Below, piece after piece: positions 1 through 64,000 of a stretch of DNA of 64,000 bases (its first letter is position 1; each line of letters opens with the position of its first letter). Source of the DNA: Dehalococcoidia bacterium (GTDB lineage: Bacteria; Chloroflexota; Dehalococcoidia; DSTF01; WHTK01). Position numbers and translations under genes: made by a program. Location of the stretch: positions 1,328 to 65,327 of the forward strand of contig WHTK01000016.1 in the NCBI GenBank assembly GCA_009377745.1. Direction: 5' to 3'. The notes beneath the pieces are model-generated. The model did no database searches. It saw nothing but the letters and a program-made list of their open reading frames with translations, and was not told the DNA's origin.

Positions 1-641
1 GCGATGTAGGCGGCGCGGTTGCCTTTCGGAGACCAAATTACGCGGTCGTCGAGCCGGCGTTTGCCGGATCCGTCAGAGCGCATTAGCCAGTACTCGGCGT
101 TCGGTGCTTCGCCCTCGCTGAAGGCCAGCCAGTCGCCATCGGCAGACCACAGTGGACTGGAGGCTTGTCCACCCGTGGTGATTTGAAGCGGCGTGCCGTC
201 CGGCAGCGCCATCAGCCAGAGGTCGCCATTCTGGATGTAAGCCAGCTTTCCCAGCGCCCCGGGTGCCAGGGCAGCCTCGCGTCTCTCATTCGAGACGAAG
301 ACACCGAGCGCCATTGCCGCAATGATCACGACGGAGCCAACGACAAGCGCGCCGCCGGCGAGATTCGCGAGTGGTGCGCGGAGTGGCCAGGCGAACAACC
401 CCCACGCCGACCAGCGTCTGCGTGACGGTCCGACGGGCTCGCGTTGCCAGGCCGCCGCCTCGACGCGGTTGCGTACTCCGAGCTTCGATAGGATCTCCGA
501 AACGTGGTACTTTACGCCGTTCTCTGAGATACCGAGGCGTGCACCAATCTCGTCATTCTTGAGGCCCTCGCGAATGAGCTCTAGGACCTGCCATTCCCGA
601 GGTGTCAGGATGTCGTCGTGCTTTGGGCGCCCGCGGCTCAT
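1..641 (-). CDS. Membrane-anchored LuxR-family (GerE HTH) transcriptional regulator fused to TM helix and PD40/TolB-type beta-propeller; partial (continues beyond window start)
   Basis: Revcomp from 641 reads MSRGRPKHDDILTPREWQVLELIREGLKNDEIGARLGISENGVKYHVSEILSKLGVRNRVEAAAWQ (LuxR HTH), then hydrophobic helix ALVVGSVVIIAAMALGVFV, then PD40-like repeats (WSADGDWLAF, WSPKG). No stop before position 1. Confidence 0.6.
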   Translation of the reverse strand, partial: MSRGRPKHDDILTPREWQVLELIREGLKNDEIGARLGISENGVKYHVSEILSKLGVRNRVEAAAWQREPVGPSRRRWSAWGLFAWPLRAPLANLAGGALVVGSVVIIAAMALGVFVSNERREAALAPGALGKLAYIQNGDLWLMALPDGTPLQITTGGQASSPLWSADGDWLAFSEGEAPNAEYWLMRSDGSGKRRLDDRVIWSPKGNRAAYI

Positions 642-850
642 GCGGTCAGATTACTCAGGCCGCCGGCGAATTACCCTACTCGAACGCCTTTCTGGCGGAC
701 ACAGATCAGACTCGAGAGCCAACCCAAGCGCCGCAGTATCAACTCGGAGGATCCCTAACACTCGTCATGATTTCAACTCGGGCGGCGGCAACTAGCGAGG
801 GTAGGGTAATCAGCGAGCCGGGTTGGTAGACTCGATTTTCAGCATGGCCT

Positions 851-2389
851 TTGAAAACTTTGGACAGGAAGCGTTTGGGCTGGCGGCGCCAGTTGATGTT
901 TGGAGTCCATGAACCTGTGATCTCCTTGAGTGTTAGAGGCGTTGTTCGAATCAGTCTGGCCCTCGGCGCGCTCCTCGCCATGGCTTGTCAAGGTGACAAC
1001 GCGCCTCAAGACGCGCCAACCGGCAGGTCCGCCGTTGAGCCAACGTTGGCAATCCCTTCCGCACGGGAACTCCTCGAGGCTCCCGTCGCCGAAGTTCAGC
1101 CGCCGGCGCCAAGACCTGTTCCTGCCACGTCCGGTCTCGGCAGGCTCGCTTACATCGGAGATGGCGACCTTTGGGTTAAGGACATCGACAGCGGTGCGGA
1201 GCATCGCCTGACCACGACCGGCGACGTCGTCTTGCCAAGATGGTCCGCTTCGGGGGATTGGCTGCTCTATCAGCGTGACCTGCCAGGGCAGGTGAGCCAG
1301 GCATGGCTGATCAAACATGACGGCACTCTCGAAAGACAGCTTGAAGCAGAGGTGGATAAAGCTCTCCAGTGGACACCGGACGATATTGCCTGGTCGCCCT
1401 TCGATGACGTGGTGGCGTTCGTCTCGGATGCCGACTCACTTGTCATCGAGTCCGCAGACGGCACAACCGGACGTACACTACTACCTCCAATGGCAAATGC
1501 GGGGCTGCCTGCAGGTCGCTCAAATCTGCGCTGGAGCCCCGACGGCGAGTGGATCGCGTTTCGGGAGCACACGGGTCCACCGCGATCGGCGCGCATCAGA
1601 GCCGTGCGAGTTGACACGGGCGACGTAAAGGAGCTGGTCTCCTTGACAGCGTCCCAGGTCGATTGTGTCGATTTGAGGGGATGGTCGGGAGATAGTGCTT
1701 TCGTCCTGTTCTCCGCCCAGACGTGCAGCGCTTCGCTCCGGGCGGACGGCCTGGCGTTGCTCTCTGTACCCCTATTCGCTTCTGATCCGCTACTCCCTTC
1801 AGGCGAGGAACTAGCCCAAGGCCCCGTCACCCTTTTCCATGGTGACTTTGTTGCGCCCGCACCGGACTCATCCGTTATAGCGATCGCGGATGGTGGTGGA
1901 CGTGAGACATGGACATCAAAGTCAGTTTCTTTGCTCGATGCGGCGACCGGCGCCATGAAGACCTTAACTGCGCCTGACACGGCAGCGTTCTCGCCGGGGT
2001 GGTCGCCCGACAGGACGAAGCTCGTCTACGTTGCGGCACCGGATATCGGCCGCGTAGGTGGCGGCGAACCCGCCCGCCTCGGGTCGAATCAACGTCGAAT
2101 CTGGGTGATGCGTGGCGACGGCGGAGGGCAGACGCCGGTTACGTCCGACGACGCGTACCGAGACGAATATCCTGTCTGGACGCTGGATGGATCACAGATT
2201 CTGTTCGCACGCCTCGATTCAGGGAACCAAGCATCAGTTTGGATAGTGAACTCGAGAGGCGGATCGCCGACTAAGATCGCGGACGTTTCGACGCCAGTAG
2301 CCTCATTTGCAATGCCATGGTTCGGCTATTACGGTCATGTCGATTGGAAGTATCTTTACGACTTCTGGCCCGGCCAGACTGCGCCCTGA
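851..2389 (+). CDS. PD40/TolB-like beta-propeller lipoprotein (WD40-like Beta Propeller repeats); true start probably internal (~896, MFGVH...) giving signal peptide + lipobox LAMAC
   Basis: 512-aa ORF; repeated WSPDG/WSPDR motifs, signal peptide with LAMAC lipobox; divergent from the LuxR-PD40 gene. Confidence 0.6.
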   Translation: MKTLDRKRLGWRRQLMFGVHEPVISLSVRGVVRISLALGALLAMACQGDNAPQDAPTGRSAVEPTLAIPSARELLEAPVAEVQPPAPRPVPATSGLGRLAYIGDGDLWVKDIDSGAEHRLTTTGDVVLPRWSASGDWLLYQRDLPGQVSQAWLIKHDGTLERQLEAEVDKALQWTPDDIAWSPFDDVVAFVSDADSLVIESADGTTGRTLLPPMANAGLPAGRSNLRWSPDGEWIAFREHTGPPRSARIRAVRVDTGDVKELVSLTASQVDCVDLRGWSGDSAFVLFSAQTCSASLRADGLALLSVPLFASDPLLPSGEELAQGPVTLFHGDFVAPAPDSSVIAIADGGGRETWTSKSVSLLDAATGAMKTLTAPDTAAFSPGWSPDRTKLVYVAAPDIGRVGGGEPARLGSNQRRIWVMRGDGGGQTPVTSDDAYRDEYPVWTLDGSQILFARLDSGNQASVWIVNSRGGSPTKIADVSTPVASFAMPWFGYYGHVDWKYLYDFWPGQTAP

Positions 2390-2619
2390 TCCAGACAGGA
2401 AATGCGGGCGGGGCTCAGCATCGCGAATGCGTCTCCGCTCTTGTCTGGTCCGGCCAGGCCTCGCCAGAATGTGCTCGCTCGCAGGCTGTCATCCTACACA
2501 CGCGCCCTCGCCAGGGCCTAATTTGTTCACTCGCGCTCTCGCTTCCAGTCATTGGCCAGTTGGTCTCGGGTTGGGAACCACTGGAATCGTTGTCCTGATC
2601 GCCCTCGTATTTCTGTTCT

Positions 2620-3240
2620 TTGGTCCTCTATGACCTCGAAACTGAGCAGGCCAGCGCGGTTGGCACTGAAACTATTCAGCCCGCGCTGTTGCGGGCCACG
2701 CTCGAAGGCGACGCCCAGGCCGTGCGCCGCGCCTGGCCGCAACAGTTGGGCCTTCGCGTCCTTACAAGCGCGCCAGGGCACCAGCTTACCCAGGGCATCC
2801 TCTCGCTACCGGTGATGACGCCTGAACAACGTGAAGAAGGCTGGCTGTTTTTGCGGGGCCTGCCATATATGGCGACCTCTGCCGCGGTCTTCTACGGGCT
2901 GCGCTTCGACCCTGTAGAGATTCGGCTGGACGTCATGTTCTCCAACTTGCATCGGCGCTGGGCAAGCGAGCTCCGCGACCTCGATGGCGACGGACTGCCG
3001 GAGGTCATCATCAACGAAGGCGACGCCTACGCCTTCAGCGGTGCCTCCGGCATCGATGAGCAGTTCATGCGACTGCTTCACTGGCGCGATGGCGATCTTG
3101 TCGAAGTCGAACTCGCGGTCCCATCTGGACTACCCACCGGCGTGGCCGACACAGTGAGCGAAGCACTGAGCTTCGCGGAAGCAGGACTATGGCTCGACGC
3201 AACGATGAGCGCCTCATCCGATCGAACACGAAGCGGATAA
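2620..3240 (+). CDS. Hypothetical protein
   Basis: 206-aa ORF with strongly GC-biased third codon positions. Opposite-strand reading of the same region is Arg-rich nonsense, so this strand is the coding one. Confidence 0.4.
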   Translation: MVLYDLETEQASAVGTETIQPALLRATLEGDAQAVRRAWPQQLGLRVLTSAPGHQLTQGILSLPVMTPEQREEGWLFLRGLPYMATSAAVFYGLRFDPVEIRLDVMFSNLHRRWASELRDLDGDGLPEVIINEGDAYAFSGASGIDEQFMRLLHWRDGDLVEVELAVPSGLPTGVADTVSEALSFAEAGLWLDATMSASSDRTRSG

Positions 3241-4162
3241 GCTCAACCGTTAGAGACTTGCCAACGCCCGTGCCGCCGATAAGACAGCTAACGTGATCGC
3301 TAAACCTGAACTGCTGGCCTTGAAGGAAGCCGCCATTGACCCATAGGCCTTCGATGACATACTCCGGCTCAGGACTTGGATCGGCGACGAAACGCACCCG
3401 CATGTCAGGGTCAAGAAGTGCTTGCTTGATCCCCTGGATCGATATGTCATCCATCTTGAGAAAGCAGAGGCGGGAGCCGATGGAGTCCAGTTGATGAAAT
3501 CCTCCGCCCTCTGCTTCATGACAGTCGGATGACTGAACGCACGGCACGCGTCGGGAATAGCCAGGCATCTTCCCGCCTAGGTACACGTCTCGCTTAGCGG
3601 TATCGGTGATTTCGAATGCCCTAATAGCGCGGCAAGCGTGAATGCGCGCCTTATCCGCGCCCACCTTCACCATACGCATGAACCCCTTCTCACCGTCCAC
3701 GTGCGCGGCTATGGCGACGCCACCCACTTCCTCGACCAGCTTGGCCACTTCGTCCATGTTGCCCGTGGCTAAGGCCGAGTCCTTGCCAAGTTCGGCCTGC
3801 TTGATACCAGCATTCATGAGAAAGCCGTTGATGGTTTCCGATGTCTTGTCCGTCTCGAAGATCGCAAGCAGGTGTCCTTGCCGAGTAGAAATCTCGACGC
3901 CGGGGAACACGTGCAGCGTCGTGCCTTGGGCAGCGTCGATCACCTTGTCGCAATACTCGGCCGTGTTGTGATCCGTTACCGCGATGATGTCGAGTCCCTT
4001 GGCGAGAGCCTGGTTCACGACCTCTTCGGGGCCAAGAGCCTGCCACTTCTTGTCAGTGTCGGGCGAAGCCTGCGTGTGAATGTGCAGATCGGCAGCCAGA
4101 AACCTGGCACCGCTGGATTGTTCCAGTAGAGTCTGAATCTCCTTCATTTCCCTCACCCCCAA
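3241..4162 (-). pseudogene. PHP-domain phosphoesterase fused to N-terminus of an SMC/RecF/OLD-like P-loop ATPase; truncated just after Walker A (GGTGVGKS). Probable start MKEIQ at 4147 preceded by GGTGAGGG RBS.
   Basis: LHIHTQASPD...AVTDHN...AAHVDGE PHP motifs; C-terminal LWVNGGFLQGQQFRFSDHVSCLIGGTGVGKSLTVELIRF is a RecF/SbcC-type N-terminal ATPase segment. Downstream residues are Arg-rich out-of-frame junk overlapping the 2620-3240 gene. Confidence 0.5.
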
Positions 4163-4195
4163 AAAGAAAAACCGCCCAATAGGGCGGTTCGCAAC
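4163..4195 (-). terminator. Rho-independent terminator-like hairpin (9-bp GC stem GAACCGCCC/GGGCGGTTC, followed on minus strand by TTTTTCTTTTT)
   Basis: Sequence aaaaagaaaaaccgcccaatagggcggttc on plus strand; immediately upstream of the PHP gene RBS on minus strand. Confidence 0.4.
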
Positions 4196-4660
4196 GTTTT
4201 GAAGTGGCAGATCGAGCTAGAGGACGACCAGCCAGGCCTACACGTCGCGGGCGTCCGCCCGCGTGATGTTGGCTCTGCGGCATCTCCGGCAATCGGTGTG
4301 CACCAGCAAGGACGCACGAATCGAACACACGTTCATTGCGGAAGATTCTACGTGCCCGACACGGGGATAGCAATAGCGCATAGGACAGATTGTCAAGCCG
4401 ATTGTCTACGGGATGCCTTCGTGCTCGATGTCCTCAAAGACAATCTTCGGAGTCCGGCGGTTTCATTCGGCCTCCCTCTAGGCTCTTTCGACATCCGGCG
4501 CTTCATATTCACGGTGAATGTGTCGGGTTCCTGCGTGGCCTACAGCCGATAGTACCTCCGATGCTCTCTGCGCGGAGCGGAGGATCGGCAGTCAGGGTGA
4601 GCCGTACCACGAAGGCATCTTCGGACCGCTGATCGATGATGCAGCGGTCGCTCTCATTGC

Positions 4661-5719
4661 CTACCCGCGTGGCCTTCTGACCCGCAGGTCGAGGCCGTCG
4701 AGATGATCGTAACTCCGTTCACGCTTCAGGCGTTCGTTCGTTGCCACGTGGCTGTACCTTTCCGTGACACTCGGTTGGGAGTGACCCATGAAGCGTTGCA
4801 GCGTCAGCGTCGGAATGCCGAGTTCGGAACTCCGTGTGCCGTAAGTGTGGCGTAGCAGGTGAGGATGAAGCCTGGCTATCCCCGTCTTCTTCGCTGCCCG
4901 CTTGAACGTCATCTCAAAGCTCGCGACCGTCATAGGGTAGCCGTCCCGGTTAAGGAAGAACTCACCCACGTTCGGCGTCGCCAGCTCGGGCCGATGGAGA
5001 AGGGTGTAGCGTTGGAGGACCCAGCCGACCTTGTGACCGAAGGGTATGGAGCGCTGCTTCTTTCCCTTGCCCCAGACCGTGATGAAGCCCTCGTCGATGT
5101 TCACTGCAGCGGCCTTGAGCCTAAGAATCTCGGCCCGCCGGAGGCCGGTCGAGAGCATGAGCATGAACAGGGCTTTGTCGCGACACTCTCCCGGCTTGAG
5201 CTCCGAGTAGGCGTTGAGCAGTTTGAGCTCCTCTGCGGTCGTCAGAGGTTGCAGCTCCTTTTCCTCCAGCTTGGGCATCTTCAACGATGCCATGATGTTC
5301 ACTGGCACGAGGCCCTCATCAAAGAGCCAGGAGGAGAAGCCTCGGACAGCTCGGTAGAAGCCGTGAATGTGACCGGCTGACGGCGGCTCTTCGGAGGGTC
5401 GCTTGAAGCGGTGGTCGCGGTACTTTCCCTCGGATTGCTTCTCAAGGATGAAGAAGCGAAAGCCGCCGATGTCGAGGTCCGCCAGCGTTGGTTCACGTTC
5501 CAGTCGGCCTTGAAGGTTGCTGACGAAGGGCGTGAGGCGCTGTTTGTACCAGGCGATGGTGTGCGGACTGAGATTACGGGCCCGGTAGGCCGCCTCGAAG
5601 AACTCGAGCGCCTTCCAAAGGCTGATGCGCGCCTGTGGCTGGCGCTCCCACAAAGATGTCGCGGTGTTGTTCATGGCCACCCCAGAATGCTGGTTCACAC
5701 CAAGCGACGTGCTCTTCAC
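4661..5719 (-). CDS. Tyrosine-type site-specific recombinase / phage integrase family
   Basis: 352 aa; C-terminal catalytic motifs ...LLRHTYGTRSSELGIPTLTLQRFMGHSQPSVTERYSHV; N-terminal SAM-like core-binding region (ISLWKALEFFEAAYRARNLSPHTIAWYKQRLTPF). Confidence 0.85.
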   Translation of the reverse strand: MKSTSLGVNQHSGVAMNNTATSLWERQPQARISLWKALEFFEAAYRARNLSPHTIAWYKQRLTPFVSNLQGRLEREPTLADLDIGGFRFFILEKQSEGKYRDHRFKRPSEEPPSAGHIHGFYRAVRGFSSWLFDEGLVPVNIMASLKMPKLEEKELQPLTTAEELKLLNAYSELKPGECRDKALFMLMLSTGLRRAEILRLKAAAVNIDEGFITVWGKGKKQRSIPFGHKVGWVLQRYTLLHRPELATPNVGEFFLNRDGYPMTVASFEMTFKRAAKKTGIARLHPHLLRHTYGTRSSELGIPTLTLQRFMGHSQPSVTERYSHVATNERLKRERSYDHLDGLDLRVRRPRG

Positions 5720-5757
5720 ACCTGCCGGACGTGAACTTCACGGTGGCCAACGCGAGA

Positions 5758-5819
5758 ATAGTCCGTTGGTCTATTTCAGTGAAAACCTCTCACCGAAATG
5801 TAAAATCTACCAACGGCTC
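5758..5819. promoter_or_regulatory. Inverted repeat pair TAGACCAACGG / CCGTTGGTCTA (arm-site or operator-like) between integrase start and tRNA fragment
   Basis: agtCCGTTGGTCTAtttc at 5758-5776 and aatcTACCAACGGctca at 5803-5819. An 18-bp exact copy (GAAATAGACCAACGGACT) recurs in inverse orientation at 50557-50574. Confidence 0.35.
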
Positions 5820-5839
5820 AGATGCAAAATCTGGGTAAA

Positions 5840-5896
5840 TGGTGGGCCCTCTGGGATTCGAACCCAGGACCGACGGATTAAGTGTCCGCTGCTCTA
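5840..5896 (-). tRNA. Partial tRNA-Lys-like 3' fragment (T-arm, acceptor 3' strand, CCA; mutated anticodon loop CACTTAA) - att-type remnant
   Basis: Revcomp gives ...TAGAGCAGCGGACACTTAATCCGTCGGTCCTGGGTTCGAATCCCAGAGGGCCCACCA. The 5' part upstream (GGTTCGCGCGGGATGAC) is not tRNA-like. Shares TAGAGCAGCGGAC..TTAA with the tRNA-Lys 5' half at 50621. Confidence 0.5.
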
Positions 5897-6263
5897 GTCA
5901 TCCCGCGCGAACCTGCCTCAAAGGCTGGCGCACGCGAAACCTTTCGACAGTTCCCGCCCGCACCGATCCGGATCGTCTCGCTGAGCTAGAGGATCGCCTA
6001 GCGAGTGCGAGACCGGTCAAGACCGACTAATTCGCGCGATTGGTAGGGAGGAACGAACCTATCCGAGGACCATCGGATCCGGGCCGGTCCGTCTGGTAAT
6101 CCAGCCGTGGCTGATTCCGATGTGTATGCCGAGTCAGGACGGCTGCCATAGAACTAGGAGTCTGACGGTGTCAGGCCGAGGTTCCCATACGAGTGAGGTC
6201 CCTGAGGCCAGCCCCTTAGTCGCGGGGCCGGTTGGCCGTTCCACCAAGACCCTCGGTGACTCG

Positions 6264-6797
6264 CTACCGCTGAGGTACTAGCTGGACACCTGACCCTGCG
6301 ACGAAGGTGATGCGCTTGTCCACCAGCGGTGCCTTCAAAGTGTCCCACACGCCGAGTCCCTGCTTAACGGATAGCGTTAGGTCGCCATCATCGTCGTTCT
6401 TGCCGGAGGTCGTCTCTGTTATGGGCTTGAACGGGAACCGGTAGAGCACTTCCTTCCTCTCGTCGTCAGTGAGGTCGATGAAGGTGCCGTCTACGATGAC
6501 CTGCGGAATGGTGCCAACCGTTCGAAGTGGTTCAGCGACACTTTCTGCATCGGTCGCACCGACTGGTCTGATGATCTCCAGGATGGCGCGTACCAACGCG
6601 ACCTCCAGGTGCTGAACGTTATTGACGATGGTCGCCTGGTGTACCTGAATATCCTGAAGGCCGTGGAAGATCATGTCGCGGGCGTGATCAAGCTCCTGCC
6701 AGAGTCTGATCGGCCACTCACGACTGCGAGTGCATGTTTCATACCGCCCCTTGCGCCACCATGATCGATGCCAGCCAGGTGGTTGCAGACCGCGCAC
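6264..6797 (-). CDS. Hypothetical protein (no recognisable family)
   Basis: 177-aa ORF; no motifs recognised. Confidence 0.3.
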   Translation of the reverse strand: MRGLQPPGWHRSWWRKGRYETCTRSREWPIRLWQELDHARDMIFHGLQDIQVHQATIVNNVQHLEVALVRAILEIIRPVGATDAESVAEPLRTVGTIPQVIVDGTFIDLTDDERKEVLYRFPFKPITETTSGKNDDDGDLTLSVKQGLGVWDTLKAPLVDKRITFVAGSGVQLVPQR

Positions 6798-6824
6798 GCG
6801 GCACGGTCAAACCTGTGAATCCGG

Positions 6825-7190
6825 TTATGAAGAATGTCGCCTACCGCTTCCGCCCGCCGGAATGCCGATCCCGAAAATCCCTGTGGCGAGACCACCAGCA
6901 AAGGCGAGTGAAGCGAATGTCCCTGTTCCTCCTTCGGCAGCAATCAGGCGGCTGCGGAGAATCCCGACGAACCACACGAAAGCCAGGGAGCCCAGCATGA
7001 ACAGCCAGCCTCCCGATATGACGGCGTCCGTGCTCTCCTGGAAGTGGCCAAGGACCTGCTCCGGGGCTTCTTCTGGCACTCCTCCGGGCAGGCCCACGTG
7101 GCCACCCCCGATAATGGCGACCCCGACGACCCACAGCACGACGGCGAGGACGCCGGCAAGCGCGGAAAAGCGCTCGAACCGATCAGACAT
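6825..7190 (-). CDS. Hypothetical membrane protein (2-3 predicted TM helices); C-terminus looks out-of-frame, possibly one frameshifted gene with 6264-6797
   Basis: MSDRFERFSALAGVLAVVLWVVGVAIIGG... hydrophobic segments. Confidence 0.3.
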   Translation of the reverse strand: MSDRFERFSALAGVLAVVLWVVGVAIIGGGHVGLPGGVPEEAPEQVLGHFQESTDAVISGGWLFMLGSLAFVWFVGILRSRLIAAEGGTGTFASLAFAGGLATGIFGIGIPAGGSGRRHSS

Positions 7191-7201
7191 GCGATTCCTC
7201 C

Positions 7202-9569
7202 TTGGTTTCGTTGGTCGGTACCGATGCTAGGTGCGCGGCGCTGCCGGCGGAGAGCCGGATGGCCGGAGACCGAGCGGGGGCTAGCCTCCGTCCTGGCGGG
7301 CGCTGGCCCGGTTGCGCATTTTGGGCGCGCCGGTGGATCATTTGCCGCGTGACAGGATTCCGGCTGGTTCCAATGCTCGCCGCGGTCTTCGCCCTCGCCG
7401 CGACCGTCGGCGGTCTCGTCCTGCTCGTGAGTGAGGGGATCGCCCTCAGCGATCCTGTCGTCGAAGTCGTCGAGACGGGCTTCAGCACCACTCTCATCGG
7501 GCTGCTTCTGCTTTGGCAGCGGCCGGAGAACCGGATGGGCGGCATACTCATGGCCGCCGGGGTCCTCTTCGGGGTATCCACGCTCGCGGCGGGCGTCCTC
7601 GAGTCATCGGCCGGGCCACGGCTCGCAAGTGAGGCTGCCTTTGCGTGGATCTGGCTCGGCCAGGCCCCGCTCGCCCTGGTCTGGGCGCTGACGATCCTGG
7701 CCCTGCCCGATGGGAAGGTAGGAGGCGGGTTGCGGCGCAGCTTCCTGGCCGCGGCGGGCGTCATCTCGATCGGGCTCGCGACCGTCCAGTACGCCTTCGC
7801 GGGACAGGGACGGGTGCCCGAGTTCCCGCCCGCCCGGGCGCCTGCCGATCTGGCTGGACCGCTCGCCCACCTCGGCGGCTTGGAACCGCTCTATCAGTTG
7901 GGACAGGCCTTCTTCCCCGTGCTTCCCTTACTTGCCCTCCTCGGCCTGATCGCCCGCTTCCGTAGTGCCGACCCGGTCGTCCGCCAGCAGCTCAAGTGGG
8001 TGCTGCTCGCCGCGGCCCTGACCGTCCTCGCAAACGTCCTGCGCGTACTCCTTCACGCCGCCGGCGGTAGCCTCGATACGGCGGGCGCTGCCCTTGGTCT
8101 GGCCGCCTCGCCCCTGCCCGCGCTGGGCATCGCCTTCGCCGTCCTCCGCTACCGCCTGTGGGAGCTCGACCTGCTGGTCTCACGCGCCCTCATCTACGGG
8201 TTGCTCTCGTTGACGCTGGCGGCCGTCTTCCTGGCCGTCGCGCTCGCCGTCGGTCTCCTGGCCGGCGGCTCGGGCGTGCTCGTCCCGGTGGCGCTTGCAC
8301 TGCTTGTCGCGCTTGCGGCACAGCCGCTACGGTTGCGGCTGGAGCGGCTCGTGCGACGGCTCATCTACGGAGAGGAGCCGGCCGGCTACGCGGTCGTGGC
8401 CCGCTTCGGTGAAACCCTCACGGAGGCCGCCCGCGCCGGCGAGCTCGCGCCGCAGATCGCCGAGTCGGCGCGACGAGCGCTGCGGACGTCATGGGCTGGC
8501 GTCTGGCTGCGGGTCGAGTCCGGCGCCGCCGCGGCTCTCCGTCCGGCAGCTGTCGCCGGCGCGGACAATGGCGCGTCGGTACTCCTCGAGAAGGACGTCA
8601 TGGCTTGGCTCGCCTGTCTCTCCGGCCCTCTTCTCGCCAACGATGTCGCGTCCCAAGTGAGAGCTGCACTTGATCCCGTTTGGTGGCTGGAGCCGGCCGC
8701 ACTCGCTCCGCTCTCGGCCGGCAACGAACTGGTGGGCATCTTAATCTGCGGGGAGCGCGACGGCCGGCCGCTTGCCGTGCCTGACCTCGAGCTCATCGCC
8801 GTGCTCGCTCGCTCGGCCGCCCTCGCGCTCCGCAACCTGCGGCTCGAGGCCGAGCTCCGCAGCCGCCTTGAGGAGATCGAAGGGCAGGCGGAGGAGCTGC
8901 GCCGCTCACGGCGGCGACTCGTCACCGCCCAGGACACAGAACGCAGACGGATAGAGCGCGACCTCCACGACGGCATTCAGCAGCAACTCGTCAGTCTGGC
9001 AGCGAAGCTGACGCGCGCCTCTCGTTCCGCCCCCACTGAGGCCCAAGGGTTTCTGCGGGAGGCCGCCGCCGGACGCTGAGGAGTCTGTCTTCGCCCTACA
9101 AGAGCTCGCACGCGGCATCTACCCAAGCCTGCTTGCCGACCAGGGGCTCGCCGCCGCGATCCGCACTCACGCGAACCGGCTGCCGGCCGCGGTCCGGGTC
9201 GAGGTCGAGCCCACGCTCGCCGGACAGCGCTTCGGGCGTGAGGTCGAGGCGGCCTTCTACTTCGTCGCGCTTGAGGCGATGGCTAATGCCCAAAAGTATG
9301 CTGCAGAGGCGAGCCTGACTGTCTCGCTCAGAAGCACCGATGACGGAAGGCGCCTCGTCCTCGAGGTCCATGACGATGGCCCCGGCTTCGACCCGCGCCA
9401 CATCACGCACGGCGCGGGCCTCCAGAACATGGCTGACCGTCTCGCCGCTGTTGGCGGTACACTGACCGTGGATAGCCGGCCGGGGGCGGGCGTCTGGGTC
9501 CGCGCCGAGGCGCCGCTGGAGGCGCAGGTCGTGACCCTCAACGGCCGGGCGACTCCCGCAGGTAGATGA
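7202..9569 (+). CDS. Membrane sensor histidine kinase (multi-TM + GAF-like + HisKA_3 + HATPase_c), apparent +/-1 frameshift near 9070
   Basis: 625-aa ORF ends ...DLHDGIQQQLVSLAAKLTRA (HisKA_3 H-box). Kinase continues in another frame: ESVFALQELARGIYPSLLADQGL ... HATPase_c (LEVHDDGPGFDP...GLQNMADRLAAVGGTLTVDS) in ORF 9279-9569. Confidence 0.7.
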
Positions 9570-10224
9570 GCACGGCTGCCACACGCCGGTTGAGGTCGCT
9601 CTCCGGGGCGAGGCCGAGCTTCGAGAAGATCGTCGCGCTGCGCTTCTCCACCGTTCCGACGGAAACGTACAGCGCCTCGGCGATAAGCTTGTTCCCCAGG
9701 CCCTCAGCCATCAGCCGCAGCACATCGAGCTCTGCCGGTGTGAGCTCCGCGAGTGGCGAGCCGGGTTTGCGGGAGCGCTGGGCGAGGAGCTTGTCGACGA
9801 TACGCGGGTCGAGCACGGAGCCGCCGCTGGCCACCTCGCGAATCGCGCGCACGACCTGGTCGATATCCCCCACCCGCACCTTGTGCAGATAGCCGTAGCC
9901 CGCAACGCCGTGCTCGAGCAGCGCCCATACGTACCCTTCGTCGTCGTGCTGGGTCAGGATGACGATGCCGCTCTCGGGAAGCTCCTGCTTGATCACGTGA
10001 GCCGCCTCGATCCCTTCCATCGAATAGGTGGGCGGCATCTTGACGTCCATGAGGACCACGTCGGGTTTCAGCCGCCGCGCCTCGGCGAGGACGCCCTCGT
10101 AGTCAGAGGCCACGCCGACCACATCGAGGCCGCCGTTCTCCTCGAGCAGGCGCCTGGTGCCTTCGCGCATGAGGTACTGGTCCTCAGCGATCAGCACCCG
10201 CAGGCGAGCGTCATCCCGCTTCAC
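9538..10224 (-). CDS. NarL/FixJ-family response regulator (REC + LuxR HTH)
   Basis: LIAEDQYLMREG...DVVLMDVKMP (REC); C-terminal LTPAELDVLRLMAEGLGNKLIAEALYVSVGTVEKRSATIFSKLG (LuxR HTH). Convergent/overlapping with kinase. Confidence 0.85.
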   Translation of the reverse strand: MKRDDARLRVLIAEDQYLMREGTRRLLEENGGLDVVGVASDYEGVLAEARRLKPDVVLMDVKMPPTYSMEGIEAAHVIKQELPESGIVILTQHDDEGYVWALLEHGVAGYGYLHKVRVGDIDQVVRAIREVASGGSVLDPRIVDKLLAQRSRKPGSPLAELTPAELDVLRLMAEGLGNKLIAEALYVSVGTVEKRSATIFSKLGLAPESDLNRRVAAVLIYLRESPGR

Positions 10225-10357
10225 GTCATTCTCCCCACCGCAGTCTCAGGCGGCTGTCAACAGGAAGCCGCAGTTGCTCTTGCTATCGGCCGTCCGCGGA
10301 GGCTGCCAATTCAAACTGCTGTCTCTAAGATAATAGGGAGATTGATGTCGGCCGCGT

Positions 10358-10783
10358 TCACTGCAGCGGCAGTGGCGGCTGCAGGACCGGCGGATCTCCG
10401 CTTACTTCAACGGACTGAACCCACTTGACCCAGTTGTAGCCGCGCCGTCCCGGCGCGACCAGTCGCGCTGGAAAGCCGTGCACCGGGCTGAGCGGCTCGC
10501 CCGCCACCTGAAGGGCCAAGAGCAGACGATCTGCATCATCGAGCCTAAACCGCCGGTCATAACCAGTGACGGATTTGACTATCAGCGAACGCGCCTCGTC
10601 GAGGACACGCGCCTCGGCCAACAGCGTGGAGATGTGTACGCCTTGCCAGTCCTGCCTCGTAAACCAGCCGCCCGTGCAGTCGAGAAGCGCCCGAGTAACT
10701 GAAGACGGCCGCGAGAGCAGGTCATCGTAAGTGAGAACCAGCTCACGGGCGACGTGCCCGCGTATCTGTAGACGCCATGTCAC
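10358..10783 (-). CDS. Sulfite-oxidase-fold molybdopterin oxidoreductase domain (MsrP/YedY-like); GTG start 5 codons after an in-frame TAG
   Basis: LDCTGGWFTRQDWQGVHISTLL...GEPLSPVHGFPARLVAPGRRGYNWVKWVQSVEV. Confidence 0.6.
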   Translation of the reverse strand: MTWRLQIRGHVARELVLTYDDLLSRPSSVTRALLDCTGGWFTRQDWQGVHISTLLAEARVLDEARSLIVKSVTGYDRRFRLDDADRLLLALQVAGEPLSPVHGFPARLVAPGRRGYNWVKWVQSVEVSGDPPVLQPPLPLQ

Positions 10784-10795
10784 CTGATCGATCCG

Positions 10796-11404
10796 CTAGG
10801 TCTTGTCAAGAAACCAATTAGTCACGGGGTGGGCGTTGCCTGTAAAGCTGCCCTCCTCACGGGACCCGGTGAATCTTCTGTCAGCGCCTGAGAGAGAAGC
10901 TAATGCGCTCAGCCCTTCGCTCGTCTGCCAGATGATTGCTCCCGCGAAAGCGCCGGCGAGCGCGCGCAATGCTTGCCGGCGCGCGAGGAAGTCGTCCTTG
11001 CGTGGCGGGAACCAGCGTAGAACGACGTGAAGTACAAGTGGCATGAGAATGGCCAGCGATAGGATTACGTGCATGGTCAGTCCGGTTATCTCTCCGTAAA
11101 GCGGTATGGCGATGCGCGGCAAGCCCGCCGTTGACCAGAGGATCCCAGAGACGAGGGAACCGAGGAACAGCAGTGAGAGCAGGATAGGCAGCGCGGCCCA
11201 GGCACCCCATCGGCGCCGGGCGAATGACCGCAATGCAATGGCCGTCTTCCACGGCACCAACAAGGCAAGTGTCAGACCGCCGACGGCGTGGACCCAGAAT
11301 ACCCAGCGGCCGTCTGGCGTTCCCACCAGAAAGCCGGCGAAGCCGGATACGAACTCAACAGTGACGAGGACGAGGATGGTCAGGTTGACAGCGCGTGCGC
11401 TCAT
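10796..11404 (-). CDS. Polytopic membrane protein; same frame as 10358-10783, separated only by TAG + 4 codons (possible split fusion or two-subunit enzyme)
   Basis: 202 aa, 5-6 hydrophobic helices; ends GNAHPVTNWFLDKT* and reads into the Mo-domain ORF. Confidence 0.5.
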   Translation of the reverse strand: MSARAVNLTILVLVTVEFVSGFAGFLVGTPDGRWVFWVHAVGGLTLALLVPWKTAIALRSFARRRWGAWAALPILLSLLFLGSLVSGILWSTAGLPRIAIPLYGEITGLTMHVILSLAILMPLVLHVVLRWFPPRKDDFLARRQALRALAGAFAGAIIWQTSEGLSALASLSGADRRFTGSREEGSFTGNAHPVTNWFLDKT

Positions 11405-12010
11405 GGCCTTCTCTGGTCAAAGAATACCGCCGAATACCGAGTCAGTCGGCGGAGGTTGATGACCCTGTCGCCTTGCACCTTATGGACACGTCGCGGTTAG
11501 TGGTCAGGTGGGCACACTTCTAGGAGTGGTGATGACTACCGGGCGAAAGAGCGTCCATAAGGAGAACGGCTGACCCCGCGAGCAAGCTCAGTCCAAGAGT
11601 CAGCGGAACCCCGAGACTGGGCAGAAGGGCGAGCACGAGGATAGTGGCAACAAGGCTCGCCGCGGCGAGGCCCAAGAAACGATAGCATATGCGTCTTGTG
11701 GAGGATCAGTCTCGGGCTTCATCGTGGATCACGTCCACGCTTCCAAAACTTCAGCACAGCGCTCTCGAACCGGATGCGCCACTCGTCTTCGAGCCCCACT
11801 TAACCCAAGCACCCGCTTGAGCCGAAACAAATTTAGTCTAATACTAAGTGTTTGTGCACGGCTAAGTAACTTACGGTGGTCTTCAAGAAGCGGCTGGACA
11901 GGATCGAATTTGGCGTTGGATTCAGATGCCTTCGAGGGCAACCTACTCTCTCATCCAGGCCGCGACTGCGAGATAGTCAGATGGAGTGAAGGCCTAGACG
12001 GAGTGAAGGC

Positions 12011-12466
12011 CTAGACGGAGTCCTCACCCGTTTCGGTTATCCTTTCGGCTGCATTGGCGAACTCTTCCAAGCAATTCGTAAGGGCGTCGACCCGTTCCAG
12101 CCCCAGTGCAGCGAACACGGCTTCTATATAAGCTGTGCCCGCAATCGTGATCTCGTCCAGAATCCGCTGTCCTTCGTTCGTCAGTCGTAGCCGGACGATG
12201 CGACGGTCCTTGCTATCGTGGAAGCGCCTCACTAAGCGCTGCTTGACGAGGCGTTCGGCGATACCGGTCAAAGTCGCAGCCCTAATGTGCATCTCCGTAG
12301 CCAGATCTCCAACCGACGGATCTCCGGACTCCCTAATGAGGTAGATCACACGTAGCTGAGGCATGGTCAGGCCACGGCGATCCCAGAACCGTAGGCGGAT
12401 CGGGTCGGCGACGGTCATGGCACGTACATAGGCTCGCAAAGCGCGTTCGTTAGTGGGGTTCGTCAT
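12011..12466 (-). CDS. MarR-family transcriptional regulator
   Basis: LTMPQLRVIYLIRESGDPSVGDLATEMHIRAATLTGIAERLVKQRLVRRFHDSKDRRIVRLRLTNEG. Confidence 0.8.
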   Translation of the reverse strand: MTNPTNERALRAYVRAMTVADPIRLRFWDRRGLTMPQLRVIYLIRESGDPSVGDLATEMHIRAATLTGIAERLVKQRLVRRFHDSKDRRIVRLRLTNEGQRILDEITIAGTAYIEAVFAALGLERVDALTNCLEEFANAAERITETGEDSV

Positions 12467-12948
12467 GTGCCTCGACTTTGATCAGCTGAGCTGGCCTCGG
12501 TCTCGATTCTCTCGAGTGCGGTCAGGACATCGGATAGGTGGCGGCCGATCGCCAGATCATGCCGGATCACCGAACGAATTGTTCCTTCTTTGTCAATAAC
12601 ATACGTAACTCTTGCGATGAGGGAAAGGAAGCCCTGGGCATCGTAGGCCTTCACTATCTGCTTTCTGGGGTCGGCAATGAGAGGAAATTCAAGCGAGTAC
12701 CTCTCTCGAAAGGATCGATGCGACTCCAGCGAGTCCGGGCTAATACCGACAATCACGGCGTCAAACTGCTTAATCGCTTCGTAGTTCACCTGGAAGCTAC
12801 AGGCCTCACGGGTGCAGCCCGCGGTGAAGTCCTTGGGATAGAAGTACAAGACGACGTTTTTCCTGCCTCTAAGGCTTGCCAGGTGGAAAAGCTGGCCATC
12901 ATCGAGCTCGGACTCGAAGTCCGGCGCTTTCGTGCCCTCCTTTAACAT
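12463..12948 (-). CDS. bcp: Thiol peroxidase, Bcp-type peroxiredoxin (AhpC/TSA family)
   Basis: APDFESELDDGQLFHLASLRGRKNVVLYFYPKDFTAGCTREACSF; 4-bp overlap with MarR gene (operon). Confidence 0.8.
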   Translation of the reverse strand: MLKEGTKAPDFESELDDGQLFHLASLRGRKNVVLYFYPKDFTAGCTREACSFQVNYEAIKQFDAVIVGISPDSLESHRSFRERYSLEFPLIADPRKQIVKAYDAQGFLSLIARVTYVIDKEGTIRSVIRHDLAIGRHLSDVLTALERIETEASSADQSRGT

Positions 12949-13449
12949 ATAGGCCTCCCCTGATTCTCCTCTGAAGGCTGAGCAGCCTGTTTCCGGGCGC
13001 CAATCACGTCAGAAGCCCCGTAACACATGGACAGTACTTAGCCTAACAGAAATAGTTAGTGCTACCCTAAGCACAGCAAGACAGGGATGGTGGAAGCAGC
13101 TGTGAACATTTTTGGTAGCCTCTGGACCCGGCGACAAAAGCAAAGGGAGGCTCCCGCGCCAAAGGCGTGTAATCACACAACCCTGATTCCACGCTGGGAT
13201 CGCGTTGAGGACATGGCCCACAATGAACGCGCTTACTTTTTCATTTGTGATTCCTGCGCCCAGATCTTTTCTCCGGACGGAGCACAGAAGCTGCGAAGCG
13301 GCGGCCAAAGTTCAGCTAGCTGAAGTGGTCTTAATGCGCCTAACAAAACCGCGGCGCGAGTAGGCGAGAAAGCAGGATGGTTGCGAGCCATGGGATCGAG
13401 TCGAAGGAACGCCTGGGCGCCACCGGTTTCTCCGAGGGCGGTGAACGCT

Positions 13450-13620
13450 TCAGAAGAGTTCCTCGGCCAGCGCGACGATGATGCCCGCCGGGCCTCGCAT
13501 GTAGCAGAGTCTGTACATGTCCTCGTACTGGGCCACCTCGCCGACGAGTTCGGCGCCGTTGTCGCGCAGGCGAGCGACAGTGTCGTCGACGCTTTCGACT
13601 GTAAACATGACGCTCCGGAG
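13450..13620 (-). pseudogene. VOC/glyoxalase-family C-terminal fragment
   Basis: MFTVESVDDTVARLRDNGAELVGEVAQYEDMYRLCYMRGPAGIIVALAEELF*; upstream portion of the ORF is out of frame. Confidence 0.4.
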
Positions 13621-13749
13621 GCCCAGCGTGTTCGGCGGTGCGACTGCCGCGCGATCTCGTCGATGCGAGATTCGCGGCCGAAGTGGTTGACAGCGGCGCC
13701 GAGCGATCGGTAGGAGCCGGTTCGCAGCGGGCTCTGCGATACTAGGGAC

Positions 13750-14230
13750 ATGACGATCAAAAGATTGGACCACGTCAGCGTCGTCGTCGACGCCCTTGCA
13801 GCCGCTAGCGCTTTTTTCACCGCGCTCGGGCATGACGCTCGAAGGCGAGACGCCGGTCGAGGGCCCGTGGGTCGATCGCATCAACGCGCTCGAAGATGTC
13901 CAGGTCGACATCGTTATGATGCGGACCCCAGATGGGCACGGGCGGCTTGAGCTGACGAAGTTTCGCAACGAAAGCGTGACAGATCAGCGCTTCCGCAACG
14001 TCCTGGAGAGCGCCGCCCGGCAGTTCGGCTCGACGCCCTCGAAGCCGCAGTCGGGGCGCGGCGTGGATTGTGCCCTCGCCTTCGATGTAGGTAGCTACGG
14101 CGGTGCCTGCTTCAAGCTCGATGTCTCCGGCAGCGAGGTCAACGTCGAGCGCGTTGTGCTGGCGGCCGATTGCGGCCAGATCGTCAACCCCGTCGGCGTC
14201 GAGAACCAGATCGAGGGCGCCATTGAATCA
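13750..14230 (+). pseudogene. Fragment mosaic: VOC/glyoxalase N-terminus (frameshifted) followed by aldehyde-oxidase/xanthine-dehydrogenase Mo-binding C-terminal fragment
   Basis: MTIKRLDHVSVVVDALAAASAFFTALG then, in another frame, VEGPWVDRINALEDVQVDIVMMRTPDGHGRLELTKF. Further on, VERVVLAADCGQIVNPVGVENQIEGA (CoxL/XdhB-like signature). Confidence 0.35.
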
Positions 14231-14956
14231 AACTATCCGTCGAGACGCGGGGGTGCTAAATCAATAGGTAGCACGATGACTTCCATGAGAAGGCTCCAAA
14301 ATAGAAAATTCCCGAGTGGTTCCCCGATTGTCTTGGATGACATAAGTCCAGACCAATCAGATTCAATGGCCTTTAACGGCCTTCCAATGGACTCTTTGAA
14401 GCGTCCCAGTGCGGCCTCATAACGCGAAGGTCAAGACGTTCGGTGACCAACCGTCCACCCAGAGTAATTACGGCCATCCTGGGACGGCCTAGCGACCAAG
14501 AAAGACTCGCCGCGCCCGTATCACGTCTTCTGGCGAGGTCCCTAATCCACAGTGAGCCTGCAAGTTTAATGGGGTTTGACCGGCTGCCGAACTCATAGCG
14601 GCGCTATCTTAGCGACTGACCGCCACTAGCTGGCTCGCGGGCAGCAGGTGAAGCACGTGACGACCTAACCATCCTCCATCCTTCGGCAGCGTCCTCGCAC
14701 AGTTGGACATGAAGGCTTCCTGAAGGTCCTTACCACTTGGGGACGGACTCGAACGTGCGACCAACTACTTGGAAGCAAAGGTTCATCGGGAGTTAGTCTA
14801 GCCTCGAAACCGCCTTCACGAGAACCCAGGGAGCGCGTCGGTTCGCCAAACTTGCCAACCGGCAACATGATGTTCACATGCCCGTCACTTGCCTGAAATA
14901 CGACCAGCCTAGATTCGATGCATTGGCCGTTCCCATAGAGGAGACGAGGTGCTGCA

Positions 14957-15340
14957 TTGAAAGAAGTCACCGCCATCCTGCGCCCGGAGAAGTGGGCCGC
15001 GACTCGCGAAGCCATCCAAGCCATTGGCGTCGAGGAGCTGATCCAGCACCGGGTGATTGGGCGTGGCAAGCAGCGCGGCCTTCGCTACCTCCGGCGCGCA
15101 ACGGACGCGGGGGAAGGGGATATGCCCTACCTGCCGAAGCGCATGGTCGTCTGCCTTGTCGCAGACGAGTCATATACGGCCCTGCTCAACGCAATCATCA
15201 AGGTCAATCAAACCGGCAACGTCGGTGACGGCAAGATATTCATCCGGTCGCTTGGCGTCATTCAAGACATCCAGCCCAAAGCAGACGCCGAGGCCAATGC
15301 CACCGCCGTGGCGCAGATTCCGGCACGAATTAGAACTTGA
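14957..15340 (+). CDS. P-II (GlnB/GlnK) family signal-transduction protein with extended T-loop; TTG start
   Basis: (M)KEVTAILRPEKWAATREAIQAIGVEELIQHRVIGRGKQRG...GDGKIFIRSLGVIQDI; first gene of a co-directional cluster. Confidence 0.55.
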   Translation: MKEVTAILRPEKWAATREAIQAIGVEELIQHRVIGRGKQRGLRYLRRATDAGEGDMPYLPKRMVVCLVADESYTALLNAIIKVNQTGNVGDGKIFIRSLGVIQDIQPKADAEANATAVAQIPARIRT

Positions 15341-15990
15341 CTAAGCGAGAAGGCATCAACTACCCCAAATTCAAAGACCAGTTTGCAGTCATGGACTTCG
15401 ACGCCGAGCCCATGCCCGTCCTCTCGCTCTTTCCCGTGCCTGACATCGCGCCAATCGAGGAATGGCAAGTCACGTTGACTGGGGTCATGGGAGAGCGCGT
15501 CACTCTAGGATGGCCTGATCTAGGCGCACTCCCGCGTGTGAGAGAGAGGGCACCGCTTGTTTGCCAGATCTTCAACTGGTCAGAGGAGCCGATCGTAGAG
15601 GGCGTACGACTCTGTGAGGTAGTCGAACTTGCTGGACTACAGGCTCAGGACCAGGCGTATTGGGGCTTCTACTCGGCCGACGGCTTCTACTTCGAGACTC
15701 TGCCGCGTTCGATGGCGCTCGATCCGCGTGTCTTGCTCGTCTTCGGTCTTAACGACGCCCCGCTTCCGACGCAGTACGGCGGGCCGCTGCGGCTCTGGGT
15801 GCCGTTTCTCCAAGGCTACAAGAGCGTGAAATGGGTGCAAACTGTCCGTGCTTTTCGAAAGGACCCGATCGGCATAAAGCGACTGCTCGGCCAGAGCCGC
15901 ACAGCGGTGCTGGGGAGCGACGGTCAGGAGAAGGCGGGCATCGTCGTCGCGAAGCCTGCTATGGGAGACGAGAGCCTCGCTGACATTTAA
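15337..15990 (+). CDS. Stand-alone sulfite-oxidase-family molybdopterin oxidoreductase domain protein (217 aa)
   Basis: WQVTLTGVMGERVTLGWPDLGALP...LVCQIFNWSEEPIVEGVRLCEVVELAG...YGGPLRLWVPFLQGYKSVKWVQTV; start overlaps P-II stop (ATGA-type coupling). Confidence 0.65.
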   Translation: MTKREGINYPKFKDQFAVMDFDAEPMPVLSLFPVPDIAPIEEWQVTLTGVMGERVTLGWPDLGALPRVRERAPLVCQIFNWSEEPIVEGVRLCEVVELAGLQAQDQAYWGFYSADGFYFETLPRSMALDPRVLLVFGLNDAPLPTQYGGPLRLWVPFLQGYKSVKWVQTVRAFRKDPIGIKRLLGQSRTAVLGSDGQEKAGIVVAKPAMGDESLADI

Positions 15991-16032
15991 GGCCATGCTT
16001 TTCATATCGCCAGCAGGGGAGGCTACCCGGGT

Positions 16033-17292
16033 TTGAACCCACCACTCGCAGCGCAACGCGGACACACGCCAACGCTCATCGCCTCCTTCTTGCATTTCGA
16101 CTTGAGCTTCATGCTTTGGGTCCTTCCCGGAGCTCTCGGCGTATACATCGCCAAGAGCCTGCAATTGACGCAGGCCGAGAAGGGCCTCGTGGTGGCGGTG
16201 CCGATCCTCAGCGGCGCTTTGCTTCGCCTGCCTATGGGGCTGCTCAGCGACCAGATTGGCGCGAAACGCGTCGGCATGGGCATGCTCGCTTTTCTCTTCC
16301 TTCCGTTAGCGCTGGGCTGGCAAGCGGGAAACAGTCTCCAAGCATGGCTCGGCATCGGCCTCTTGCTAGGGACGGCGGGCGCTTCCTTCGCCGTCGCCCT
16401 ACCATTGGCAAGCCGCTGGTACCCGCCGGAACGGCAGGGGCTCGTCATGGGAATAGCCGCAGCGGGCAATAGCGGTACGGTTATCGCTAACCTGCTGGCG
16501 CCCCGGCTGGCGAACCAGGTCGGCTGGCACAACGTCCTGGGCCTGGCGATGCTGCCTCTCGCACTCGTGCTGGTCGTCTTCGTGTTAGCGGCTAAGGACG
16601 CTCCAAAAATCGCAACCAGCCGCGAAGTCCTTCCGTTGCGATTGGTCCTGAGACAAGCAGACCTCTGGTGGTTCTGCCTCCTCTACAGCATCACTTTTGG
16701 CGGCTATGTCGGACTGACCAGCTTCTTCCCATTGTTCCTGCGCGGGCAATACGAGACCAGCCCGGTCACGGCTGGCTACCTAACGGCACTCGTGGCCTTT
16801 GCAGGCAGCGCCGTACGACCCCTCGGCGGATATCTTGCGGATCGATTCGGCGGCACGCAGATGCTTTCCCTGCTCCTGGTAGCGGTAGGCACCATTTACG
16901 CGGCCATTTCCTTTCTGCCGCCGCTCGGAGCCCTAATGCTGCTGGCTACAGTTGGCATCGCTTGTCTGGGCATGGGGAATGGCGCCGTCTTCCAGCTCGT
17001 GCCTCGCCGCTTCCAAGGTGAGATCGGCATTGCGACCGGCGTGGTCGGCGCCTTCGGTGGCATCGGCGGATTCCTCCTGCCCAACCTCCTGGCGAACGTC
17101 AAAGGAATTAGCGGTTCCTACGGCCCAGGCTTTCTTGTACTGACGGCCTGCTGCTTTGGAGTGCTATTTGCTCTGCGGGGATTAGCCCTGCTGAGCAGCG
17201 GCTGGCGCTTGTCCTGGGGAACGACTTTGGTGGGCACAACCTTGAAAACAGGCGCGCCAGAGCGGGTCCAGATGGCGCCATACATGCTATGA
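16033..17292 (+). CDS. MFS transporter, nitrate/nitrite porter (NNP) family-like
   Basis: 12-TM pattern; glycine-rich NNP-like signatures GIAAAGNSGTVIANLLAP and GVVGAFGGIGGFLLPNLL. Confidence 0.65.
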   Translation: MNPPLAAQRGHTPTLIASFLHFDLSFMLWVLPGALGVYIAKSLQLTQAEKGLVVAVPILSGALLRLPMGLLSDQIGAKRVGMGMLAFLFLPLALGWQAGNSLQAWLGIGLLLGTAGASFAVALPLASRWYPPERQGLVMGIAAAGNSGTVIANLLAPRLANQVGWHNVLGLAMLPLALVLVVFVLAAKDAPKIATSREVLPLRLVLRQADLWWFCLLYSITFGGYVGLTSFFPLFLRGQYETSPVTAGYLTALVAFAGSAVRPLGGYLADRFGGTQMLSLLLVAVGTIYAAISFLPPLGALMLLATVGIACLGMGNGAVFQLVPRRFQGEIGIATGVVGAFGGIGGFLLPNLLANVKGISGSYGPGFLVLTACCFGVLFALRGLALLSSGWRLSWGTTLVGTTLKTGAPERVQMAPYML

Positions 17293-17305
17293 GCGGGAGG
17301 GCCTG

Positions 17306-18862
17306 ATGCAGGTAGGAACCAATTCGATCGAGCGTCTCAAGGCGGAGAAGGATGGCCTCGATATCCAGTCGGAAATCGAGGAACTCGCAGCTCAGCATGG
17401 TGGCTGGGAGACGATGGATGCTCCGACCAGGGAACGACTGAAGTGGATCGGCACGTTCTACCGGAAGCCGACGCCGGGCCAGTTCATGATGCGCATCCGC
17501 ATCACGGGCGGTCAGGCGACTTCCGATCAGCTCCGAGCCTTGGCAGCGATCTCTCGCCGGCAGGGCAACGGCATACTCGACATTACTACCCGCCAACAAA
17601 TCGAGCTGCGAGCGATCCAGATCAGCAGCGTTCCAGGAATCCTCGAGGCGATGGAGGGCGTGGATCTCAGTTCCCTCCAAACAGGCATGGACAACGTGCG
17701 CAATGTGAACACTTGCCCGCTGTCCGGCCTGACTAACGCGGAGTTGCTGGACGCGGCTCCGGTGGGGGAAGAGTTGACTCGACTCTTCTTGAACAATAAG
17801 GAGTTCACGAATCTTCCCCGCAAGTTCAACGTGACCATTACCGGCTGCTTGGAGAACTGCACCCATACAGAAACGCAGGACGTAGGCATGACGCCCGCCG
17901 TGAGGCGCTCCGATGGTTTTCCAGGTTTCAACGTTGCCGTGGGCGGCAAGATGGGCTCCGGTGGCATGACCATCGCCCAACCCTTAAATGTTTTTGTCGA
18001 GCCGCACGAGGCCGCCGCTTTAACGGGGGCTATCATCCTTCTCTTCCGAGACGAGGGAAGCCGAGAGCAGCGCAGCCGCGCCCGCTTGGCCTTCTTGGTC
18101 GAGGACTGGGGGATCGAGCGCTTCCGCGCAGAACTCGAACGCCGTTGGGGGAAACCCCTGCAGGCGGCAGGGCGGGATGTTCGTCTCGCGACTCACACGG
18201 ATCACCTTGGCGTGGAAAAGCAACAGCAGTCCGGCCTCTGGTCCGTTGGCCTCTGCGTTCTCACCGGGCGTGTGAATGGTGAGCATCTTGAAGAGCTGGC
18301 CCGGCTGGCTGACACATACGGGTCGGGCCACGTCCGCCTGACTCCCGCGCAAAATGCCGTCCTTGTGAATGTCCCGGAGCAACGGCTACCAACCCTTTTG
18401 GCGGAGCCTTTGTTGAAAGAGCTCTCCCCACAAGCGCACTCCTTTACGAGGGGGATGGTTACCTGCATTGGCACGGATTACTGCAATCTGGCGTTGATTG
18501 AGACTAAAACAACGGGCAGGGATCTCGCCGAGCGGCTGGCCGAGCGCTTCCCCTTGGCGGAGCCATTGACCATGCATTGGTCGGGTTGCCCGGCCGGATG
18601 CGGCAACCATCAGGCGGCTGACATCGGCTTCCAGGGAACCAAAGCGCGCATTGACGGCGAAGTCGTGGACGCGGTCAGCATCTTCGTCGGCGGCCAGACC
18701 GGTCCAAACGCTAGGCCGGCGGAAATGCTCATGGACCTCGTGCCAGTGACAATGCTGGACGATGTGATGCCGCTCCTCATCAGCAACCTGGAGACACTGA
18801 AGAAGGTCCGCAGGGTACCGGAGGCGGAAGAAAGCGTCCTCATGGTGCCGGCCCTGCCCTGA
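17306..18862 (+). CDS. nirA: Ferredoxin-dependent assimilatory nitrite/sulfite reductase (siroheme + 4Fe-4S)
   Basis: Two NIR_SIR repeats; cysteine cluster TCIGTDYCNLALIETK...WSGCPAGCGNHQAADIGFQG. Confidence 0.8.
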   Translation: MQVGTNSIERLKAEKDGLDIQSEIEELAAQHGGWETMDAPTRERLKWIGTFYRKPTPGQFMMRIRITGGQATSDQLRALAAISRRQGNGILDITTRQQIELRAIQISSVPGILEAMEGVDLSSLQTGMDNVRNVNTCPLSGLTNAELLDAAPVGEELTRLFLNNKEFTNLPRKFNVTITGCLENCTHTETQDVGMTPAVRRSDGFPGFNVAVGGKMGSGGMTIAQPLNVFVEPHEAAALTGAIILLFRDEGSREQRSRARLAFLVEDWGIERFRAELERRWGKPLQAAGRDVRLATHTDHLGVEKQQQSGLWSVGLCVLTGRVNGEHLEELARLADTYGSGHVRLTPAQNAVLVNVPEQRLPTLLAEPLLKELSPQAHSFTRGMVTCIGTDYCNLALIETKTTGRDLAERLAERFPLAEPLTMHWSGCPAGCGNHQAADIGFQGTKARIDGEVVDAVSIFVGGQTGPNARPAEMLMDLVPVTMLDDVMPLLISNLETLKKVRRVPEAEESVLMVPALP

Positions 18863-18891
18863 AGAATTTTAGAGAGGGAAATGTAGAAGAA

Positions 18892-19209
18892 ATGAAGATG
18901 ATTCAAGCGGTTCTAAGACCCGATCGTGAGGAACCGGTAGCTGCCGCCCTGGCGAAAGCAAACTTTCCGGCGCTGACTAAGTGGGACGTTGTCGGTCGCG
19001 GCAAACAACAGGGAATCCAGGTTGGTAGCCAGATGTACGACGAGCTGGCGAAGTCCATGATGATTGTCGTTGTCAACGACGATGACGCCGAGCGGGTCGT
19101 CCAGATCATTCGAGAGGCCGCTTACAGCGGCTACACCGGAGACGGGAAGATATTTGTCGCGCCCATCGACGATGCCTACACAATTCGCACCGGAAAGGCG
19201 GAACTTTAA
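18892..19209 (+). CDS. P-II family signal-transduction protein (second copy)
   Basis: MKMIQAVLRPDREEPVAAALAKANFPALTKWDVVGRGKQQGIQVG...YTGDGKIFVAPIDDAYTIRTGKAEL. Confidence 0.6.
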   Translation: MKMIQAVLRPDREEPVAAALAKANFPALTKWDVVGRGKQQGIQVGSQMYDELAKSMMIVVVNDDDAERVVQIIREAAYSGYTGDGKIFVAPIDDAYTIRTGKAEL

Positions 19210-19520
19210 GGCTCGTCATTCTTCGAACCCGACGATGATTCCCCTCTATATGAAAAGATAGGAGGCCCGTAAAGACCTCCTGCAGCATTGCTATTGGATT
19301 GTGTTCTCGCCGATGCCCGTCTTTAAGTAACGCTCCTTGGAAAACTTGGCTGTTGACTAATAACCGGGCCTATGTTTTCTTAGGTGGCGGTCTCCGGCTC
19401 CTTGTCAGGCCCTGCCTCCGGCTGGGCTAGAGCGCTACCTCTTGTGAAATCGGCCACCACTGGACCAACATGGGCATGTTGATGACGTGAACGAAAGTTG
19501 GCCTTGCGCGCGGATTGGCT

Positions 19521-19723
19521 ATTGTCTGCGGGACAATGCCGGTTTTTTGAGCTACGCTTAGCGTCCCAGCAGACTCAAGAATGCTAGAATTTCATTGTCT
19601 CGGGGACAAAGCCCCCGGCGACCTGACTGAATTTCGAGGACGGTTTCGCGGTTTGAGACTAACCCCCGATAACCCTTGCTTCCAAGCAGGCTGTCGCGGG
19701 TTCGAGTCCCGTCCCCCGCTCCA
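19521..19723 (+). repeat. Repeat A1: two ATTGTC-N5/6-GACAA palindromes (19521-19537, 19593-19610) followed by tRNA 3'-end-like core (19673-19723, canonical T-arm + acceptor + CCA)
   Basis: attgtctgcgggacaat ... cattgtctcggggacaaag ... ccttgcttccaagcaggctgtcgcgggttcgagtcccgtcccccgctcca; homologous to 23284-23468 and (3' part) to the tRNA-like gene at 24748. Confidence 0.6.
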
Positions 19724-19888
19724 TTTACCCAGATTTTAGATTGAAACCAGGTCCAGTTTCCGATTGTTTGTGTAGTTTCCCGCTGTTGCCGAACGCGGGT
19801 AAGATGTCAGTTGCCCAGTAGGGCCGACCGTCGAGGAGCGGGTGGAACCACTCCTTCTTCGAGAGGAAAAAACCAAGGCGTCGTCTGG

Positions 19889-21031
19889 TTAGCCAGCGCC
19901 AACTCTCTCGGTAACACCGATGCCGCTATCGCTTTCCTCCCTTGGCTCGCGCGCCCTCCGTGCAATGGCTTTCGCTATCCTCACAGCGTCCCGGCCCACG
20001 CCATGGATCATCGAGGACGAGGCGGCGTACAGGAAGGACAAGCCGACGAAGTACAGACCCGGCTCGTCTGGTACTATGCCACGCTCGTGAATCGGCCCCC
20101 CATCTTTGAAAATTGGGAGGTCAATCCAGGAGAAACCAGGGTAAAACCCCGTGCACCAGACCACATTGGTCACTTCCAAAATGCGGCCGTCCTCGAGCAC
20201 CGGCCTTCCGTCCTGGACGCCGACAGTCCGCGGGACGCGCTCGACCCCGGCCAACGCTAGATCTTTGGGTTTGGTCCGTAGCAGCGGCATGCCGTGAGAG
20301 AGGACCTTGGCGCGGACCTTCCGGCCAATGGGCGTGTCCACTGTTAGCAAGCGGTGGAAAAGCACGCGCAACACCAAGCGTATGAGCAAATAACGCGCCG
20401 CGGTTCCCTCGATGTTGAACGGCACATGGCCTGTGTCGTTACCAGACATCCAGGTGCGGTGACCGCGCGCTGCTTCAAGGGCGATTTCGGACCCGGAGTT
20501 GCCGGCTCCAACGATTAACACAGCGCCATCTCGGAGTTGCGATGGGTTTCGATAATCGCTCGAGTGAAGCTGCACGATACTGGCGTCCAGTTTCCGCGCA
20601 AACTCAGGGATCCTCGGTCGCTGCCAGTTCGACATCGCTACGACCACGTTTTCGGCCTCGAATGTGGACTCGCTTGTCCTGAGGACGAACCGTTCCCGCT
20701 CCCGCGATAGGCCTACTACATTTATTCCGGTTCTTACCGGGAGCTCGAAATGCTCGGCGTACGCCTCGAGGTAGTCCGCCATCTGGTTCTTCGTGGGAAA
20801 CACATGCGTTGGGGAAGGGAAAGGCATACCGGGCAGGGCATCGTAACAAGCGGGCGTAAACAGACGGAGCGAGTCCCAGCGCTGCCGCCACGAATCTCCT
20901 ACCCGCTCATTGCCATCTAGGATGACGAATGGTTGGCCTAGGCGCGCAAGATAGTAGCCAACGGAAAGACCCGCCTGGCCCGCGCCGATCACTATCGTCT
21001 GAAACCTCTCAGGTTGAGTTGTAGCGCTCAC
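19889..21031 (-). CDS. Flavin-containing monooxygenase-like NAD(P)/FAD-binding oxidoreductase (COG2072-type)
   Basis: N-terminal IVIGAGQAGLSVGYYLARLG dinucleotide fold; second GAGNSGSEIALE motif. Confidence 0.75.
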   Translation of the reverse strand: MSATTQPERFQTIVIGAGQAGLSVGYYLARLGQPFVILDGNERVGDSWRQRWDSLRLFTPACYDALPGMPFPSPTHVFPTKNQMADYLEAYAEHFELPVRTGINVVGLSRERERFVLRTSESTFEAENVVVAMSNWQRPRIPEFARKLDASIVQLHSSDYRNPSQLRDGAVLIVGAGNSGSEIALEAARGHRTWMSGNDTGHVPFNIEGTAARYLLIRLVLRVLFHRLLTVDTPIGRKVRAKVLSHGMPLLRTKPKDLALAGVERVPRTVGVQDGRPVLEDGRILEVTNVVWCTGFYPGFSWIDLPIFKDGGPIHERGIVPDEPGLYFVGLSFLYAASSSMIHGVGRDAVRIAKAIARRAREPREESDSGIGVTERVGAG

Positions 21032-21128
21032 TTTGGCCTCCTTGATTCAGAGAGCGGTAGCCGAAGTGGTTAGGGGCGCGCCTTGTGTCGGGGCGCCCCT
21101 AACCACTTCTCGAGGTAGACTTCGCGAC

Positions 21129-21575
21129 TCAGGCCGAAGCAGGCACGGGCGCCTGGATCAGGCCCAGTTGGCGGAAGATGTCGAGCGTGTCACAGATCTC
21201 CCATTCCTCGACGATCTTTCCGCCCTCGACGCGGCAAGCGTTCATCGTCCAGCGGATGTCGATGCTCCGGCCCGTCGGAGGTATCTCCCCGAATGGTCCT
21301 GTGTGCGTGCCCTGCATTCGGACCCTGCTGAAGACACGGTCGCCCTCGCCGAAGATATCCTCGACTGTCACCTTGAGGTCTGGAGCTGCCGTCATGTAGC
21401 GCTGAAGGTGGGCCTTGATGTTCTCCCGGCCCCGGACCTCGCCCTGCGAGTCGTAGTAGACGGCATTCTCGGCGTAGAAGCCGTCAAACGCCGAGAGGTC
21501 GCGCCTGTTCGCCGCCTCCCAGCAGCCAAGCACTACTTTCTTGTTGTCTTCAACCACAGCCTTCCTCCTATTCAT
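21129..21575 (-). CDS. SnoaL-like / NTF2-fold ester-cyclase family protein
   Basis: 148 aa; KVVLGCWEAANRRDLSAFDGFYAENAVYYDSQGE...GKIVEEWEICD pattern. Confidence 0.6.
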   Translation of the reverse strand: MNRRKAVVEDNKKVVLGCWEAANRRDLSAFDGFYAENAVYYDSQGEVRGRENIKAHLQRYMTAAPDLKVTVEDIFGEGDRVFSRVRMQGTHTGPFGEIPPTGRSIDIRWTMNACRVEGGKIVEEWEICDTLDIFRQLGLIQAPVPASA

Positions 21576-21676
21576 TTGCCGGGACCCAGTTCCCGGTTCC
21601 TGAAGGCATTCTCAAAGCAGGAGGAAGGCGGCGCATGGGGCGATCGCCCTAATTTGGAGCAGCTTCTAGGGAAGGG

Positions 21677-23248
21677 TTAGCTGGGGATTGGTTCTGCGAT
21701 CAGCCCGTGTTGGACGGCGAAGAGCGTAGCGCCGACGCGCGTCGATACGCCGATCTTGCTGTAGATGTTCTCGAGGTGATGTCCCACAGTCTTGGGCGCG
21801 AGGAAAAGCGCTTCAGCTATCTGGCGGTTGGAAAGGCCGCGCACTGCAAGGCAAAGAACTTCCACTTCTCGTTCGCTAAGACCGGCAGGCAACGGTCGCT
21901 TATCGCGCTGAGGCTGATGTCCGGCCGCGCTGAGGAGCGCCTCGACTACGTCGCGGTCGAGCTTGCCATGATCGGCCTGTCTGCGCACCTCATCTGCTGC
22001 GAGCTCAGGTGTCATCGCCTCGCGGTGAGGACGCGGCTCGAGCTTGCTCTGGTAAGTATCCGCGGCCGCAAGGATCCGGGCGGTGAGCGGAAGCGAGGTG
22101 GCGGAGAGTCCACGATAGCCGGAACCGTCGAGCTTCTCGTGGTGTAGGCCGGCGAGCGTCCCCAAGTGGCCAAGGGAACTGGAGCGGGCGAGCACAATCT
22201 CAGTGAGCGAAGGATGCCGTTTCATGCGCTCCCACTCCTCGCCACTGAGCGGCTCTGTTTTATTCCAGAAGGAGACAGGTGCGCCCGCACGGCCCAAGTC
22301 ATGCAGCAGGCCTGCGTGTCGAAGTGCCATCGCCTCGCTCGCAGGAACTCCAAGCGCTAGGGCCGCTCGTTCGGCAAGGGAGGCGACCATAGGGGAATGG
22401 CCGACAGTGTACGGCGAACGCATATCGATAAAGTTGGCGACCTTGCAGGCGACCTCATCGAACTGAGCGAAAGAGAGGAGTCGCGGGGGAGCCGGTTCAA
22501 CACTCAGTACAGCATCCCAGGCCGACTCAGACTGGAGCCGATTGAGAAGCGCTGCCCCGACCGCGCTGAATCGCTCGGCGATGCGAGGGTCGTAGATCTT
22601 GCCGGCTCGCTTGCGCACCACTGTGAGGGCAGCGTCGGCGCCACCCAGCCGGTTGAATACCTCGACGTCTTGAGCCAGGATGAAGATCCGTGCGGCGAGG
22701 TGGATTTCCTCCCCCTTGAGCCCCAATACGGGTCCCTTGCCGTTCCAATGCTCGTCGCACTGACCCAGAGCTTCCTTAATTGCGGGGCCGAGGTCGAGCA
22801 AGCCGCCGACGTGCAGCGCAACGTCACGGCATATTGCCTGCGACTGTCTGCCCAAGGACAAGAGCTTGGTGAGGCGTCGCAAAGGGGGGTCACCGGCGCC
22901 TGCATGGCGCAGAAAGAACGCTGCGACCTTTAGCGGCTGCGATGGGTCGAGCATGGCCATCTCTTCGCGTACGGCGATTTCGTCCTTGACGAAGCCCGCG
23001 AAGGCCGAGCCATCCAGCACACAGCCGACGCTGCCGAGGAGAGCGACGTAGTAGGCATCGCTCAGGTCCCGCTGACTGAGGCCAAGCTCCTCGCCCAGCC
23101 AGACTGCCAGCAGTGTGCGCCGCAGGCTATGCTCAAGCGGCTGGCCCTCGGCCAAGTCCGTGGCGAGGGCCAGCGAGGCGATGACATCCGCCATGCGAAC
23201 GGTGGGCGCGGTGGCTTGTCTGTCCGCCATACCGGCTGTTGTTGTCAC
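21677..23248 (-). CDS. HD-GYP-type phosphohydrolase domain fused to C-terminal LuxR HTH regulator
   Basis: HDLGRAG...HHEKLDGSGYRG (HD-GYP) and LSEREVEVLCLAVRGLSNRQIAEALFLAPKTVGHHLENIYSKIGV (LuxR HTH). Confidence 0.7.
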   Translation of the reverse strand: MTTTAGMADRQATAPTVRMADVIASLALATDLAEGQPLEHSLRRTLLAVWLGEELGLSQRDLSDAYYVALLGSVGCVLDGSAFAGFVKDEIAVREEMAMLDPSQPLKVAAFFLRHAGAGDPPLRRLTKLLSLGRQSQAICRDVALHVGGLLDLGPAIKEALGQCDEHWNGKGPVLGLKGEEIHLAARIFILAQDVEVFNRLGGADAALTVVRKRAGKIYDPRIAERFSAVGAALLNRLQSESAWDAVLSVEPAPPRLLSFAQFDEVACKVANFIDMRSPYTVGHSPMVASLAERAALALGVPASEAMALRHAGLLHDLGRAGAPVSFWNKTEPLSGEEWERMKRHPSLTEIVLARSSSLGHLGTLAGLHHEKLDGSGYRGLSATSLPLTARILAAADTYQSKLEPRPHREAMTPELAADEVRRQADHGKLDRDVVEALLSAAGHQPQRDKRPLPAGLSEREVEVLCLAVRGLSNRQIAEALFLAPKTVGHHLENIYSKIGVSTRVGATLFAVQHGLIAEPIPS

Positions 23249-23283
23249 AGCGAGATGCTACCAGAGCAGCCAAGCTCCTGTGT

Positions 23284-23468
23284 GATTGTCTGTCAGACAA
23301 TGCAGAATTTCGCATCTGCTCTAGCTTCGAGCCAGACTCGTTGATGCTAAAATTTCATTGTCTCGGGGACAAAACCCCCGGCGACCTGCCTGAATTTCGA
23401 AAAGGCGCTTTCGCGGTGCAGGAGTGACCCCCGACATCCTTGCTTCCAAGCAGGCTGTCGCGGGTTCG
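23284..23468 (+). repeat. Repeat A2: two ATTGTC-N-GACAA palindromes (23284-23302, 23355-23373) + truncated tRNA 3'-like core (23438-23468)
   Basis: gattgtctgtcagacaatg ... cattgtctcggggacaaaa ... ccttgcttccaagcaggctgtcgcgggttcg then diverges. Confidence 0.6.
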
Positions 23469-23505
23469 TCGGTGATTTTCTTCAAGGTCTCCCAGCCTCC
23501 ACCTG

Positions 23506-23955
23506 TTACGCTAATAGCCGTCGAATTGCTTCTCTCTGTTCATCAACTGCAAACGTTACAAGCCCTCTAAGTGCCTTTTCACTGACAGACCGGGGCATCA
23601 CTGGATCACCTAGCGCCCTAACCTTGTCTTTCACATCCACAGCGAGGCTGAGAAGGGTCAGCGCTTGGGTTACGCGGGCACGGGAGACGCCTAGCTTTCG
23701 CGCGAGGTCAGCCCGTGAGCGCACCTCCCCGGCGACAATCCGTTGCTGCCATTCTTCTGCCAAGATAACGGGATTGCGCTGCTGGCGCTCAGGCTTGGCC
23801 GCCTCCTTAAGAACCAAGACCGGTGAGGCGGAGCTCCTTGTTTCGCTAAACTTAAACTCGTGTGACTGGCGCGCCCCTTGATAGGATGATCGAAGCGTCG
23901 CCAATACGCTAAGCTTCAGGGAAGTTCGGGTTTTCCCCCGGCCTGGGGGAGCCAA
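23506..23955 (-). CDS. ParB-HTH-only protein (central ParB/Spo0J HTH domain, no N-terminal CTP-binding domain) - repeat-module copy 1
   Basis: ...KPERQQRNPVILAEEWQQRIVAGEVRSRADLARKLGVSRARVTQALTLLSL..; conserved N-terminus RTSLKLSVLATLRSSY. Palindromic upstream 23956-23980 and divergent leader ATGACTCGGGACAAAGG at 23987. Confidence 0.6.
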   Translation of the reverse strand: MAPPGRGKTRTSLKLSVLATLRSSYQGARQSHEFKFSETRSSASPVLVLKEAAKPERQQRNPVILAEEWQQRIVAGEVRSRADLARKLGVSRARVTQALTLLSLAVDVKDKVRALGDPVMPRSVSEKALRGLVTFAVDEQREAIRRLLA

Positions 23956-24747
23956 TTTAACACATATGTTCTAGACTGGTGCGATGACTCGGGACAAAGG
24001 TGATCGGTCTCCGAAGGTAGTGCAGCGGCGTGACGCGCTTGAGTAAGGACCCTCTGGAGGTCATAGAGCGCTCTCCTTGCAGAAGCTGGTGAGCGCTCCT
24101 ACCGTTCAGAATGGCTTATGATCAGCATCAGGCGAATTCCGAATGCTGTCACGTGCCTCCGACTCCAGTCGCTGCTAAGACGTAACCTGCAACGGAACCG
24201 CCCTTACATTTAGGGCCTCCCGTGTTCGCGCTTTCTACTGCCCGCAAAGTGCTTCAGGAGCGGCCGTTGGGATCCAATTCGTGCTCTGTGCAGTATTCTC
24301 AATCAGCATTCGGCGTTGGCGCCTGGCGTGAAAGGAGCTTGAGGGAGTTGCTCGATGACCGAGAGGCGAATGTTCGTTGGCCCAACGAATCCGAGTGCAG
24401 AACCTATTTGTACACTTGACCGGGAAACGGCTCTAGCGCGGCAGGAACCGCCGGACAGATTTCTCGACTCAGCCTTTGATCAGAAGGCCATGGCTACAGG
24501 TATAGAGTATCGGTTTCGGCAATCGGACGACCTATGGGACAGGGCGCAGACTTTCATCAAGGAAGAGGCGTTGTGTTGCCCGTTCCTCGGTTTTGAAGTC
24601 GCAGAGCGAGACCAAACGTGGTACTAAGAATCTTTCGGCCGGAGATAAGCGTCGACTAAAGGTTCAACGGTCGGGCGGCCGTCTGGGATGAGCAGCCGGG
24701 TTACAATCCCTTGTTCTTGGAGCCCTTCCGGTCTTCTGCGCTACAAT

Positions 24748-24823
24748 TGCCAAATCTGCGCGGGGGTAGCTCAGTTGGTGGAGTACGTGCCTTCCACGCC
24801 AGGCTGCCGCGAGTTCGAGTATC
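24748..24823 (+). tRNA. tRNA-like gene (canonical 5' half, degenerate 3' half; anticodon arm non-canonical, loop contains TTCCA) - probable tRNA pseudogene or indel-affected tRNA
   Basis: GCGGGGGTAGCTCAGTTGGTGGAGTA... ...GAGTTCGAGTATCGTCCCCGCTCCA. Acceptor pairs but T-stem has a G-A mismatch and the C-run is one nt shorter than in repeat A1. Downstream 13 nt (tttacccagattt) also shared with A1. Confidence 0.45.
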
Positions 24824-24982
24824 GTCCCCGCTCCATTTACCCAGATTTCCGAGTCGAACCACGACACCCTCCGAATAGGTATGTGTCGGTGATTGTTCAG
24901 CCAGCTTCTACCACGAGCAAGCTCTCGCGCGGTACGCCTGGTTAAATTGGTCGTCCGCTAATCGTCCGCTGCTCCAATATCA

Positions 24983-26950
24983 TCATGGTCTCAATTTGTG
25001 TTGGCCAGACGATTTTAGAGTTGGCGGTGGCAGCAACCGTGTTGAGTTAAGAATGAATGTCAACTCGGAAACAACGTGAATGAGAGCTGCCAAGAGCGGT
25101 CCGAGTAGCCCGGATGCAGCTAGCACCATTCCAGCCATATCGACAGCTAAGGTTCCGGCAAAGTTCTGCATGATTACGCCACGTGTGCGACGACTGATCC
25201 GCAGAGTGTCAACGAACTTCGAGAGGTCATTGCCAATTAGGACGACGTGCGCACTCTCGCGCGTTACGTCGGTGCCAGACCCCATCGCCACCCCAACACT
25301 AGCCTCGGCCAAAGCAGAAGCGTCATTGATGCCGTCACCGAGCATTGCGACCGTGTGCCCGCGCGCCATCAGTTCCTGGACGCGCATGCGCTTCTCATCC
25401 GGCAGCATGCCGCCGGCGAATTCGTCAATACCGAGGTGTCGGGACGTTACCTCCGCAACAGCTGGCTGGTCCCCGGTCAAGAGAACGGTTCTCAAGCCCA
25501 TGGCCTTTAGCGCGCAAACGGCTTCGACTGCTTCAGGGCGGAGTGTGTCGGCAAGCAGGATGGAGCCGAGCAGATGACCGTCCCTTGCAACGAGAACTTC
25601 CAATGCTTCGCGGGGCTCTTCTTTCTCGTCAGTTAGCCCGATTCCTCGCTCACTCAGGAAGGCGCGCGTGCCAGCGACAGACTCCCTTCCGGCGAGAAAC
25701 GCGACAACGCCTTTCCCCGGCGAGTATTCAAACGCGTCCGGCTCGGTGACCTCAACGCCTGCTGTCCGCGCGTACGCCATGATGGCGCGGCCCAGGGGAT
25801 GTTCGCTCCGGGCTTCAGCAACGGCGGCCGCCTGGACAACATCCCTAGGAGATGCTCCGTTCGCGGGGATTACGGCCTGGACTGCGGGTGTTCCGAAGGT
25901 GAGTGTGCCGGTCTTGTCCAGGACGACGGTGTCGACTGCCCACAAGGTTTCGAGGTATCTCCCGCCCTTGATGATTGAGCCTTGCCTCGCAGCACGGCCG
26001 ATGCCGCCAAGAATCGCCAAAGGCGTTCCGGCAGCGATACCGCAGGCTCCGGCAACGATCACCACGGAGATCGTCGAGTTCATGTTTCTGGTCAGCAAGA
26101 AGGTCAGCCCTGCGGCGGCGAGCGCAAAGTAGACGAGGTATCCGGATAGCCGGTCCGCGGTCCTTTGAACTGGCGCACGCGAACGTTCGGCGTGCTCTAC
26201 AGCTTCGACGATCTTGCCGAAGGTCGAGTCCCGCCCTAAGCGCTCGGCGCGCAGTTCCAGCGCTCCCGACTGATTAACCGTACCGGCAAATACCTGATCG
26301 CCGGGTCCCTTCTCAGCGGGCATGGCCTCTCCAGTGATCGTCGTCTCGTCAACATAGGAGGAGCCGCTCAGCACCGCACCGTCGACCGGTATGCCGGCGC
26401 CTGGGTTAACCAGCACGATGTCGCCAACCCTCAGCTCTCCTATAAGTACCTCCTGGGTTTCAAGACCGCGCCGCACCAGCGCAGTGCGGGGCAGGTAACG
26501 CAGTAGATCCTCAATGGCGTGGCGCCCACGCGCCACCGTTAGGTTCTCGAGCACTTCGGCGGCCAGGACGAAAGTGGCAATCACGAGTGCTACAAAGACT
26601 TGGTTGATTGCAAGCGCCGCGAGGAGCGCGATGGCCATCGACAGCTCCATCGTCATCCGGCGTTGGAGCAAGTTTTCCGCCGCCTCCTGCAGGATTGGCC
26701 AGCCACCAATGGCAACCACTAGGCCACCGCTTGCGATGAGCAGTCCCGCAGGCACATCCGCGGTGCGAGTCACTATCCAGACGGCCAGGGCGGCGACCGC
26801 AAGGCAGGCGATTCGCGTAAGGTCTACCAGGCGGACGCCGTGCTCTGCCTGGCCGGCCTCGTCAGGCTGTTCCACCGTTCGAAGTTCGGTAGCCACTGGG
26901 CCTCCCAGTTCTGTTCTGTCGATGGCGCTGTTCGTTGTTGGGCCGGTCAT
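24983..26950 (-). CDS. P1B-type heavy-metal-translocating P-type ATPase lacking N-terminal HMA domain; non-canonical TM6 motif (IVAGACG instead of CPC)
   Basis: DKTGTLT, TGDQPAVA, GDGINDASAL, VAMGSGTDV motifs; 655 aa. Confidence 0.8.
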   Translation of the reverse strand: MTGPTTNSAIDRTELGGPVATELRTVEQPDEAGQAEHGVRLVDLTRIACLAVAALAVWIVTRTADVPAGLLIASGGLVVAIGGWPILQEAAENLLQRRMTMELSMAIALLAALAINQVFVALVIATFVLAAEVLENLTVARGRHAIEDLLRYLPRTALVRRGLETQEVLIGELRVGDIVLVNPGAGIPVDGAVLSGSSYVDETTITGEAMPAEKGPGDQVFAGTVNQSGALELRAERLGRDSTFGKIVEAVEHAERSRAPVQRTADRLSGYLVYFALAAAGLTFLLTRNMNSTISVVIVAGACGIAAGTPLAILGGIGRAARQGSIIKGGRYLETLWAVDTVVLDKTGTLTFGTPAVQAVIPANGASPRDVVQAAAVAEARSEHPLGRAIMAYARTAGVEVTEPDAFEYSPGKGVVAFLAGRESVAGTRAFLSERGIGLTDEKEEPREALEVLVARDGHLLGSILLADTLRPEAVEAVCALKAMGLRTVLLTGDQPAVAEVTSRHLGIDEFAGGMLPDEKRMRVQELMARGHTVAMLGDGINDASALAEASVGVAMGSGTDVTRESAHVVLIGNDLSKFVDTLRISRRTRGVIMQNFAGTLAVDMAGMVLAASGLLGPLLAALIHVVSELTFILNSTRLLPPPTLKSSGQHKLRP

Positions 26951-27225
26951 TTCAAGTACGCGCGAACGACATCGACGAGCTGCTCTACGGCCCGCCCATC
27001 CTCTGATTTCGGGTCAAGTGGCCGAGTAACGATAGGGTCTCGAATGAATCCTTCGAGCACTTCGAACATGAGCCCGTTCATCGCGCCCCGGGCTGAGGCG
27101 ATCAGGCGTAGGGTCTCGTCGCAGTCTGCCTCTTGGACCAGCGCGCGTTCGACCGCATCCATCTGCCCGCCGATACGTCGGACCCGGGCAATGAGCTTCT
27201 GTTTGTCCCGAATGAGATGAGCCAC
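26947..27225 (-). CDS. CsoR/RcnR/FrmR-family (DUF156) metal(loid)-sensing repressor, 4-bp overlap with ATPase start
   Basis: MAHLIRDKQKLIARVRRIGGQMDAVERALVQEADCDETLRLIASARGAMNGLMFEVL (RcnR-like N-terminus HxIRDKQK). Confidence 0.75.
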   Translation of the reverse strand: MAHLIRDKQKLIARVRRIGGQMDAVERALVQEADCDETLRLIASARGAMNGLMFEVLEGFIRDPIVTRPLDPKSEDGRAVEQLVDVVRAYLK

Positions 27226-27395
27226 AACTCGCCCTCCACAGTTCGATACCTAGGGGGACTATAGTACATTCGGCGGCCCGGGCCATATGCCAAGGCTGAA
27301 TAATGGCGGAATTGGACGCAAGATGAAATCCTCGGAGCCATACTGGATTGGCCGAACATCTAGAATGTTACGGCCGTAACATCTAACATCCTTGC

Positions 27396-27965
27396 ATGGG
27401 TAAGCGTGCGTGGCTCCTGTTGACCTATAAGGTTCCGCCCGAACCAGCGCGTCACCGTATCGCACTCTGGCGCCGGCTGAAGGGCCTGGGCGCCGTTTAC
27501 CTCCAGAACGGGGCCTGCCTCCTGCCGAACAGCGATGAGCACCTTCGCCGGCTGAAGATTCTTGAAAATGACATCATCGAAATGCGCGGTGAGGCCGTTC
27601 TGCTCGAGGCGGCGGGGCTGGACGCTCACCAGGAAGAACGTGTTGTCCAGCGTTTCAATGCAGAACGCGATGAGCAATACCAGGAGTTCCTCGGCCGTTG
27701 CGCCGACTTCCACGCTGAAATCCTGCGCGAGACCGAAAGCAATCACTTCTCGTATGCGGAGCTCGAAGAGAACGACGAGGACCTGAAGAAGCTGCAGGCC
27801 TGGCTACCGAAGATCCGCAAGCTTGACTTCTACGCCGCGCCGCTCGCGACGGCGGCCGAGCAGGCACTGAAGGACTGCGAAGGGGAGCTGGACACCTTTT
27901 CCCGCCTCGTCTTCGAGGCTTATGAGGAGAATCGGGCCACCGGCGAACGGACGTCTCCAGCGTGA
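27396..27965 (+). CDS. ChrB-N-terminal-domain-like protein (chromate-resistance regulator-like), paralog of 29896-30423
   Basis: WLLLTYKVPPEPARHRIALWRRLKGLGAVYLQNGACLLP motif; family assignment from memory, moderate-low certainty. Confidence 0.4.
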   Translation: MGKRAWLLLTYKVPPEPARHRIALWRRLKGLGAVYLQNGACLLPNSDEHLRRLKILENDIIEMRGEAVLLEAAGLDAHQEERVVQRFNAERDEQYQEFLGRCADFHAEILRETESNHFSYAELEENDEDLKKLQAWLPKIRKLDFYAAPLATAAEQALKDCEGELDTFSRLVFEAYEENRATGERTSPA

Positions 27966-28933
27966 TCTGGGCTCTCTGGGTCGTCGTCCTGGTAGCTGGC
28001 GTCGCGTTAATTGTCTGGGGCGCCGAAACGTTCGCGGAGCATCTCGGCAGGGCGGCTACGCGTCTCGGCGTTGGCGCCTTCGCGCTGGCACTGCTCCTGG
28101 CGGGCGCCGAGCCGGAGGAGCTCGCCACGGTGGTAACGGCATCCCTTCGCGGAGCGCCCGGTATCGCCTTTGGCGACATCATCGGCACAAACATTGCCAT
28201 GTGCACTGTCGCCCTTGGCCTCGGCGCCGTGATCGCCACTCTTCCTTTCAGTCCGCGCGTCTTCCTGTACGCGGTCGCTGCTCTGCCGGTTGGCGCATTC
28301 GGCGTTGTCCTTGTCTGGGACGGCGAGCTCTCCAGGCTGGAGGGCGCAATCCTTGTCCTGCTCTACGTCGTGTATGTCGCGGTCATCTGGAGGCTCGAGA
28401 GGGCGCCGCCTCTGCTTGGCGAAGTGGAAGAGTTGGCCGAGGCAGAGGAAGAAATGGCGGTCCGGCCGGCGGTTGCGAGCCAAAGGCGCGTCGGAATCGA
28501 GCTGGGCCTGGTGCTCGCAGGCTTGGCGGCGATGGTCGTTGGCTCCACCGCCCTGGTCGAAGCGGTCCGCCAGATCACGAGCATCGAAGCGACGCAGACC
28601 AAGCTGGGCCTGACCCTCGTCGGATTCGCAACGGCATTCGAGCTGGTGATGCTCGTCTGGTCCGCCTCCCGGCGTGGTGCGACCGACGTGGCGCTTGCGG
28701 GAGTGGTCGGCTCCTTCGGCTACAACATGACGATGAGCCTGGGCGCTGGCGCCCTGGTGAAGCCACTCGCGCTCACGGACGCGACTATTCTGCGCGCGCC
28801 CGCTGTGGGCATGATCGTCCTGCTCGTGGCAGTTCTCGCCCTCGCGCTGCCGACCAGGCGCCTCGGGCCGCTCGCCGGCCTGGGACTGCTCGCCACCTAT
28901 CCAGTCTTCGTCCTACTCGTCGTGCTGCTCTAG
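27962..28933 (+). CDS. Ca2+/Na+ antiporter (CaCA) family membrane protein
   Basis: Two alpha-repeat regions: GAETFAEHLG...GAEPEELATVVTA and ATQTKLGLTLVGFATAFELVMLV; about 10 TM. Confidence 0.7.
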   Translation: MIWALWVVVLVAGVALIVWGAETFAEHLGRAATRLGVGAFALALLLAGAEPEELATVVTASLRGAPGIAFGDIIGTNIAMCTVALGLGAVIATLPFSPRVFLYAVAALPVGAFGVVLVWDGELSRLEGAILVLLYVVYVAVIWRLERAPPLLGEVEELAEAEEEMAVRPAVASQRRVGIELGLVLAGLAAMVVGSTALVEAVRQITSIEATQTKLGLTLVGFATAFELVMLVWSASRRGATDVALAGVVGSFGYNMTMSLGAGALVKPLALTDATILRAPAVGMIVLLVAVLALALPTRRLGPLAGLGLLATYPVFVLLVVLL

Positions 28934-28954
28934 CCTTCAGTGGCGCAGTACGAC

Positions 28955-29803
28955 CTACGGCGACCAGGGCCGAGCCGGATTCGTGAATGCGCCGCGCCCA
29001 ATGAAGGAGCCTTTACTTGCAAGCTCTTCCTCGATCTCAAGCAAGCGGTTGTACTTGGCTGTACGTTCACCCCTCGCCGGGGAACCGGACTTGATCTGCG
29101 CGGCGCCAGTAGCGACGGCGAAGTCGGCTATGAATGCGTCGTCCGTCTCGCCTGAGCGGTGGCTGATGACACAGTTCCAGTCGGCCTCGTGACTGAGATT
29201 TACTGCCTCTAACGTCTCTGTGAGCGTACCGATCTGATTCAGCTTGATGAGACTGCTGTTGCATGCCCTCAGTTCTATCGCCTTCCGAATCCTTTGCGGG
29301 TTCGTTACGAGCAGGCCATCGCCGACGATCTGGCACTGCGCGCCCAGGCGTGACGTAAGGGAACTCCAGCCCTGCCAATCGTCCTGAGCTAGGCCGTCCT
29401 CGATTGAGCAGATCGGGAATCGTCTCGACCAGTCCCACCAGAAGGCAATCATGTCGTTGGTGTCGAGGACGGAACCTTCCTTCTTGAGGCTGTAGCTGCC
29501 ATCCTCGTGCAGTTCGTCCGTGGCCGGATCAAGCGCTATCACGATGTCTTCTCCGGGCCGATAACCGGCCCGCTCGATCGCAACGAGGACTGCCTCGATC
29601 GCCGCCTCATTATTGGGCAAAGACGGTGCGAAGCCGCCTTCATCGCCGACTCCACCTCTGATGCCCCGTTCGTGCAGCAGATTACTCGGCTGGGGCTGCC
29701 AGTTCCCTATGACCCAAACCTGCTCATCGAAGCCGTGCGCGATCTCGTGAACCTTGGCATGGCATGGGTAGAAGAGGAAGGACCGGAGCGGAAGATTTAC
29801 CAC
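28955..29803 (-). pseudogene. Enolase (phosphopyruvate hydratase) lacking the N-terminal ~140 residues - truncated copy
   Basis: GGVGDEGGFAP...SLIKLNQIGTLTETLEAV...SHRSGETDDAFIADFAVATGAAQIKSGSPARGERTAKYNRLLEIEEEL are enolase C-terminal barrel motifs; the ORF N-terminus is non-enolase sequence. Confidence 0.65.
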
Positions 29804-29895
29804 GGCCCGGATCGACCCATACCCAACGGTCTGCCGGTCGAACGATTGGCGGCTTTAACACGCGTTAATTGAGAACGATGCGGTGGTCCATGCGC

Positions 29896-30423
29896 TCAAC
29901 CTTCGAGAGATGCCCTCTCCTCAAATTGGGCGAGCGCCTTCTCACAGTCCTTCAGGCAGTCTTCAACCTGCTGGCGTTCCGGGACGCCCAGCACGTCCCT
30001 TGCAACGACCTGGGATAACCAACGACGGCGCTTTTCGAGGTCTTCCTCCAGCTCTTCCACTTGCACGAACCTGAAGTCTCCCGCCTCGGTCACGCGCTTG
30101 ACGTGATCGAGAAATCGTTGACAGATCTGGAGCAGGTCGACGTACTCCTCGCGTCGCACGCCGTTAAACGCGGTGCGCAGTTCCTCCTCCTGACCAGCAG
30201 GCAGATCCCCGACATAAAAAGCATTCGCCTTGCCGCCTAGCGTTTTGATTTCATCGACAAGCTTCTCGACCGAGGGCGTCAGCGAGGGCAGGTGCGGAAG
30301 TAACCAGACACCAGACTCGATGTGTACGGCGCCCAGCTTTCGCAGGTGCCGCCAAACCAGCACTCGTTTCCGCGAGGGCCCGGCAGGAAGGCTATAAGAG
30401 AGGAGGAGCCAATGGCTATCCAA
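29896..30423 (-). CDS. ChrB-N-terminal-domain-like protein (second paralog)
   Basis: WLLLSYSLPAGPSRKRVLVWRHLRKLGAVHIESGVWLLP. Confidence 0.4.
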   Translation of the reverse strand: MDSHWLLLSYSLPAGPSRKRVLVWRHLRKLGAVHIESGVWLLPHLPSLTPSVEKLVDEIKTLGGKANAFYVGDLPAGQEEELRTAFNGVRREEYVDLLQICQRFLDHVKRVTEAGDFRFVQVEELEEDLEKRRRWLSQVVARDVLGVPERQQVEDCLKDCEKALAQFEERASLEG

Positions 30424-30509
30424 TAGACTTGACCTCTTTCGCGCCCCTGACTAACATGCAGGCGAGATGTAATACCTATTACATTTTAACCGGACCAGGA
30501 GCGCCAGGT

Positions 30510-31274
30510 GGCATGAAAGACATTCTATTAGTCGCAGCGTCTTTTTTGGCCTGCAGCGTGGAGATGGTCGAGGCAATGACCATCGTCCTGGCGGTTGGCG
30601 TCACCCGCGGCTGGAAGGCGGCACTGGCCGGAGTCGGCGCCGGCTTTCTAGCGTTAGGCGTAGTCGTCGCCGCGCTCGGTCCAACACTCGTAAATGTGGT
30701 CCCTTTGGATGTCCTCCAGATCGTGGTCGGCACGCTTCTGCTGATATTTGGCATGCAGTGGCTCCGGAAGGCAATCCAGCGCGCCGCCGGCGTGAGGGCA
30801 AAGCACAACGAAGACCAGATCTTTCGTGACGAAGTATCCGAGCTCGAAGGCGAAGCATCGGTCGCCACGGCCGGCCTCGATTGGACGGGCTTCGTCGTCT
30901 CATTCAAGGGCGTATTCCTGGAGGGGCTCGAGGTGGCATTCATCGTCCTTACGTTTGGAGCCAACGAAGGTAGCTTTACGCTCAGCGCAATCGGCGCACT
31001 GGTTGCCTTTGTGGTGTTCACGAGTCTCGGTCTGGTGCTTCATCGCCCTCTCAGCCGCGTGCCCGAGAACTCAATCAAGTTCACGGTCGGGATCATGCTC
31101 GTCGCCTTCGGTACTTTCTGGGGCGGTGAGGGCATCGGCGTCGATTGGAAACTTGGAGACGTGACAATTCTCGTTGCCGTTGCTATCTACAGCGCGGTCG
31201 CCTTCCTACTGGTTGAAGCCATGAAACGGCGCTATAGAGCGCGTCTGGAGCCGAATCTGGAGGTGGCCCGGTGA
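30510..31274 (+). CDS. Polytopic membrane protein of unknown family (ORF opens at 30429; MKDILL start more likely)
   Basis: About 6 hydrophobic helices, internal duplication (EMVEAMTIVLAVG / LEGLEVAFIVLTFG). Confidence 0.4.
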   Translation, partial: GMKDILLVAASFLACSVEMVEAMTIVLAVGVTRGWKAALAGVGAGFLALGVVVAALGPTLVNVVPLDVLQIVVGTLLLIFGMQWLRKAIQRAAGVRAKHNEDQIFRDEVSELEGEASVATAGLDWTGFVVSFKGVFLEGLEVAFIVLTFGANEGSFTLSAIGALVAFVVFTSLGLVLHRPLSRVPENSIKFTVGIMLVAFGTFWGGEGIGVDWKLGDVTILVAVAIYSAVAFLLVEAMKRRYRARLEPNLEVAR

Positions 31275-31462
31275 AATACATCAAGGGATTTGGCTACTTC
31301 TGGTATGACTTCATCGTTGGAGACTCGATCCTCCTGGCGATCGGTGGCGTAGGAGCCCTTGCCCTTGCCTACATTGCGGTCGCTGCCGGGGGAGCTGCGG
31401 CCGCCGAGGTCGTCCTGCCCCTGGTGGTCATCGGCACGATCGTCGCTAGCCTTATCCACTAA
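31271..31462 (+). CDS. Small membrane protein (63 aa), GTG start overlapping previous stop
   Basis: (M)KYIKGFGYFWYDFIVGDSILLAIGGVGALALAYIAVAAGG. Confidence 0.3.
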   Translation: MKYIKGFGYFWYDFIVGDSILLAIGGVGALALAYIAVAAGGAAAAEVVLPLVVIGTIVASLIH

Positions 31463-31499
31463 CGGCTTACGTAGCCCAGAAAGAAGACGCTTGATGACT

Positions 31500-32290
31500 G
31501 AGATGCCCTTAAACGGTGGTGCTGCCAGACGCCGCTCACGGTGTCAAGTTCACCGACACCCTGGAGATCGACCAGGAGGCCCACCGGCTCTATGCCGGTG
31601 ACACCTGAGGCGCGCTTCCTGAAGACGGTGCGCATGCGGGCAGCCTCTTTGGCATCTGCGTTGCGAAGAATGTCAATAAGGTCTTCGTCGGGCTTTCAGG
31701 CAGTGGCCTCGCCATCATCGATATCGATCCGGCGTCGGCGACGGCCGATACGATTATCGCGCGCATCAGTACGGTGGTACCGGTAACGCCGGCCTCATCG
31801 ACTACGCCGCGGACCTCAGGAAGGTCTACATCGCCAACCGTAACGAGGGCTTCATGGCCGTGGTCGATGCGGTTAACAACGTCCTGTTAAAGAAGATCGA
31901 GGGCCTTGGCGGGGGTCTTGAGCAGCCGCGCTTCAACCCGTCGGACGGCATGGTTTACCTCGCCGGCAATACCGACGACGTCCTCTACTAGATCGACGCC
32001 TCGACTGACGAGCTCGTAGCCACCTACCCGCTGGACGAGGACTGTCACCCCAACGGCATGGCGATAAACCCGGACACGGGCGAGGTCCTCCTCGCCTGCG
32101 CCAATCGCCAGCGGCCGCATACCGTCATCTTCGACCTCAAGGATAAGAAGATTGCATCCGTGATCGGCGAATCGGGGGCCGGTGACGGCGCCGTCTACGA
32201 CCCCGTCGCTGGGCGATTCTTTTTCGCGGCATCCGGGTGGCATGACGCACCGGCCCGTGTCGGAGTCACCCGAATTGGCAAAGGGCGTTT
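31500..32290 (+). pseudogene. Decayed YVTN-type beta-propeller repeat protein gene (frameshifts + in-frame TAG)
   Basis: Fragments VKFTDTLEIDQEAHRLYAGDT, VYIANRNEGFMAVVDAVNNVLLKKIEGLGGGLEQPRFNPSDGMVYLAGNTDDVLY*IDASTDELVATYPLDEDCHPNGMAINPDTGEVLLAC across three frames. Confidence 0.5.
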
Positions 32291-33318
32291 TTATGGTCTA
32301 CAAGGCGAAGAAGAGGTAGGGCCAGCCCAGACCGAGCGCGACGAGGATCGCCACGAGCGGGACTGTCCGGAGGCTGCGCAGTAGAACAGGCGACGCGAGA
32401 AGCATCGCCGCACCGAGAAGAATTAGCACCCAACCGACATCCGTAAAGGCGGCGAGCCAGCCGCCAGCGATGAACAACGGTCCGAACGCGAGCGCCAGTA
32501 TGCCATAGAACCGGCGATCTTCCGCCTTCATCGTTCTACTCCTGCCGGTTCGGCTCTTGGAACTCCTCGAAACTGCGCAACATCCCCAACCTAATCTTAC
32601 CGCCGTTCTCTTGCGAAGACAGCCGCATCAGCACGACTGAATCTCGCAAGCGGTCCAATAAGAGTCAGGCCAAACTAGCGCTGAATTCTTTTTTGGCAAG
32701 ATCGAAGGTTGGACTGGAGTTGGAGCTGAGCAAGCTCGTTGTGGACTGTTTGGACCGGATTTGTGGACTGGATTTGGACTGACGCACGTCACAGTACTTT
32801 CAGGTCGCTCGAAATGGATCTCTGTCCTATCGCGCTGTAGAGGCGGGGGGTCGTCCTCATTCGCGAGCCGCGACGCGGGGGTCACTGCCAGGTCCCCTTC
32901 TCAAGCCTCGGCACTCTCACAAGCCGACTGGCCACTCGCTTGGCTTGCGCCAGTTTGAATGTCATTGCCCTCATAATCATGCCAGCTTCAAACGGACCAT
33001 CACCGCTTAGGATCCACATCGCCGGAATGGTCCTCGCGCATCTTCATAATTAACGTCGACTGTTCTATCAGCGTAACGCAGAACTTACGCAAACGAATCT
33101 ATTCCCTACCGTGGAGCGGTCGGCATCAGCTTAGAACTAATGTTTCTATCTGTCAATGCGCTGAGGGATACGACGGTGGCCTGTAAATGAATTTTGTGGC
33201 TGGATAAGCGATGCCTGGGAGGCTGGCTATCGTACTTGGACCTTCAACCAGCCGGCCGAATAGGCAATTAGCCTCATCCCTGGAAGCCTCATCTGTTCGC
33301 CTGTGTCGGCCCTGACGG

Positions 33319-33591
33319 TTGCTCCAGTGTCGTGGTACGATGAGTGCCATGAGGACTACCATAGACAAAGCCGGACGCTTGGTGATTCCCCGTGCCTTGC
33401 GCAATCGCATCGGTTTGGCTGGAGGCGGAGAGGTCGAAATCGAGGTCGACGGCGCTGCAATCCGCATCGAGCCGGTCGTTGGCGGCGAGCTCCGAGAGGA
33501 TAGCGGCCTGCTGCTCATTCCGGCGACCGGGAGGTCAATCGACGACACCCTAGTGCGCGAGCTAATCGATGTCGACCGACACAGACGTTGA
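33319..33591 (+). CDS. vapB: AbrB/MazE/SpoVT-family antitoxin (VapB-like)
   Basis: MRTTIDKAGRLVIPRALRNRIGLAGGGEVEIEVDGAAIRIEP. Confidence 0.7.
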   Translation: MLQCRGTMSAMRTTIDKAGRLVIPRALRNRIGLAGGGEVEIEVDGAAIRIEPVVGGELREDSGLLLIPATGRSIDDTLVRELIDVDRHRR

Positions 33592-34006
33592 CGGACGTCA
33601 AGTTGTCCTGCTCGACACTAGCACCGCCGTAGCTCTGGTCCTCGAAGATCATGAGGCCCACGACTCCACGCTCGACGCTGTTCGAGGCCGCCGGTTGGGT
33701 CTGGCCGGGCACGCCTGGTTTGAGACGTACTCGGTCCTGACGCGCCTGCCGGCTGGACTGCGTCGTTCGCCAGCCGATGCCCTGCGTATCCTGGCTCGCA
33801 ACTTTCCTGCCTCGGAATTTCTCGGTGCGGCAGAGGCGGCCGATCTTGTCAGAGAGCTTGCGCGGCTCGGCATCTCCGGTGGTGCAGTCTACGACGCGCT
33901 GGTTGGCGCGGCAGCGAGGCAGCACCGACGGTCGCTCGCTTCCCGCGACGCACGCGCGCGACCCGTCTACGAAGCGCTCGGAGTAGAGACCGAGGTCATT
34001 TCTTAG
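33569..34006 (+). CDS. vapC: PIN-domain toxin VapC
   Basis: VVLLDTSTAVALVLEDHEAH...FETYSVLTRL...GGAVYDALVGAAA; overlaps antitoxin stop. Confidence 0.75.
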   Translation: MSTDTDVDGRQVVLLDTSTAVALVLEDHEAHDSTLDAVRGRRLGLAGHAWFETYSVLTRLPAGLRRSPADALRILARNFPASEFLGAAEAADLVRELARLGISGGAVYDALVGAAARQHRRSLASRDARARPVYEALGVETEVIS

Positions 34007-34096
34007 TCGCGAGCGCGATGACGGCGTGGCGAACGGCACGCATTCATCGCCATCACTCCTTGAACCTTAGCTGTAAGGTGACTTGAGTCTGGACTA

Positions 34097-34576
34097 CTAT
34101 TTGGACTCTTCACTGCATCGGTCGCCTTGAATGCCTCCCAACATGCCGCGCAGAAGACCTTCGGTCGCTAGCCATTGTTGATTCGGTGGCAGTGCCACGA
34201 GTAGCCGGAGGGCTCGTTCGCCAACTGCCGGTGACACCAATGGGTCGCCGAGTGATCTCACTGTGTCGACAACGCGGGGCGTTAGCTGGAGGAGGCCCAG
34301 CACCTGCGTAACCCTAGCTCGGGAAACGCCAAGCTCGCGCGCTAGAGCCGCCCTCGAGCTTACCTCCCCATCAACCAGTCGCTGCTGCCACGCTTCGGCA
34401 ACAACGATGGGGTTACGCTGTTCACGCTTGGGCTTGGCTGGCTCTGCGACAAAGAGCAACGGTCTAATGCCGATCCGAGCTTCGCCAAACTCGAAGTTTG
34501 GTGCTGAGCTAGAGTGCTTGTAGAATGACCGAAGCGTTGCGAATACGCTAAGCTTCAGCGGAGTTCGGGTGTTCAC
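34097..34576 (-). CDS. ParB-HTH-only protein - repeat-module copy 2
   Basis: VNTRTPLKLSVFATLRSFYK...KPKREQRNPIVVAEAWQQRLVDGEVSSRAALARELGVSRARVTQVLGLLQLTPRVVDTVRSLGDP; conserved upstream ggctccgcgagccgggtgaacac + palindrome aacatatatgtt (34585-34600). Confidence 0.6.
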   Translation of the reverse strand: MNTRTPLKLSVFATLRSFYKHSSSAPNFEFGEARIGIRPLLFVAEPAKPKREQRNPIVVAEAWQQRLVDGEVSSRAALARELGVSRARVTQVLGLLQLTPRVVDTVRSLGDPLVSPAVGERALRLLVALPPNQQWLATEGLLRGMLGGIQGDRCSEESK

Positions 34577-34723
34577 CCGGCTCGCGGAGCCAACTTAACA
34601 TATATGTTCTGGCGGGCCGCGTTCGTCCATGGCGCGGTGGCCTTCAAAGCCGATCTTAGCGGAAGTTGCAAGCCGAACGCTGCAGCGTCCTATGATTGAG
34701 TTGAGTCCAAGAGACCTGCCGGG

Positions 34724-35500
34724 CTATGTCGTTTGCCCGCCGTCGATGACCAGGGCGTGCCCGACAACGAACGACGCCGCGTCTGAGCACAGCCAGAGGA
34801 CCGCGGCGGCGATCTCTTCTGGGGTTCCCAGCCGCCCAATTGGCTCCTGCGCGATCACGCGTTCGCGGCCTTCGGGAGTGCCGCCGCTGAAGCGCTGCAT
34901 CATGGCGGTGTCGGTGATCCCAGGGCAGATGGCGTTGATCCGGATGTTGGACGCCGCGTAGTCCAGCGCGGCTGACTTACTGAGGCCGACCACGCCGAAC
35001 TTGGAGGCCGCGTAGGCGACGCCACCGCCGAAACCTTTTACTCCGGCGCCGAGGAGGTATTGACGATCGCGCCGCCGCCCTGCTTGAGCATGAGCGGGCC
35101 CTCGTACTGGAGGCACAAGAACACGCCACGCAGGTTGATGGCGATGATACGGTCCCACTCCTCCTCTGTGGTCTCCGCCGCGGGCTTGGGTCTCCTGCTC
35201 AACGCCGGCGTTGTTGAAGGCGAAGTCGAGGCGTCCGAACGCGCCGATGGCCCTCTGGAGCGCCGCCTGCACATCCTCCGAGCGGCTCACGTCGCACCGG
35301 ACGGCGACCGCGCGCACGCCGCTCTGCTCAATCAAGCTGGCCGTTTCCCGGTTGGCCTCCTCCGCGAGGTCGGCGACTACGACGCCGGCGCCAGCGCGCG
35401 CGAACGCTAGCGCCGCGGCGCGGCCGATACCGCTCGCCGCACCCGTCACGAACGCCACCTTGCCCGCGAAGCTCCTGTCCTGGTTCATTGCAACCACCAC
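34724..35500 (-). CDS. Short-chain dehydrogenase/reductase (SDR), two compensating frameshifts in the middle
   Basis: [31 protein letters not shown] ... (other frame, ORF 35038-35274: [43 protein letters not shown]) ... [20 protein letters not shown]. Confidence 0.65.
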
Positions 35501-35965
35501 CTTCCTCTCGTTGCACCGCTACAAGCGTTCACGGGTGCAGGAGCACCTTGATCGCTTGCCGCTGATCCATTGCCTGGTAGCCGGCGTAGCTGGCGGCCGC
35601 GTCTTAGGACGGTTACGGGACGACGGTGAACGCGGCGATAAGGGAGCGAGAACGCATTCTGCGAGATGAAGTGTTGGATGAGTTGCGCCAAGTGCTCGAG
35701 ATGGACGCGGCCGTGCAGCCGGGGCCGGCCGAGGTCGAACAAGTGCGACATGTGGCCACGATGCACCTCGACGCCTTCAACCGCCGATGCTGAGGGTGAC
35801 CGTTTCGCCACGCCCTGTTATGGCAGGTCGATAGGCTATTGGCACAACGGGAGGCTTTTGCAATCCCCGCCCTCTTTGCGGGAGATCTTCAGCTCTAGCT
35901 AAACTCTCTTAGACCTCGCCAAGTGGATTAACACCCTAATGCCTGGCAGCTAGGAGAATCTCTCA

Positions 35966-38011
35966 ATGGTGCGAAGCAGGGAGCGAGGACGAAGCAAGGA
36001 GCTGGCCTCGCGGGTAGACGAAGTGTTACTCACCGAACAATTGGGCTCGCGGCCGGCCAGACAGCGGAATTACATCGCCGAGCACTCTGCCTTCGTCACG
36101 CTGGCGCGCGAGATGTCGGCGTCGTCCAGTTCGTTCACCCAGTGCCTGTGTGATTTGGCCCTGGAACTCTGCAATGCAGGCAGCGCCGGCATTAGTCTTC
36201 TTAGCAGGGAAGATGGCACGGAAGCGTTGCGCTGGATAGCCCTGTCTGGGGCTTATGCTACCTACGTTGACGGGACCACTCCGCGCGATTTCAGTCCGTG
36301 CGGAACCTGTCTCGATCGCGGCAGCCCTCAGTTATTCTCCTATCCAGAGCGCTATTTCACGTACTTTGCGAAGGTGGAGCCGCCTATTGTTGAGGGGCTG
36401 GTCGTTCCTTTCCGCGCCCATGGCTTGGACTTGGGCACAATTTGGGTTGTTTCCCACGACGACAGCCATAGAGGATTCGATGCCGAGGACGCGAGAGTCC
36501 TAGAGAGCTTCGGAAATTTCGCTGCCGCTGCTCTCCAGCAGGTGCATCTCCGAGAGAACATCAGCGAAAGCGAGCTCGGTCTGCGTCGAATGCTGGATGC
36601 TTTCGGCCTCCCCGTGTACGCCACCGATGCCGAAGGTCTCATTCTCCAGTACAACGAACAAGCTGCGGCCTTGTGGGGGCGAAGGCCGGAAGTCGGCAAG
36701 GATATGTGGTGCGGCTCCTGGAGAATCTTCTCGACCGAAGGGGCGCCGGTCCCGCTTGATGCTTGCCCGATGGCGATTACTTTGCGAGAGAACCGGCCAA
36801 TTCACGATGAGGAGATCATCGTCGAGCGGCCTGATGGCTCGCGCCGCAGGATCCGGCCATACCCGTCTCCGCTCAGGGACGAGTCGGGCAAGCTGGTTGG
36901 CGCTGTCAACATTCTCCTGGATGTGACAGACCAGCGGCGGGGCGAAGAGGCCCTGGCCCGCCTGGCAGCGATCGTTACGTCCTCACAGGACGCAATTGTC
37001 GCGAAAGACCTCAATGGCATTGTTACCGCGTGGAATAGCGGCGCGGAGAGTATGTTCGGCTATTCAGCGGCAGAGGCCGTGGGACAGTCCATCCGTCTCA
37101 TCATTCCGAATTACCGCCAGGACGAGGAGGACCGAGTACTCGAGAGCATCCGCCGTGGCGAGCGAGTAGAACACTTCGAGACCGTGAGGCGCAGGAAAGA
37201 CGGGACGGAGATCCCAATTTCGCTCACCGTTTCGCCCGTAAAGACAGCCTCCGGCCAAATCATTGGTGCATCAAAAATTGCGCGAGACATCAGTGAACGG
37301 AAGAAGGCAGAGGCCGCGCTCAGGCAAGCTCAGGAAATGAAAGACCACTTTCTTAGCCTCATTTCACACGAGCTACGCAACCCGCTGTCGACGATTCTGG
37401 GCAATGGCATCTTGCTGCGCCGTCGAGCCCAGCAACAAGATGAGGCGGACGTGATTCAGGGATTGGACGACATTGTCTCGTCCGCCAGGAAGCTAGATAG
37501 CTATGTCGAAAACCTGCTCATTTTTCAGAGGCTTGAGTCCGGCCAGCTCGAACTAGACCTCTTGTCCCTTCCAGCACTTGCCGTAAAAGGCATTCAGACA
37601 TTCCAGACAGAGAACCCGGCACGCACTATTCGCTTCAACTCTCCGGAGGACGTCAAGCCGTGCTTCGGCCAAGAAGCCTTGGTGTCCTTGGTCATTCAGA
37701 ACCTGCTAGCCAACGCAAATAAATACAGTCCGCCCGAGACTGAAATCGATGTCAGTGTCGTGGCAAATGATAACGGCGACCCGGAGCTCCATGTGATCGA
37801 CCGTGGCATTGGTTTGAACAAAGAAGACATGGCCAGCATATTTACGCCGTTCTACCGCTCCAAGAAAGCGAGGGCTCAAGCCAGCGGTATGGGCCTTGGT
37901 CTGGCAGTGTGTAAGCGGGCCATGGAAGCTCTAGGCGGCTACATTCGCGTCCAAAGTCGCGTGGAAGGCTCCGACTTCTATGTCTGCCTCAAGGCTGCAG
38001 AAGCTGATTAG
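35966..38011 (+). CDS. Cytoplasmic sensor histidine kinase: GAF + 2xPAS + HisKA + HATPase_c
   Basis: 681 aa; H-box LISHELRNPLSTILG; G-boxes IDRGIGL, GMGLGLAVCKRAMEALGG. Confidence 0.8.
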   Translation: MVRSRERGRSKELASRVDEVLLTEQLGSRPARQRNYIAEHSAFVTLAREMSASSSSFTQCLCDLALELCNAGSAGISLLSREDGTEALRWIALSGAYATYVDGTTPRDFSPCGTCLDRGSPQLFSYPERYFTYFAKVEPPIVEGLVVPFRAHGLDLGTIWVVSHDDSHRGFDAEDARVLESFGNFAAAALQQVHLRENISESELGLRRMLDAFGLPVYATDAEGLILQYNEQAAALWGRRPEVGKDMWCGSWRIFSTEGAPVPLDACPMAITLRENRPIHDEEIIVERPDGSRRRIRPYPSPLRDESGKLVGAVNILLDVTDQRRGEEALARLAAIVTSSQDAIVAKDLNGIVTAWNSGAESMFGYSAAEAVGQSIRLIIPNYRQDEEDRVLESIRRGERVEHFETVRRRKDGTEIPISLTVSPVKTASGQIIGASKIARDISERKKAEAALRQAQEMKDHFLSLISHELRNPLSTILGNGILLRRRAQQQDEADVIQGLDDIVSSARKLDSYVENLLIFQRLESGQLELDLLSLPALAVKGIQTFQTENPARTIRFNSPEDVKPCFGQEALVSLVIQNLLANANKYSPPETEIDVSVVANDNGDPELHVIDRGIGLNKEDMASIFTPFYRSKKARAQASGMGLGLAVCKRAMEALGGYIRVQSRVEGSDFYVCLKAAEAD

Positions 38012-38069
38012 GCGATGTCTCATCTCTTGCACAAGACCCTGCCGTAGGCTACCTCTAAGGCAACACCTC

Positions 38070-38310
38070 TGAGCGCCGGCTTCTGGACGAGATCCAGGTC
38101 AATCTAGCCCACCGCTGGTTCCTTGGCTACGGCCTGGACGAGCCAGTGCCCGACCACGGCGTGCTCTCCAAAGCACGAGTCCGATTCAGCATGCAGGTCT
38201 TCGAAGCCTTCGTTATAAGACCGTCGACCTCTGCAAAGCAGCCAGCCTAGTCAACGGTGAGACGACTTTCGTCAATTCGACGTTCATGTGAGCCAACATT
38301 GCTATGTCCT
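38070..38310 (+). mobile_element. IS5/IS1182-family transposase internal fragment (frameshifted, about 80 aa)
   Basis: ERRLLDEIQVNLAHRWFLGYGLDEPVPDHGVLSKARVRF... then VDLCKAASLVNGETTFVNSTFM in the next frame. Confidence 0.5.
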
Positions 38311-38530
38311 CTCTCGAGCCCGCTGCCAGCCACGAGCCACCAGTACCGCGGCGCCAATACGACCTCTGCCGATGCAGTTGCTTAATCAAGTGAGAGCGTG
38401 AGCGAGAGAACCTACCAGCCGCGGACATCCTCAACCTGGTGTGAGGATTGTCCGCGCCAACGAGTGGAACGGCCATCGAGTCGGTGACCATCCGCCCGGT
38501 TCGCCCGAGTGCCAATTCGCTGCGAACGGT

Positions 38531-39220
38531 TCAGAAGATCGAGTAGCCGATCGGCTTGAAGCGCCAGTTGTTCGACTGCTCTGCCGAGCACGCGGTCAGC
38601 CCCACGATAAGGTCTATTTCTGCCCGCACGGCAAAGTGATCTCCCGCCTTCGAGATCGGCGGGCGTACGTCCACGCGGCCGTCGGCCGCCATCTCGATGT
38701 TCATGAAAACGTTGAAGGTCGTAGGTATGCGGTCGGAATCGATGCCGTGCTGGGCGAGCGCGCTGGCCAGATTGCTGAAGCAGCTAGGATGGCCACGATC
38801 GAAGCCGTAGAGGCGCTCGAACATTTCCGCGCTACAGGGCGAGAAAAGGAAATCGTGTCGCGCGACCGTGTCTTCGACAATCGTGAGCATGGCGGTGCTG
38901 CGGTTGGAGTAGAGGACATGGCCGGTGGTGAAGTTGATCGTGCCGGCGTAATCGATTGACCGGCCGGAGGAAAGCCATTCGGCACTATCGGCTAGAGAGA
39001 ACGCAATCAGGTCCGCCACCTGCTCACCCTCCAGGTCCGTGATGCGCAGCGTTCGGCCACGCTCCAAGCTGAAGGCGACGCCGGTCTGCGGTTCGATGCG
39101 GTTCTCCAGAACGGCCTTCATGGGGCGCTCCTCCACATAGAAAAAAACGGGGTTAATCGAAGTGTACCGGGCATTTCCAGGCCTCGCCGACGTTTCGGCC
39201 GGAGTATTGGCGAGCCTCAC
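38531..39220 (-). CDS. DUF1989 (urea-carboxylase-associated) family protein
   Basis: MKAVLENRIEPQTGVAFSLERGRTLRITDLEGEQVADLIAF... family call from memory of the conserved N-terminal pattern. Confidence 0.5.
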   Translation of the reverse strand: MRLANTPAETSARPGNARYTSINPVFFYVEERPMKAVLENRIEPQTGVAFSLERGRTLRITDLEGEQVADLIAFSLADSAEWLSSGRSIDYAGTINFTTGHVLYSNRSTAMLTIVEDTVARHDFLFSPCSAEMFERLYGFDRGHPSCFSNLASALAQHGIDSDRIPTTFNVFMNIEMAADGRVDVRPPISKAGDHFAVRAEIDLIVGLTACSAEQSNNWRFKPIGYSIF

Positions 39221-39914
39221 TATGGTTGCCGTAATCGGCCATCATCGGGTTGACGTCGCCGTGGAGGGTCTGGTCGCGCTCCCGGATCGTGTCGCGGATG
39301 CGTTCGAACTGCTGGTTGGCGCGCAGCCGTTCGAATTGGAAGTGGTCGTTGAACACGAGCGTCGGCCAGGGGAAGCGCCGCGCCCAGCGTTTGCTCGCCG
39401 GTGACAACCCCACGACGAAATAAGCACCACCGGCGAAGCTAAACGAAAAGCTCGTATCCTCCGGATCGTTCGACACGGCAGGGTTCCATGCGAAGTGCTC
39501 CCGGTCCAGCGCATGCAGCGCGCCGAGCTGGCGCCAGAGCAGCGTTTCGAAGGCCTTCATGGTGCGCAGCTTGGGCTCAGCAAAGCTGGCGATAAAGCTC
39601 GTGAATTCGCCAGGAATGCGCTGGCGCTCCTCGGCGAAACGGAAGAGATCGAGCGCCAGGCCGGCTGTCGAATCCGTCGTCGCCAGCTCATCGTGGAGCG
39701 CGAAGCGGTAGCTTGCCTGGTTGACCACGGATTTGGCGCCGACGCAGGGGAAATCGGGATCGTGGAGCACGGCCCGCAGCGCCGCGTGCACGTCCGCCGT
39801 CCTCCGCGATGGCGTCCTGCCGTCACGGAGGATCAGCTGGGTGCCGTTCCAGCGCCCGTAGTTGCTGTTGGCGTAGCCCGCCGGCGTGTCAAAGGGATTG
39901 ATGACGGCAGTCAT
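39153..39914 (-). CDS. YqcI/YcgG-family protein
   Basis: DFPCVGAKSVVNQASYRF ... FVVGLSPASKRWARRFPWPTLVFN motifs. Confidence 0.5.
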   Translation of the reverse strand: MTAVINPFDTPAGYANSNYGRWNGTQLILRDGRTPSRRTADVHAALRAVLHDPDFPCVGAKSVVNQASYRFALHDELATTDSTAGLALDLFRFAEERQRIPGEFTSFIASFAEPKLRTMKAFETLLWRQLGALHALDREHFAWNPAVSNDPEDTSFSFSFAGGAYFVVGLSPASKRWARRFPWPTLVFNDHFQFERLRANQQFERIRDTIRERDQTLHGDVNPMMADYGNHSEARQYSGRNVGEAWKCPVHFD

Positions 39915-40883
39915 GTCGGCCCCACCGCCTCGGCCAGGCGCCTCTCAAGCTCCCGGGGCGAAGTTGCAGCGCTTGCGATCACGCGGCCGTGATAAGTGAC
40001 GCCGCCGTGGACTACGCGAGACGCGAGCGCTAGCCAACTGCAGACGGCACGCTCGAGCAGCCAGGCAGGTGCGAAAAGGACTGTCGTCGCAGGGAACACC
40101 TGCGATGCAACTTCGCGCTGCCGTCCCATCTCAGCCGCCAAGATTGATATCGCGCCGAGTACCGGGAGGAGGCGCGGCTGCTTCAGTGCAATTGCCACGA
40201 TGGAAGGCAAGAGTGCCAGCTGCCAGAGCAGGCGCCCGGGTCGGGCGAATTCGTCGTACGCCTGGCGGACGCGCTGCGAGAGGAAATGCCGCGCCGCGGG
40301 CGGCCGCCGCGCGACGAACACGTCAGACGCTACAAGCTCACGTCCGCCCGCGGCACGTACCGTCCGCACAAGCTCCAGGTTCTCGAACAAGCAGTCGCCG
40401 TTGTAGCCTCCCGTGGCAAGAAGGACGGAGCGTCGCACGCCGAGCGTCCCGGGCCAGTCCCCGCCGAGCATGCGGTTGAGCAGGCTGCGGACGCTGTCCC
40501 ATTTCGCGTGCCACGGCATCGGCTGGAAGTAATTCTGGGGCCGCAAGACCTCGCAATCGTCCAGCAGCGCTACAACGCGCTGAAGCGATACGTCGTCATA
40601 CCGCACGTCGTCGGCGGCGATCACGAGACGCTCATCCGCCGCCAGGGCAACGCCGGTGAGCACGCCCGCCACTTTGCCGTTCGCGTACTGGAAGGCAGGA
40701 GACACCGGCCCGTGGTCAATGCCCTTCCAGGCGGCCGTCGTGGTAATCGAAGATATCTTCCGGCGAGCCGTCGACAACGATGAGGTGGATGCGTTCGTCC
40801 AGCCAGCGCAGGTAGCCGGTCAGCTCGTCGATGTCACCGGCAGTGCGGAAGCGCAGCGGAAGGATGTAAGTGGCATCGAGCAT
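39911..40883 (-). CDS. Family-2 glycosyltransferase (glucosyl-3-phosphoglycerate-synthase-like), frameshift near 40720-40780 splitting N-terminal and C-terminal ORFs
   Basis: N-terminal ORF MLDATYILPLRFRTAGDIDELTGYLRWLDERIHLIVVDGSPEDIF; C-terminal ORF ANGKVAGVLTGVALAADERLVIAADDVRYD...GGYNGDCLFENLELV. Confidence 0.55.
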
Positions 40884-41716
40884 CAGGCCGCGCCTCCCGG
40901 TACCACGCCGACGGCCAGTACCTGCACCTCGCAGCCGTAGAAGTCGGCCTGAGACACGAACGGCACACCGCCGTCCTTCGCGATGCTCTGCCACTCCGGT
41001 ATGTCAGCCGCGGGGATATCGCGCTGCATAGCGAGGGCCGCGAGGTAGCTCAGCCAACCGGCCCACAGCTCGGATTCTGCCGGGGTAAGCGGCGCCCAGC
41101 GCTCGATCAGGACCGAGTGCTGCTCAACCGCGACGAAGCCCGCTCCCTCGAGCAGCCGCCGGAGATCACGCCCGCGAAGCGAGCCGGCCGACTCGGGCGG
41201 GGCATCGGGCGCGCGGAAGCAGGCCTCGGCAAGGTGACTGAAGAGAAACGGATCGGCCGGGCTGGCCTTGAACACCAGCATGTCAACGTCCTTGATCGCC
41301 ATCCGGCCGCCGGGTCGAATGATCCGCCTCTGGTACTGGAGCGCACTGGCAAGCTGGGCATCCGTGAGGTACTGAGCCGTGTTCGACGTCCAGACGGCGT
41401 CGAAGCTGCCGGTTGCGAACGGCAGCTCCACGAGCGTCGCGACCGCCACATCGCCTGTGCCCAACTTCGCGGCCGAGCGGTAGCAGTTCTCGATGGCCAT
41501 GTCGAGGCAGACGATACGTCCTTCCGGGCCAACCGCTTCGCGCAGCCAGGGGATAAAGCTGCCGCTACCGCTGCCGATATCGAGAACGGACCAGCCGCGC
41601 TCGAAGCCTGCTTGGCGGACGAATTCACGATACTCGGGAGCACAGGCAGCCGAATGCACATCCAGCCACCGTTCATCGCTTAGCACATGGCCCGCTGAGG
41701 TCTGTAACGCTGTCAC
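40883..41716 (-). CDS. Class I SAM-dependent methyltransferase
   Basis: VLDIGSGSGSFIPWLREAVGPEGRIVCLDMA...IRPGGRMAI. Confidence 0.7.
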   Translation of the reverse strand: MTALQTSAGHVLSDERWLDVHSAACAPEYREFVRQAGFERGWSVLDIGSGSGSFIPWLREAVGPEGRIVCLDMAIENCYRSAAKLGTGDVAVATLVELPFATGSFDAVWTSNTAQYLTDAQLASALQYQRRIIRPGGRMAIKDVDMLVFKASPADPFLFSHLAEACFRAPDAPPESAGSLRGRDLRRLLEGAGFVAVEQHSVLIERWAPLTPAESELWAGWLSYLAALAMQRDIPAADIPEWQSIAKDGGVPFVSQADFYGCEVQVLAVGVVPGGAA

Positions 41717-42015
41717 CGTAGGCAGCTTCGCCGACGCGGCAGAATGCCGGCGTGAAGCTGGACGCGTGAAGCCTTAATAAGCCGTTGCACTTACGGCCGC
41801 ACCTCAGCTTCGGTTCGATCTGGCCCAATCTTCTCGATGGCCCCAACTACCTTCTGGTTGGCCCTGATCGCGCTTACCCCAACTGGAGCTGGCGGCGAGG
41901 ATTTCGAGTGCCGGACCACGCATGCGGTGAAGCCGGCCTGTACCACATGGCTACGATGGCTCCCGCGTCATCTACGACGGCGCCGTAATTCGGTGCCCAG
42001 CGACCCGCCTGCAGC

Positions 42016-42600
42016 TCAGTCGGCGCTAAGGCCAGGTCTAGGTTCGGATTTTCGAGCGAGATACCAGCCCCCCACCAGAAACAACGCGCCCCATGCGAGG
42101 AAGCCCAGGTCCCATTCAATTGGACCGCCCAGATCGTCCCGGACATGGTGGATGCCAAGAATTTGGTGATTGACTAGGCCCTCAACAACGTTGAAGCCGC
42201 CCCATCCCATGAGAATCACCCCGAGCAAAGGAAGGGACCAGCGAACGTCGTACTGTCGCTCCAGTCGCCAAAGCATAGCTGAACCGATCGCTAGTGCTGT
42301 CCAGCAAACGATGTGAAATAGACCGTCCCAGAATGTGTTGGTTTCTAGCCCTGGTATGGTGGTCATAGGAAAGCGACCGTCGTCGTGCGCAGTGAGCATG
42401 TGGTGCCACTGCAGTAGCTGGTGAAAGATGATTCCGTCGAAGAACCCACCGAAGCCAATGCCGAGAAGGATGCCAGACGTCAGAAGCGGACGGCGTTGCA
42501 CAGTATGAAGGATGCCTACCTTTGCCAAGGCTCTCAAATCGGCCATTGCAAGTGACTCCACTCCAATTCGCGATCCATGGCAGGTTCCTTGTGAGCGCAA
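42016..42600 (-). CDS. DUF2243 family membrane protein
   Basis: GFFDGIIFHQLLQWHHM and second HQILGIHHV repeat. Confidence 0.55.
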   Translation of the reverse strand: MRSQGTCHGSRIGVESLAMADLRALAKVGILHTVQRRPLLTSGILLGIGFGGFFDGIIFHQLLQWHHMLTAHDDGRFPMTTIPGLETNTFWDGLFHIVCWTALAIGSAMLWRLERQYDVRWSLPLLGVILMGWGGFNVVEGLVNHQILGIHHVRDDLGGPIEWDLGFLAWGALFLVGGWYLARKSEPRPGLSAD

Positions 42601-42901
42601 GAAGCAACGGATTGTTACCCTTGGCCCCAGCGTATTTGGCCAGTACGGAGCATCTGGACGTTCAAGTCACCATGGAGAATGGGCAGTCTGAGTTTCAGTT
42701 GCTCTCGTCGCGTTCACCAGCTTCTTCACCTGGCATGGCTGCCCAGCCCGAGTTTGACGGATCACATGTTTCATGGCACTGGGACTAAGCGCCCGACTGG
42801 AGATGCCGTCGATGGAGCCGTGGTGATTGGTGGCGTATCGGTAGGCGCGAAGAGAGGGAGCCGAGTCTTGCTCCCTCTCTATGATGAATGAATGAGACTG
42901 T

Positions 42902-44326
42902 CTATTTCTTCGGCCTGGTGCCCGGCCTGGGTGTGGCGTCCGCCGCAGCCTGAACCTTGCGCTCGTTGGTTGACTTGCCGTTAGCACCGTTCGTCGGCAG
43001 ATGGTAATCATCTACCTCCATCGCCAAAGGGCCGAGCCGCACGACCTCCTCCTCGATTGGCGTGGGTAAGCGGTCATATCCCCGCACCGTGTTGAGGGCA
43101 TCGGAGCCGTCGAGGGTCATCTCGCGTACACGTCCGGCTTCCTGTGCCATCGCCTTGTCGCCGGTGCGTACCAACTCCGCGCCTGCCGCGCCGATGCGCA
43201 TCGCCACGACGGCCTCGGATGGGGCGCCATCCTTGTTCTCGGCCTCCTGGTAGCGGTGGCTGGGCCAGTTGTTCGGTAGCTCCGGGACATGGACCCATTC
43301 GCCGCCGTCGACTAGGCGGAGCGTGGCCGTCTCTTTCAGAACCTGGGTGACGTACTCACGGTTCGTCTCGAAAGTGGCCGGCGTGGGCAAGTCGACACCG
43401 CACAGCTCCTGCGGATCCCTGTTCTCGAGGCGCTTGAGGTGCTCAGCCGCAATGCGGAGCTGCTCAATCTCGAAGCTGAGGAATTGCTCCCAGATGCGCT
43501 TGATGCGAGGGTCGACCTCGGTCATGTAGCAGGTGTAATAGTTGGCGCACTCGTTAAACTCGTGCATCACCCACTTCTCGAGCATCGTCTCTGTTGGGTC
43601 TATGAGCGACTCGTACTGGCTGACGTGCTCTTCCTCAACGGCCGAGATCTCGGCGTAAAGCTGCCGCACTTCCGGTGAGCCGTACGTGTTGCCGACGTTC
43701 TTGTAGTAGTTCCACGTCTGCTGCTCGCCGGCCATCAATGTGAGGGCGTGTGCTTTCGTGATCGGGCTCGCGGTCGCCTTGTCGTAATTCTTGAGGATGC
43801 GCAGGGCAGGATCGTTGTGATGGTCTTGCGTCGGCCGTGCCGGGAAGACATCCGTGCGGCCCTGGAGGATTTCGTTCGGGTCTTTGCCGTGAATGAGGTC
43901 CAGCATCTGACTGTAGCGGTATAGGTGATCGAAGTCCTCTAGCAGGCCAAAGTCGAAGGCCATCTTCACGTAGGGGTCAGGCTCGTGGCGGGCCAGGTAG
44001 GCGGTCAACTCGATTGCCACCTGCTCGAAGGCGATCGTGGTTTCGAGGACGCTCTGATCTGCCGGGTTCAGCCAGTTGATCGTGTTCTGCTGCTGGTGCT
44101 CGATCAGGCGCAGGCGGGCGAGGGTCTGCTTGAGGTCTCGGTCATGGGAGACACGGGCGAAGCTGTGGGAGAACACGCCCGCCTCGACTTCAATGCCGTT
44201 CATGAGGATGACGCGGCAGCGTGTGAACGCGTCCACCTCCTGCTTGAGGAAGGGGGTTTGAGCGACTTCTTTCCAGCTGCGCACCTGGCTCTCTAGAGGA
44301 GTGCCTTTTTCTTTGAAGGGGTTCAT
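42902..44326 (-). CDS. Hypothetical 474-aa protein, possibly ferritin-like/diiron fold (weak)
   Basis: EEEH and E..H-type pairs (ISAVEEEHVSQYESL; ELTAYLARHEP); no firm family. Confidence 0.4.
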   Translation of the reverse strand: MNPFKEKGTPLESQVRSWKEVAQTPFLKQEVDAFTRCRVILMNGIEVEAGVFSHSFARVSHDRDLKQTLARLRLIEHQQQNTINWLNPADQSVLETTIAFEQVAIELTAYLARHEPDPYVKMAFDFGLLEDFDHLYRYSQMLDLIHGKDPNEILQGRTDVFPARPTQDHHNDPALRILKNYDKATASPITKAHALTLMAGEQQTWNYYKNVGNTYGSPEVRQLYAEISAVEEEHVSQYESLIDPTETMLEKWVMHEFNECANYYTCYMTEVDPRIKRIWEQFLSFEIEQLRIAAEHLKRLENRDPQELCGVDLPTPATFETNREYVTQVLKETATLRLVDGGEWVHVPELPNNWPSHRYQEAENKDGAPSEAVVAMRIGAAGAELVRTGDKAMAQEAGRVREMTLDGSDALNTVRGYDRLPTPIEEEVVRLGPLAMEVDDYHLPTNGANGKSTNERKVQAAADATPRPGTRPKK

Positions 44327-44543
44327 TGTGAAACTCCTGGGTTGTAGTGAACTCAGGGTACGCGTGGGCTCCGATCAGGCTTATCGTTTCCCTCTTTCTA
44401 AGCATCAACGCGTGCTTACAATCATGCTGCCGGGAAACGATGATGCTCGTACATGCCGATGTCGGCGTAGACGAAGGCCAGAGTCCCACGTTCGAACACT
44501 GGAAGTCGGTGGTTTTCAAATCGCAGTCGACTTCTATGTCAAA

Positions 44544-45020
44544 TCACCACCGTGAAAGCCGACCGCGCTCCCTTCCGAGAAGCTTCTGCACTGCTTGCCA
44601 TCGTTCCGTAGGGGGCAATTCCAGCAGTCGTCGCAGGTCGCGCTCGCCCACCGTCGGTGAAGTCAACGGATCTCCCAAGCACCTCACAGCGTTGATGACC
44701 TCCGGAGTGAGGTGCAGGAGGGCGAGTACCTGCGTAACCCTGGCGCGGGAAACGCCGAGTGCTCGCGCAAGCTCAGCCCTTGATTTCACTTCCCCGCCGA
44801 TGATTCGGTCCTGCCACTCCTCGGCCAGAACAATGGGGTTACGCCGCTCGGGTTTGGGCTTGCTCGGCTCCGCAAGACGCAGCCGAGAAACCGTAGCGGC
44901 AGCATGGTCCTCAAACTCGAAATGCATTCCAGACTTGGAACGCTTGTAGAATGACCGGAGCGTTGCGAATACGCTTAGCTTCAGGAGAGTTCGGGTGTTC
45001 ACCCGGCTCGCGGAGCCACA
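44544..45020 (-). CDS. ParB-HTH-only protein - repeat-module copy 3 (long ORF runs to 45278; likely GTG start near 45015)
   Basis: VNTRTLLKLSVFATLRSFYKRSKS...KPERRNPIVLAEEWQDRIIGGEVKSRAELARALGVSRARVTQVLALLHLTPEVINAVRCLGDP. Upstream palindrome + divergent leader ATGACTCAGGACAAAGG at 45048. Confidence 0.6.
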   Translation of the reverse strand, partial: CGSASRVNTRTLLKLSVFATLRSFYKRSKSGMHFEFEDHAAATVSRLRLAEPSKPKPERRNPIVLAEEWQDRIIGGEVKSRAELARALGVSRARVTQVLALLHLTPEVINAVRCLGDPLTSPTVGERDLRRLLELPPTERWQAVQKLLGRERGRLSRW

Positions 45021-45445
45021 TAATACATATGTTCTAACAGGCAGGGAATGACTCAGGACAAAGGTCGTCGCTCTCCGAAGATGGCGCTGCGGATGGTATT
45101 GCCGGTTCTCGATCCTCCTCTGTCCAGAACCATCCTTGATGAACGGCAAGAGAAGCAGCCCCCTTTCGAAATCCGACAAACTCCAGGGCAGCGAAGACAA
45201 GAACAAGAAGCGAGCAGCTCCGTAATTTGACTCTGCCCCTTGGGTTGCCCTCGAAAGCGGAAGCCTTCGCCAAGACATAGTGACCTAATCAGCTTTTCGT
45301 TATATGTTCTCCGATGCCCTGCCTCTCACGGCCCTTGGGAGAATCGCGCTGGGCTGATCATCGCGGCAAGGCCGGTAGGGGTAACGACCGACCGGCTGGT
45401 CGTCACCCCTACCGGCCAACGGAAGGACGATCCCCGGGCGATCGG

Positions 45446-48400
45446 TCAGGGCGGCCCGCCCTGTACCGCCACGATAAGAGTGTCCTCGTTGTTAGAGAGG
45501 TCCGGATCGTCCGTCGAGCTGGAGACCGTCGCAGTGTTGGGTACGTCTCCGAATGCACCCTTCACCTTGATGAAGATAAAGAACTCCGTGCTCTCTCCCG
45601 CCTCCAGTACACCGAGGTCACAGGTCAAAGTCCTCGGCGCCTCGAAGATGCAGCCGCCCGTGTCCGACTCGTAGACCATCTTCTTGTCATCGAGCAGCTG
45701 ATCCACTAGTAAGACGTTCTGAGCATCCGAAGACCCCAGGTTGGTGACCGTCACCCTGTAGGTGATGGTTGTGTTCGGTTTGTACGTCGCGGCGTCTGAC
45801 GTCTTGACGACCTCTAGGTCAGCTTCCGCCTCCACGTCGACCGGCACGCTGTCGTTGTTGTTGCTGTTGTCCGGGTCACCCGTGTCGGAAGAGACGCGCG
45901 CCTGGTTGAACAAGATCGTTCCGTCAGGGGTATCGGCCCTAACGTCTGCCACGACGGTGATGACTTCTACGTCGCCGCTGGCCAGGTTGCCCATGTTGCA
46001 CGTGAGCGGCAGCAGCGGGTCACCGGGCACGCCAGCGTTGCATGTGTTGCCGGGTGAGCTCACAGATACGTTCGTCAGCTCGGCCGGCAAGTCATCGCGA
46101 ACCTCCACGGCCTGTGCGGTCGAAGGACCGTCGTTGGTGACGGTGATCGTATAGGTGAGCTCCTCACCGGCGGTGACAGGATCGGGCGATGCCGTCTTGT
46201 CCAGGCTCAGGTCAGCCCCAGCAGCGAAGGTCACTCGGCCGATAGCAATGTTGTTGGAGTTGTCCGGGTCAGGCGTTTCGCTCGAAACGGTGGCCGTGTC
46301 GTCCACGTCGCCGGGCTCATCCGCCGTGAACGTGACCGTAATGGTGTCGCGCGCGCCTGCCGGCAGGACATCGTCCTCACAGGTGATCGTGATCTCGGTG
46401 TCCGGGCCGATCGGCGTCGCCGGAGAACAGCTCGCCGCTGGGCCCTCGGTCGAGCTCGACGTGATGCCCGTGACCGTTATCGGGGTCGTGCTGATAATCT
46501 GGTCAGTTATGACTACGTCGCGAGCGTCTGATGGGCCAAGGTTGTCGACGTAAATGTCACAGAACGTCTCGGTCCCAGCGGGCGCCGCGTTGGGCTGGTC
46601 AGGCTTACACTCCTTGGTAATCCGCAAGTCTGCGGATTCGATGACGTTCGTGCTGATGGTGACGGAGTTGTCCTCCGGGTTTGCGTCCTCCTGATCGGAG
46701 TCAACGCTGGCGGTATTGCCGATGCTGGTTGTGGCGACGTCCAGATTGGCCAGCAGGCTGGCGTCAACGCGCACCTGGATCGTGAAGGACGTGTTGCCGC
46801 CGCCAGCTAGGTTGCCGATGCTACACGTGAGCGTCAGAGCCGGGGCTTCAACACAGCTGTCGGAGTCGGCGATGTAGGTGACACCGGACGGCAATGTGTC
46901 GGTAACAACGGCGTTGGTGGCGGTGTTACCACCGTTATTGGTCACGTCGACTGTGTAGGTAAGGATTTCGCCCGCAACCACCGGGTCGGGCGAGTCCGTC
47001 TTATTGATCGACAGGTCCACCTGGTTGCACGAGGGGAAGCGGAAAGCGCCGATGCGAGTACCCCAGGCGCCACCGGTAGGCTGCCCGACCAGCGGGTTGT
47101 TGGTTATGTACTGGTTGACGTACCAGAAGGTGCAATTGTCCACGGGGTCCACGCGCATCGCCGAGTAGTCACCCCAGCGGCTTCCATTCACGATCTGGGA
47201 GTCCTGGCCGTTCACGAGCACGAACTCGCCGTTGGGCGGGGCGCCCTGAGGCATGAGGCCGAGGGGGTCGCCTGCCAGACGACCAACGTAGGCGACGCCT
47301 GGGAAGATCGTGTTGCCATCGGAGATGCTGTAGCCGAGCGCCATGTTGCCTGCCTTGTCCATGGCGATGCTACCCATCCAGCGGTGAGGGTCGTCGGCGA
47401 AGCCGGGGTTACCGGCGTCTGGTGAATGGGTCGCCTGCTGGCGAATGAACCAACCCGCGCCCTCATCACGCAACTCGTACCAGCGAACGCCGGCGTGGTC
47501 GGCGCCGTCGACATCGACGGTGTGGTTGAAGACAAGCGTCGCGTAATCGCCGAAATCCCGGTACTGAAGCGGTCCCATCGCCCAGTGGGTCAGCGTCTCC
47601 AGGAGCACGCCACCCGTGGGCTGAGGTACGCAGTTGTTGAACAGGTTGGTGCCGTTGCACAAATCGGAGTCGAAGGCTGCCGTGGCAAGTGAGGGCAGCG
47701 GGGTGAAGGAGGAGTTGGTCGGGTCGCCCCAGTCGACGCTAAAGGCCCTCAGGTCTACCCGGTCGGCACCGCCCCAAAGGTCGCCGTCGACGTGTCGGGC
47801 GAAGATGTTTGGCGTTCCGGGAGGCGGCGCCGGGCCGTCCAGGTCGCTCGGCAGCCAGATCAGGGCAGGCGACCCGCTGGTGAACGCCTGGAAAGTCGCC
47901 GGGTTACCATTGAGCATGTTGGCCCGGTCGAAAACGACGGCGTTGAGGCTGCCGCCGGAGAAGCCCTGCTGGGAGCTCATGTAGTATCCGTCCGGCCAAA
48001 GGCCGATCTTCGGATAATCGTGCCCGAAGTTGAAAACGAACTCGTATAGATACCAGCCGCCGTTCACTGGATCTGCGGTCTGGGAGATGGCGATACACTG
48101 AGCAGTCGGCGGTGTAGCGAAGCCATTCGGAACCGCGAACTGGCTCATCAGCCAACGGTCTGCTAGATGGTCATATACGACGTATGGATCGCCATTGTTG
48201 TTGTTCAAGCAAAGGTTGCCGACGCCAGCGTTGACCCATAGCGAATTGATGTTGAAGGGACCGGCTGCATTGCCACCCTGCTTATCAAAAATCTGGAACT
48301 GCGAGTTTACCATCTCGATGTAGTGATTGGGACCCACGTCACCTACCGGGTCCGGTGGCACGAATCCCGTGTAGGGGATGCCGTCGAAGTTCGGGTTGGC

Positions 48401-48727
48401 GTTGGCAAATTCCGCAGGCGTCACCGCCGCGCCGTCGAGAGTAGTCGGCGCGAGGGCTCCGTCTCCGGTCGGACCTGGGGAGGGTCTGTCCACGGTACCA
48501 GGCAAGATCCCCTGCGTTCTCTGGATACCGGGAGTCTGCCTGTCAACGACCACAGGTGGGAGCACATGGACGTTGCCGTCGAACATCCCAGGCGTTACCG
48601 GATCGCTAACGAAAGGCCCTGGTTGCTGCGCCCGCGCCTCAGGAGCGCCATCAGTCAGAAATGAGGCGCAGATGATAAAGAGCAGAATGAGACCGATTTG
48701 ACCGGAGAAAGATCGCAAAGGCTTCAT
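45446..48727 (-). CDS. Giant secreted protein with N-terminal globular region and multiple C-terminal DUF11 (conserved-repeat) domains
   Basis: Signal peptide MKPLRSFSGQIGLILLFIICASF; at least 4 repeats of ...DKT(D/A)SPDPV.AGE.LTYT(V/I)(D/T)VTN.G...A. Confidence 0.75.
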   Translation of the reverse strand: MKPLRSFSGQIGLILLFIICASFLTDGAPEARAQQPGPFVSDPVTPGMFDGNVHVLPPVVVDRQTPGIQRTQGILPGTVDRPSPGPTGDGALAPTTLDGAAVTPAEFANANPNFDGIPYTGFVPPDPVGDVGPNHYIEMVNSQFQIFDKQGGNAAGPFNINSLWVNAGVGNLCLNNNNGDPYVVYDHLADRWLMSQFAVPNGFATPPTAQCIAISQTADPVNGGWYLYEFVFNFGHDYPKIGLWPDGYYMSSQQGFSGGSLNAVVFDRANMLNGNPATFQAFTSGSPALIWLPSDLDGPAPPPGTPNIFARHVDGDLWGGADRVDLRAFSVDWGDPTNSSFTPLPSLATAAFDSDLCNGTNLFNNCVPQPTGGVLLETLTHWAMGPLQYRDFGDYATLVFNHTVDVDGADHAGVRWYELRDEGAGWFIRQQATHSPDAGNPGFADDPHRWMGSIAMDKAGNMALGYSISDGNTIFPGVAYVGRLAGDPLGLMPQGAPPNGEFVLVNGQDSQIVNGSRWGDYSAMRVDPVDNCTFWYVNQYITNNPLVGQPTGGAWGTRIGAFRFPSCNQVDLSINKTDSPDPVVAGEILTYTVDVTNNGGNTATNAVVTDTLPSGVTYIADSDSCVEAPALTLTCSIGNLAGGGNTSFTIQVRVDASLLANLDVATTSIGNTASVDSDQEDANPEDNSVTISTNVIESADLRITKECKPDQPNAAPAGTETFCDIYVDNLGPSDARDVVITDQIISTTPITVTGITSSSTEGPAASCSPATPIGPDTEITITCEDDVLPAGARDTITVTFTADEPGDVDDTATVSSETPDPDNSNNIAIGRVTFAAGADLSLDKTASPDPVTAGEELTYTITVTNDGPSTAQAVEVRDDLPAELTNVSVSSPGNTCNAGVPGDPLLPLTCNMGNLASGDVEVITVVADVRADTPDGTILFNQARVSSDTGDPDNSNNNDSVPVDVEAEADLEVVKTSDAATYKPNTTITYRVTVTNLGSSDAQNVLLVDQLLDDKKMVYESDTGGCIFEAPRTLTCDLGVLEAGESTEFFIFIKVKGAFGDVPNTATVSSSTDDPDLSNNEDTLIVAVQGGPP

Positions 48728-48995
48728 CGATCACTCCTTTGATTGGCGCGAGGCGCCTCTACGGGATAATTCCCAATGCATGGACGAGCACGATCCGGAC
48801 TATAATCGCTCTACCAGATCTATTCAAGAAGCGTTGAGAGGAGACGAAAAAGTATCTCATTTTTGTAACGCAATCGAAGAGGCGTAAGCCCGGGGTCGGC
48901 CATAAGGTGCGGAGGCTTAGCCTCGGTCGCGGCAGGTGACACGGGAAGTCGACCGGAGGATAACGCCGGTGGGTAGTCAGGAGGAAGCCAAAGCC

Positions 48996-49745
48996 TTATT
49001 GGTCAATAATCACGAACTCGTCGGACAGGATGCTGACGACCTGGTCTGAAGTCTCAAAGATGACCTCTATCCGATAGGTGCCAGCACTTATGGGAGCGTC
49101 CAGCAGGCTGAAGGGGACACCGCCTTCTGACCGAGGAGAATCCTCAGGGAGTATCCCCTGGGGTACCTCCGTCGCAGGCAAGCGTGCGGCAGGTGGCTCA
49201 GTGGGGATAGTGCGCAAATCCTGGTCGAACTTTCCAGCGCTGGACGGGCCGCCCAGGATCGGTTGGGGGACCCCGATGAAGCCCGTGAGGGTCCCATCAG
49301 GAGCGATGAAGTAAGGCGATAGAACGCCCGGCGAAGTACACTCCAACTCGGTCCAACCGCTACCATCCTGGCGCCAGATTTTGGCGACAACGCACTGACT
49401 TCCTTCCCCGGGAACACGGATGGCCTCCGCTAGTTCATTGCGGATTGTCACCTTGATCTCTTCACCTTCCTGATATTGCTGCTTGTCCAGCAAAACGCTG
49501 ACAGGACTGGCTACCGGTTGCGAGGCGCTCGTTGTCGGTCCGGGTGTGCCCGCTGGGAGCAGTGGAATGCTGGTTGCCTTCGGCGTCGCGGTCGCTATGC
49601 TCTCGAGAGTGGGTCTGTCAGTCTCGCCTTCAGGCTCACTCTCTCCCAGAGCAGAGGAGCATGCGAACGCCATTGCTACGGATAGCAGAAGGATAGCAAG
49701 CTGTAGCTGTCTCATCTCCGATGCCTCCTCCTTCACGTCTAGCAT
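48996..49745 (-). CDS. Secreted hypothetical protein
   Basis: Signal peptide MRQLQLAILLLSVAMAFACSSALG (lipobox-like). Confidence 0.45.
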   Translation of the reverse strand: MLDVKEEASEMRQLQLAILLLSVAMAFACSSALGESEPEGETDRPTLESIATATPKATSIPLLPAGTPGPTTSASQPVASPVSVLLDKQQYQEGEEIKVTIRNELAEAIRVPGEGSQCVVAKIWRQDGSGWTELECTSPGVLSPYFIAPDGTLTGFIGVPQPILGGPSSAGKFDQDLRTIPTEPPAARLPATEVPQGILPEDSPRSEGGVPFSLLDAPISAGTYRIEVIFETSDQVVSILSDEFVIIDQ

Positions 49746-49924
49746 ATCGCAGCCGGTTCGAAATCATCGCGGCCGCCGGGCGCTCGAGATCCTAATCTAG
49801 AGACGTAGAATCCTTGTCGAAGGTTCCCAGACGCAGATGGCAGGCCGCGTGGACAAACGCAACCTCTCGGCGGCAGGGTGGGTCCGCGAAACCGCATTTT
49901 TCGCGTACCAAGGCAGGTCGCAGA

Positions 49925-50412
49925 GTTCATGGCCTTGAGACATGGGATTCCTTCTTCTCTCTGCTCATCAACTGCGAACGATGCAAGCCCTCTAAGCGCC
50001 TTTTCACTAACAGACCGGGCATCGGATCGCCTAGCGCCCTAACCTTGTCATTCACATCCACAGCGAGGTGAGCAGGGTCAGCGTTTGGGTCACGCGGGCA
50101 CGGGAGACGCCGAGCGTTCGGGCGAGATCAGCCTTTGAGCGCACCCCGCCGTCGGCGAGGCCGTCGCTGCCACTCCTCGGCCAGGACGATGGGGTTACGC
50201 TGCTCGCGCTTGGGCTTGACCGGCTCCCTGAGAACAAGCCGTGGTGCCGTACGTGCGGCGAGATCGCCAAACTCGAACTGCGGTGATGACTTGGAGCGCT
50301 TGTAGAATGACCTGAGCGTCGCGAATACGCTAACCTTCAGGAGAGTTCGGGGTTTCACTCGGCTCGGGGAGCCAATATAACACAGATGTTCTAAAATGAC
50401 CGCGATGCTCAA
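49925..50412 (-). pseudogene. ParB-HTH-only gene - repeat-module copy 4, frameshifted
   Basis: ORF 50128-50412 gives VKPRTLLKVSVFATLRSFYKRSKSSPQFEFGD...KPKREQRNPIVLAEEWQRR then garbage. ORF 50052-50270 in another frame gives ...KADLARTLGVSRARVTQTLTLL. The 3' region is about 90% identical at nt level to 23506-23700. Confidence 0.5.
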
Positions 50413-50556
50413 GAACCTTGATGATCAGCAACCTCATGGGAAGACACGTCAAGACCAGGCGCACGCGGTCGCGCCGTCAGTTGCCGGGGGAGTCGTCTCG
50501 CTAGCGTCTGCCTGACCAACGGCCGCAAACGGTTGTAAACTCTCCAGAGAGCGGCC

Positions 50557-50574
50557 GAAATAGACCAACGGACT
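50557..50574 (+). repeat. 18-bp box GAAATAGACCAACGGACT, exact inverted copy of 5758-5775
   Basis: Direct comparison of both loci; both lie next to tRNA-Lys-like fragments. Confidence 0.6.
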
Positions 50575-50620
50575 TACGTCGAAGTCCCACGGTGGCGCGG
50601 CCGTCTCAGATTCAAAACAG

Positions 50621-50657
50621 GGGCCTCTAGCTCAGCGGTAGAGCAGCGGACTTTTAA
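50621..50657 (+). tRNA. 5' half of a tRNA-Lys(UUU) gene (acceptor 5' strand, D-arm, anticodon stem 5' strand and loop CTTTTAA); 3' half absent locally
   Basis: GGGCCTCTAGCTCAGCGGTAGAGCAGCGGACTTTTAA then non-tRNA sequence. Combining with the 3' fragment at 5840-5896 reconstitutes a nearly canonical cloverleaf (one C-A mismatch in acceptor). Confidence 0.55.
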
Positions 50658-50681
50658 CCTCCTGGTGCGGCAGGCAATCAA

Positions 50682-50716
50682 GTCCCCCGGTCCCAAAGCC
50701 TTTGGGACCGGGGGAC
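50682..50716. other. Perfect 17-bp GC-rich hairpin (GTCCCCCGGTCCCAAAG C CTTTGGGACCGGGGGAC)
   Basis: Checked base by base; every position pairs around a single central C. Confidence 0.6.
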
Positions 50717-50782
50717 CCCAGTCGGATGCCACTCTATGGCTTTCTCCGCCCTCACCTGTGGGGCGCATTCACTCCAGGCTGG

Positions 50783-52139
50783 TTACTCAACGCGATATCC
50801 CGCTGATTGCCAAGCTCCCACTCCGCCATCGAGATTGATCAAGTCGCGGAACCCGGCGGACTCAAGCAATGAGATGCCCGTCGATGAGCGCTCTCCATGG
50901 CCGCAGTAAACGACTACGGGCCGGTCCCGAGGGATGGTGGCGGCCTTCGCCGCCAAGCTCCCCAGTGGTATGTGTATTGCACCCTCGATATGACCGGCTT
51001 GGTACTCTGAGACTTCCCTGACATCAAGACTGACTGCGCCCTCAAGGAGGCGTTTCCTGGCCGTCGAGGCATCAGCAAGCTCGACGTGTCGCAGCTCTCG
51101 TCCTTGCGATTGCCAGGCTTCGATGCCTCCGCTGAGCCAACCGCCGAAGTTCTCATAGCCCACCAGTAGCGACTCTTCAAGGATTCGAACCAGTGGCGTG
51201 CCATCGGTTACGAAGAGCAGCAGTGAGTTCTCAAGTACCAGCCAGCCTAACCAGATCGGGTAGACGTCTCTGAAAGTGTCGCTCAACGAACCAGGGAGAT
51301 GCCCGTTGGCATAGTCCTCCTTGGACCGGACATCGACCACCACTGCTCGCGCTCGCAACGCCTCGAACTCCTCGGGGTCGAGCGCACGCGGCGGCGCAAT
51401 TTCTCGCACCAGGCGTGGGCCGCTTTGGTTCACTGCACGCAACCGAAAGAAGTAGTCGGGGACGGCCGGAAACGTGGTGGGCAGCCAGTTCGTGAAGGTC
51501 TCTTCATCTTCGATGGCCAGCACCAAGTTTTCGCGGCGTTCCCGTCCCAGAGTTGATGTGCGCTCTCCTCCGCTGCCCACCGAGCAGAAGGAACCACCAC
51601 CGTGAGTCGGGTAGAGGATGGTTTCGTCAGGCAGGTGGGAGAACGCGTGGTGCAGGGTCCGATACTGGGCTCGCGTCAAGGCTTCTGTAAGGTTTGGCGA
51701 AATGAGGTCTGTGCGCGCTGCGCCACCGACAATTAGGGAACCGCCACTGAAGAGCAATGGCGGGCCCGATGCTGAGCGAACCACGTAACTCAAGTGCTCG
51801 GGTGTGTGACCCGGCGAAGCTAACGCGGTGACCTCACATCCCTGCAAGTCAACGGACTCTGCGCCCCGTAGACCTCGATGCGGCAACTTGAGCTCCGCCT
51901 CACTGGGCGCGAAGATCGGTACGCCCGTCTGCGACGCAAGCTCATTGGCGCCGGAAACGAAGTCCGCGTGCAGATGCGTCTCGAAAACGCCGGCCGGCTT
52001 CAACCTGTTCGATGTCAAGGCATGCAAATAGCGCTCCCACGGTCCGGTCCGGGTCAATCAAGACAGCGGCACCGTTACCGAGGTCCACGACGTAGGAACT
52101 GTTGCCCAGGCCCTCGTGCACGAATTGAATTGCTCTCAT
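50783..52139 (-). CDS. Persulfide dioxygenase (MBL fold, ETHE1-like) fused to two rhodanese domains (CstB/Blh-like); frameshift near 52050
   Basis: N-terminal ORF MRAIQFVHEGLGNSSYVVDLGNGAAVLIDPDRT; main ORF HLHADFVSG...SPGHTPEH; C-terminal rhodanese CGHGERSSTGISLL. Confidence 0.7.
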
Positions 52140-53407
52140 GGCACCACCTTACTTGTTTGAAGTTCATGAGGTTTGCGGCCGGCGACGGTGAAAGCCGCCA
52201 CTACTCCCGAAAGGATCGTTATCGCCGCCACGGTTTGAATCGCAATGGAGAAGCCGAGGGCGTCGGCCAGGATGCCGCCAAGCAGAGCGCCCGCAATGGC
52301 CCCAGCATCCCGCCAGAAGCGATAAACGCCCAATGTCGAAGCACGATGCTGCGGATGAACCGCGTCGCCGATGGCTGCAAGCAGCGTTGGGTAGACCATC
52401 GCCGTACCGATGCCTACCAGGGCGACAGCGAGCATCCACAAAGCGTAGGAATCGGCCGCCGAAGCCAGCCAGATGGCAAGTCCCTGGAGGAGCATCCCAC
52501 CTACGATCAACGGTCTACGTCCGGCCACGTCGCTTAGCCAGCCGGTTAGTAGCTGAAGCGCGCCCCACATCAAGGGATAGAGAGACGCCAGGATGGCAAT
52601 GCGCTCGATACTCAAGCCCTTGCTGGCGAAGAACAGCGGGAAGATGCCCCAAATCAGGCCGTCGTTGAGGTTGTTGACCAAGCCCGCCTGAGAGATGCCC
52701 CAGAGCCGAGGCCGCCGCCAGCTTGCCTCCGCGAATGTCGTTCTCAGGGGCTGTTGCACGGTCGGCGGACGCTGCGTGGCTTCCAACGCTACGAATGCGC
52801 CGGTGTCCTTGACCAGCAAGGTGCTTAACGCAAGGCCACAAGCGACAAACACCACACCCAGGTAGAAGGGCTCCGGTCTGAGTCCGTAGTGTTGAGCAAT
52901 CACACCGGTCATATATGCGGCAGCGGCCACCGCCATGTAGCCCGCTGCCTCGTTGATGCCGAGAGCGAGGCCACGCTGTCGAGGACCCACGAGGTCTACT
53001 TTCATGTTCACGGTCATCGACCACGTCAAACCCTGGTTGATACCTAGCAATAGGTTAGCCGCCACTATCCAGCCCCAGGCGGGCGCCCACATCAAGACGA
53101 AGGGCACAGGTAGGCCAACCAGCCAGCCTGCGACAAGAAGCCTCTTACGGCTGAACCGTCCGGATGCGTGGCCCGCGAAGAGGTTGGTAAGCGCCTTAGC
53201 CAGGCCAAAGGTCGAAATGAATGAGACGGCCGCCGTCTTGGACGTGATGCCGAACTCGCTCTCGGCGAGCAGGGGCAAGATGGTGCGCTCCAGGCCGACC
53301 ATGCCACCAACGCAAGCATTCACAGCGACCAGGAGGGCGAACTGATGCCAGTTCGCCCTCAGGCCGAGCTTCATTGCTCCGGAGACCTGTTCACCGGAAG
53401 TGTTCAA
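52136..53407 (-). CDS. MFS transporter
   Basis: 12 TM; MFS motifs GHASGRFSRKRLLVAGW, LSDVAGRRPLIV. Confidence 0.75.
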   Translation of the reverse strand: MNTSGEQVSGAMKLGLRANWHQFALLVAVNACVGGMVGLERTILPLLAESEFGITSKTAAVSFISTFGLAKALTNLFAGHASGRFSRKRLLVAGWLVGLPVPFVLMWAPAWGWIVAANLLLGINQGLTWSMTVNMKVDLVGPRQRGLALGINEAAGYMAVAAAAYMTGVIAQHYGLRPEPFYLGVVFVACGLALSTLLVKDTGAFVALEATQRPPTVQQPLRTTFAEASWRRPRLWGISQAGLVNNLNDGLIWGIFPLFFASKGLSIERIAILASLYPLMWGALQLLTGWLSDVAGRRPLIVGGMLLQGLAIWLASAADSYALWMLAVALVGIGTAMVYPTLLAAIGDAVHPQHRASTLGVYRFWRDAGAIAGALLGGILADALGFSIAIQTVAAITILSGVVAAFTVAGRKPHELQTSKVVP

Positions 53408-53447
53408 AGGGCAGGCTCCGCCTCATTCGACTTCCCGAATGGCATCC

Positions 53448-54070
53448 TTAGACTTCGGTCAAACGCAGATATGGCTTCTCCTGCCGGTAGCCCTGTGGGA
53501 AGAGCTTGTCTGCTTCTTCGTTAGAGACGGCGGGGAGTATGACGACCTCGTCGCCGTGTTGCCAGTTGGCGGGAGTCGCGACGCGGTGGGAGTCGGTAAG
53601 CTGCAGCGAGTCGATCACTCGGAGCAATTCGTCGAAGTTCCGGCCGGTCGAAGCCGGGTAAATCAGCGACAGCCGGACGATTCCCTTTGGGTCGATAACG
53701 AAGACTGACCGGACGGTGGCCGTTGCGCTCGCCTGTGGATCGAGCATGTCGTAGAGCTGGGCGACCCGGTCGGAATCCGCGAGCAAGGGAAATTCAGGGC
53801 ACTCTTCTGCGTCTCTTCAATGTCCAGAGCCCACTTGGAGTGTGATTCGAGCGGATCAACGCTGAGGCCAATTACCTTAACGTTGCGCTTCTCGAACTCG
53901 GGCTTGAGCCGCGCCACCATGCCGAGCTCAGTCGTGCAGACCGGCGTGAAGTCCGCCGGGTGCGAGAAGAGTACCGCCCAGCTGTCTCCCTGCCATTCAC
54001 GGAAGTGAATGGTCCCTTCAGTTGATTCCTGAACGAAGTCAGGCGCGTCACTACCGAGTCGTATCGTCAT
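53448..54070 (-). CDS. 1-Cys peroxiredoxin (Prx6-like), frameshift near 53790
   Basis: MTIRLGSDAPDFVQESTEGTIHFREWQGDSWAVLFSHPADFTPVCTTELG ... then second ORF ...SVFVIDPKGIVRLSLIYPASTGRNFDELLRVIDSLQL. Confidence 0.65.
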
Positions 54071-54331
54071 TTTGATCCTCCTACTGTTGCTTGAGCTAAC
54101 AGCCGTACCAAGACGCCGAAGAGTCTGTTGAAATCCCTGGCCGAGTTTCTACGAGGAACCCTCCGGGCGCTTGTACGCACTAAACGTGATCCCACGTGTC
54201 TCGAATTCTGCAGCGTCTGACTCGTGCTTTGAGCCTGAAAAGACGTCTACTTCCTGACCCCAGCGGACGTTGCTAAAGCCCGTGTGGTCCAGTACCCACT
54301 GCCACTCTGCATACTGCAGAGCGCCCGCGAT

Positions 54332-54960
54332 TCAACCAGACCAGAGCTCGATGTCGTCTCTGGCGCTCTGTGGCACGGGCAAGTGGACGATGATATCGGC
54401 GATTCGGAACCGGCCGCCGGGCTTGAGCACTCGCCAGACCTCGCGCATGGCCTGCACTTTGTCAGGGGTTAGGTTGATGACACCGTTGCTGATGACGACG
54501 TCGATGCATGAGTCCTCAACCGGTAGCGTCTCCAGGTAGCCAAGGCGCGCCTCGACATTCTTCAGGCCCAAGTCCTGGGCACCACGAAGCGTCTTGTCGA
54601 GCATCGCTGGCGTCATGTCTACGGAGATCACGCGGCCTGTATCGCCCACCTGACGAGCCGCAATGAGGGAGTCGAAGCCAGCACCGCAGCCGAGGTCAAG
54701 AACCACTTCACCGCGCTTGAGCTTACCCATCAGGAACGGATTACCCGTGCCGGCGAAGGAGTCTACCGTGCCCTGAGGTAACGCATCGACCTCGGCATCC
54801 GCATAGCCAGCATTCGAGCCAGCGAGCGTCCCGTGTGGAAGTGAAAGCCATGGCCTGGGTCTAGCGCCACGTCCGTGTACTTGGCCTGGATCTGCTGACG
54901 CAGGTCGTCTCGATCTACGGCTGCTGGCTGGACCCCGCGTTCTGTGTCCGTCATCTGCAT
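54332..54960 (-). CDS. ArsM-like arsenite/SAM methyltransferase, frameshifted (N-terminal ORF 54763-54960, core 54332-54730, C-terminus in a third frame)
   Basis: VLDLGCGAGFDSLIAARQVGDTGRVISVDMTPAMLDK...DVVISNGVINLTPDKVQAMREVWRVLKPGGRFRIADI. Confidence 0.5.
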
Positions 54961-54963
54961 CTC

Positions 54964-55221
54964 CTATTGGGATCTTTCAAATACAGGGCTCGGTTCGTCG
55001 ACTTGTTGGTGTTCACCCGGCCCTTGATTGCTGACGACCTCACGCCTGCGGATGTGCTGTCGCAGTGTGCCGTAGAGCTCATGGCCGAAGCCCTTGAGGT
55101 TGTAATGAATGCCGATATGGTCTGCCAGTTGTTCGACTACCTGCTCAATCGTGTCGGCCTCCGCCGAGAAGCTGCAGTCCTGCCACCCTACGTCTCGGCA
55201 ATCGATGTAGTACTTGCTCAT
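54964..55221 (-). CDS. DUF1059 small metal-binding-like protein
   Basis: MSKYYIDCRDVGWQDCSFSAEADTIEQVVEQLADHIGIH. Confidence 0.5.
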   Translation of the reverse strand: MSKYYIDCRDVGWQDCSFSAEADTIEQVVEQLADHIGIHYNLKGFGHELYGTLRQHIRRREVVSNQGPGEHQQVDEPSPVFERSQ

Positions 55222-55394
55222 GTCTCTGTTCGGCCCTCCTTCTAGAGGATTCGCAACAACAAGGTCCCGCCAAGACGGCGACAGCAGAGATTTTCCTAAC
55301 GTCCGGGAATGAACACTGAAGCTCCTAGCCCTTTCGAGACGAGGACAGAGGCGCCGGAGATGTCGCTCGCGGCGCCGCCATCCGCGCGATTGCT

Positions 55395-56252
55395 CTAGCG
55401 CGATACCGTGACCCGCAAGAAGGTCGCAGGAATGGACGTCGTGTTTGGGCTGGTGCTTCTGTTCTGTTCCTTGAACAGGTCCTCGAGCTCCGTTTGTAAC
55501 TCGTCTGCCCGTCCGTCCTTTTCTGCAGCCTCGAACGCATTCATCGTCGGGCCGTAGAAAGTCCGGAAGGCGGCGACGAAGTCGGCGGGCGAGCTGGGGT
55601 AGTTGAACGTGTAGGTGTCTCTCTCACAGGAGATCTGCTCCTTCGAGATACCCGCAGCGCCAAAGCGCTCGACTACGTTGCTTTCCACGCCCCAGGTCAT
55701 CGGGCTGATGGTGCCTTCCGGCGGTGGTGGCGAATAGGAGGAGCTGATCCTCAGGATCTGTGCGACCAGCGTCGGGTCGTTGGGGATCCAGTTTCCCATG
55801 ACAATGCGGCCGCCTGGCCGGGTCACGCGTACCATCTCCCTGGCCACGTCGAACGGCTTGGGCGCGAACATGGCGCCGAAGATGCTCACAACGAGGTCAA
55901 AGGAATCGTCTTGCAGGTCCCGCAAGTCTGTCGCGTCGCCTTGCTGGAACCTGCAATTCGTGAGGCCCATTGCCTCGGCGCGCTTGTTGCCGGCCTCGAC
56001 GAGGTTCCTCGCGATGTCGACCCCCAAAACAGCCGCGCCGAGCTTTGCTTCGGGGAAGGCAGTCGTCCCGTCTCCACTGCCGAGATCGAGGACCCGAAGC
56101 CCCTTCGTGATGCTGAGGCCCTGCACGAGCGCTTCGCCGCTCTCGCGCATGCTCTCCGCTATGCGTGTGAAGTCGCCCTTCTCCCAGAGGGCCTGGTTAG
56201 CGTTGATCTGGTTCGTTGTCATTGACGTACTCGCTTTCAAGTTGCTAGGCAC
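55395..56252 (-). CDS. Class I SAM-dependent methyltransferase
   Basis: VLDLGSGDGTTAFPEAKLGAAVLGVDIARNLVE...TRPGGRIVMGNW. Confidence 0.65.
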   Translation of the reverse strand: MPSNLKASTSMTTNQINANQALWEKGDFTRIAESMRESGEALVQGLSITKGLRVLDLGSGDGTTAFPEAKLGAAVLGVDIARNLVEAGNKRAEAMGLTNCRFQQGDATDLRDLQDDSFDLVVSIFGAMFAPKPFDVAREMVRVTRPGGRIVMGNWIPNDPTLVAQILRISSSYSPPPPEGTISPMTWGVESNVVERFGAAGISKEQISCERDTYTFNYPSSPADFVAAFRTFYGPTMNAFEAAEKDGRADELQTELEDLFKEQNRSTSPNTTSIPATFLRVTVSR

Positions 56253-56699
56253 TTTGTCGTCTGTTCGGGATGCTCTACCCGGCGCTCTGTGTGGGTCATC
56301 TGCACCTCACGCAACCGAGGATGCTGGATCCGCCAGCGGGATTTGCCGGCATTCTGGATTCGCTGCTTCATCCTCGAATATTGACTCTGCGGTCAATGCT
56401 TTCAGGTATAAGGCTCCTGCTGGTCAGCTCTTAGCGCTGCTCTTTCTCTTAAGGACGAAGCAGGTCGCCGCGAGAAGGACGACGGTAAAGGCAGTCATAA
56501 TCAGCCAGGTCTCGATTACTGGGCGTGAGAAGCTATCGCCGTACTGAGCAAGCAATGGCGGCCCCAAGGGCGAAGCGCCATTCGCGAAAAACTCATTTAG
56601 ACCGACGCTGTGACCCAGGGATTCAAAGGACCAGCGGTCGGACATGAGGACGCTCGTCGCCTTGCCAATGAACGCCATGATCGGGACCGGCAGGATGGC

Positions 56700-56875
56700 A
56701 CCGGAGAAGAGCGCTTAAATTGGTGTGCCGAACGAGAGCGCCTCTCGAATGACCGAAGCGTCGCCAATACGCTAAGCTGCAGAAGAGTTCGGGTCTTCCC
56801 CCGGCTCGCGGAGCCAACATAACATATTTGTGCTAATCGCAGACGATGCCTAAGAACCTTTGAGATAATCAGCAT
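56700..56875 (-). pseudogene. ParB-HTH-only gene - repeat-module copy 5, 5' fragment only
   Basis: GKTRTLLQLSVLATLRSFERRSRSAHQFK then non-homologous. Upstream palindromic region (56805-56830) and divergent leader homologous to copy 4 (gatgcctaagaaccttt vs gatgctcaagaaccttg). Confidence 0.45.
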
Positions 56876-57397
56876 CGAAAGAACGCCCCAGCGACTGGGC
56901 TGGAAGTGACCTGGGCCCGTCTACACGCGAATCATCACTGGTGGTCAGGAGATCGCAGGAGCCAGCCCAATTCCGTTCCGCGAGAGGCTAGAACCTGAGC
57001 GGAGGCTGGAGCCTTCTCACTCAGCTCGATGTTCGCGCACCAGCGACCGAATTTGAATTTGATCGCCACCAGTCTGGGAAAAAGACTTGACTTCCAGCCA
57101 ATCTGTCACATGTTGCGGCCATCTTTGGTCGATGCAGCCGCAAGCCTTCTACAGGATCGAAGGGATGTCCGGTCAATTTGCTTCGGGACCCGATTCAGCC
57201 TTTGGCGAATGCCACCGCTGCGAACTCCATCTTGCGCAGGACTCACATCCATCCTGCAAAATAGGACGATCAAGTTAGGAGTTTCCGCTGACGGCTGCTT
57301 GGCTAGATGTAATTCCCACGAAGGTTGTTGACAGGAGGAGAGCAGAGCCTGCTGGCTGATAGGTGTCAGCCAGATCAACAGCAGGAGGCTCTCCCCC

Positions 57398-57820
57398 GTG
57401 ACTCATCGTAACGCTCGGCTCACCGTCTACGGACGGCATCTCATTGTTCAGCGCCTGGAGCAGGGCTATACGCAGGCGGCAGCGGCCGCCGCAGCGAGTG
57501 TCTCACGTAGCACCGTAGCCAAGTGGGCCAAGCGCTACCAGACTGAGGGGGGTCGCCGGCCTCCAGGACCGCCTGAGCCGGCTCACGCACTGCCGACATG
57601 CGCTGCCCGAGCACGTCGTCGCTGCGATCGTCCGCCTCCGGGGCGAGCTCGGCTGCGGGCCTCATCGCATTGCCTAGCAGCTCGGCCCCCTGCCTCCACG
57701 GTTTATGGGGTCTTGCGTCGGGCCGGTCTGAGCGTCCACGTCGACGCTCCTGCAGAAGCCGTCGCAACGCTGGAGCTCGAAGCGAGCCACCTGTCGACCC
57801 AGCACAAAGCAGTGCCGTGA
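57398..57820 (+). mobile_element. IS481-family transposase N-terminal (HTH) remnant, frameshifted and lacking the DDE domain; preceded by imperfect about 30-bp inverted repeat (57325-57385)
   Basis: MTHRNARLTVYGRHLIVQRLEQGYTQAAAAAAASVSRSTVAKWAKRYQTEG...; later TVYGVLRRAGLS. Confidence 0.55.
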
Positions 57821-57934
57821 GTGCTTCTGTGAGACCCCTCGAAGCCGGCGCTGCGCATTCCGTGCATCTGAACAGGCTACAGCCGGTTCAATGCCGTGAG
57901 GCAATTGGCCTCCATAAATGGAGGTCGCAAAACC

Positions 57935-58525
57935 TTATGAACTTGCATTTGGCGTAACACGCGGCCTAGGCTTGGCCGCCGCCGCGACAGGGTGCGTCTG
58001 ATGAGATTGGCGCTCAGTCGCGCAGTACGGACAGGCAACCCAGTTTGTCCGTATAGGACGCGAGCAGTTCCTGCAAGGCTCGCGGAGGGGGATTCTGCAA
58101 TGAGGGCAGACATTAAAATCTTGATCGACGCACGCGTAGCAACTGTGGCAGGCGTTCGAATCGACTTGGATCTCATGGAGGATGGCTTCGGTCTGGAGCC
58201 ATCGCTCATGGGCCTCGGCGAAAGTTTCCTGGGGCCGTGTCACTAAATAGATGACCAGGCCGGGTAGATTAAAGAGGCCGACTAAGAGCACGGCGACAGC
58301 CCGCGAGAGTGAGTCGCCCGTACGAGTGCGCACATCACGATAGGTCCATACGACGGCGCTGACCCAGAGGACGCCTGTGTAGGCGGCGAGCAGCACTCCA
58401 ATGAGCTTGAGCGCGGCTTCCAGATTGCCGCCTAGTCCAGTGATGAGGAGATCATGCATTCCCATTGCTTCATCTCTAACCGGCCGAGCACCCTGTTCCA
58501 TTGCCCGCATCCAGAAAGACTGCAA
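57935..58525 (-). CDS. Membrane protein with C-terminal double zinc-ribbon (CxxC x4)
   Basis: CHSCYACVDQDFNVCPHCRIPLREPCRNCSRPIRTNWVACPYC. Confidence 0.45.
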   Translation of the reverse strand: MQSFWMRAMEQGARPVRDEAMGMHDLLITGLGGNLEAALKLIGVLLAAYTGVLWVSAVVWTYRDVRTRTGDSLSRAVAVLLVGLFNLPGLVIYLVTRPQETFAEAHERWLQTEAILHEIQVDSNACHSCYACVDQDFNVCPHCRIPLREPCRNCSRPIRTNWVACPYCATERQSHQTHPVAAAAKPRPRVTPNASS

Positions 58526-58782
58526 TCATGTCTGGCGACCGAGTTCATGCAGGAGACCTTCAGACGGCCATTAGATCCGGCGATAGCAGTCGGCATCATC
58601 GTGGTGGCGTTCTGGACGCCTAAGATTCGCCTGCCCGGTCGGCTAGCTCGTCCCTCTATAGCGATCCACACTTCGGATCGGCGCTCGGCAGCCAAGGACG
58701 GCGCTACGAAGCAAGCTCGCATTGACATGCCGCCGGATCCCAAGGTGAGCACGGGGAACGGATCCCTCGTCGTCCAGCATCC

Positions 58783-59532
58783 TTAGGTCGATTCAGCCGG
58801 AGCACTTATAGGCGGCGCTTCGACTACATCTGAAGAAAAGAGCCACATGTAGGCGACGCCTCCAACGACGGCACCGAGGATTGGAGCCAGCCAGAAGAGC
58901 CAAACCTGCTCTAGGGCTTCTCCACCCACGAAGAGCGCTGGACCCAGGCTACGCGCTGGGTTGACGGAGACGTTGGTAACAGGAATCGCGATCAAGTGAA
59001 TGAGAGTCAACCCAAGGCCTATAGCTAGGGGCGCAAAGCCGGAAGGTGCGCGCTTATCGGTCGCCCCCATAATGATGGCCAGGAAGAAGAAGGTCAGAGC
59101 AAACTCCGCCACGAACGCCGCTAAGAGCGAATAACCTCCTGGAGAGAGATTATCGTAACCGTTCACAGCGAGGCCGTTCGGTGCCAAATCAAATCCTGGT
59201 CTGCCTTCGGCGATAACCAGGATGAGACCCGCCGCGAGTATGGCTCCTCCCACCTGACACACGATGTACGGGGCCAGATCTGAGGCAGGGAAGCGCCTTC
59301 CAACCCACAGGCCAATAGAAACGGCGGGGTTTAGATGGCAGCCAGAGATGTGGCCAATAGCATAAGCCATCGTCATCACTGTCAGGCCGAATGCCAGCGC
59401 TACTCCCAGAAGACCGATCCCTAGGGTGTTCGCCTCATCAGGGAAAGACGCCGCTAAAACAGCCGCTCCCACACCGCCAAAAACAAGCCAGAAAGTGCCG
59501 ATAAATTCTGCGGCGCATCTCTTTGTCAGCAT
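58783..59532 (-). CDS. aqpZ: Aquaporin Z / MIP-family channel
   Basis: [10 protein letters not shown] and second NPAR motif ([12 protein letters not shown]). Confidence 0.85.
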
Positions 59533-60035
59533 CTGTCACCTCTCCTTTCTCATGCCAGGACTTGCCTATGCCCCAATGCTCGCCATAATCACACAGCAGA
59601 CTTCACTGATACCTTTCCGGGACTTAAGTCATACGTTGCTTGTCCAGTCAACTCGTTTCTGGTAGCGCACAGTCTTCAAGATCAGCACCTCCTTGAATTA
59701 GTTAGTTACAGGACCGTCTAGCTCCTCTTTTATAAAGATCCAACCATCTTCCGTTCGTGGATCTTTGTGGCCGGCCTTCGCCTCCACTCTGCCACATTGT
59801 GAACATATTCTGATGAAGACCACGGCGTTCAAGCGTTCCTCAAAACCACGCAGTCGATCCCACGTGTGAGGGCAAGTATTCTCCGAAGATCGTTCTTCAA
59901 CCAAGATGACACCTGTTTTTCCTTCACAGAGGTGACGCCCTCATGTAAAGGAAGTTCCACTAGATCTGCAGATTGATCAACTCTTACTGGTTCAGTCTGT
60001 TTCTTTCGATTTAGTGGGGCACTCTATTGAACGAT

Positions 60036-60449
60036 CTATTTCTGGAATGCTTGCTCCGGAGCGCACCAAGGGACACCCTGATGTCCTTCTACGGATAGCA
60101 GGCGGTACTGTCTCTGGGCCAGGTCGCCGGCCAAGAATTCTTCGGATTTCCTTCTCCAGGCGGAAGAGCTGACGCCTTCTTTGAAGGAACACTGGCATTC
60201 ATCTCCTTTCTCGATTACTTCTGCAAAGGCGTACGCTAGTAGAATTGGCTGTACCTTCCCTGTGTCGTGGTACGCAACTTTGCAACAAAAGGCCTCCATA
60301 ACCGCCGACTTGACCTTGGGTTCGAGCCATTCGTAAGGAGTTGACGTTGCATTGCCAGAACTGTGTGAAGGCCATGATTTCGGTTTTGGTGATCCGTGCT
60401 CGGAGAGCCTTGGAGGCCCGCTTGTACGTAGCACTTGACCTCCTGACAC
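60036..60449 (-). CDS. Hypothetical protein in low-GC patch (only C-terminal about 85 aa look like real coding)
   Basis: MEAFCCKVAYHDTGKVQPILLAYAFAEVIEKGDECQCSFKEGVSS...; local GC visibly lower than surroundings. Confidence 0.3.
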   Translation of the reverse strand: MSGGQVLRTSGPPRLSEHGSPKPKSWPSHSSGNATSTPYEWLEPKVKSAVMEAFCCKVAYHDTGKVQPILLAYAFAEVIEKGDECQCSFKEGVSSSAWRRKSEEFLAGDLAQRQYRLLSVEGHQGVPWCAPEQAFQK

Positions 60450-60614
60450 GCCGTCGACGCATTATCGGAGGCAGCGTGTCAAGGCCTGGCCGATGGCTTA
60501 GGATTATTTTTCGCCAGAATAGTCGACGCTTTAGAAGTAACGTTTGCATCCTATTTCCTGTCTCCTAGGTGGCTTTCTTGAGGATCTCTGGAGCCACGTG
60601 ACTGTACGCGTGTA

Positions 60615-63380
60615 TCAGGGAGTTTGAGGCGGCACCGTCGGTACGCCAGGCCCGTTATTGCCGTTCACCTGTACAATCACGCTTGCTGTGAACTGGCCAC
60701 GCGCGACGTCTTCGACGACCAGCCGTAGCGTGTAAACCCCCGGCACAAGCCCCAGCGTATTCCAAACACCGAGCGTTCCGGACTGGACCGGCAACTCCGC
60801 CTGGAGGACCTGAGACCAGGAGCGGGGGGCGGCGCCGCTGGCATACTCGAGGCGGTAGTATTTGAAGTCCTGAGAGATGGCTCGGCCAGTGATTTGCACC
60901 AGGCCTGAGAGGCTCTCTTCGGCACTGGGAGAGACGATAATTGCTGGCAGGTCGGTGGATGCACCGCCCAACGCAGGGCTTCCGAGCTTACTAGTCTCGG
61001 TCGGCGCTAGCGGTAGATTAAGGGCGCTGGCCATTTCCAGAGCGCGCCGTTTATCTTCCTCTGTCTGCATCAGATCAAAGGGCAATACGAGCATCACTTT
61101 CTCTTCGACGAACTGGTCAGGCGTGTTCGCGCTCGCGAGGAGACCGTTGCGCATATCGATCCGTAAGGGCTGCCACCAGGTGTCCATCTCCACGGGCACT
61201 CGGTCCTTGACGAAGAGGTCCTTGCTCTTGCGGCCGCAGTGCTCCGTAGGAAGGCGACCGGACGGCAGGCAAATCTCCACCTCTACCACGTCCGCCGGCC
61301 GATCGAAGCTCGTCGCTTCGATGCCCCGATGGGCGTACCTGAAAGCATCGCGCATCGCACGGTATGCGATGGATGTGCTGACGATGTCAACGATGCAGTC
61401 GTTATCAGCGTTGCCCGCCCAGATGCCCACGACGAGGTCGGGTGAGTAACCGAAGGCCCAGGTCTCGCCGATTTTGCCGGCGCAGCGATCGTCCCTATCA
61501 AACGGCTCGCTGGTGCCGGTCTTCACACCGGCCTTATAGCCACTGATAGAGATGGCGCCACAGGCGCCGAATGTCACGCAATGGGCGTTCGGATCGGAGA
61601 GGATGTCCCAAACCAGATAAGCATAGGCGGAGTCAACCACACGCTGCTCGGCGCGATGCTCCTCGATGTCAAAGCGGGTGACATCGTTGCTGTCGACGAT
61701 CTTGAGGACCGAGATGGCGTCTACCAGGCGACCGTTGTCCGTTATAGGCACCTGGCCGCGCATCATGCCGCCGTTTGCCAGCACGCCGTAGCCGTACATC
61801 ATTTCTTCCAGCGTCACGTCCACGCCACCGGTGGCGATGGCGGGGCCATAGCCACCGCCGGCGGAGCAGCGGCTGAAGGTGTCAACAAAGCCCAGCTTGC
61901 GCGTGAGATTCACGATGCTTTGCGCGCCCACGGCCGCCGCCGTCTTATTGGCGGGAACGTTAAGCGAATTGCCCAGAGCGAAGCGGAGCGTTACGGGGCC
62001 GCGGAAGTTACGACCGGGATTGGTGGGGATGAAAGCGCGGCCCAGATCGTCCACGTAGGTGACCGGAGTGTCCAGGATCAACGTGCCCGGTCCCCAGCCA
62101 AGCTCCAGAAACGAGGTCAGGTAGGCGAAGGGCTTGAAGGACGAGCCCGGAGAGTTGCAGGCTAGGACGTTGTTAACCGAGCCGTCGATGTCATCCCGGA
62201 AGTAATCGCGGCTGCCGATCATCACCAGGATCTCTCCCGATTTGGGATCTATGAGCATCATGGAGCCGTTGTGGCTGTTCGAAACCGCCTCGAACTCGAG
62301 AATCCAGCCCTCCATGATCTGCTGGATCTCTTTCTGCAGCTCGAGGTCCAGAGTCGTGGTGACTACCAGGCCATCCGTGAACAGGGAGGGGCAGCCTTCG
62401 CCGGGTCTTCGTAGCGGGGGCTCACGCTTGCCATCGATCACCTCTTGATACAGCTGTGTGAGCTGAGGGCAGTCCAGAAGCGTGCGGAGCTGCGGCTCGA
62501 TGTAGGTCAGCACCCAGTGCGGCGCCTCGATCGGGAAGCGGCGCACCCTTGCCTCGATAGGTTCAGCGCGGGCTTGGGCGAACGCCTCCGGCGTCACCTC
62601 ATAGGACTCCTTCTCGCCGATCTGAATGCGGCCCTGGCGTACCATGAGGTCGAGGATCTCATTTCGACGTGCCTCCGCCTCCTCGGGTCGGGTCACCGGG
62701 TCATAGGCGAGCGGCGACTGAGGAATGCCAGCGACGAGAGCCGCCTCCGCCAGAGTCAGGTCCTTGGCCGGCTTACCGAAGTAGCCTCGTGCGGCGGCCT
62801 CCACGCCGTAGTAGACGCCGCCGTAGCTGATCTCATTGACGTACCATTCCAAGATGCGCTCCTTGCTGTAGCGTTGCGTGAGCTCTAGAGCGTAGAACGT
62901 CTCCTTGATCTTGCGGTTGATCCCGTCCGTGCTCCACCGCTCCTGGCGGGACTCTTCGTCGATGTAGACGTTCTTCACCAGCTGCTGCGTGATCGAACTG
63001 CCGCCTGAGCCCGAGAATAGCTCGGTGCCGCTGAAGGGGCTGTTCTCCCAGGCTGCACGCAAGAGGCCCTTTACGTTGACGCCCGGGTTGGTGAAGAAGC
63101 TGTTGTCCTCGGTAGCAATGGTGGCAGCGAGGAAGGCCTCGGACACGTCTTCCAACTTGATAGGGCGACGCAGACCGGCCTCGTCGTCAACGTATTCGTA
63201 AAGCTCCCTACCGTTCCGGTCGAGGATCCGTGCCCCATAGGACGGTTGGTTGATCGCTAGCACTTCTGGTGCGACGAAGTCTTCCGCATATCTGTCATAC
63301 GTAATGATGACCGCCACGGCGAGCACGACCAGGCCACTGACGCCAAAGGCAGCAAAGGTAGCGACGAGGCAAAGCGGCAC
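60615..63380 (-). CDS. Class A penicillin-binding protein (PBP1A: transglycosylase GT51 + transpeptidase) with C-terminal extension
   Basis: N-terminal TM; GT51 motifs EDNSFFTNPGVN, GSSITQQLVKN, RKIKETFYALELTQRYSKERILEWYVNEISYGGVYYGVEAAA; TPase SxxK-region, SGN, KTG(T). Confidence 0.85.
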   Translation of the reverse strand: MPLCLVATFAAFGVSGLVVLAVAVIITYDRYAEDFVAPEVLAINQPSYGARILDRNGRELYEYVDDEAGLRRPIKLEDVSEAFLAATIATEDNSFFTNPGVNVKGLLRAAWENSPFSGTELFSGSGGSSITQQLVKNVYIDEESRQERWSTDGINRKIKETFYALELTQRYSKERILEWYVNEISYGGVYYGVEAAARGYFGKPAKDLTLAEAALVAGIPQSPLAYDPVTRPEEAEARRNEILDLMVRQGRIQIGEKESYEVTPEAFAQARAEPIEARVRRFPIEAPHWVLTYIEPQLRTLLDCPQLTQLYQEVIDGKREPPLRRPGEGCPSLFTDGLVVTTTLDLELQKEIQQIMEGWILEFEAVSNSHNGSMMLIDPKSGEILVMIGSRDYFRDDIDGSVNNVLACNSPGSSFKPFAYLTSFLELGWGPGTLILDTPVTYVDDLGRAFIPTNPGRNFRGPVTLRFALGNSLNVPANKTAAAVGAQSIVNLTRKLGFVDTFSRCSAGGGYGPAIATGGVDVTLEEMMYGYGVLANGGMMRGQVPITDNGRLVDAISVLKIVDSNDVTRFDIEEHRAEQRVVDSAYAYLVWDILSDPNAHCVTFGACGAISISGYKAGVKTGTSEPFDRDDRCAGKIGETWAFGYSPDLVVGIWAGNADNDCIVDIVSTSIAYRAMRDAFRYAHRGIEATSFDRPADVVEVEICLPSGRLPTEHCGRKSKDLFVKDRVPVEMDTWWQPLRIDMRNGLLASANTPDQFVEEKVMLVLPFDLMQTEEDKRRALEMASALNLPLAPTETSKLGSPALGGASTDLPAIIVSPSAEESLSGLVQITGRAISQDFKYYRLEYASGAAPRSWSQVLQAELPVQSGTLGVWNTLGLVPGVYTLRLVVEDVARGQFTASVIVQVNGNNGPGVPTVPPQTP

Positions 63381-63592
63381 ACTGGTCGCGCGATTCCCTT
63401 TGCGACGCGCCAGGATGCGGCGTACGTGACGCCGGTAGGTGCTAGAGATGTTAGCCTTGTGGGCGATATGTAGGTCGCGACCCGTCTTCGTGTCAGTTCC
63501 TCCAGTAAATCCGAGCAGGTTCGCCGCCCGCTCTATTTCAACCTAAGAGGGGGCGGGTGAGGACATCCTCTCCCACCCCCTCTTAATCGGCC

Positions 63593-64000
63593 TTAAGGCT
63601 TTACAGCCTTTGCCCGCCAATGCAGTGCGGCGAGCATCAAGAGAGCCGCGAGCAGGCCCGCACCTTCCCATGACGACTCGTCGTGGCGAGCAGGGTCTGC
63701 GAGACCACCCTCACCAGCACGAGGCGGGACAAAACCATTGCCGGGCGGTGTTCGCGGGATTTCCACCGGGCTAGACGGCGGTAGCGGCACCCCAACCTGG
63801 GATACGGGCGGTCGAGGCGCTGTCGGCTGAGGCGACACCGGAGCGGGTTGCGGTGTCGGCGGCTGGATGATGATGACGGTGGGCCCGCTATTCCCATGCC
63901 CATCGTCGTCACCACCGTTTCCGCCGTTACCTCCGTCACCACCGTCCGTTGGACCAGTCGGCGTGACCAGCACAAGCACCGTCGCCGTGGCCGTGAGGCC
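63593..64000 (-). CDS. Proline-rich, C-terminally membrane-anchored protein (partial, continues past window end)
   Basis: Minus strand shows an open frame to the window edge; ...PPTPQPAPVSPQPTAPRPPVSQVGVPLPP... then hydrophobic tail AGLLAALLMLAALHW. Confidence 0.4.
   Translation of the reverse strand, partial: GLTATATVLVLVTPTGPTDGGDGGNGGNGGDDDGHGNSGPTVIIIQPPTPQPAPVSPQPTAPRPPVSQVGVPLPPSSPVEIPRTPPGNGFVPPRAGEGGLADPARHDESSWEGAGLLAALLMLAALHWRAKAVKP

Follow-up and report, generated by a model that had tools for sequence, protein, structure and literature searches.

The integrase gene and the tRNA-Lys-like pieces

The window (the whole 64-kb stretch of DNA analysed here) carries the gene of a tyrosine integrase, a tRNA-Lys-like 3' piece next to it and, far off on the other strand, a tRNA-Lys 5' half. 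The features of the locus are as follows:

4661..5719, minus strand: tyrosine recombinase/integrase, Xer-like (longest open reading frame; the annotated MPZ49588.1 starts at 5680)
5721..5839, minus strand: P' arm between core and integrase gene, conserved in relatives
5840..5896, minus strand: tRNA-Lys-like 3' piece of 57 nt, from the D-stem 3' strand to CCA, loop CACTTAA
5897..5978, minus strand: 82-nt unrelated insert between the 3' piece and a 5' remnant
5979..5992, minus strand: tRNA-Lys 5' remnant of 14 nt, CCTCTAGCTCAGCG, an exact 14-mer match to 50624-50637
5897..50620, no strand assigned: segment between the junctions, presumed inverted block (Pfam scans, self-BLAST)
50513..50591, plus strand: P-arm-like flank, box2 (50557-50574) followed by TACGTCGAAGTCCCACG, matching the upstream flank of the related locus L062
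50606..50621, minus strand: inverted copy of a motif normally 3' of the tRNA, CCTGTTTTGAATCTGA, a 16/16 match to L011 83-98
50621..50657, plus strand: tRNA-Lys(UUU) 5' half, spanning the acceptor 5' strand through the anticodon loop
50658..50716, no strand assigned: non-tRNA sequence joined to the loop (CCTCCTGGTGCGG...) and a hairpin, without similarity to a tRNA 3' half

The integrase appears intact. As first described, the open reading frame at 4661-5719 adjoins the 3' piece and encodes a tyrosine integrase: it matches the Pfam profile Phage_integrase (PF00589) at 1e-35 over profile positions 4-171 of 172, and candidate catalytic motifs (TGLRRAE, HLLRH, GHS and RYSH) are found in the translation, the deposited protein beginning at MAM. 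NCBIfam profiles place it as XerC/XerA/XerD-like at scores below the family cut-offs, and an arm-binding N-domain is not detectable. A Dehalococcoidia MAG contig of 66,554 nt encodes an identical protein, P0241; as a query against genome contigs the integrase returned only relatives at 24-33%. A metagenome scan yielded eight loci (three with usable sequence upstream of the integrase gene), and a megablast of window positions 1-25000 against plasmids returned nothing.

The distal piece (50621-50657, +) reads GGGCCTC TA GCTC AGCGGTA GAGC A GCGGA CTTTTAA and is indeed the clean tRNA-Lys(UUU) 5' half that the preliminary description reported: its sequence ends with the anticodon loop, the likeness to tRNA stopping exactly past the loop, and from CTAGC on it is identical to the contiguous tRNA-Lys of L036. 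The matching 3' half reported at 5840-5896 is also present (5896-5840, -; TAGAGCAGCGGACACTTAATCCGT...AGGGCCCACCA), with 55/57 identity to the intact tRNA-Lys of L011 and L012, but its loop had been misread as a mutated UUU loop. CACTTAA, which carries A33, is one change away from the CUU-type loop CTCTTAA, and the sibling L062 has CTCTTA; the loop is therefore not simply a mutated UUU loop. ARAGORN calls the two joined halves tRNA-Lys(ttt), in keeping with the near-canonical cloverleaf claimed for them, but the A33 of the 3' piece and the C.A at 7:66 depart from it. Pairing GGGCCTC of the 5' half with AGGGCCC of the 3' piece gives U6.G67 and the C7.A66 mismatch, and the anticodon types differ (UUU in the 5' half vs CUU-like in the 3' piece), so that the two are not simply halves of one recent gene.

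On the integrase side, the 14-nt remnant CCTCTAGCTCAGCG stands 82 nt upstream of TAGAGC and shares the T6/C7 variant with the distal 5' half. The intervening 82 nt have no similarity elsewhere in the window or in related loci, and when they are removed ARAGORN calls a tRNA-Lys(ctt) at this locus. An intron reading of this pseudo-tRNA and its insert was rejected, the RNA fold being no better than that of shuffles (z = -0.45). Over the whole 64 kb as it stands, ARAGORN and Rfam (gathering threshold) call no tRNA.

The two ends of the segment carry recombination sites in inverted orientation, namely the tRNA core stretch (TAGAGCAGCGGAC..TTAA) and an 18-bp box, and both junctions retain the same 20 nt, TAGAGCAGCGGACnnTTAA. 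The box copies, at 5760-5777 and 50557-50574, are 18/18 identical; the distal copy had been placed exactly and the proximal one 2 nt off, at 5758-5775. The box is close to the reverse complement of tRNA positions 38-50, GACCGACGGATT. The P' arm is made up, in order, of the tRNA-downstream motif, box1 GAAATAGACCAACGGACT (5777-5760), TCTCGCGTTGGCCAC and the near-palindrome CGTGAAGTTCACG (5742-5730). At the distal end, 50513-50591 shows 78% identity over 81 nt (E = 1e-7) to the flank immediately upstream of the contiguous L062 core, and box2 with its flanks is 22/24 identical to box1 of L036. The motif at 50606-50621 directly adjoins the 5' half at its 5' end; it belongs to a stretch that, aligned with L062, appears as an insertion of about 23 nt and has no counterpart there. 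When the non-tRNA flanks of the two junctions were compared, short matches scored no better than shuffles, and the 82-nt insert and the junction flanks gave only box and flank matches against all related loci. Chance is not a plausible origin of the tRNA pieces, the box and the integrase features.

The sequence after 50657 shows no similarity to a tRNA 3' half; a perfect 35-nt hairpin follows at 50682-50716 and is probably the terminator of the convergent MBL-rhodanese gene. The distal junction, of TTAA with CCTCC, is real: it is reproduced at 100% over 7,346 nt in an independent Logan assembly, in a contig (L061) that ends exactly 30 nt into the tRNA. Between the junctions, 5897-50620 holds ordinary regulatory, transport, redox and metal-resistance genes, many of them truncated, together with tRNA-Gly att relics and 4/5 copies of an HTH gene family; repeats within the 45 kb are only 70-86% identical by self-BLAST. 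Since the tRNA-Gly att relics of the window are both inverted and direct, the region has been rearranged repeatedly. The idea that the 45 kb are themselves a mobile element is not supported by the Pfam scans, which found no mobility genes in the segment, the single integrase sitting outside it.

A contiguous module in related loci

In nearly all relatives of the integrase a contiguous tRNA lies some 150 nt upstream, with the same box after it. L062, the closest of the sibling contigs that have an upstream flank, matches the window in three blocks: 2307-2385 with 50513-50591 (+), 2394-2431 with 50623-50659 (+) and 2411-3633 with 5896-4671 (-), the last at 94.5% and with homology beginning exactly at 5896. 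One 1.4-kb module of L062 thus corresponds to window 50513-50659 (+) followed by 5896-4671 (-), and as that module is contiguous, the two pieces of the window were formerly joined. The tRNA-like core of L062 is already a pseudogene and the sibling integrase genes are frameshifted. With a sibling core that is already a pseudo-tRNA, and halves that mismatch in anticodon type and acceptor stem, the reading of a working tRNA-Lys that was split is not supported.

Related loci compared for an intact tRNA-Lys have the contiguous module in L036, L011, L012 and L006, L062 having a contiguous pseudo-tRNA core. A tRNA-Lys(ttt) lies upstream of the integrase gene, on the same strand and with the same box, in L006, L011 and L012; L036 also has a contiguous tRNA-Lys upstream of the integrase gene and the same box, and its contig begins inside the tRNA, hence no ARAGORN call. 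In eight further loci (L019-L021 and L027-L031) the upstream tRNA is a tRNA-Leu(taa). The target tRNAs have the anticodon stem GCGGA/TCCG in common, and the box copies this stem. The P' arm is conserved in L062, L036, L011, L012 and L006, and in the tRNA-Leu loci too, with a co-varying box. That the box is a product of the event in the window is not supported: all relatives have it next to the integrase gene as a conserved arm element, and a diverged copy lies upstream of the L062 core. Judged by sequence, then, the integrase-adjacent 'tRNA-Lys' is the core of an Xer-like integrase attachment module, whose order is P arm and box, tRNA-like core, P' arm with the same box, and integrase gene.

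In L008 a tRNA-Arg(UCU)-like 5' half ends 3 nt past the anticodon loop, beside a homologous integrase; together with the break in the window, this makes the loop edge a recurrent breakpoint in this integrase family. We looked for an attR, a direct repeat of the tRNA 3' part, and found none within 7-21 kb at 11 related loci, where the contigs may be too short. A small cassette, with the integrase gene inside a tRNA-Arg(UCU), was considered because L008 has a 5' half before the gene and L035 and L036 have a 3' fragment behind it; it was rejected, as no such 3' fragment follows the integrase gene in L008, L011, L006 or the window. The box as the true attP core, as in tRNA-dependent lysogeny, was discarded as well: the relatives keep an intact tRNA and 60-100 nt before the box. 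A search of viral contigs with a 17-mer of the P' arm gave 24 hits, none with the box upstream, i.e. chance or unrelated matches.

Origin of the separated pieces

The region is full of mobile-element debris, and what we see in it is most likely the scar of a DNA inversion. We lean, with rather modest confidence, towards an inversion of chromosomal DNA, one breakpoint of which lay in the att core; the adjacent integrase is the most likely agent, and the pieces are the relics left behind. The cut in the module fell within the core, somewhere from the D-loop to where the anticodon loop ends. The left part of the module, P arm and 5' half, is now found 44.7 kb off and pointing the other way, which is the signature of an inversion, and the inverted orientation noted from the outset is indeed what an inversion through the att core leads one to expect. 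As for the crossover proposed for the anticodon region, the break lies, more widely, within the stretch from the D-loop to the anticodon loop of a module that is contiguous in L062, L036, L011, L012 and L006. Of the two joints predicted for the un-inverted state, that of flank, core, P' arm and integrase gene is contiguous in L062, and the other would join 5897 onwards with 50658 onwards and was not met with in the relatives compared, a point against the inversion. The integrase may have acted on the core and on a secondary or relic site, and at least one later small change probably followed (the 82-nt insert, the loop substitutions, the loss of the distal 3' half). Both pieces are non-functional relics. 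The same 20 nt at both junctions call for a partner itself derived from a tRNA-Lys, or for a staggered break; 20 nt would not be duplicated if the exchange were conservative and the secondary site random, which counts against a simple inversion. The 5' remnant on the integrase side and the lack of a 3' half at the distal junction are two further points against a single inversion.

It is conceivable, although we consider it unlikely, that the pieces are not reciprocal products but two independent relics, left by two oppositely oriented module copies, or by an attL together with a second att junction, with a different part lost or scrambled in each copy. The differing loop types and mispairing acceptor strands would fit such an origin, as would an integrase-side locus that has its own 5' remnant and strictly lacks nothing; several other att relics lie nearby in both orientations, and in the related locus L009 two family integrases surround one tRNA-Lys. 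However, both breakpoints lie in one 20-nt stretch of the 1.4-kb module, the pieces together rebuild the exact L062 arrangement (flank, core, P' arm, integrase gene) and no second integrase gene or P' arm remnant is found alongside the distal piece. Less probable still is an inversion made without the integrase, by short-homology, illegitimate or replication-associated recombination, for example through staggered breaks in structured tRNA-like DNA. Such a process would account for the 20-nt duplication, for the 82-nt filler at one junction and for partner DNA without a recognisable core; against it, the distal break coincides with the 3' edge of the anticodon loop, just as L008 shows, and an apparently intact integrase gene stands beside the core. 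An assembly chimera at a conserved tRNA/att sequence is improbable. The contig was assembled from a metagenome, near-identical modules occur in metagenomes in several sibling strains, and the Logan contig end 30 nt into the tRNA indicates a graph branch; against this, a different assembler gives the distal junction base for base, the sequence shared across either junction is 13-18 nt at the most and k-mer mis-joins would need more, and the interior repeats are only 70-86% identical.

The same contig end implies a second sequence in the same sample that shares the 5' half as far as the loop end, over at least 30-31 nt, and diverges past TTAA. This, the apparently intact integrase, the inverted copies of core and box at both ends and the ARAGORN call for the joined halves are what would speak for a programmed reversible switch, or for a functional split tRNA with halves joined at the DNA or RNA level, a reading to which we give hardly any credence. 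There is an overlap of 20 nt between the pieces, A33 stands in the loop of the 3' piece and the 7:66 pair is C.A; the 3'-piece leader GTCATCCCGCGCG, when reverse-complemented, has no match in the 5'-half trailer CCTCCTGGTGCGG, nor is that trailer complementary to the leader ...GCGCGGGATGAC. The pieces of the window are not a functional split tRNA. The pseudogene core and frameshifted integrase genes of the siblings weigh against a switch too, and 45 kb of housekeeping-type genes are unlike known switches. It is very improbable that the integrase still flips the 45-kb block, with both orientations in the population and one of them rebuilding a contiguous tRNA-Lys-like gene; if it did, a Dehalococcoidia chromosome would hold a very large invertible segment driven by an integrase.

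Returning to the inversion through the att core, it would mean that an attachment site can serve as a chromosomal breakpoint in Dehalococcoidia, which are known for plastic genome regions beside tRNA and tmRNA genes. From the comparison there also emerges a compact and uncharacterised module of an Xer-like integrase, ordered as box, tRNA-like core, box and integrase gene, and the members compared here adjoin a tRNA-Lys, a tRNA-Leu or a tRNA-Arg(UCU)-like 5' half with the anticodon stem in common. Annotators are cautioned to take half-tRNAs beside integrases as att scars, and to expect that inversions at att sites in MAG contigs can be real. Only if the reversible reading were confirmed would the locus bear on how split tRNA genes arose.

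Comparison with known systems

In the split tRNAs of Nanoarchaeum and Caldivirga, the halves lie far apart, have a complementary leader and trailer, do not overlap and form a perfect tRNA, and an archaeal splicing endonuclease is at work. The window resembles them in a 5' half that ends at the anticodon loop and a 3' part encoded far off, but lacks the complementary leader and trailer, the non-overlap, the perfect tRNA and a host with an archaeal splicing endonuclease. Williams is said to have classified, in 2002, the tyrosine-integrase islands and prophages in tRNA genes, including an anticodon-loop sublocation. As in such elements, tRNA and integrase gene share a strand, the gene coming directly downstream, a tRNA copy from the D/anticodon arm to CCA is carried by the element, a symmetric anticodon stem forms the core and tRNA fragments are left as scars. 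Unlike them, the window has an Xer-like integrase without a detectable arm-binding domain, accessory boxes that are copies of the core half-site rather than a distinct arm-type sequence, no attR repeat within 10 kb in the relatives (whose contigs may be too short), and a broken core with parts inverted.

Partial tRNA gene fragments in prokaryotic genomes have been described as non-functional pieces that annotation may mistake for genes (PMC9897764); the two pieces here differ in that a sibling contig links them to one module. In the tRNA-dependent lysogeny of mycobacteriophages, attP and attB share only about 10 bp and a phage-encoded tRNA compensates for the loss (PMC10865867). Integration at the anticodon of a tRNA-Lys, without rebuilding of the tRNA and with disruption of the host gene, leaves junctions that the 5' half of the window and L008 resemble, but the module in the window has a near full-length tRNA-like core and no compensating tRNA is found in the window.

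A precedent lies in the Thermococcales, where the integrase Int pTN3 inverts DNA between tRNA genes (PMC5495485). As there, the inversion proposed for the window is large, with breakpoints in oppositely oriented tRNA/att sequences, and the tyrosine integrase of a mobile element is the proposed agent, one that was tested in the case of pTN3. Int pTN3 is archaeal and SSV-type and recombines paralogous tRNA genes over their full length, or sequences with 100 bp of identity or more, leaving the genes intact (PMC5495485), whereas the shared stretch in the window is only 13+4 nt and the products are half-genes. This kind of event is already known.

The two tRNA-Lys pieces and their joint ancestor

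The preliminary description of a tRNA-Lys 5' half and 3' half, each beside an 18-bp box in inverse orientation and with a tyrosine integrase next to the latter, was borne out, except that its first box coordinate was 2 nt off:

50621-50657 (+): tRNA-Lys 5' half, GGGCCTC TA GCTC AGCGGTA GAGC A GCGGA CTTTTAA
5896-5840 (-): tRNA-Lys 3' piece, TAGAGCAGCGGACACTTAATCCGTCGGTCCTGGGTTCGAATCCCAGAGGGCCCACCA
5992-5979 (-): 14-nt 5' fragment on the integrase side, CCTCTAGCTCAGCG, 82 nt upstream of TAGAGC
5760-5777 (-) and 50557-50574 (+): 18-bp box, GAAATAGACCAACGGACT
4661-5719 (-): tyrosine recombinase ORF (Pfam Phage_integrase, 1e-35)

The likeness of the 5' half to a tRNA ends directly past the anticodon loop, and the 3' piece is identical at 55 of 57 positions to the corresponding stretch of the relatives' intact tRNA-Lys genes. 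Neither ARAGORN nor Rfam at the gathering score reported a tRNA in the 64-kb window, the sole Rfam match under relaxed thresholds being sub-threshold and tRNA-Gly-like (24760-24832). Joined, the halves are called tRNA-Lys(ttt) by ARAGORN, but the near-canonical cloverleaf proposed for them contains a C7.A66 mismatch between acceptor strands GGGCCTC (5' half) and AGGGCCC (3' piece). The 3' loop does read CACTTAA, one change away from the CUU-type CTCTTAA (leaving A at position 33, normally an invariant U); the loop of the 5' half is of the UUU type. Given the search space, such a 14-nt fragment would match by chance at that place and strand with a likelihood of ~1e-5, and removal of 82 nt from the integrase-side locus yields an ARAGORN call of tRNA-Lys(ctt); no relatives of this 82-nt insert were found and its fold is nothing unusual.

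The closest sibling contig with upstream flank, L062, bears one contiguous module that matches both pieces:

L062 2307-2385: window 50513-50591 (+), 78%, E = 1e-7
L062 2394-2431: window 50623-50659 (+)
L062 2411-3633: window 5896-4671 (-), 94.5%

Homology extends from ~110 nt upstream of the core to the integrase stop codon, and the L062 integrase fragment (P0245), which is frameshifted, departs from the window protein at ~3 of 130 residues. This contiguity indicates that what flanks the window's 5' half on the left and its 3' piece on the right was formerly one 1.4-kb unit, in the order box2 flank, tRNA-like core, P' arm and integrase gene; in the window it is severed within the core, its left part lying 44.7 kb off and inverted. 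L062 thus supports the proposed recombination through the att core, either leading on to inversion or itself the inversion, but not the splitting of a working tRNA: its core, with a 6-nt loop (CTCTTA) and an unpaired acceptor (ARAGORN output 'tRNA-???'), is a pseudo-tRNA.

The integrase family and its attachment modules

The window integrase is full length and looks intact; several sibling copies are frameshifted. NCBIfam searches found it XerC/XerA/XerD-like, under family cut-offs, and detected no arm-binding domain. It is identical to MPZ49588.1, and the MBL-rhodanese protein (50783-52057) to MPZ49627.1, both encoded on one Dehalococcoidia MAG contig of 66,554 nt. Four sibling genes in the P0001 cluster, found in different samples, are cut short: P0245 and P0247 share the terminus ...RSCNL after MPKLEE, and P0244 and P0248 terminate ...MRASCQ/SASCQ, which suggests recurrent or inherited frameshifts and integrase decay in the lineage.

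Members of this metagenomic family are 60-96% identical and, where upstream DNA exists, a contiguous tRNA lies ~120-200 nt upstream of the integrase gene on the same strand. tRNA-Lys(UUU) occupies this position in L006, L011, L012 and L036 (uncalled by ARAGORN in the last because the contig starts within it), and tRNA-Leu(UAA) in the loci of integrases P0011 and P0014. The P' arm, common to all relatives with upstream DNA, consists of a GAATCTG motif, the box (A)TAGACC(A/G)ACGGACT and then TCTCGCGTTGGCCACCGTGAAG. The box approximates the reverse complement of tRNA positions 38-50 (GACCGACGGATT) and varies with the target tRNA (AGAGCACCGGACTT in L008, GCAGCGGACTT in the tRNA-Leu locus L027, GCGAGCGGACTT in L020). 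We infer that it is a putative extra core-type binding site, which would fit a Xer-like enzyme lacking an arm-binding domain.

Other arrangements occur in the family. The closest relatives, L035 (1120-1175) and L036 (1272-1324), carry a tRNA-Arg(UCU) 3' fragment, from anticodon stem to CCA, directly past the integrase stop codon, exactly where the window departs from both; the fragment is absent after the window integrase. In L008, the 5' half of a UCU-anticodon tRNA (9806-9848, ending 3 nt past the loop) precedes a P' arm that has the tRNA's own AGAGCACCGGACTT as its box, and then a homologous integrase adjoining HSP70-like, kinase and TrwB/DUF87 genes. With no 3' half in 21 kb, the target tRNA of this member is apparently disrupted. 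In L009 (8577-11026), one intact tRNA-Lys lies between two family integrases, one of them downstream as usual; the other (P0008), in divergent orientation, has its P' arm fused to the tRNA-Lys 5' end, a topology resembling window 50606-50621.

The intervening 45 kb and its surroundings

Pfam scans of the ~45 ORFs found ordinary genes, many truncated or frameshifted (histidine kinases, LuxR/MarR regulators, MFS transporters, sulfite reductase, P-type ATPase, ChrB, peroxiredoxins, methyltransferases and a DUF11 surface protein), and neither a second integrase nor genes of phage or conjugation type. A mobile segment, as once suggested, is not recognisable in it. It does contain tRNA-Gly pieces:

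14739-14860 (-), 19521-19749 (+), 23285-23468 (+): conserved tRNA-Gly(UCC) 3'-part unit, 120-230 nt, anticodon arm to CCA; one copy inverted, one cut in the T-loop
24760-24861 (+): degenerate full-length tRNA-Gly (Rfam 22.7 bits, cut-off 29)

These pieces resemble att relics from another element family, one without an integrase in the window. Such relics in both orientations indicate that the neighbourhood was rearranged more than once. The motif TTTACCCAGATTT(T) follows the CCA of the tRNA-Lys piece (5826-5839, -) and of two tRNA-Gly pieces (19726-19739, +; 24838-24850, +), occurs past tRNA-Lys in L062 and L036 too, and may be a downstream element common to both att families.

Five diverged copies of a small HTH gene (23506-23955, 34097-34576, 44544-45278, 49954-50412 and 56714-56836, all -; 70-86% DNA identity; weak matches to HTH_ParB and phrog_14161 'recombinase') may be cargo or regulators of decayed elements; the 50-kb copy, frameshifted, adjoins the box2 flank; of the 56.7-kb copy no more than a fragment is present. 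The whole has the look of a plasticity zone in decay, with frameshifted or truncated loci at 50783-52139, 3065-4162, 28955-29803, 53448-54070 and 13796-14422: an MBL-rhodanese in two frames in the window and in an independent Logan contig, a PHP-domain protein with an out-of-frame tail, an enolase reduced to its C-terminal half, pieces of peroxiredoxin and a MoCoBD_2 fragment. About 7 kb from the distal junction, a 140-aa ORF (57398-57820, +) retains of an IS481-type transposase only the N-terminal part with HTH and leucine zipper, and probably represents an IS remnant. Two oppositely oriented ChrB_N-domain genes (27396-27965, +; 29896-30423, -) bracket the truncated enolase together with a Na/Ca exchanger, and may be a further local inverted duplication.

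Origin of the arrangement

We favour, with moderate confidence, an inversion through the integrase att core, which would have left both pieces as a relic. The distal break coincides exactly with the 3' edge of the anticodon loop and, together with the end of the L008 half, marks the loop region as a recurrent exchange point; this favours integrase action. An inversion without the integrase is rather improbable. A single conservative exchange is at odds with three observations: both junctions have kept an identical 20-nt sequence, TAGAGCAGCGGACnnTTAA; the distal one lacks a 3' half; and the 5' half is directly preceded by the tRNA-downstream motif in inverted copy (16 nt), in a ~23-nt stretch aligning as an insertion against L062. 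The history was thus probably multi-step, or the break non-conservative. Under conservative exchange, the shared TAGAGCAGCGGACnnTTAA would imply a partner itself derived from tRNA-Lys, as the sequence of the integrase-side 5' remnant also hints.

Two independent relics, with which the differing loops might agree, are unlikely beside the single L062 module. A chimeric assembly is very improbable: Logan contig L061 (SRR10173838, 7,346 nt) agrees with window 50628-57973 at 100% identity, so that a different assembler reproduced the joint TTAA|CCTCC. L061 terminates exactly 30 nt into the tRNA, where we infer a branch in the assembly graph; another sequence in SRR10173838 would then share this 5'-half stretch and diverge after TTAA. 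Least credible is a reversible switch or functional split tRNA, for all that the joined halves are called as tRNA-Lys: the L062 core, the loop types, C7.A66 and the 5' fragment at the integrase side all speak against a working split gene. The archaeal split-tRNA layout is likewise not followed, since no complementarity was found between the 5'-half trailer and the 3'-piece leader.

Integrases that target tRNA genes are commonplace, as are the tRNA-fragment scars that they leave. Int pTN3 of Thermococcales has been shown to catalyse inversion between tRNA genes (PMC5495485), and integration that fails to rebuild tRNA-Lys is known in mycobacteriophages (PMC10865867). The arrangement described here belongs with these events, within a Xer-like family of Dehalococcoidia that has yet to be characterised.

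Follow-up and report, generated by a model that had tools for sequence, protein, structure and literature searches.

The 64,000-nucleotide stretch of Dehalococcoidia DNA that was analysed, referred to here as the window, contains five genes that the sequence-only reading had described as co-directional and closely spaced, and all five open reading frames were found on one strand as described (Table 1). The spacings between them are, in order, -4, 42, 13, and 29 nt, the first of these being a 4-bp overlap between the stop of a NifI2-like P-II gene and the start of the gene for a molybdenum (Mo) domain protein. The NifI2-like gene and a NifI1-like gene bracket the operon and are not adjacent to each other. 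Chance does not explain this five-gene arrangement: of 59 untruncated related loci, drawn from three phyla, 54 show it again.

Table 1. Genes of the operon at positions 14957-19209 of the window.
Feature	Position	Strand	Product length	Start codon
Long-T-loop P-II	14957-15340	+	127 aa	TTG
Mo domain protein	15337-15990	+	217 aa	TTG
MFS transporter	16033-17292	+	419 aa	TTG
NirA	17306-18862	+	518 aa	ATG
Short P-II	18892-19209	+	105 aa	ATG

The Mo protein matches the Oxidored_molyb domain, PF00174, over residues 33-175 with a score of 85.8 bits, against a Pfam gathering cut-off of 24. PF00174 is its sole domain: a domain scan returned no further match, and the protein is without a heme, FAD, or Mo-co dimerisation domain, as had been read from the sequence. 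Also borne out is the presence of two motifs of the sulfite oxidase family, LVCQIFNWSE and GGPLRLWVP...SVKWV. Across 68 homologues, C76, G148-G149-P150, R152, and S163-V164-K165-W166 are invariant. C76 aligns with the cysteine of the LQC motif of plant sulfite oxidase (SO) and with that of the MRC motif of MsrP, both of which we take from published structures to be Mo ligands. Likewise, GGPLRLWVP aligns with GFPLRVVVP of plant SO and KSVKWV with RSVKWL; in published SO structures, the molybdopterin-binding segments are of the HGxPxR and SVKW types. When an AF2 model of the Mo protein (pLDDT 82.6, pTM 0.81) was submitted to Foldseek, the matches included chicken SO (1.3e-11), MsrP/YedY (2e-10), and Pichia nitrate reductase (NR; 1.6e-9), and the Foldseek probability was 1.00 against chicken SO, SorA, YedY, SoxC, plant SO, and Pichia NR. 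The Mo protein is a member of the SUOX-fold superfamily, PF00174.

The N-terminus of the Mo protein (MTKREGINYPKF...) shows neither a Tat nor a Sec signal, having no RR motif and no hydrophobic segment, and the alignment with MsrP begins only at MsrP residue 109. Because it has no Tat signal, the Mo protein is presumably cytoplasmic. Its family has strongly conserved ends of its own, an N-terminal REGINYPKFKDQFA... and a C-terminal DPxGIKRLLGQSRT, and is a tight one, with just 22 representatives at E<=1e-30 in 1.84 billion proteins.

Profile comparisons of the Mo protein gave E-values of 1.6e-13 for plant SO, 8e-13 for Thermus SO, 3e-8 for YedY, and 1.5e-5 for NR. A specific relationship to eukaryotic NR is ruled out by the difference between the values for NR and plant SO, and the idea that the Mo domain might lie near eukaryotic NR has to be given up: the profile match to NR is the weakest of the four, and the cysteine loop is MsrP-like. 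The loop is short in both proteins (LVCQIFNWS in the Mo protein and MRC-VEAWS in MsrP), and hhalign matches the two with a probability of 97% and an E-value of 3.8e-11. The Mo protein is nevertheless not MsrP proper, scoring 38 bits on NF003767 against a cut-off of 207. We also rejected its assignment as a sulfite dehydrogenase (SorT, 32 bits against a cut-off of 570; SoxC, 28.7 against 420; SorA, 20.5 against 600) and as NasA/NarB, whose domains PF00384, PF01568, and PF04879 are absent from it.

In SO and NR, the oxyanion is bound by arginines of the RNH motif, the CAGNRR loop, and the dimerisation domain. The RNH arginine of plant SO falls on the invariant L29 of the Mo protein, a position that is extrapolated from a printed alignment beginning at residue 33. 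In this alignment, which is to plant SO, the Mo protein lacks the AGNRR segment of the CAGNRR loop, and the dimerisation-domain arginine is missing. Other invariant basic residues of the Mo protein, namely R4, K13, R131, K181, and R182, might substitute for these arginines.

The best family for the window MFS protein is NarK (TIGR00886), with a score of 262.6 bits that does not reach the curated 311.7; the runner-up family scores 64 bits. The counterpart at the same position in another Dehalococcoidia locus, L020, scores 314.1 bits on TIGR00886 and thus exceeds the cut-off. The window protein contains AAAGNSG and LGMGNGAVFQLVP, both of which, in our estimation, resemble nitrate-signature motifs. 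By its best family it is a probable NarK/NNP-type nitrate/nitrite transporter, and its substrate we infer. For NirA, the best family is ferredoxin-nitrite reductase (NF007125), with a score of 513.9 bits that lies below the equivalog cut-off of 594, whereas sulfite reductase models score 125-192 bits, the ferredoxin-sulfite reductase model giving 125. A thaumarchaeal NirA homologue, in locus L054, reaches 596 bits on NF007125, above the cut-off. The domain scan of the window NirA returned NIR_SIR twice and NIR_SIR_ferr twice, and the siroheme/[4Fe-4S] cluster motifs are found as Cx5C at residue 387 and Cx3C at residue 428.

Both proteins encoded at the ends of the operon match the P-II domain PF00543, the 127-aa protein with 55 bits and the 105-aa protein with 93.5 bits. 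The best solved relative of the 127-aa protein is chain G of 9P1X, Methanosarcina acetivorans NifI2 (E 1.3e-18, 43% identity over 105 aligned residues), and that of the 105-aa protein is chain H of the same structure, NifI1 (E 4e-29, 51% identity over 104 residues), the next match to the latter protein being at 69 bits. For both proteins, the NifI matches outrank every GlnB/GlnK structure, which rules out a generic GlnB/GlnK identity for the pair. Thus, the two bracketing P-II regulators of the sequence-only reading are present, but they are not of a generic P-II type. The translated 127-aa protein carries the B-loop TGNVGDGKIF and has an extended T-loop; the T-loop of the 105-aa protein is short. 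Among 80 related loci, there are 13, all from Nitrospirota, in which the NifI2-like P-II is fused in frame to the Mo domain, and public data hold at least 120 distinct clusters of Mo-P-II fusions. Two loci (L009 and L010) contain P-II, Mo, and P-II genes only. No nif genes were seen among the annotated genes of the window or the conserved neighbours of the related loci. We propose that the 127-aa P-II is the regulatory partner of the Mo enzyme and that the 105-aa P-II is the second subunit of the couple.

The Mo family ranges over Dehalococcoidia/SAR202, Nitrospirota, and a few Thaumarchaeota. Synteny in relatives had been suggested as a check on the operon, and the neighbourhood of nitrite reductase, transporter, and P-II genes does recur across these three phyla. 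A nitrite reductase gene accompanies the Mo gene in 69 of the 80 loci and a NarK/Nrt transporter gene likewise in 69, with both present in 64 and two or more P-II genes in 64; for the 59 untruncated loci, the corresponding counts are 57, 54, 54, and 52. Clustering of neighbouring open reading frames from the 80 loci revealed no other conserved neighbour, including any electron-transfer partner or MsrQ. The partners of the Mo gene vary: the nitrite reductase may be a ferredoxin-dependent NirA, a NirB-like NAD(P)H nitrite reductase of 1025-1134 aa, or a NirA-Rieske fusion, and the transporter may be NarK or NrtABC. At one locus (L055), the stop of the Mo gene overlaps the nitrite reductase start by 4 bp, and in some loci ammonium transporter and nitrate-binding protein genes lie near the cluster.

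A DMSO-reductase-family gene was detected by tblastn within 8 kb of the Mo gene in one of the 80 loci, and this lone exception, L048, was rejected as a canonical nitrate reductase, being DmsABC-like and having a membrane anchor. A tblastn search of the 64-kb window with a DMSO-family query found no such gene, and a domain scan of the window's ten largest open reading frames turned up neither PF00384 nor PF01568, nor an N-terminal Fe4S4 motif. In cyanobacteria, the layout of the nitrate assimilation genes is nirA-nrtABCD-narB. The gene order at locus L079 is hemL, nirA, a binding protein gene, nrtB (its product scoring above cut-off), nrtC/D, and the Mo gene, which is the exact place of narB in the cyanobacterial layout. 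At L083, from a Leptospirillum MAG, the operon continues with genes for MoaA, MoaD, MoaE, MoeA, MoaC, and MogA/B, and MobA was not seen within the locus. Genes for molybdenum cofactor (Moco) biosynthesis also flank both thaumarchaeal clusters, L053 and L054.

We consider it probable that the operon serves nitrate assimilation and that a minimal cytoplasmic Mo enzyme with a sulfite oxidase fold replaces the NasA/NarB-type bis-MGD enzyme in it, a functional reading drawn wholly from comparative genomics, from genomic context, and from the step that the pathway would otherwise lack. The Mo protein would then be a candidate cytoplasmic assimilatory nitrate reductase of a single domain. That a stand-alone enzyme of this fold at the place of nasA/narB might be an alternative nitrate reductase had been suggested before, and the suggestion is now supported by the co-occurrence of the genes, the lack of a canonical reductase gene in the window and near the Mo gene in the related loci, the narB position, and the Moco genes. 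Nitrate would enter through the MFS protein, a NarK-type transporter by family assignment, with nitrate as the likely substrate. The 217-aa protein would bind plain molybdopterin Moco via Cys76 and reduce nitrate to nitrite; its conserved residues align with cofactor motifs, and the context suggests nitrate as the substrate. The probable electron donor is reduced ferredoxin, which would also serve NirA. Other lineages may use redox modules on the nitrite reductase, which would be an FAD/NAD(P)H and [2Fe-2S] part in Nitrospirota and a NirA-fused Rieske domain in Thaumarchaeota. NirA, as its family assignment indicates, would reduce nitrite to ammonium. The NifI2-like and NifI1-like proteins would assemble into a heterotrimeric sensor of 2-oxoglutarate and ATP/ADP that, in nitrogen-replete cells, would inactivate the Mo enzyme by binding it directly, in the way that NifI1,2 acts on nitrogenase; we infer this shut-off from the NifI precedent, the 4-bp overlap, and the natural Mo-P-II fusions. 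We found no description of such a system in the searchable literature, and the operon points to an undescribed, widespread microbial route of nitrate use.

Several observations count against a nitrate reductase: to the extent that the alignment shows, the Mo protein does not keep the oxyanion arginines of SO and NR at the homologous positions, no conserved dedicated electron-transfer partner is encoded nearby, NarK and NrtABC are also able to carry nitrite, the window NarK and NirA fall below the NCBIfam curated cut-offs, and many carriers oxidise nitrite or ammonia and would need no more than nitrite assimilation. The alternative of nitrite-only assimilation, which we judge unlikely though still deserving of attention, would make the Mo protein an auxiliary reductase that either clears reactive compounds that nitrite chemistry gives off (hydroxylamine, N-hydroxylated compounds, or NO-related species) or repairs oxidised methionine in the manner of MsrP. 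Mo enzymes such as mARC, of the MOSC superfamily, reduce N-hydroxylated compounds, which speaks for such a role, as do the absence of the canonical oxyanion arginines, the resemblance to MsrP in the cysteine loop and by hhalign, and the many carriers that are Nitrospira-like nitrite oxidisers or Thaumarchaeota. It is also favoured by a 2025 comparison of Nitrospirales that lists, near a NirB cluster, a PF00174 cluster auto-annotated as MsrP/K07147, which may be the Mo family. However, fusion to a NifI2-type sensor of nitrogen status, or translational coupling with one, is unlikely for a detoxification or repair enzyme, and one would expect to find such an enzyme neither in the place of narB behind nrtABC nor in a nitrate/nitrite operon with a full Moco-biosynthesis set. 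Moreover, the Mo protein has no Tat signal, MsrQ is absent among its conserved neighbours, and its score on the MsrP model is far under the cut-off.

The Mo protein could instead be non-catalytic, comparable to PruR: it would bind Moco or a pterin and act as a sensor or adaptor subunit, alongside the P-II couple, in controlling the transporter or the nitrite reductase. Its very small size, the lack of a redox partner domain, its fusion to a signalling protein in Nitrospirota, and the two loci that hold just P-II, Mo, and P-II genes would all suit this role, and Foldseek also matches the SUOX-like pterin-binding PruR proteins, at about 1e-6. We find it improbable, given that the enzymes are far closer than PruR (1e-11 versus 1e-6, with query-normalised TM-scores of 0.60 versus 0.45), that neither the cysteine at the Mo-ligand position nor the cofactor-segment motifs vary across three phyla, and that a non-catalytic protein would leave the nitrate-reducing step of the NrtABC or NarK clusters without an enzyme. 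A sulfur metabolism cluster of sulfite dehydrogenase and sulfite reductase, already disfavoured, is scarcely credible. PF00174 is best known from sulfite oxidases, which are also the closest solved structures, and NIR_SIR domains are common to sulfite and nitrite reductases. Against this, the regulators belong to the P-II nitrogen sensors, genes for ammonium transporters and nitrate-binding proteins lie close by in some loci, and the sulfite-binding arginines are absent at the aligned positions. The sequence-only reading had held that sulfur assimilation would be the better interpretation if the transporter were not of the NNP family, NirA grouped with sulfite reductases, and the Mo enzyme grouped with sulfite dehydrogenases. 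We found that the transporter is NarK-like (or, in L079, includes an NrtB above cut-off), that NirA scores 514 bits as a ferredoxin-nitrite reductase against 125-192 on sulfite reductase models, and that the sulfite dehydrogenase models give 20-32 bits against cut-offs of 420-600.

As a candidate nitrate reductase, the Mo protein would share its reaction and its place in the operon with NasA, NasC, and NarB, which belong to the DMSO reductase family and have bis-MGD and an N-terminal [4Fe-4S] cluster. It differs from them in having an unrelated fold, about one-third of the size, and no Fe-S cluster. Whereas NasA and NarB use bis-MGD, the Mo protein should need Mo-MPT, which is consistent with the Moco set at L083, where MobA was not seen. 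Plant SO (1OGP), SorA, SorT, SoxC, and Thermus SO are the best sequence and structure matches of the Mo domain, and the Mo-ligand cysteine and pterin-binding segments of plant SO and the sulfite dehydrogenases align with it. Unlike these enzymes, the Mo protein has no dimerisation domain, does not keep the sulfite-binding arginines at the aligned positions, scores far under the family cut-offs, and is encoded in a nitrogen rather than a sulfur context. With MsrP/YedY it has in common a lone Mo domain without a dimerisation domain and, as proposed here, a reductase rather than an oxidase activity. It differs from MsrP/YedY in lacking a Tat signal, in having no MsrQ-type membrane partner among its neighbours, in its gene context, which is wholly one of nitrogen assimilation, and in its own conserved N- and C-terminal segments.

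Eukaryotic NR (Pichia angusta, 2BIH/2BII) resembles the Mo protein in its fold superfamily, in Mo-molybdopterin with a cysteine ligand, in the reaction proposed, and in its place in a pathway beside an NNP/NRT2-type transporter and a siroheme nitrite reductase. However, it is a weak relative, with 20% identity in the structural alignment, and it has dimerisation, cytochrome b5, and FAD/NADH domains where the bacterial protein has the Mo domain alone. The Mo protein also has the short CQIFNWSE loop where the aligned plant SO has CAGNRR, and the P-II couple is proposed as its regulator. Eukaryotic NR (EUKNR) is confined to eukaryotes, having arisen there through gene fusion (PMC6400420), and therefore the Mo family would represent an independent recruitment of the fold. 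The P-II pair, for its part, resembles NifI1/NifI2 (9P1X; PMC12439982) in consisting of two paralogues, one of about 105 aa and a longer one with an extended T-loop. In the NifI precedent, the target enzyme is bound directly and inhibited, and 2-oxoglutarate plus ATP relieves the inhibition (PMC12439982). NifI proteins are described in the NifI literature as limited to anaerobes and diazotrophs, whereas the window pair lies outside a nif operon and is proposed to act on a Mo enzyme that would serve nitrate assimilation. Unlike the NifI genes, the window genes bracket their operon rather than adjoin each other, and the Nitrospirota fusions join the NifI2-like protein to its presumed target.

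As the sequence-only reading had described, the five genes of the operon are co-directional and closely spaced, with a 4-bp overlap between the first two and later gaps of 42, 13, and 29 nt. That reading had also described the molybdenum (Mo) protein, the candidate nitrate reductase, as lacking heme, FAD, and dimerization domains, and PF00174 is indeed its sole domain. Assignment of the other genes to an NNP transporter, NirA, and two P-II regulators is supported by the best Pfam and NCBIfam families, with NarK and NirA scores that lie under the cut-offs. The transporter scores 262.6 bits against TIGR00886 (cut-off 311.7), and the runner-up family scores 64 bits. NirA, in which Cx5C and Cx3C cluster motifs were found, scores 513.9 bits against the ferredoxin-nitrite reductase model (cut-off 594) and only 125-192 bits against sulfite-reductase models. 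No sigma-70-like promoter was found in the region upstream of the operon, as compared with 1.7 expected, and neither Rfam families nor tRNAs were found across the 64-kb window. Further upstream, a 208-aa ORF with a short match to a molybdenum cofactor-binding domain looks like the remnant of a larger molybdoenzyme gene.

Coordinates of the operon genes, of other features of the window, and of features in related loci
Feature	Sequence	Coordinates	Strand	Description
Long P-II	window	14957-15340	+	127 aa, TTG start; P-II, 55 bits (Pfam/NCBIfam)
Mo protein	window	15337-15990	+	217 aa, TTG start; Oxidored_molyb PF00174, 86 bits
MFS transporter	window	16033-17292	+	419 aa, TTG start; best family NarK TIGR00886
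NirA	window	17306-18862	+	518 aa, ATG start; NIR_SIR protein, best model ferredoxin-nitrite reductase
Short P-II	window	18892-19209	+	105 aa, ATG start; P-II, 93.5 bits
MoCoBD_2 ORF	window	13796-14422	+	208 aa; match at residues 107-143 (xanthine-dehydrogenase-family cofactor-binding domain)
Upstream region	window	14423-14956		about 530 nt between MoCoBD_2 ORF and first P-II gene, apparently non-coding
Hairpin	window	19260-19281	-	sole hairpin near operon 3' end; between convergent genes (19210-19888 region)
Sensor kinase	window	7202-9079		GAF/HisKA_3
G+C peak	window	8001-10000		0.70 vs about 0.60 elsewhere; overlaps sensor kinase gene
HD-GYP-type protein	window	21677-23248	-	HD_5, LuxR/GerE DNA-binding domain; no obvious operon link
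Histidine kinase	window	35966-38011	+	GAF-PAS; no obvious operon link
DUF11 protein	window	45446-48727	-	1093 aa; four DUF11 repeats, CARDB/Ig-like domains; presumably a surface protein
GC skew	window	46-48 kb		locally raised
DmsA-like oxidoreductase and anchor subunit	L048	2444-6507
P-II/Mo/P-II genes	L009, L010	about 7636-9076
Sigma-54 activator	L055	6181-7842
Sigma-54 activator	L062	850-2448
NirA-Rieske fusion, MoaA, further cofactor genes	L054	5961-7916 and 9955-10983

As a single sequence, the Mo protein has only distant matches in the PDB (plant sulfite oxidase, 1.6e-6; Pichia nitrate reductase, 0.05). A profile of 68 homologues matches plant (1.6e-13), Thermus (8e-13), and chicken (2e-9) sulfite oxidases, YedY/MsrP (3e-8), SorA (4.5e-7), and Pichia nitrate reductase (1.5e-5). 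Likewise, the AlphaFold2 model (pLDDT 82.6, pTM 0.81) matches sulfite oxidase, YedY/MsrP, SorA, and nitrate reductase structures with a probability of 1.00 and 20-25% identity. Cys76, which is invariant across the family, aligns with the cysteine of the LQC motif of plant sulfite oxidase and with that of the MRC motif of E. coli MsrP (hhalign probability 97% for MsrP), both of which are Mo ligands in published structures. The invariant GGPxR and SVKW motifs align with the pterin-binding segments of sulfite oxidase. After the cysteine comes a short loop of the MsrP kind (CQIFNWS vs C-VEAWS), which lacks the AGNRR insertion of sulfite oxidases and nitrate reductases, and the position of the RNH-motif arginine is occupied by an invariant leucine once the printed alignment is extended by four residues. 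R4, K13, R131, K181, and R182 are further invariant basic residues, which might serve as an anion site instead. The Mo protein is thus predicted to be a genuine though divergent sulfite-oxidase-fold enzyme. It is presumably cytoplasmic, since it has no signal peptide.

No NCBIfam model exists for the Mo family, and the MsrP, SorT, SoxC, and SorA models give only 20-38 bits vs cut-offs of 207-600. When 1.84 billion cluster representatives were searched exhaustively, only 22 matched at E<=1e-30, and below these the matches dropped to generic PF00174 proteins. By these measures, we judge the family to be compact, strongly conserved, and well separated. Close homologues are mostly 215-217 aa long, come from Dehalococcoidia/SAR202 MAGs, and have generic names; the source databases call the Mo protein "molybdopterin-dependent oxidoreductase" or "YedYZ catalytic subunit".

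Eighty loci with Mo-gene homologues, 59 of them untruncated, came from a scan that took one genome per species. Their hosts are Dehalococcoidia and other members of the Chloroflexota, Nitrospirota (among them Nitrospira, Leptospirillum, Manganitrophaceae, and Troglogloeales), and two Thaumarchaeota. Complete Dehalococcoidia chromosomes with the cluster include OZ242348.1, OZ244813.1, OY761986.2, and OZ253478.1. Mapping by tblastn and ORF clustering across these loci identify nitrite reductase, nitrate/nitrite transporter, and P-II genes as the sole conserved neighbors, so that the synteny check envisaged at the outset shows the association to recur in relatives. The flanks carry a nitrite reductase in 69 loci (57 of the untruncated ones), a NarK or Nrt transporter in 69 (54), both of these in 64 (54), and at least two P-II genes in 64 (52). 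All-against-all clustering of 4437 neighboring ORFs revealed no additional conserved gene for a redox partner or a ferredoxin; the other clusters that recur fall within the core genes but on the opposite strand, and probably represent spurious antisense ORFs.

The types of partner vary and the association with the Mo gene persists. The transporter in many Dehalococcoidia loci is a different NarK paralogue that scores above the TIGR00886 cut-off, and in one locus (L079) it is of the NrtABC type; the genes there run hemL, nirA, binding protein, nrtB, nrtC/D, Mo gene. This order mirrors the cyanobacterial nirA-nrtABCD-narB layout, with the Mo gene in the place of narB. This locus and L078 are labeled Dehalococcoides (one as D. 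mccartyi), yet they have nirA, nrtABC, and the Mo gene beside hemL and a BamB-like gene, and the label of these MAGs may be unreliable. The nitrite reductase of 15 loci is a protein of 1025-1134 aa that joins an FAD/NAD(P)H reductase and a BFD [2Fe-2S] domain to the siroheme part; in one Nitrospirota locus (L055), the start of this fusion-type gene overlaps the Mo gene stop by 4 bp. Both thaumarchaeal loci (L053 and L054) encode a 651-aa NirA with a C-terminal NirD/Rieske-like domain. Directly upstream of the Mo gene in seven Nitrospirota loci, L055 and L062 among them, lies a gene for a GAF-domain sigma-54 activator of NtrC/NifA-like architecture, which suggests that transcription of the cluster is sigma-54-dependent in these hosts. 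Ammonium transporters occur near the cluster in six loci, and an OmpL-like porin is also found nearby.

Bacterial nitrate assimilation is inferred in metagenome surveys from nasA/narB markers of the DMSO-reductase family. A Pfam scan found no PF00384 protein among the ten largest ORFs of the window, and tblastn with a DMSO-family query gave no match in the window or in 79 of the 80 loci. When 44 representatives of the large neighboring ORFs were scanned with Pfam, a single DMSO-family match was obtained, in a locus from a Nitrospirae MAG (L048) that is the only one of the 80 with such a gene nearby. There, the Mo gene is directly preceded by genes for a DmsA-like molybdopterin oxidoreductase and for a subunit in which Fe-S and DmsC-anchor parts are fused; we rejected this enzyme as an assimilatory nitrate reductase, as it is DmsABC-like with a DmsC anchor. 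These Pfam scans of the largest window ORFs and of the representatives, with the tblastn search of the window and all loci, likewise led us to reject a DMSO-type nitrate reductase hidden nearby. The results are consistent with the proposal that, within this neighborhood, the Mo gene takes the place of nasA/narB.

In some loci, molybdenum cofactor genes adjoin the cluster. In a Leptospirillum MAG (L083), a Mo-P-II fusion is followed by P-II, MFS, a NirB-like reductase, and P-II, and then by MoaA, MoaD, MoaE, MoeA, MoaC, and MogA/B; no MobA was seen within this locus. This gene set is the one required for Mo-molybdopterin, the cofactor form of sulfite-oxidase-family enzymes. The need for MobA is limited to bis-MGD, the cofactor of enzymes of the NasA/NarB type. 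In both thaumarchaeal loci, which belong to an ammonia-oxidizer lineage and also carry the NirA-Rieske fusion, MoaA is the next gene after the transporter, and a few kb beyond it lie MoaC, MogA/B, and MoeA. Their MoaA scores higher against the general model TIGR02666 than against the archaeal model, suggesting a bacterial-type gene. The thaumarchaeal cluster looks like a transferred island, and the Rieske domain fused to NirA might pass electrons to the Mo enzyme.

Both P-II regulators said to bracket the operon are present, and their closest solved relatives specify them further. The 105-aa protein is NifI1-like, matching chain H of 9P1X (E 4e-29, 51% identity; next match 69 bits), and the 127-aa protein is NifI2-like, matching chain G (E 1.3e-18, 43% identity). 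This structure is the Methanosarcina acetivorans NifDK-NifI1-NifI2 supercomplex, in which NifI1 and NifI2 form 2:1 heterotrimers that bind and block nitrogenase until 2-oxoglutarate and ATP release the complex (PMC12439982). In 13 of the 80 loci, all from Nitrospirota, a single ORF of 365-385 aa encodes both the Mo domain and a P-II domain, the latter nearer to the 127-aa than to the 105-aa protein. These fusions are not assembly artefacts, since a database search found at least 120 distinct clusters of PF00174 + PF00543 fusion proteins. Two Dehalococcoidia loci (L009 and L010) contain only the long P-II, Mo, and short P-II genes, with no transporter or nitrite reductase within 8 kb, which suggests that the Mo enzyme and the P-II couple form the core module. 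We take the NifI likeness, the 4-bp overlap of the NifI2-like and Mo genes in the window, the fusions, and these minimal loci together as strong though indirect evidence that the Mo enzyme would be the direct target of the P-II couple.

The Mo protein is probably an assimilatory nitrate reductase. Nitrate reduction is the only step of the pathway without an assigned gene and the Mo gene the only conserved gene without an assigned role; the protein would be a cytoplasmic molybdenum-cofactor enzyme, and its family has a bona fide nitrate reductase among its members; and its gene has the narB position, is linked to sensors of nitrogen status, and in some lineages shares an operon with cofactor genes. 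Electrons may come from ferredoxin or from redox modules that the nitrite reductases carry. Enrichments of Ca. Manganitrophus grow with nitrate as nitrogen source (PMC9040806), and a Manganitrophaceae MAG (L069) carries the cluster. This link is circumstantial, and partner organisms in the cultures could account for the growth.

The MsrP-like cysteine loop, the lack of the arginines that canonically bind the anion, and the nitrifying hosts would also fit a cluster that handles nitrite only, with the Mo protein as an auxiliary N-oxide, hydroxylamine, or Met-sulfoxide reductase. This is the main rival, though we regard it as unlikely; it is hard to see why an auxiliary enzyme should be fused to a NifI2-like sensor or stand in for narB behind nrtABC. 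The AlphaFold2 model also matches non-catalytic pterin-binding PruR proteins, more weakly than it does the enzymes. A role as a non-catalytic pterin or molybdenum-cofactor sensor is nonetheless very unlikely, since the residues that align with the Mo ligand and with the cofactor-binding positions are invariant. A role in sulfur metabolism is highly improbable, being contradicted by all family scores. The sequence-only reading had named sulfur assimilation as the alternative should the transporter, NirA, and the Mo enzyme group otherwise than proposed; the MFS protein is NarK-like, NirA is of the nitrite type, and the Mo protein scores poorly on the MsrP and sulfite-dehydrogenase models, so that we rejected sulfur assimilation on family scores and gene context.

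Taking the nitrate-reductase assignment together with its regulation and spread, we lean toward a third, so far unrecognized class of assimilatory nitrate reductase in prokaryotes: a single-domain Mo-molybdopterin enzyme of about 215 aa with the sulfite-oxidase fold, which would have been recruited independently of the eukaryotic enzyme and would be switched post-translationally by a directly bound NifI1/NifI2-type couple (fused in Nitrospirota). It apparently spread by horizontal transfer among SAR202/Dehalococcoidia, Nitrospirota (including nitrite oxidizers, Leptospirillum, and Mn-oxidizing Manganitrophaceae), and a subset of Thaumarchaeota. In that case, metagenome surveys would systematically underestimate the capacity for nitrate assimilation. 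Abundant lineages (SAR202/Dehalococcoidia of the deep ocean and soil, many Nitrospirota including nitrite, iron, and manganese oxidizers, and some ammonia-oxidizing archaea) would have been counted as non-users of nitrate or as bearing an MsrP-like gene that lacks an explanation.

In a 2025 comparison of Nitrospirales, a gene cluster with PF00174 appears as MsrP/K07147 near a NirB cluster, without functional comment, and this may be the same family. The literature searched in full text contained no prokaryotic sulfite-oxidase-fold assimilatory nitrate reductase and no NifI-like proteins in nitrate clusters; papers on Nitrospina, Nitrolancea, Acididesulfobacillus, Methanococcales, and SAR202 had no bearing on the system. 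The reaction and the fold superfamily are already known; the candidate novelty lies in the enzyme class and the regulatory arrangement in prokaryotes. Sulfite-oxidase-type nitrate reductase has been considered restricted to eukaryotes (PMC6400420); the prokaryotic enzyme, if real, would be an independent recruitment of that fold and the smallest nitrate reductase known, with one domain and no Fe-S, heme, or flavin. NifI proteins, likewise, are described as confined to anaerobic diazotrophs, in a literature that does not mention nitrate assimilation. NifI-type regulation would then not be confined to nitrogenase or to anaerobes, and the direct-binding inhibition lately solved for nitrogenase would apply to a second enzyme of nitrogen acquisition and also in aerobes.

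Follow-up and report, generated by a model that had tools for sequence, protein, structure and literature searches.

Palindrome-bearing tRNA-Gly fragments as probable attachment-site junctions in a Dehalococcoidia genome

Two direct repeats in a contig of a Dehalococcoidia bacterium join a pair of palindromes to the 3′ end of a tRNA and lie upstream of a tRNA-like gene, which raises the question of what kind of event placed them there. In the 64,000-nt stretch of DNA analysed here (the window), these repeats (A1 and A2) and an inverted copy (A4) are, in our judgement and with moderate confidence, element-side attachment-site junctions of integrative elements whose crossover takes place within the anticodon loop of tRNA-Gly(UCC). 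The features discussed below are collected in Table 1.

Anatomy of the repeats and of the tRNA-like gene

A1 (19521-19704) and A2 (23285-23468) had been predicted to be direct repeats combining palindromes with a tRNA 3′-end core, and this was confirmed by blastn (79% identity over 186 nt) and by MAFFT alignment (mean column identity 81%). In the latter, the similarity starts sharply at palindrome 1 and stops at GGGTTCG in the T arm, the outside flanks being unlike. As anticipated, the core is canonical in A1 and shortened in A2: the tRNA part of A1 comprises an anticodon arm, a perfect T arm, the CCCCCGC acceptor strand and CCA, and its 3′ portion is 92% identical to the last 50 nt of an intact tRNA-Gly on the related contig L106, while A2 is cut in the T arm.

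In all aligned copies the switch from arm to tRNA falls at TTCCAAG, exactly the anticodon loop of tRNA-Gly(UCC), with the A copies carrying their own arm sequence to its left and the tRNA 3′ half to its right. The tDNA fragment is bounded at a recognised crossover sublocation, as in Islander-type ends. The core of the A copies (CTTGC-TTCCAAG-CAGG) has an anticodon “loop” one base shorter than that of a real tRNA, and this shortened form, CTTGCTTCCAAGCAG, is present in A1, A2 and A4 (three matches against 0.17 expected). The A4 core has two mismatches, and A4 as a whole is 82% identical over 77 nt to 19641-19716 (blastn). The T stem shows a compensatory pair in the alignment, GCGGG/CCCGT in A1 versus GCGAG/CTCGT in contigs L104 and L106, and because of this pair the tRNA halves can be traced to working tRNAs.

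The tRNA-like gene, first placed at 24748-24823, is located 12 nt further to the right. Only the 5′ half is canonical, the 3′ half being degenerate, as described originally, and the gene as a whole shares 86% identity with the intact L106 tRNA-Gly. A functional tRNA was rejected for this position: ARAGORN made no tRNA call, the Rfam tRNA score of 22.7 bits is below the gathering score of 29, and the minimum free energy structure is not a cloverleaf (z = -0.73). The sequence identity of its 3′ half with A1 was recovered by blastn (83% over 72 nt, 19679-19749 versus 24791-24861), as was the sharing of the 13 nt after CCA, which read TTTACCCAGATTT in both. A1, A2 and the pseudogene have the same orientation, with the full-length copy, the pseudogene, downstream of the fragments; A4 is inverted.

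Table 1. Positions of the features in the window, with the evidence used to assign them
Feature	Position	Strand	Evidence or remark
Three ATTGTC hexamers, including ATTGTCTACGGGA	4389..4444	+	217-272 bp past the stop codon of the integrase gene
Sole tyrosine integrase gene of the window	4661..5719	-	Pfam Phage_integrase, E = 1e-35
tRNA-Lys 3′ fragment (5840-5896, D-stem 3′ strand to CCA), then TTTACCCAGATTT (5827-5839)	5827..5896	-	
A4, decayed inverted copy (last ~35 nt of arm, core, tRNA-Gly 3′ half)	14739..14812	-	
A1 arm (putative element-side P arm)	19521..19674	+	nhmmer arm profile, MAFFT
A1 palindrome 1, ATTGTCTGCGGGACAAT	19521-19537	+	
A1 extended -10-like motif, TGCTAGAAT	19582-19590	+	
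A1 palindrome 2, ATTGTCTCGGGGACAAA	19594-19610	+	
A1 core and tRNA-Gly(UCC) 3′ half to CCA	19675..19723	+	Alignment with L106 tRNA-Gly
A1 post-CCA arm (putative P′ type), opening with TTTACCCAGATTT	19724..19749	+	13-mer common to other loci
Putative integrase-less cassette between A1 and A2	19750..23284	-	Pfam, tblastn
Flavin monooxygenase-like gene	19889-21031	-	Pfam
SnoaL-like gene	21129-21575	-	Pfam
HD_5 + GerE/LuxR regulator gene (HD-GerE)	21677-23248	-	Pfam
A2 arm, core (23439-23453) and tRNA 3′ half cut after GGGTTCG	23285..23468	+	blastn, MAFFT
A2 palindromes	23285-23301 and 23357-23373	+	
ParB-HTH module copy 1, adjoining the cut end of A2	23506..23973	-	One of five copies in the window
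tRNA-Gly(UCC) pseudogene (putative attL-type junction)	24760..24835	+	ARAGORN, Rfam, L106 comparison, fold
Post-CCA arm behind the pseudogene, opening with TTTACCCAGATTT	24836..24861	+	
tRNA-Lys(UUU) 5′ half, cut just past the anticodon loop	50621..50657	+	

Related contigs, the resident integrase and the proposed history

Contig L104 is colinear (86%) with window positions 20238-23468. Its counterpart of A2 has a complete 3′ half, with T arm, acceptor strand and CCA all present, and a tRNA-Gly 5′ half ending at TTCCAAGC lies separately. The existence of an intact tRNA without the upstream repeats in a related genome, suggested as a check in the original prediction, was established on L106, where ARAGORN calls a tRNA-Gly(tcc) at 1371-1445, next to an ortholog of the HD-GerE gene and with neither A arm nor palindromes. 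A 15-nt scar of the core with the 6-nt loop is found 37 nt upstream of this intact tRNA-Gly. The L106 tRNA is directed toward the HD-GerE gene, the tRNA half in the window and L104 in the opposite direction.

The partner of the resident integrase is a fragment of tRNA-Lys and not of tRNA-Gly. This fragment, assigned by comparison with L006 and L102, where integrase homologs are preceded by a full tRNA-Lys, runs straight into the integrase gene and is also followed by TTTACCCAGATTT. About 30 homologs of the integrase have at least 60% identity. The five homolog loci showing a tRNA (L006, L008, L010, L102 and L103) all have tRNA-Lys or tRNA-Arg sequence beside the integrase; immediately ahead of the integrase gene, three homolog loci have a gene for tRNA-Lys or tRNA-Arg, or the 5′ half of one that ends at the anticodon loop, and in L101, L102 and L103 a tRNA-Arg 3′ half is located about 50 nt past the integrase stop. 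In L102, with an integrase 85% identical, the order is tRNA-Lys-CCA-ATTACCCAGATTTTG and then the integrase gene. Since the post-CCA motif is carried by L102 and the resident integrase locus, and the tRNA-Gly 3′ ends of L104 and L106 have trailers differing from TTTACCCAGATTT, the motif travels with the element and not with the tRNA.

In the history proposed here, each A copy runs from a ~155-bp arm, beginning at palindrome 1, through a core mimicking an anticodon stem-loop into the tRNA 3′ half. Past CCA, A1 enters an arm of the window's tyrosine integrase family (TTTACCCAGATTT), so that it has a complete attP-like hybrid anatomy (P-O-P′), as arises between two elements in tandem. A2 may represent an attR-type junction (P-O-B′) that later lost its T-arm end beside the ParB-HTH module, and the pseudogene an attL-type junction (B-O-P′), its 5′ half being the original tRNA and its 3′ half with TTTACCCAGATTT a contribution of an element that would have decayed since. 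Given these readings of A1 and A2, the 3.5 kb between them has the appearance of a cassette with an att site at either end and no integrase. Pfam and tblastn detected no recombinase between A1 and A2, where the only genes are the flavin monooxygenase-like, SnoaL-like and HD_5-GerE ones, and the two cores stand in direct orientation around this segment, as in a cis-mobilizable element; such a cassette would be movable in trans only.

Against this history, tblastn revealed no tRNA-Gly-specific integrase in the window, where integrase similarity is confined to 4661-5719 and is absent near A1, A2 and the tRNA-like gene. An integrase inside an island and next to tDNA is found at the tRNA-Lys fragment (5840-5896) only and not at the tRNA-Gly junctions. 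The earlier view of the repeats as att-type junctions of successive integrations holds as regards the tRNA-derived core and the need for more than one integration or rearrangement event, but the order of the junctions and the inverted A4 are unlike a simple succession at one tRNA. Along the tRNA strand, both the window and L104 present the attR-type junction and then, after 1.2-1.3 kb, the attL-type one; as this order is the reverse of that of a single integration, a second target or a rearrangement is needed. Junction order and orientation do not fit one simple integration history, and the direction of the events is one that we infer.

A wider conjecture, to which we give a rather low probability, is that the ~230-bp unit of arm, core, tRNA 3′ half and post-CCA arm would be a portable attachment-site module, with integrase-less cassettes captured, stacked and reshuffled at tRNA anticodon loops of Dehalococcoidia. 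The window would then be an integron-like array of cassettes at sites that mimic a tRNA, a signal-sensing HD-GYP/LuxR regulator would gate their movement via the palindromes, and the five ParB-HTH modules would serve as end pieces associated with cassettes.

The palindromes and alternative explanations

Two inverted-repeat sites per repeat had been reported, and the pattern ATTGTC-N(2-6)-GACAA indeed occurs in the 64 kb only at 19521, 19594, 23285 and 23357 (six strand-matches against 0.07 expected), all four being ATTGTC-N5-GACAA sites inside A1 and A2. Their spacing was corrected from about 65 bp to 72-73 bp from start to start (57-nt gap). Half-sites are conserved and spacers vary between A1 and A2, and identity around palindrome 2 is ~93%, compared to ~50-65% in the adjacent stretches (MAFFT). 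An extended -10-like TGCTA(G/A)AAT is kept 3 nt upstream of palindrome 2. The nhmmer profile of the arm matched only A1, A2, the L104 copy and, marginally, A4, and our searches, this profile included, found the A arm in only two genomes, those of the window and of L104. The palindromes of A2 and L104 are identical at 16/17 and 15/17 positions, which is not above the background of ~85%.

Dyad-symmetric 6-5-6 sites are typical of dimeric helix-turn-helix proteins, not of lambda-type arm sites. We infer that the palindromes are more likely operators for such a protein than arm sites of the integrase, and possibly they are bound by the adjacent HD-GYP/LuxR regulator, the nearest candidate, with a start codon 37-55 bp away from palindrome 1. 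ParB-HTH proteins had also been proposed as binders, with a palindrome half-site in the leaders of their modules. The sequence concerned, CTCGGGACAAAGG, is present at 23988 and, with one mismatch, at 45052, but compared with palindrome 2 it lacks one G, and there is no ATTGTC half-site to partner it; drawn from one non-palindromic 13-mer with an indel relative to palindrome 2, the putative link to ParB-HTH proteins is weak.

Alternatively, the A arm could be a chromosomal promoter/operator of the HD-GYP/LuxR operon that holds or adjoins a secondary, anticodon-stem-loop-like integration site. A1-type copies would then be attL at a pseudo-attB, to which the element contributed the tRNA 3′ half and TTTACCCAGATTT, and segmental duplication would have produced the extra copies. 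We consider this unlikely, although in the window and L104 the arm directly adjoins the start codon of the HD-GerE gene, and the 6-nt-loop core occurs alone in L106. In the window and L104, palindrome 1 is moreover 24 bp upstream of a TAGCAT hexamer that is conserved ahead of the HD-GerE gene in the window, L104, L105 and L106, which is the position of a LuxR-type (lux) box; such a box is a dyad-symmetric site that overlaps the -35 region of a regulated promoter. However, palindromes and arm are both absent ahead of the HD-GerE orthologs of L106 and L105 (85% and 75% identity, respectively), the A1 arm has the 3′ end of a P-II gene as its left neighbour and no HD-GerE gene beside it, and the similarity of A1 and A2 sets in abruptly at palindrome 1, between unlike flanks.

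A role of the palindromes as arm-type sites of the integrase itself, as in lambda attP, appears very unlikely. Their constant distance from the core within the arm would agree with it, as would the ATTGTC half-sites pointed out downstream of the integrase gene; these form a real cluster of three hexamers (4389, 4401 and, on the minus strand, 4439), with four matches of ATTGTCTNNGGGA against 0.02 expected, but not a copy of the A arm, whose profile found no match there. The integrase (337-352 aa) has a catalytic domain and a weak SAM-like core-binding domain in a XerC/XerD-like architecture, and searches of Pfam and NCBIfam matched no arm-binding domain family at E <= 0.01. For this reason the predicted binding of the integrase to the palindromes as arm-type sites is improbable; the N-terminal arm-binding domain that a lambda-type attP calls for was not detected. 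The dyad symmetry of the sites argues against it too, and none is present in the five nearest-homolog loci (L006-L010).

It is highly improbable that TGCTAGAAT drives a structured non-coding RNA whose 3′ end resembles a tRNA: the conserved -10-like motif before palindrome 2 and the perfect T arm plus CCA would suit it, but no Rfam family reached its gathering score window-wide, the region has no relevant match at E <= 10, its MFE z-score is only -1.24, A2 retains the arm sequence without a T arm, and no two-hexamer promoter was found. Chance resemblance, or independent tRNA pseudogenes without common history, can be practically dismissed even though tRNA fragments are generally abundant in prokaryotic genomes (PMC9897764), as shuffle controls give expectations of about zero for the palindrome pairs, the core and the post-CCA motif, and the ~155-bp non-tRNA arm common to the copies provides the very flanks that independent pseudogenes would not share.

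Comparison with known systems

With A1, A2 and A4 taken as attachment-site junctions in tRNA-Gly(UCC), parallels can be drawn with several known systems. The ssrA-specific genomic islands of Dehalococcoides use the serine recombinase DsiB and a 20-bp repeat taken from the 3′ end of ssrA, and among the components of their integration modules are a ParB-domain protein and a pseudo-tRNA that resembles tRNA-Gly and whose anticodon loop is shortened (PMC3146451). The locus described here resembles them in bacterial class, in tandem islands at one small-RNA gene and in such modules, but involves a tyrosine integrase and the anticodon loops of tRNA-Gly and tRNA-Lys as targets. Membership in this group was rejected, as the window has no tmRNA and no serine-recombinase domain was found among the ORFs scanned.

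The promoter Pcirc of ICEclc faces outward from the end of the island, and the integrase is expressed from it in the circular form alone. Similarly, the promoter-like element of the A arm points across the att core to the position that the integrase occupies in this integrase family; unlike Pcirc, this putative promoter consists of an extended -10-like motif only, with no -35 hexamer and no integrase downstream of A1.

The concept of cis-mobilizable elements (CIMEs) and the accretion of tandem islands has been discussed in PMC3146451. The 3.5-kb gene set shares with CIMEs the directly oriented att-type sites, the lack of a recombinase of its own and the vicinity of other island remnants. It differs in that mobility in trans is here a supposition and in that the right-hand site, A2, is truncated, so that in this genome the cassette is probably fixed now.

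A further likeness concerns genomic islands at tRNA genes with crossover in the anticodon loop, the Islander “A” sublocation (Williams 2002, via PMC4383910). These islands share with our locus a tRNA-associated tyrosine integrase family, a displaced tRNA fragment at the junction, a crossover centred on the 7-nt anticodon loop, tandem arrays, and an element-borne tRNA 3′ part followed by an element arm. Unlike in such islands, the tRNA-Gly junctions in the window have no adjoining integrase and stand in reversed order, with one copy inverted; a pseudogene takes the place of a regenerated functional tRNA, the element core is one base shorter than the tRNA, and the arm carries two dyad-symmetric sites, which are putative operators. 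The kind of scar is well known, and the palindrome-bearing arm is its unusual part.

Anatomy of the tRNA-Gly repeats and pseudogene

The direct repeats of the original prediction, A1 (19521-19704) and A2 (23285-23468), were borne out, with 79% identity over 186 nt and a homology that starts exactly at the first of their two palindromes (palindrome 1) and ends within the T arm, at GGGTTCG. Every ATTGTC-N5-GACAA site of the 64 kb is located within these two repeats; 0.07 would be expected in the 64 kb. A1 extends further (19675-19723), with a perfect T arm, CCCCCGC as acceptor strand and then CCA. The predicted degenerate tRNA-like gene is present as well, although shifted rightward by 12 nt from the position proposed for it, at 24760-24835; it scores 22.7 bits with the Rfam tRNA model (gathering score 29), is rejected by ARAGORN and has no cloverleaf fold. 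As had been claimed, A1 and this pseudogene carry the same sequence, TTTACCCAGATTT, after CCA. The coordinates of further features, including A4, a third copy, are reported in the table. No callable tRNA gene was found in the 64-kb window.

Features of the window discussed in the text
Feature	Position	Strand or orientation	Remark
Tyrosine integrase gene	4661-5719		sole one in the window
tRNA-Lys 3' fragment	5840-5896	-	followed by TTTACCCAGATTT (5827-5839), then the integrase gene
GAF/HisKA_3 protein	7202-9079		ends inside the kinase domain; apparently truncated
Molybdopterin-binding fragment	13796-14422		apparently truncated
A4	14739-14812	inverted	last part of the arm and tRNA-Gly 3' half, decayed; 82% over 77 nt
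TAGCAT hexamer	23255-23260	-	putative HD-GerE promoter
ParB-HTH modules (~440 bp, five copies)	23506-23973, 34167-34610, 44593-45037, 49954-50393, 56714-56836
Enolase	28955-29803		C-terminal domain only; apparently truncated
tRNA-Lys(UUU) 5' half	50621-50657		cut just past the anticodon loop

Three contigs carrying relatives of the HD-GYP/LuxR regulator gene (HD-GerE; 21677-23248, minus strand) located between A1 and A2 were compared with the window. The regulator encoded in the window is itself 100% identical to an NCBI protein from a metagenome-assembled Dehalococcoidia genome. The closest (L104, regulator 89% identical) is 86% colinear with window positions 20238-23468; its A2 counterpart is complete, with T arm, acceptor strand and CCA, and a tRNA-Gly 5' half ending at TTCCAAGC lies about 1.17 kb onward on the same strand. 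In L106 (regulator 85% identical), which has no palindromes, ARAGORN called a tRNA-Gly(UCC) that precedes the regulator gene by 220 nt, and a 15-nt scar, CTTGCTTCCAAGCAG, lies 37 nt upstream of this tRNA; an intact tRNA without the repeats is the state that the original prediction proposed to look for in related genomes. Neither tRNA-Gly sequence nor arm was found in L105 (regulator 75% identical). Further HD-GerE homologs have identities of 76-84%. Metagenome, plasmid, phage, viral-contig and arm-profile searches located the arm in the window and L104 only, and nothing relevant was returned by the plasmid, phage and viral-contig searches for arm, core and integrase.

In the alignment, the sole segment shared by all tRNA-Gly-related pieces is TTCCAAG, the anticodon loop. 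The A copies have CTTGC as left flank, shifted by one base compared to the real tRNA (CTTGCC|TTCCAAG). The T stem reads GCGGG/CCCGT in A1 and A2 versus GCGAG/CTCGT in L104 and L106, a compensatory pair from which it follows that the tRNA-Gly halves descend from functional tRNAs.

On these sequence comparisons, the anatomy is supported as that of attachment-site junctions of tyrosine-recombinase elements, with a putative crossover in the anticodon loop, a well-documented crossover sublocation (PMC4383910). A1, in which arm, core and 3' half lead into an element arm, would be attP-like (P-O-P'), A2 and its copy in L104 would be of attR type (P-O-B'), and the pseudogene would be of attL type (B-O-P'), with a decayed 3' half supplied by the element. 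The proposal of att-type junctions with a tRNA-derived core, arising from more than one event, is supported by independent comparative evidence.

The integrase family and its tRNA-Lys and tRNA-Arg fragments

No other integrase remnants were found in the window. Exact-sequence look-ups of the integrase protein, with two alternative starts, and of the P-II protein gave no match. About 30 homologs of the integrase at 60% identity or more were identified, every one of them metagenomic, and a contig scan of genomes with the integrase returned relatives at 33% identity or less only. A full tRNA-Lys lies immediately upstream of one homolog (L006) and a tRNA-Arg(UCU) 5' half, cut past the anticodon loop, upstream of another (L010), while in L102 (integrase 85% identical) a tRNA-Lys is followed by CCA, ATTACCCAGATTTTG, about 130 nt and the integrase gene. 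Since the post-CCA motif accompanies the integrase both in the window and in L102, it is assigned to the arm of elements with this type of integrase and not to tRNA genes as a trailer: in L104 and L106, unrelated sequence comes after the 3' end of the tRNA-Gly.

The three closest homologs fetched (L101-L103) show a tRNA-Arg(UCU) 3' half, from the anticodon arm to CCA, about 50 nt past the integrase stop (L101 1130-1175, L102 1285-1325, L103 1130-1180); behind it come a conserved leader and a small ORF. A further sequence, GAAATAGACCAACGGACT, which resembles the D-stem/anticodon-stem region of tRNA-Lys, is found at two places: on the minus strand it precedes the integrase start by 41 nt (5720-5846), and on the plus strand it lies 62 nt upstream of the tRNA-Lys 5' half (50540-50662). 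Immediately ahead of the integrase homologs in L006, L008, L010 and L102 it makes up a core-like inverted repeat, and it may be an integrase operator.

Upstream (minus strand) of the tRNA-Lys fragment, two small palindromes, GATCCGGATC (5966-5975) and ATCCGAGGACCATCGGAT (6063-6080), are spaced from it at distances roughly matching those of the palindromes in the A arm; in sequence, this region is not similar to the A arm. A putative third arm at this location (5898-6130) and another at 4380-4560 were both rejected, as their local alignment scores fell in the range of shuffled sequences and the arm profile did not match.

Palindromes and candidate binding proteins

The half-sites are retained between A1 and A2 and the spacers differ; identity is ~93% over the 56 nt that surround palindrome 2, compared to ~50-65% on either side. 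This pattern suggests constraint. Between A2 and L104, however, the palindromes match at 16/17 and 15/17 positions and are conserved no better than their surroundings.

Regarding the binder, domain matches of the integrase were confined to the catalytic domain and a weak hit to a SAM-like core-binding domain, and its resemblance to XerC/XerD models stayed below their cut-offs; an arm-binding domain was not detected in the domain-model search. Together with the 6-5-6 dyad symmetry, this would argue for a dimeric HTH protein as candidate binder. Of the two binders originally put forward, the integrase is unlikely on the same grounds, and the ParB-HTH proteins are unsupported.

A TAGCAT hexamer is located 24 bp downstream of palindrome 1, and its occurrence before the HD-GerE gene is conserved in four genomes (the window, L104, L105 and L106); palindrome 1 would thereby occupy the location of a LuxR-type box. 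An extended -10-like element, TGCTA(G/A)AAT, oriented towards the core, ends 3 nt before palindrome 2, and a putative transcription start may lie near 19598 (TGCTAGAAT) in A1. A simple promoter scan of A1 and A2 found nothing. There is no support for an RNA role, and the reading of the repeat as an RNA gene was rejected.

Over the window as a whole the ATTGTC hexamer shows no enrichment (25 found, 21 expected). It clusters within A1, within A2 and at 4389-4444, the last confirming the predicted group downstream of the integrase gene; ATTGTCTNNGGGA has 4 matches versus 0.02 expected. A scan of metagenomes for the double-palindrome architecture yielded 90 loci, nearly all tandem iteron-like arrays, none of which resembles A1 by blastn. 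Unrelated metagenome contigs (L011-L090) commonly hold ATTGTC-N5-GACAA sites in pairs, 45-70 nt apart, mostly in tandem arrays that resemble iterons or centromeres (periods 21-90 bp), so that the half-site motif is a widely used protein-binding dyad rather than an element-specific one.

Proposed mosaic structure and history of the region

The window (G+C ~60%) looks like a patchwork of accessory genes; several of these appear truncated, as would fit an island region in decay. In each ParB-HTH module a small ParB-HTH-like gene, encoded on the minus strand, is accompanied by a very conserved upstream block of ~110 nt, the fifth copy being block only, and the block homology ends sharply at ...CATATGTTCTA(R). 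The module proteins match phrog_14161 "recombinase" (E = 5e-10) and, weakly, ParB HTH models. Occurring every 5-10 kb between unrelated cargo genes, the modules are like end pieces of stacked cassettes. The recurrence of CTCGGGACAAAGG in copies 1 and 3 was borne out; compared with palindrome 2 the sequence carries an indel, and a partner half-site is missing. Immediately ahead of it, both copies have an ATG that could open a short divergent reading frame. At L104 1-110, the tRNA-Gly 5' half, cut past TTCCAAGC, is joined to ...CAAATGTTCTAG, which matches the sharp end of the module block at 11/12 nt; this match, not significant alone, is positionally suggestive of the block being an element end.

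Nitrogen-assimilation genes (P-II-like, molybdopterin oxidoreductase domain, MFS, nitrite/sulfite reductase, P-II) occupy 14.9-19.2 kb. Because A4 is oriented opposite to A1, they are bracketed by inverted, outward-pointing tRNA-Gly 3' halves (A4 on the minus strand, 19521-19749 on the plus strand), which suggests an inversion or a composite structure.

Some observations do not fit. In both the window and L104 the attR-type junction is followed, after about 1.2-1.3 kb, by the attL-type one, the reverse of a single integration, so that a second target or a rearrangement is needed. The inversion of A4 relative to A1 is a further misfit, and so is the restriction of the arm to the window and L104 among the sequences searched. 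The tRNA points toward the HD-GerE gene in L106, whereas the tRNA half points away from it in the window and L104. A single consistent integration or inversion history could not be derived from these three sequences, and a tRNA-Gly-specific integrase was not found.

If the att-junction reading is correct, this 64-kb stretch of the genome of an uncultured Dehalococcoidia is a mosaic of decayed integrative elements, built by a small, rarely sampled family of tyrosine integrases targeting tRNA anticodon loops (Lys and Arg, and Gly by inference). The exact cores and arms could be used for island delimitation in related metagenome-assembled genomes, and the tRNA-Gly pseudogene, which annotation pipelines may miscall, is flagged. 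The palindrome-bearing arm, adjacent to an HD-GYP/LuxR regulator, makes a concrete candidate for an island end under signal-controlled regulation. In general, tRNA-fragment scars of integration are a long-established phenomenon. The palindrome-bearing arm is modestly unusual here, and an integrase-less cassette accompanies it. The 3.5 kb between A1 and A2 contain no recombinase and, judged from gene content, are built like a cis-mobilizable cassette; this category has also been considered for the tandem ssrA islands of Dehalococcoides (PMC3146451).
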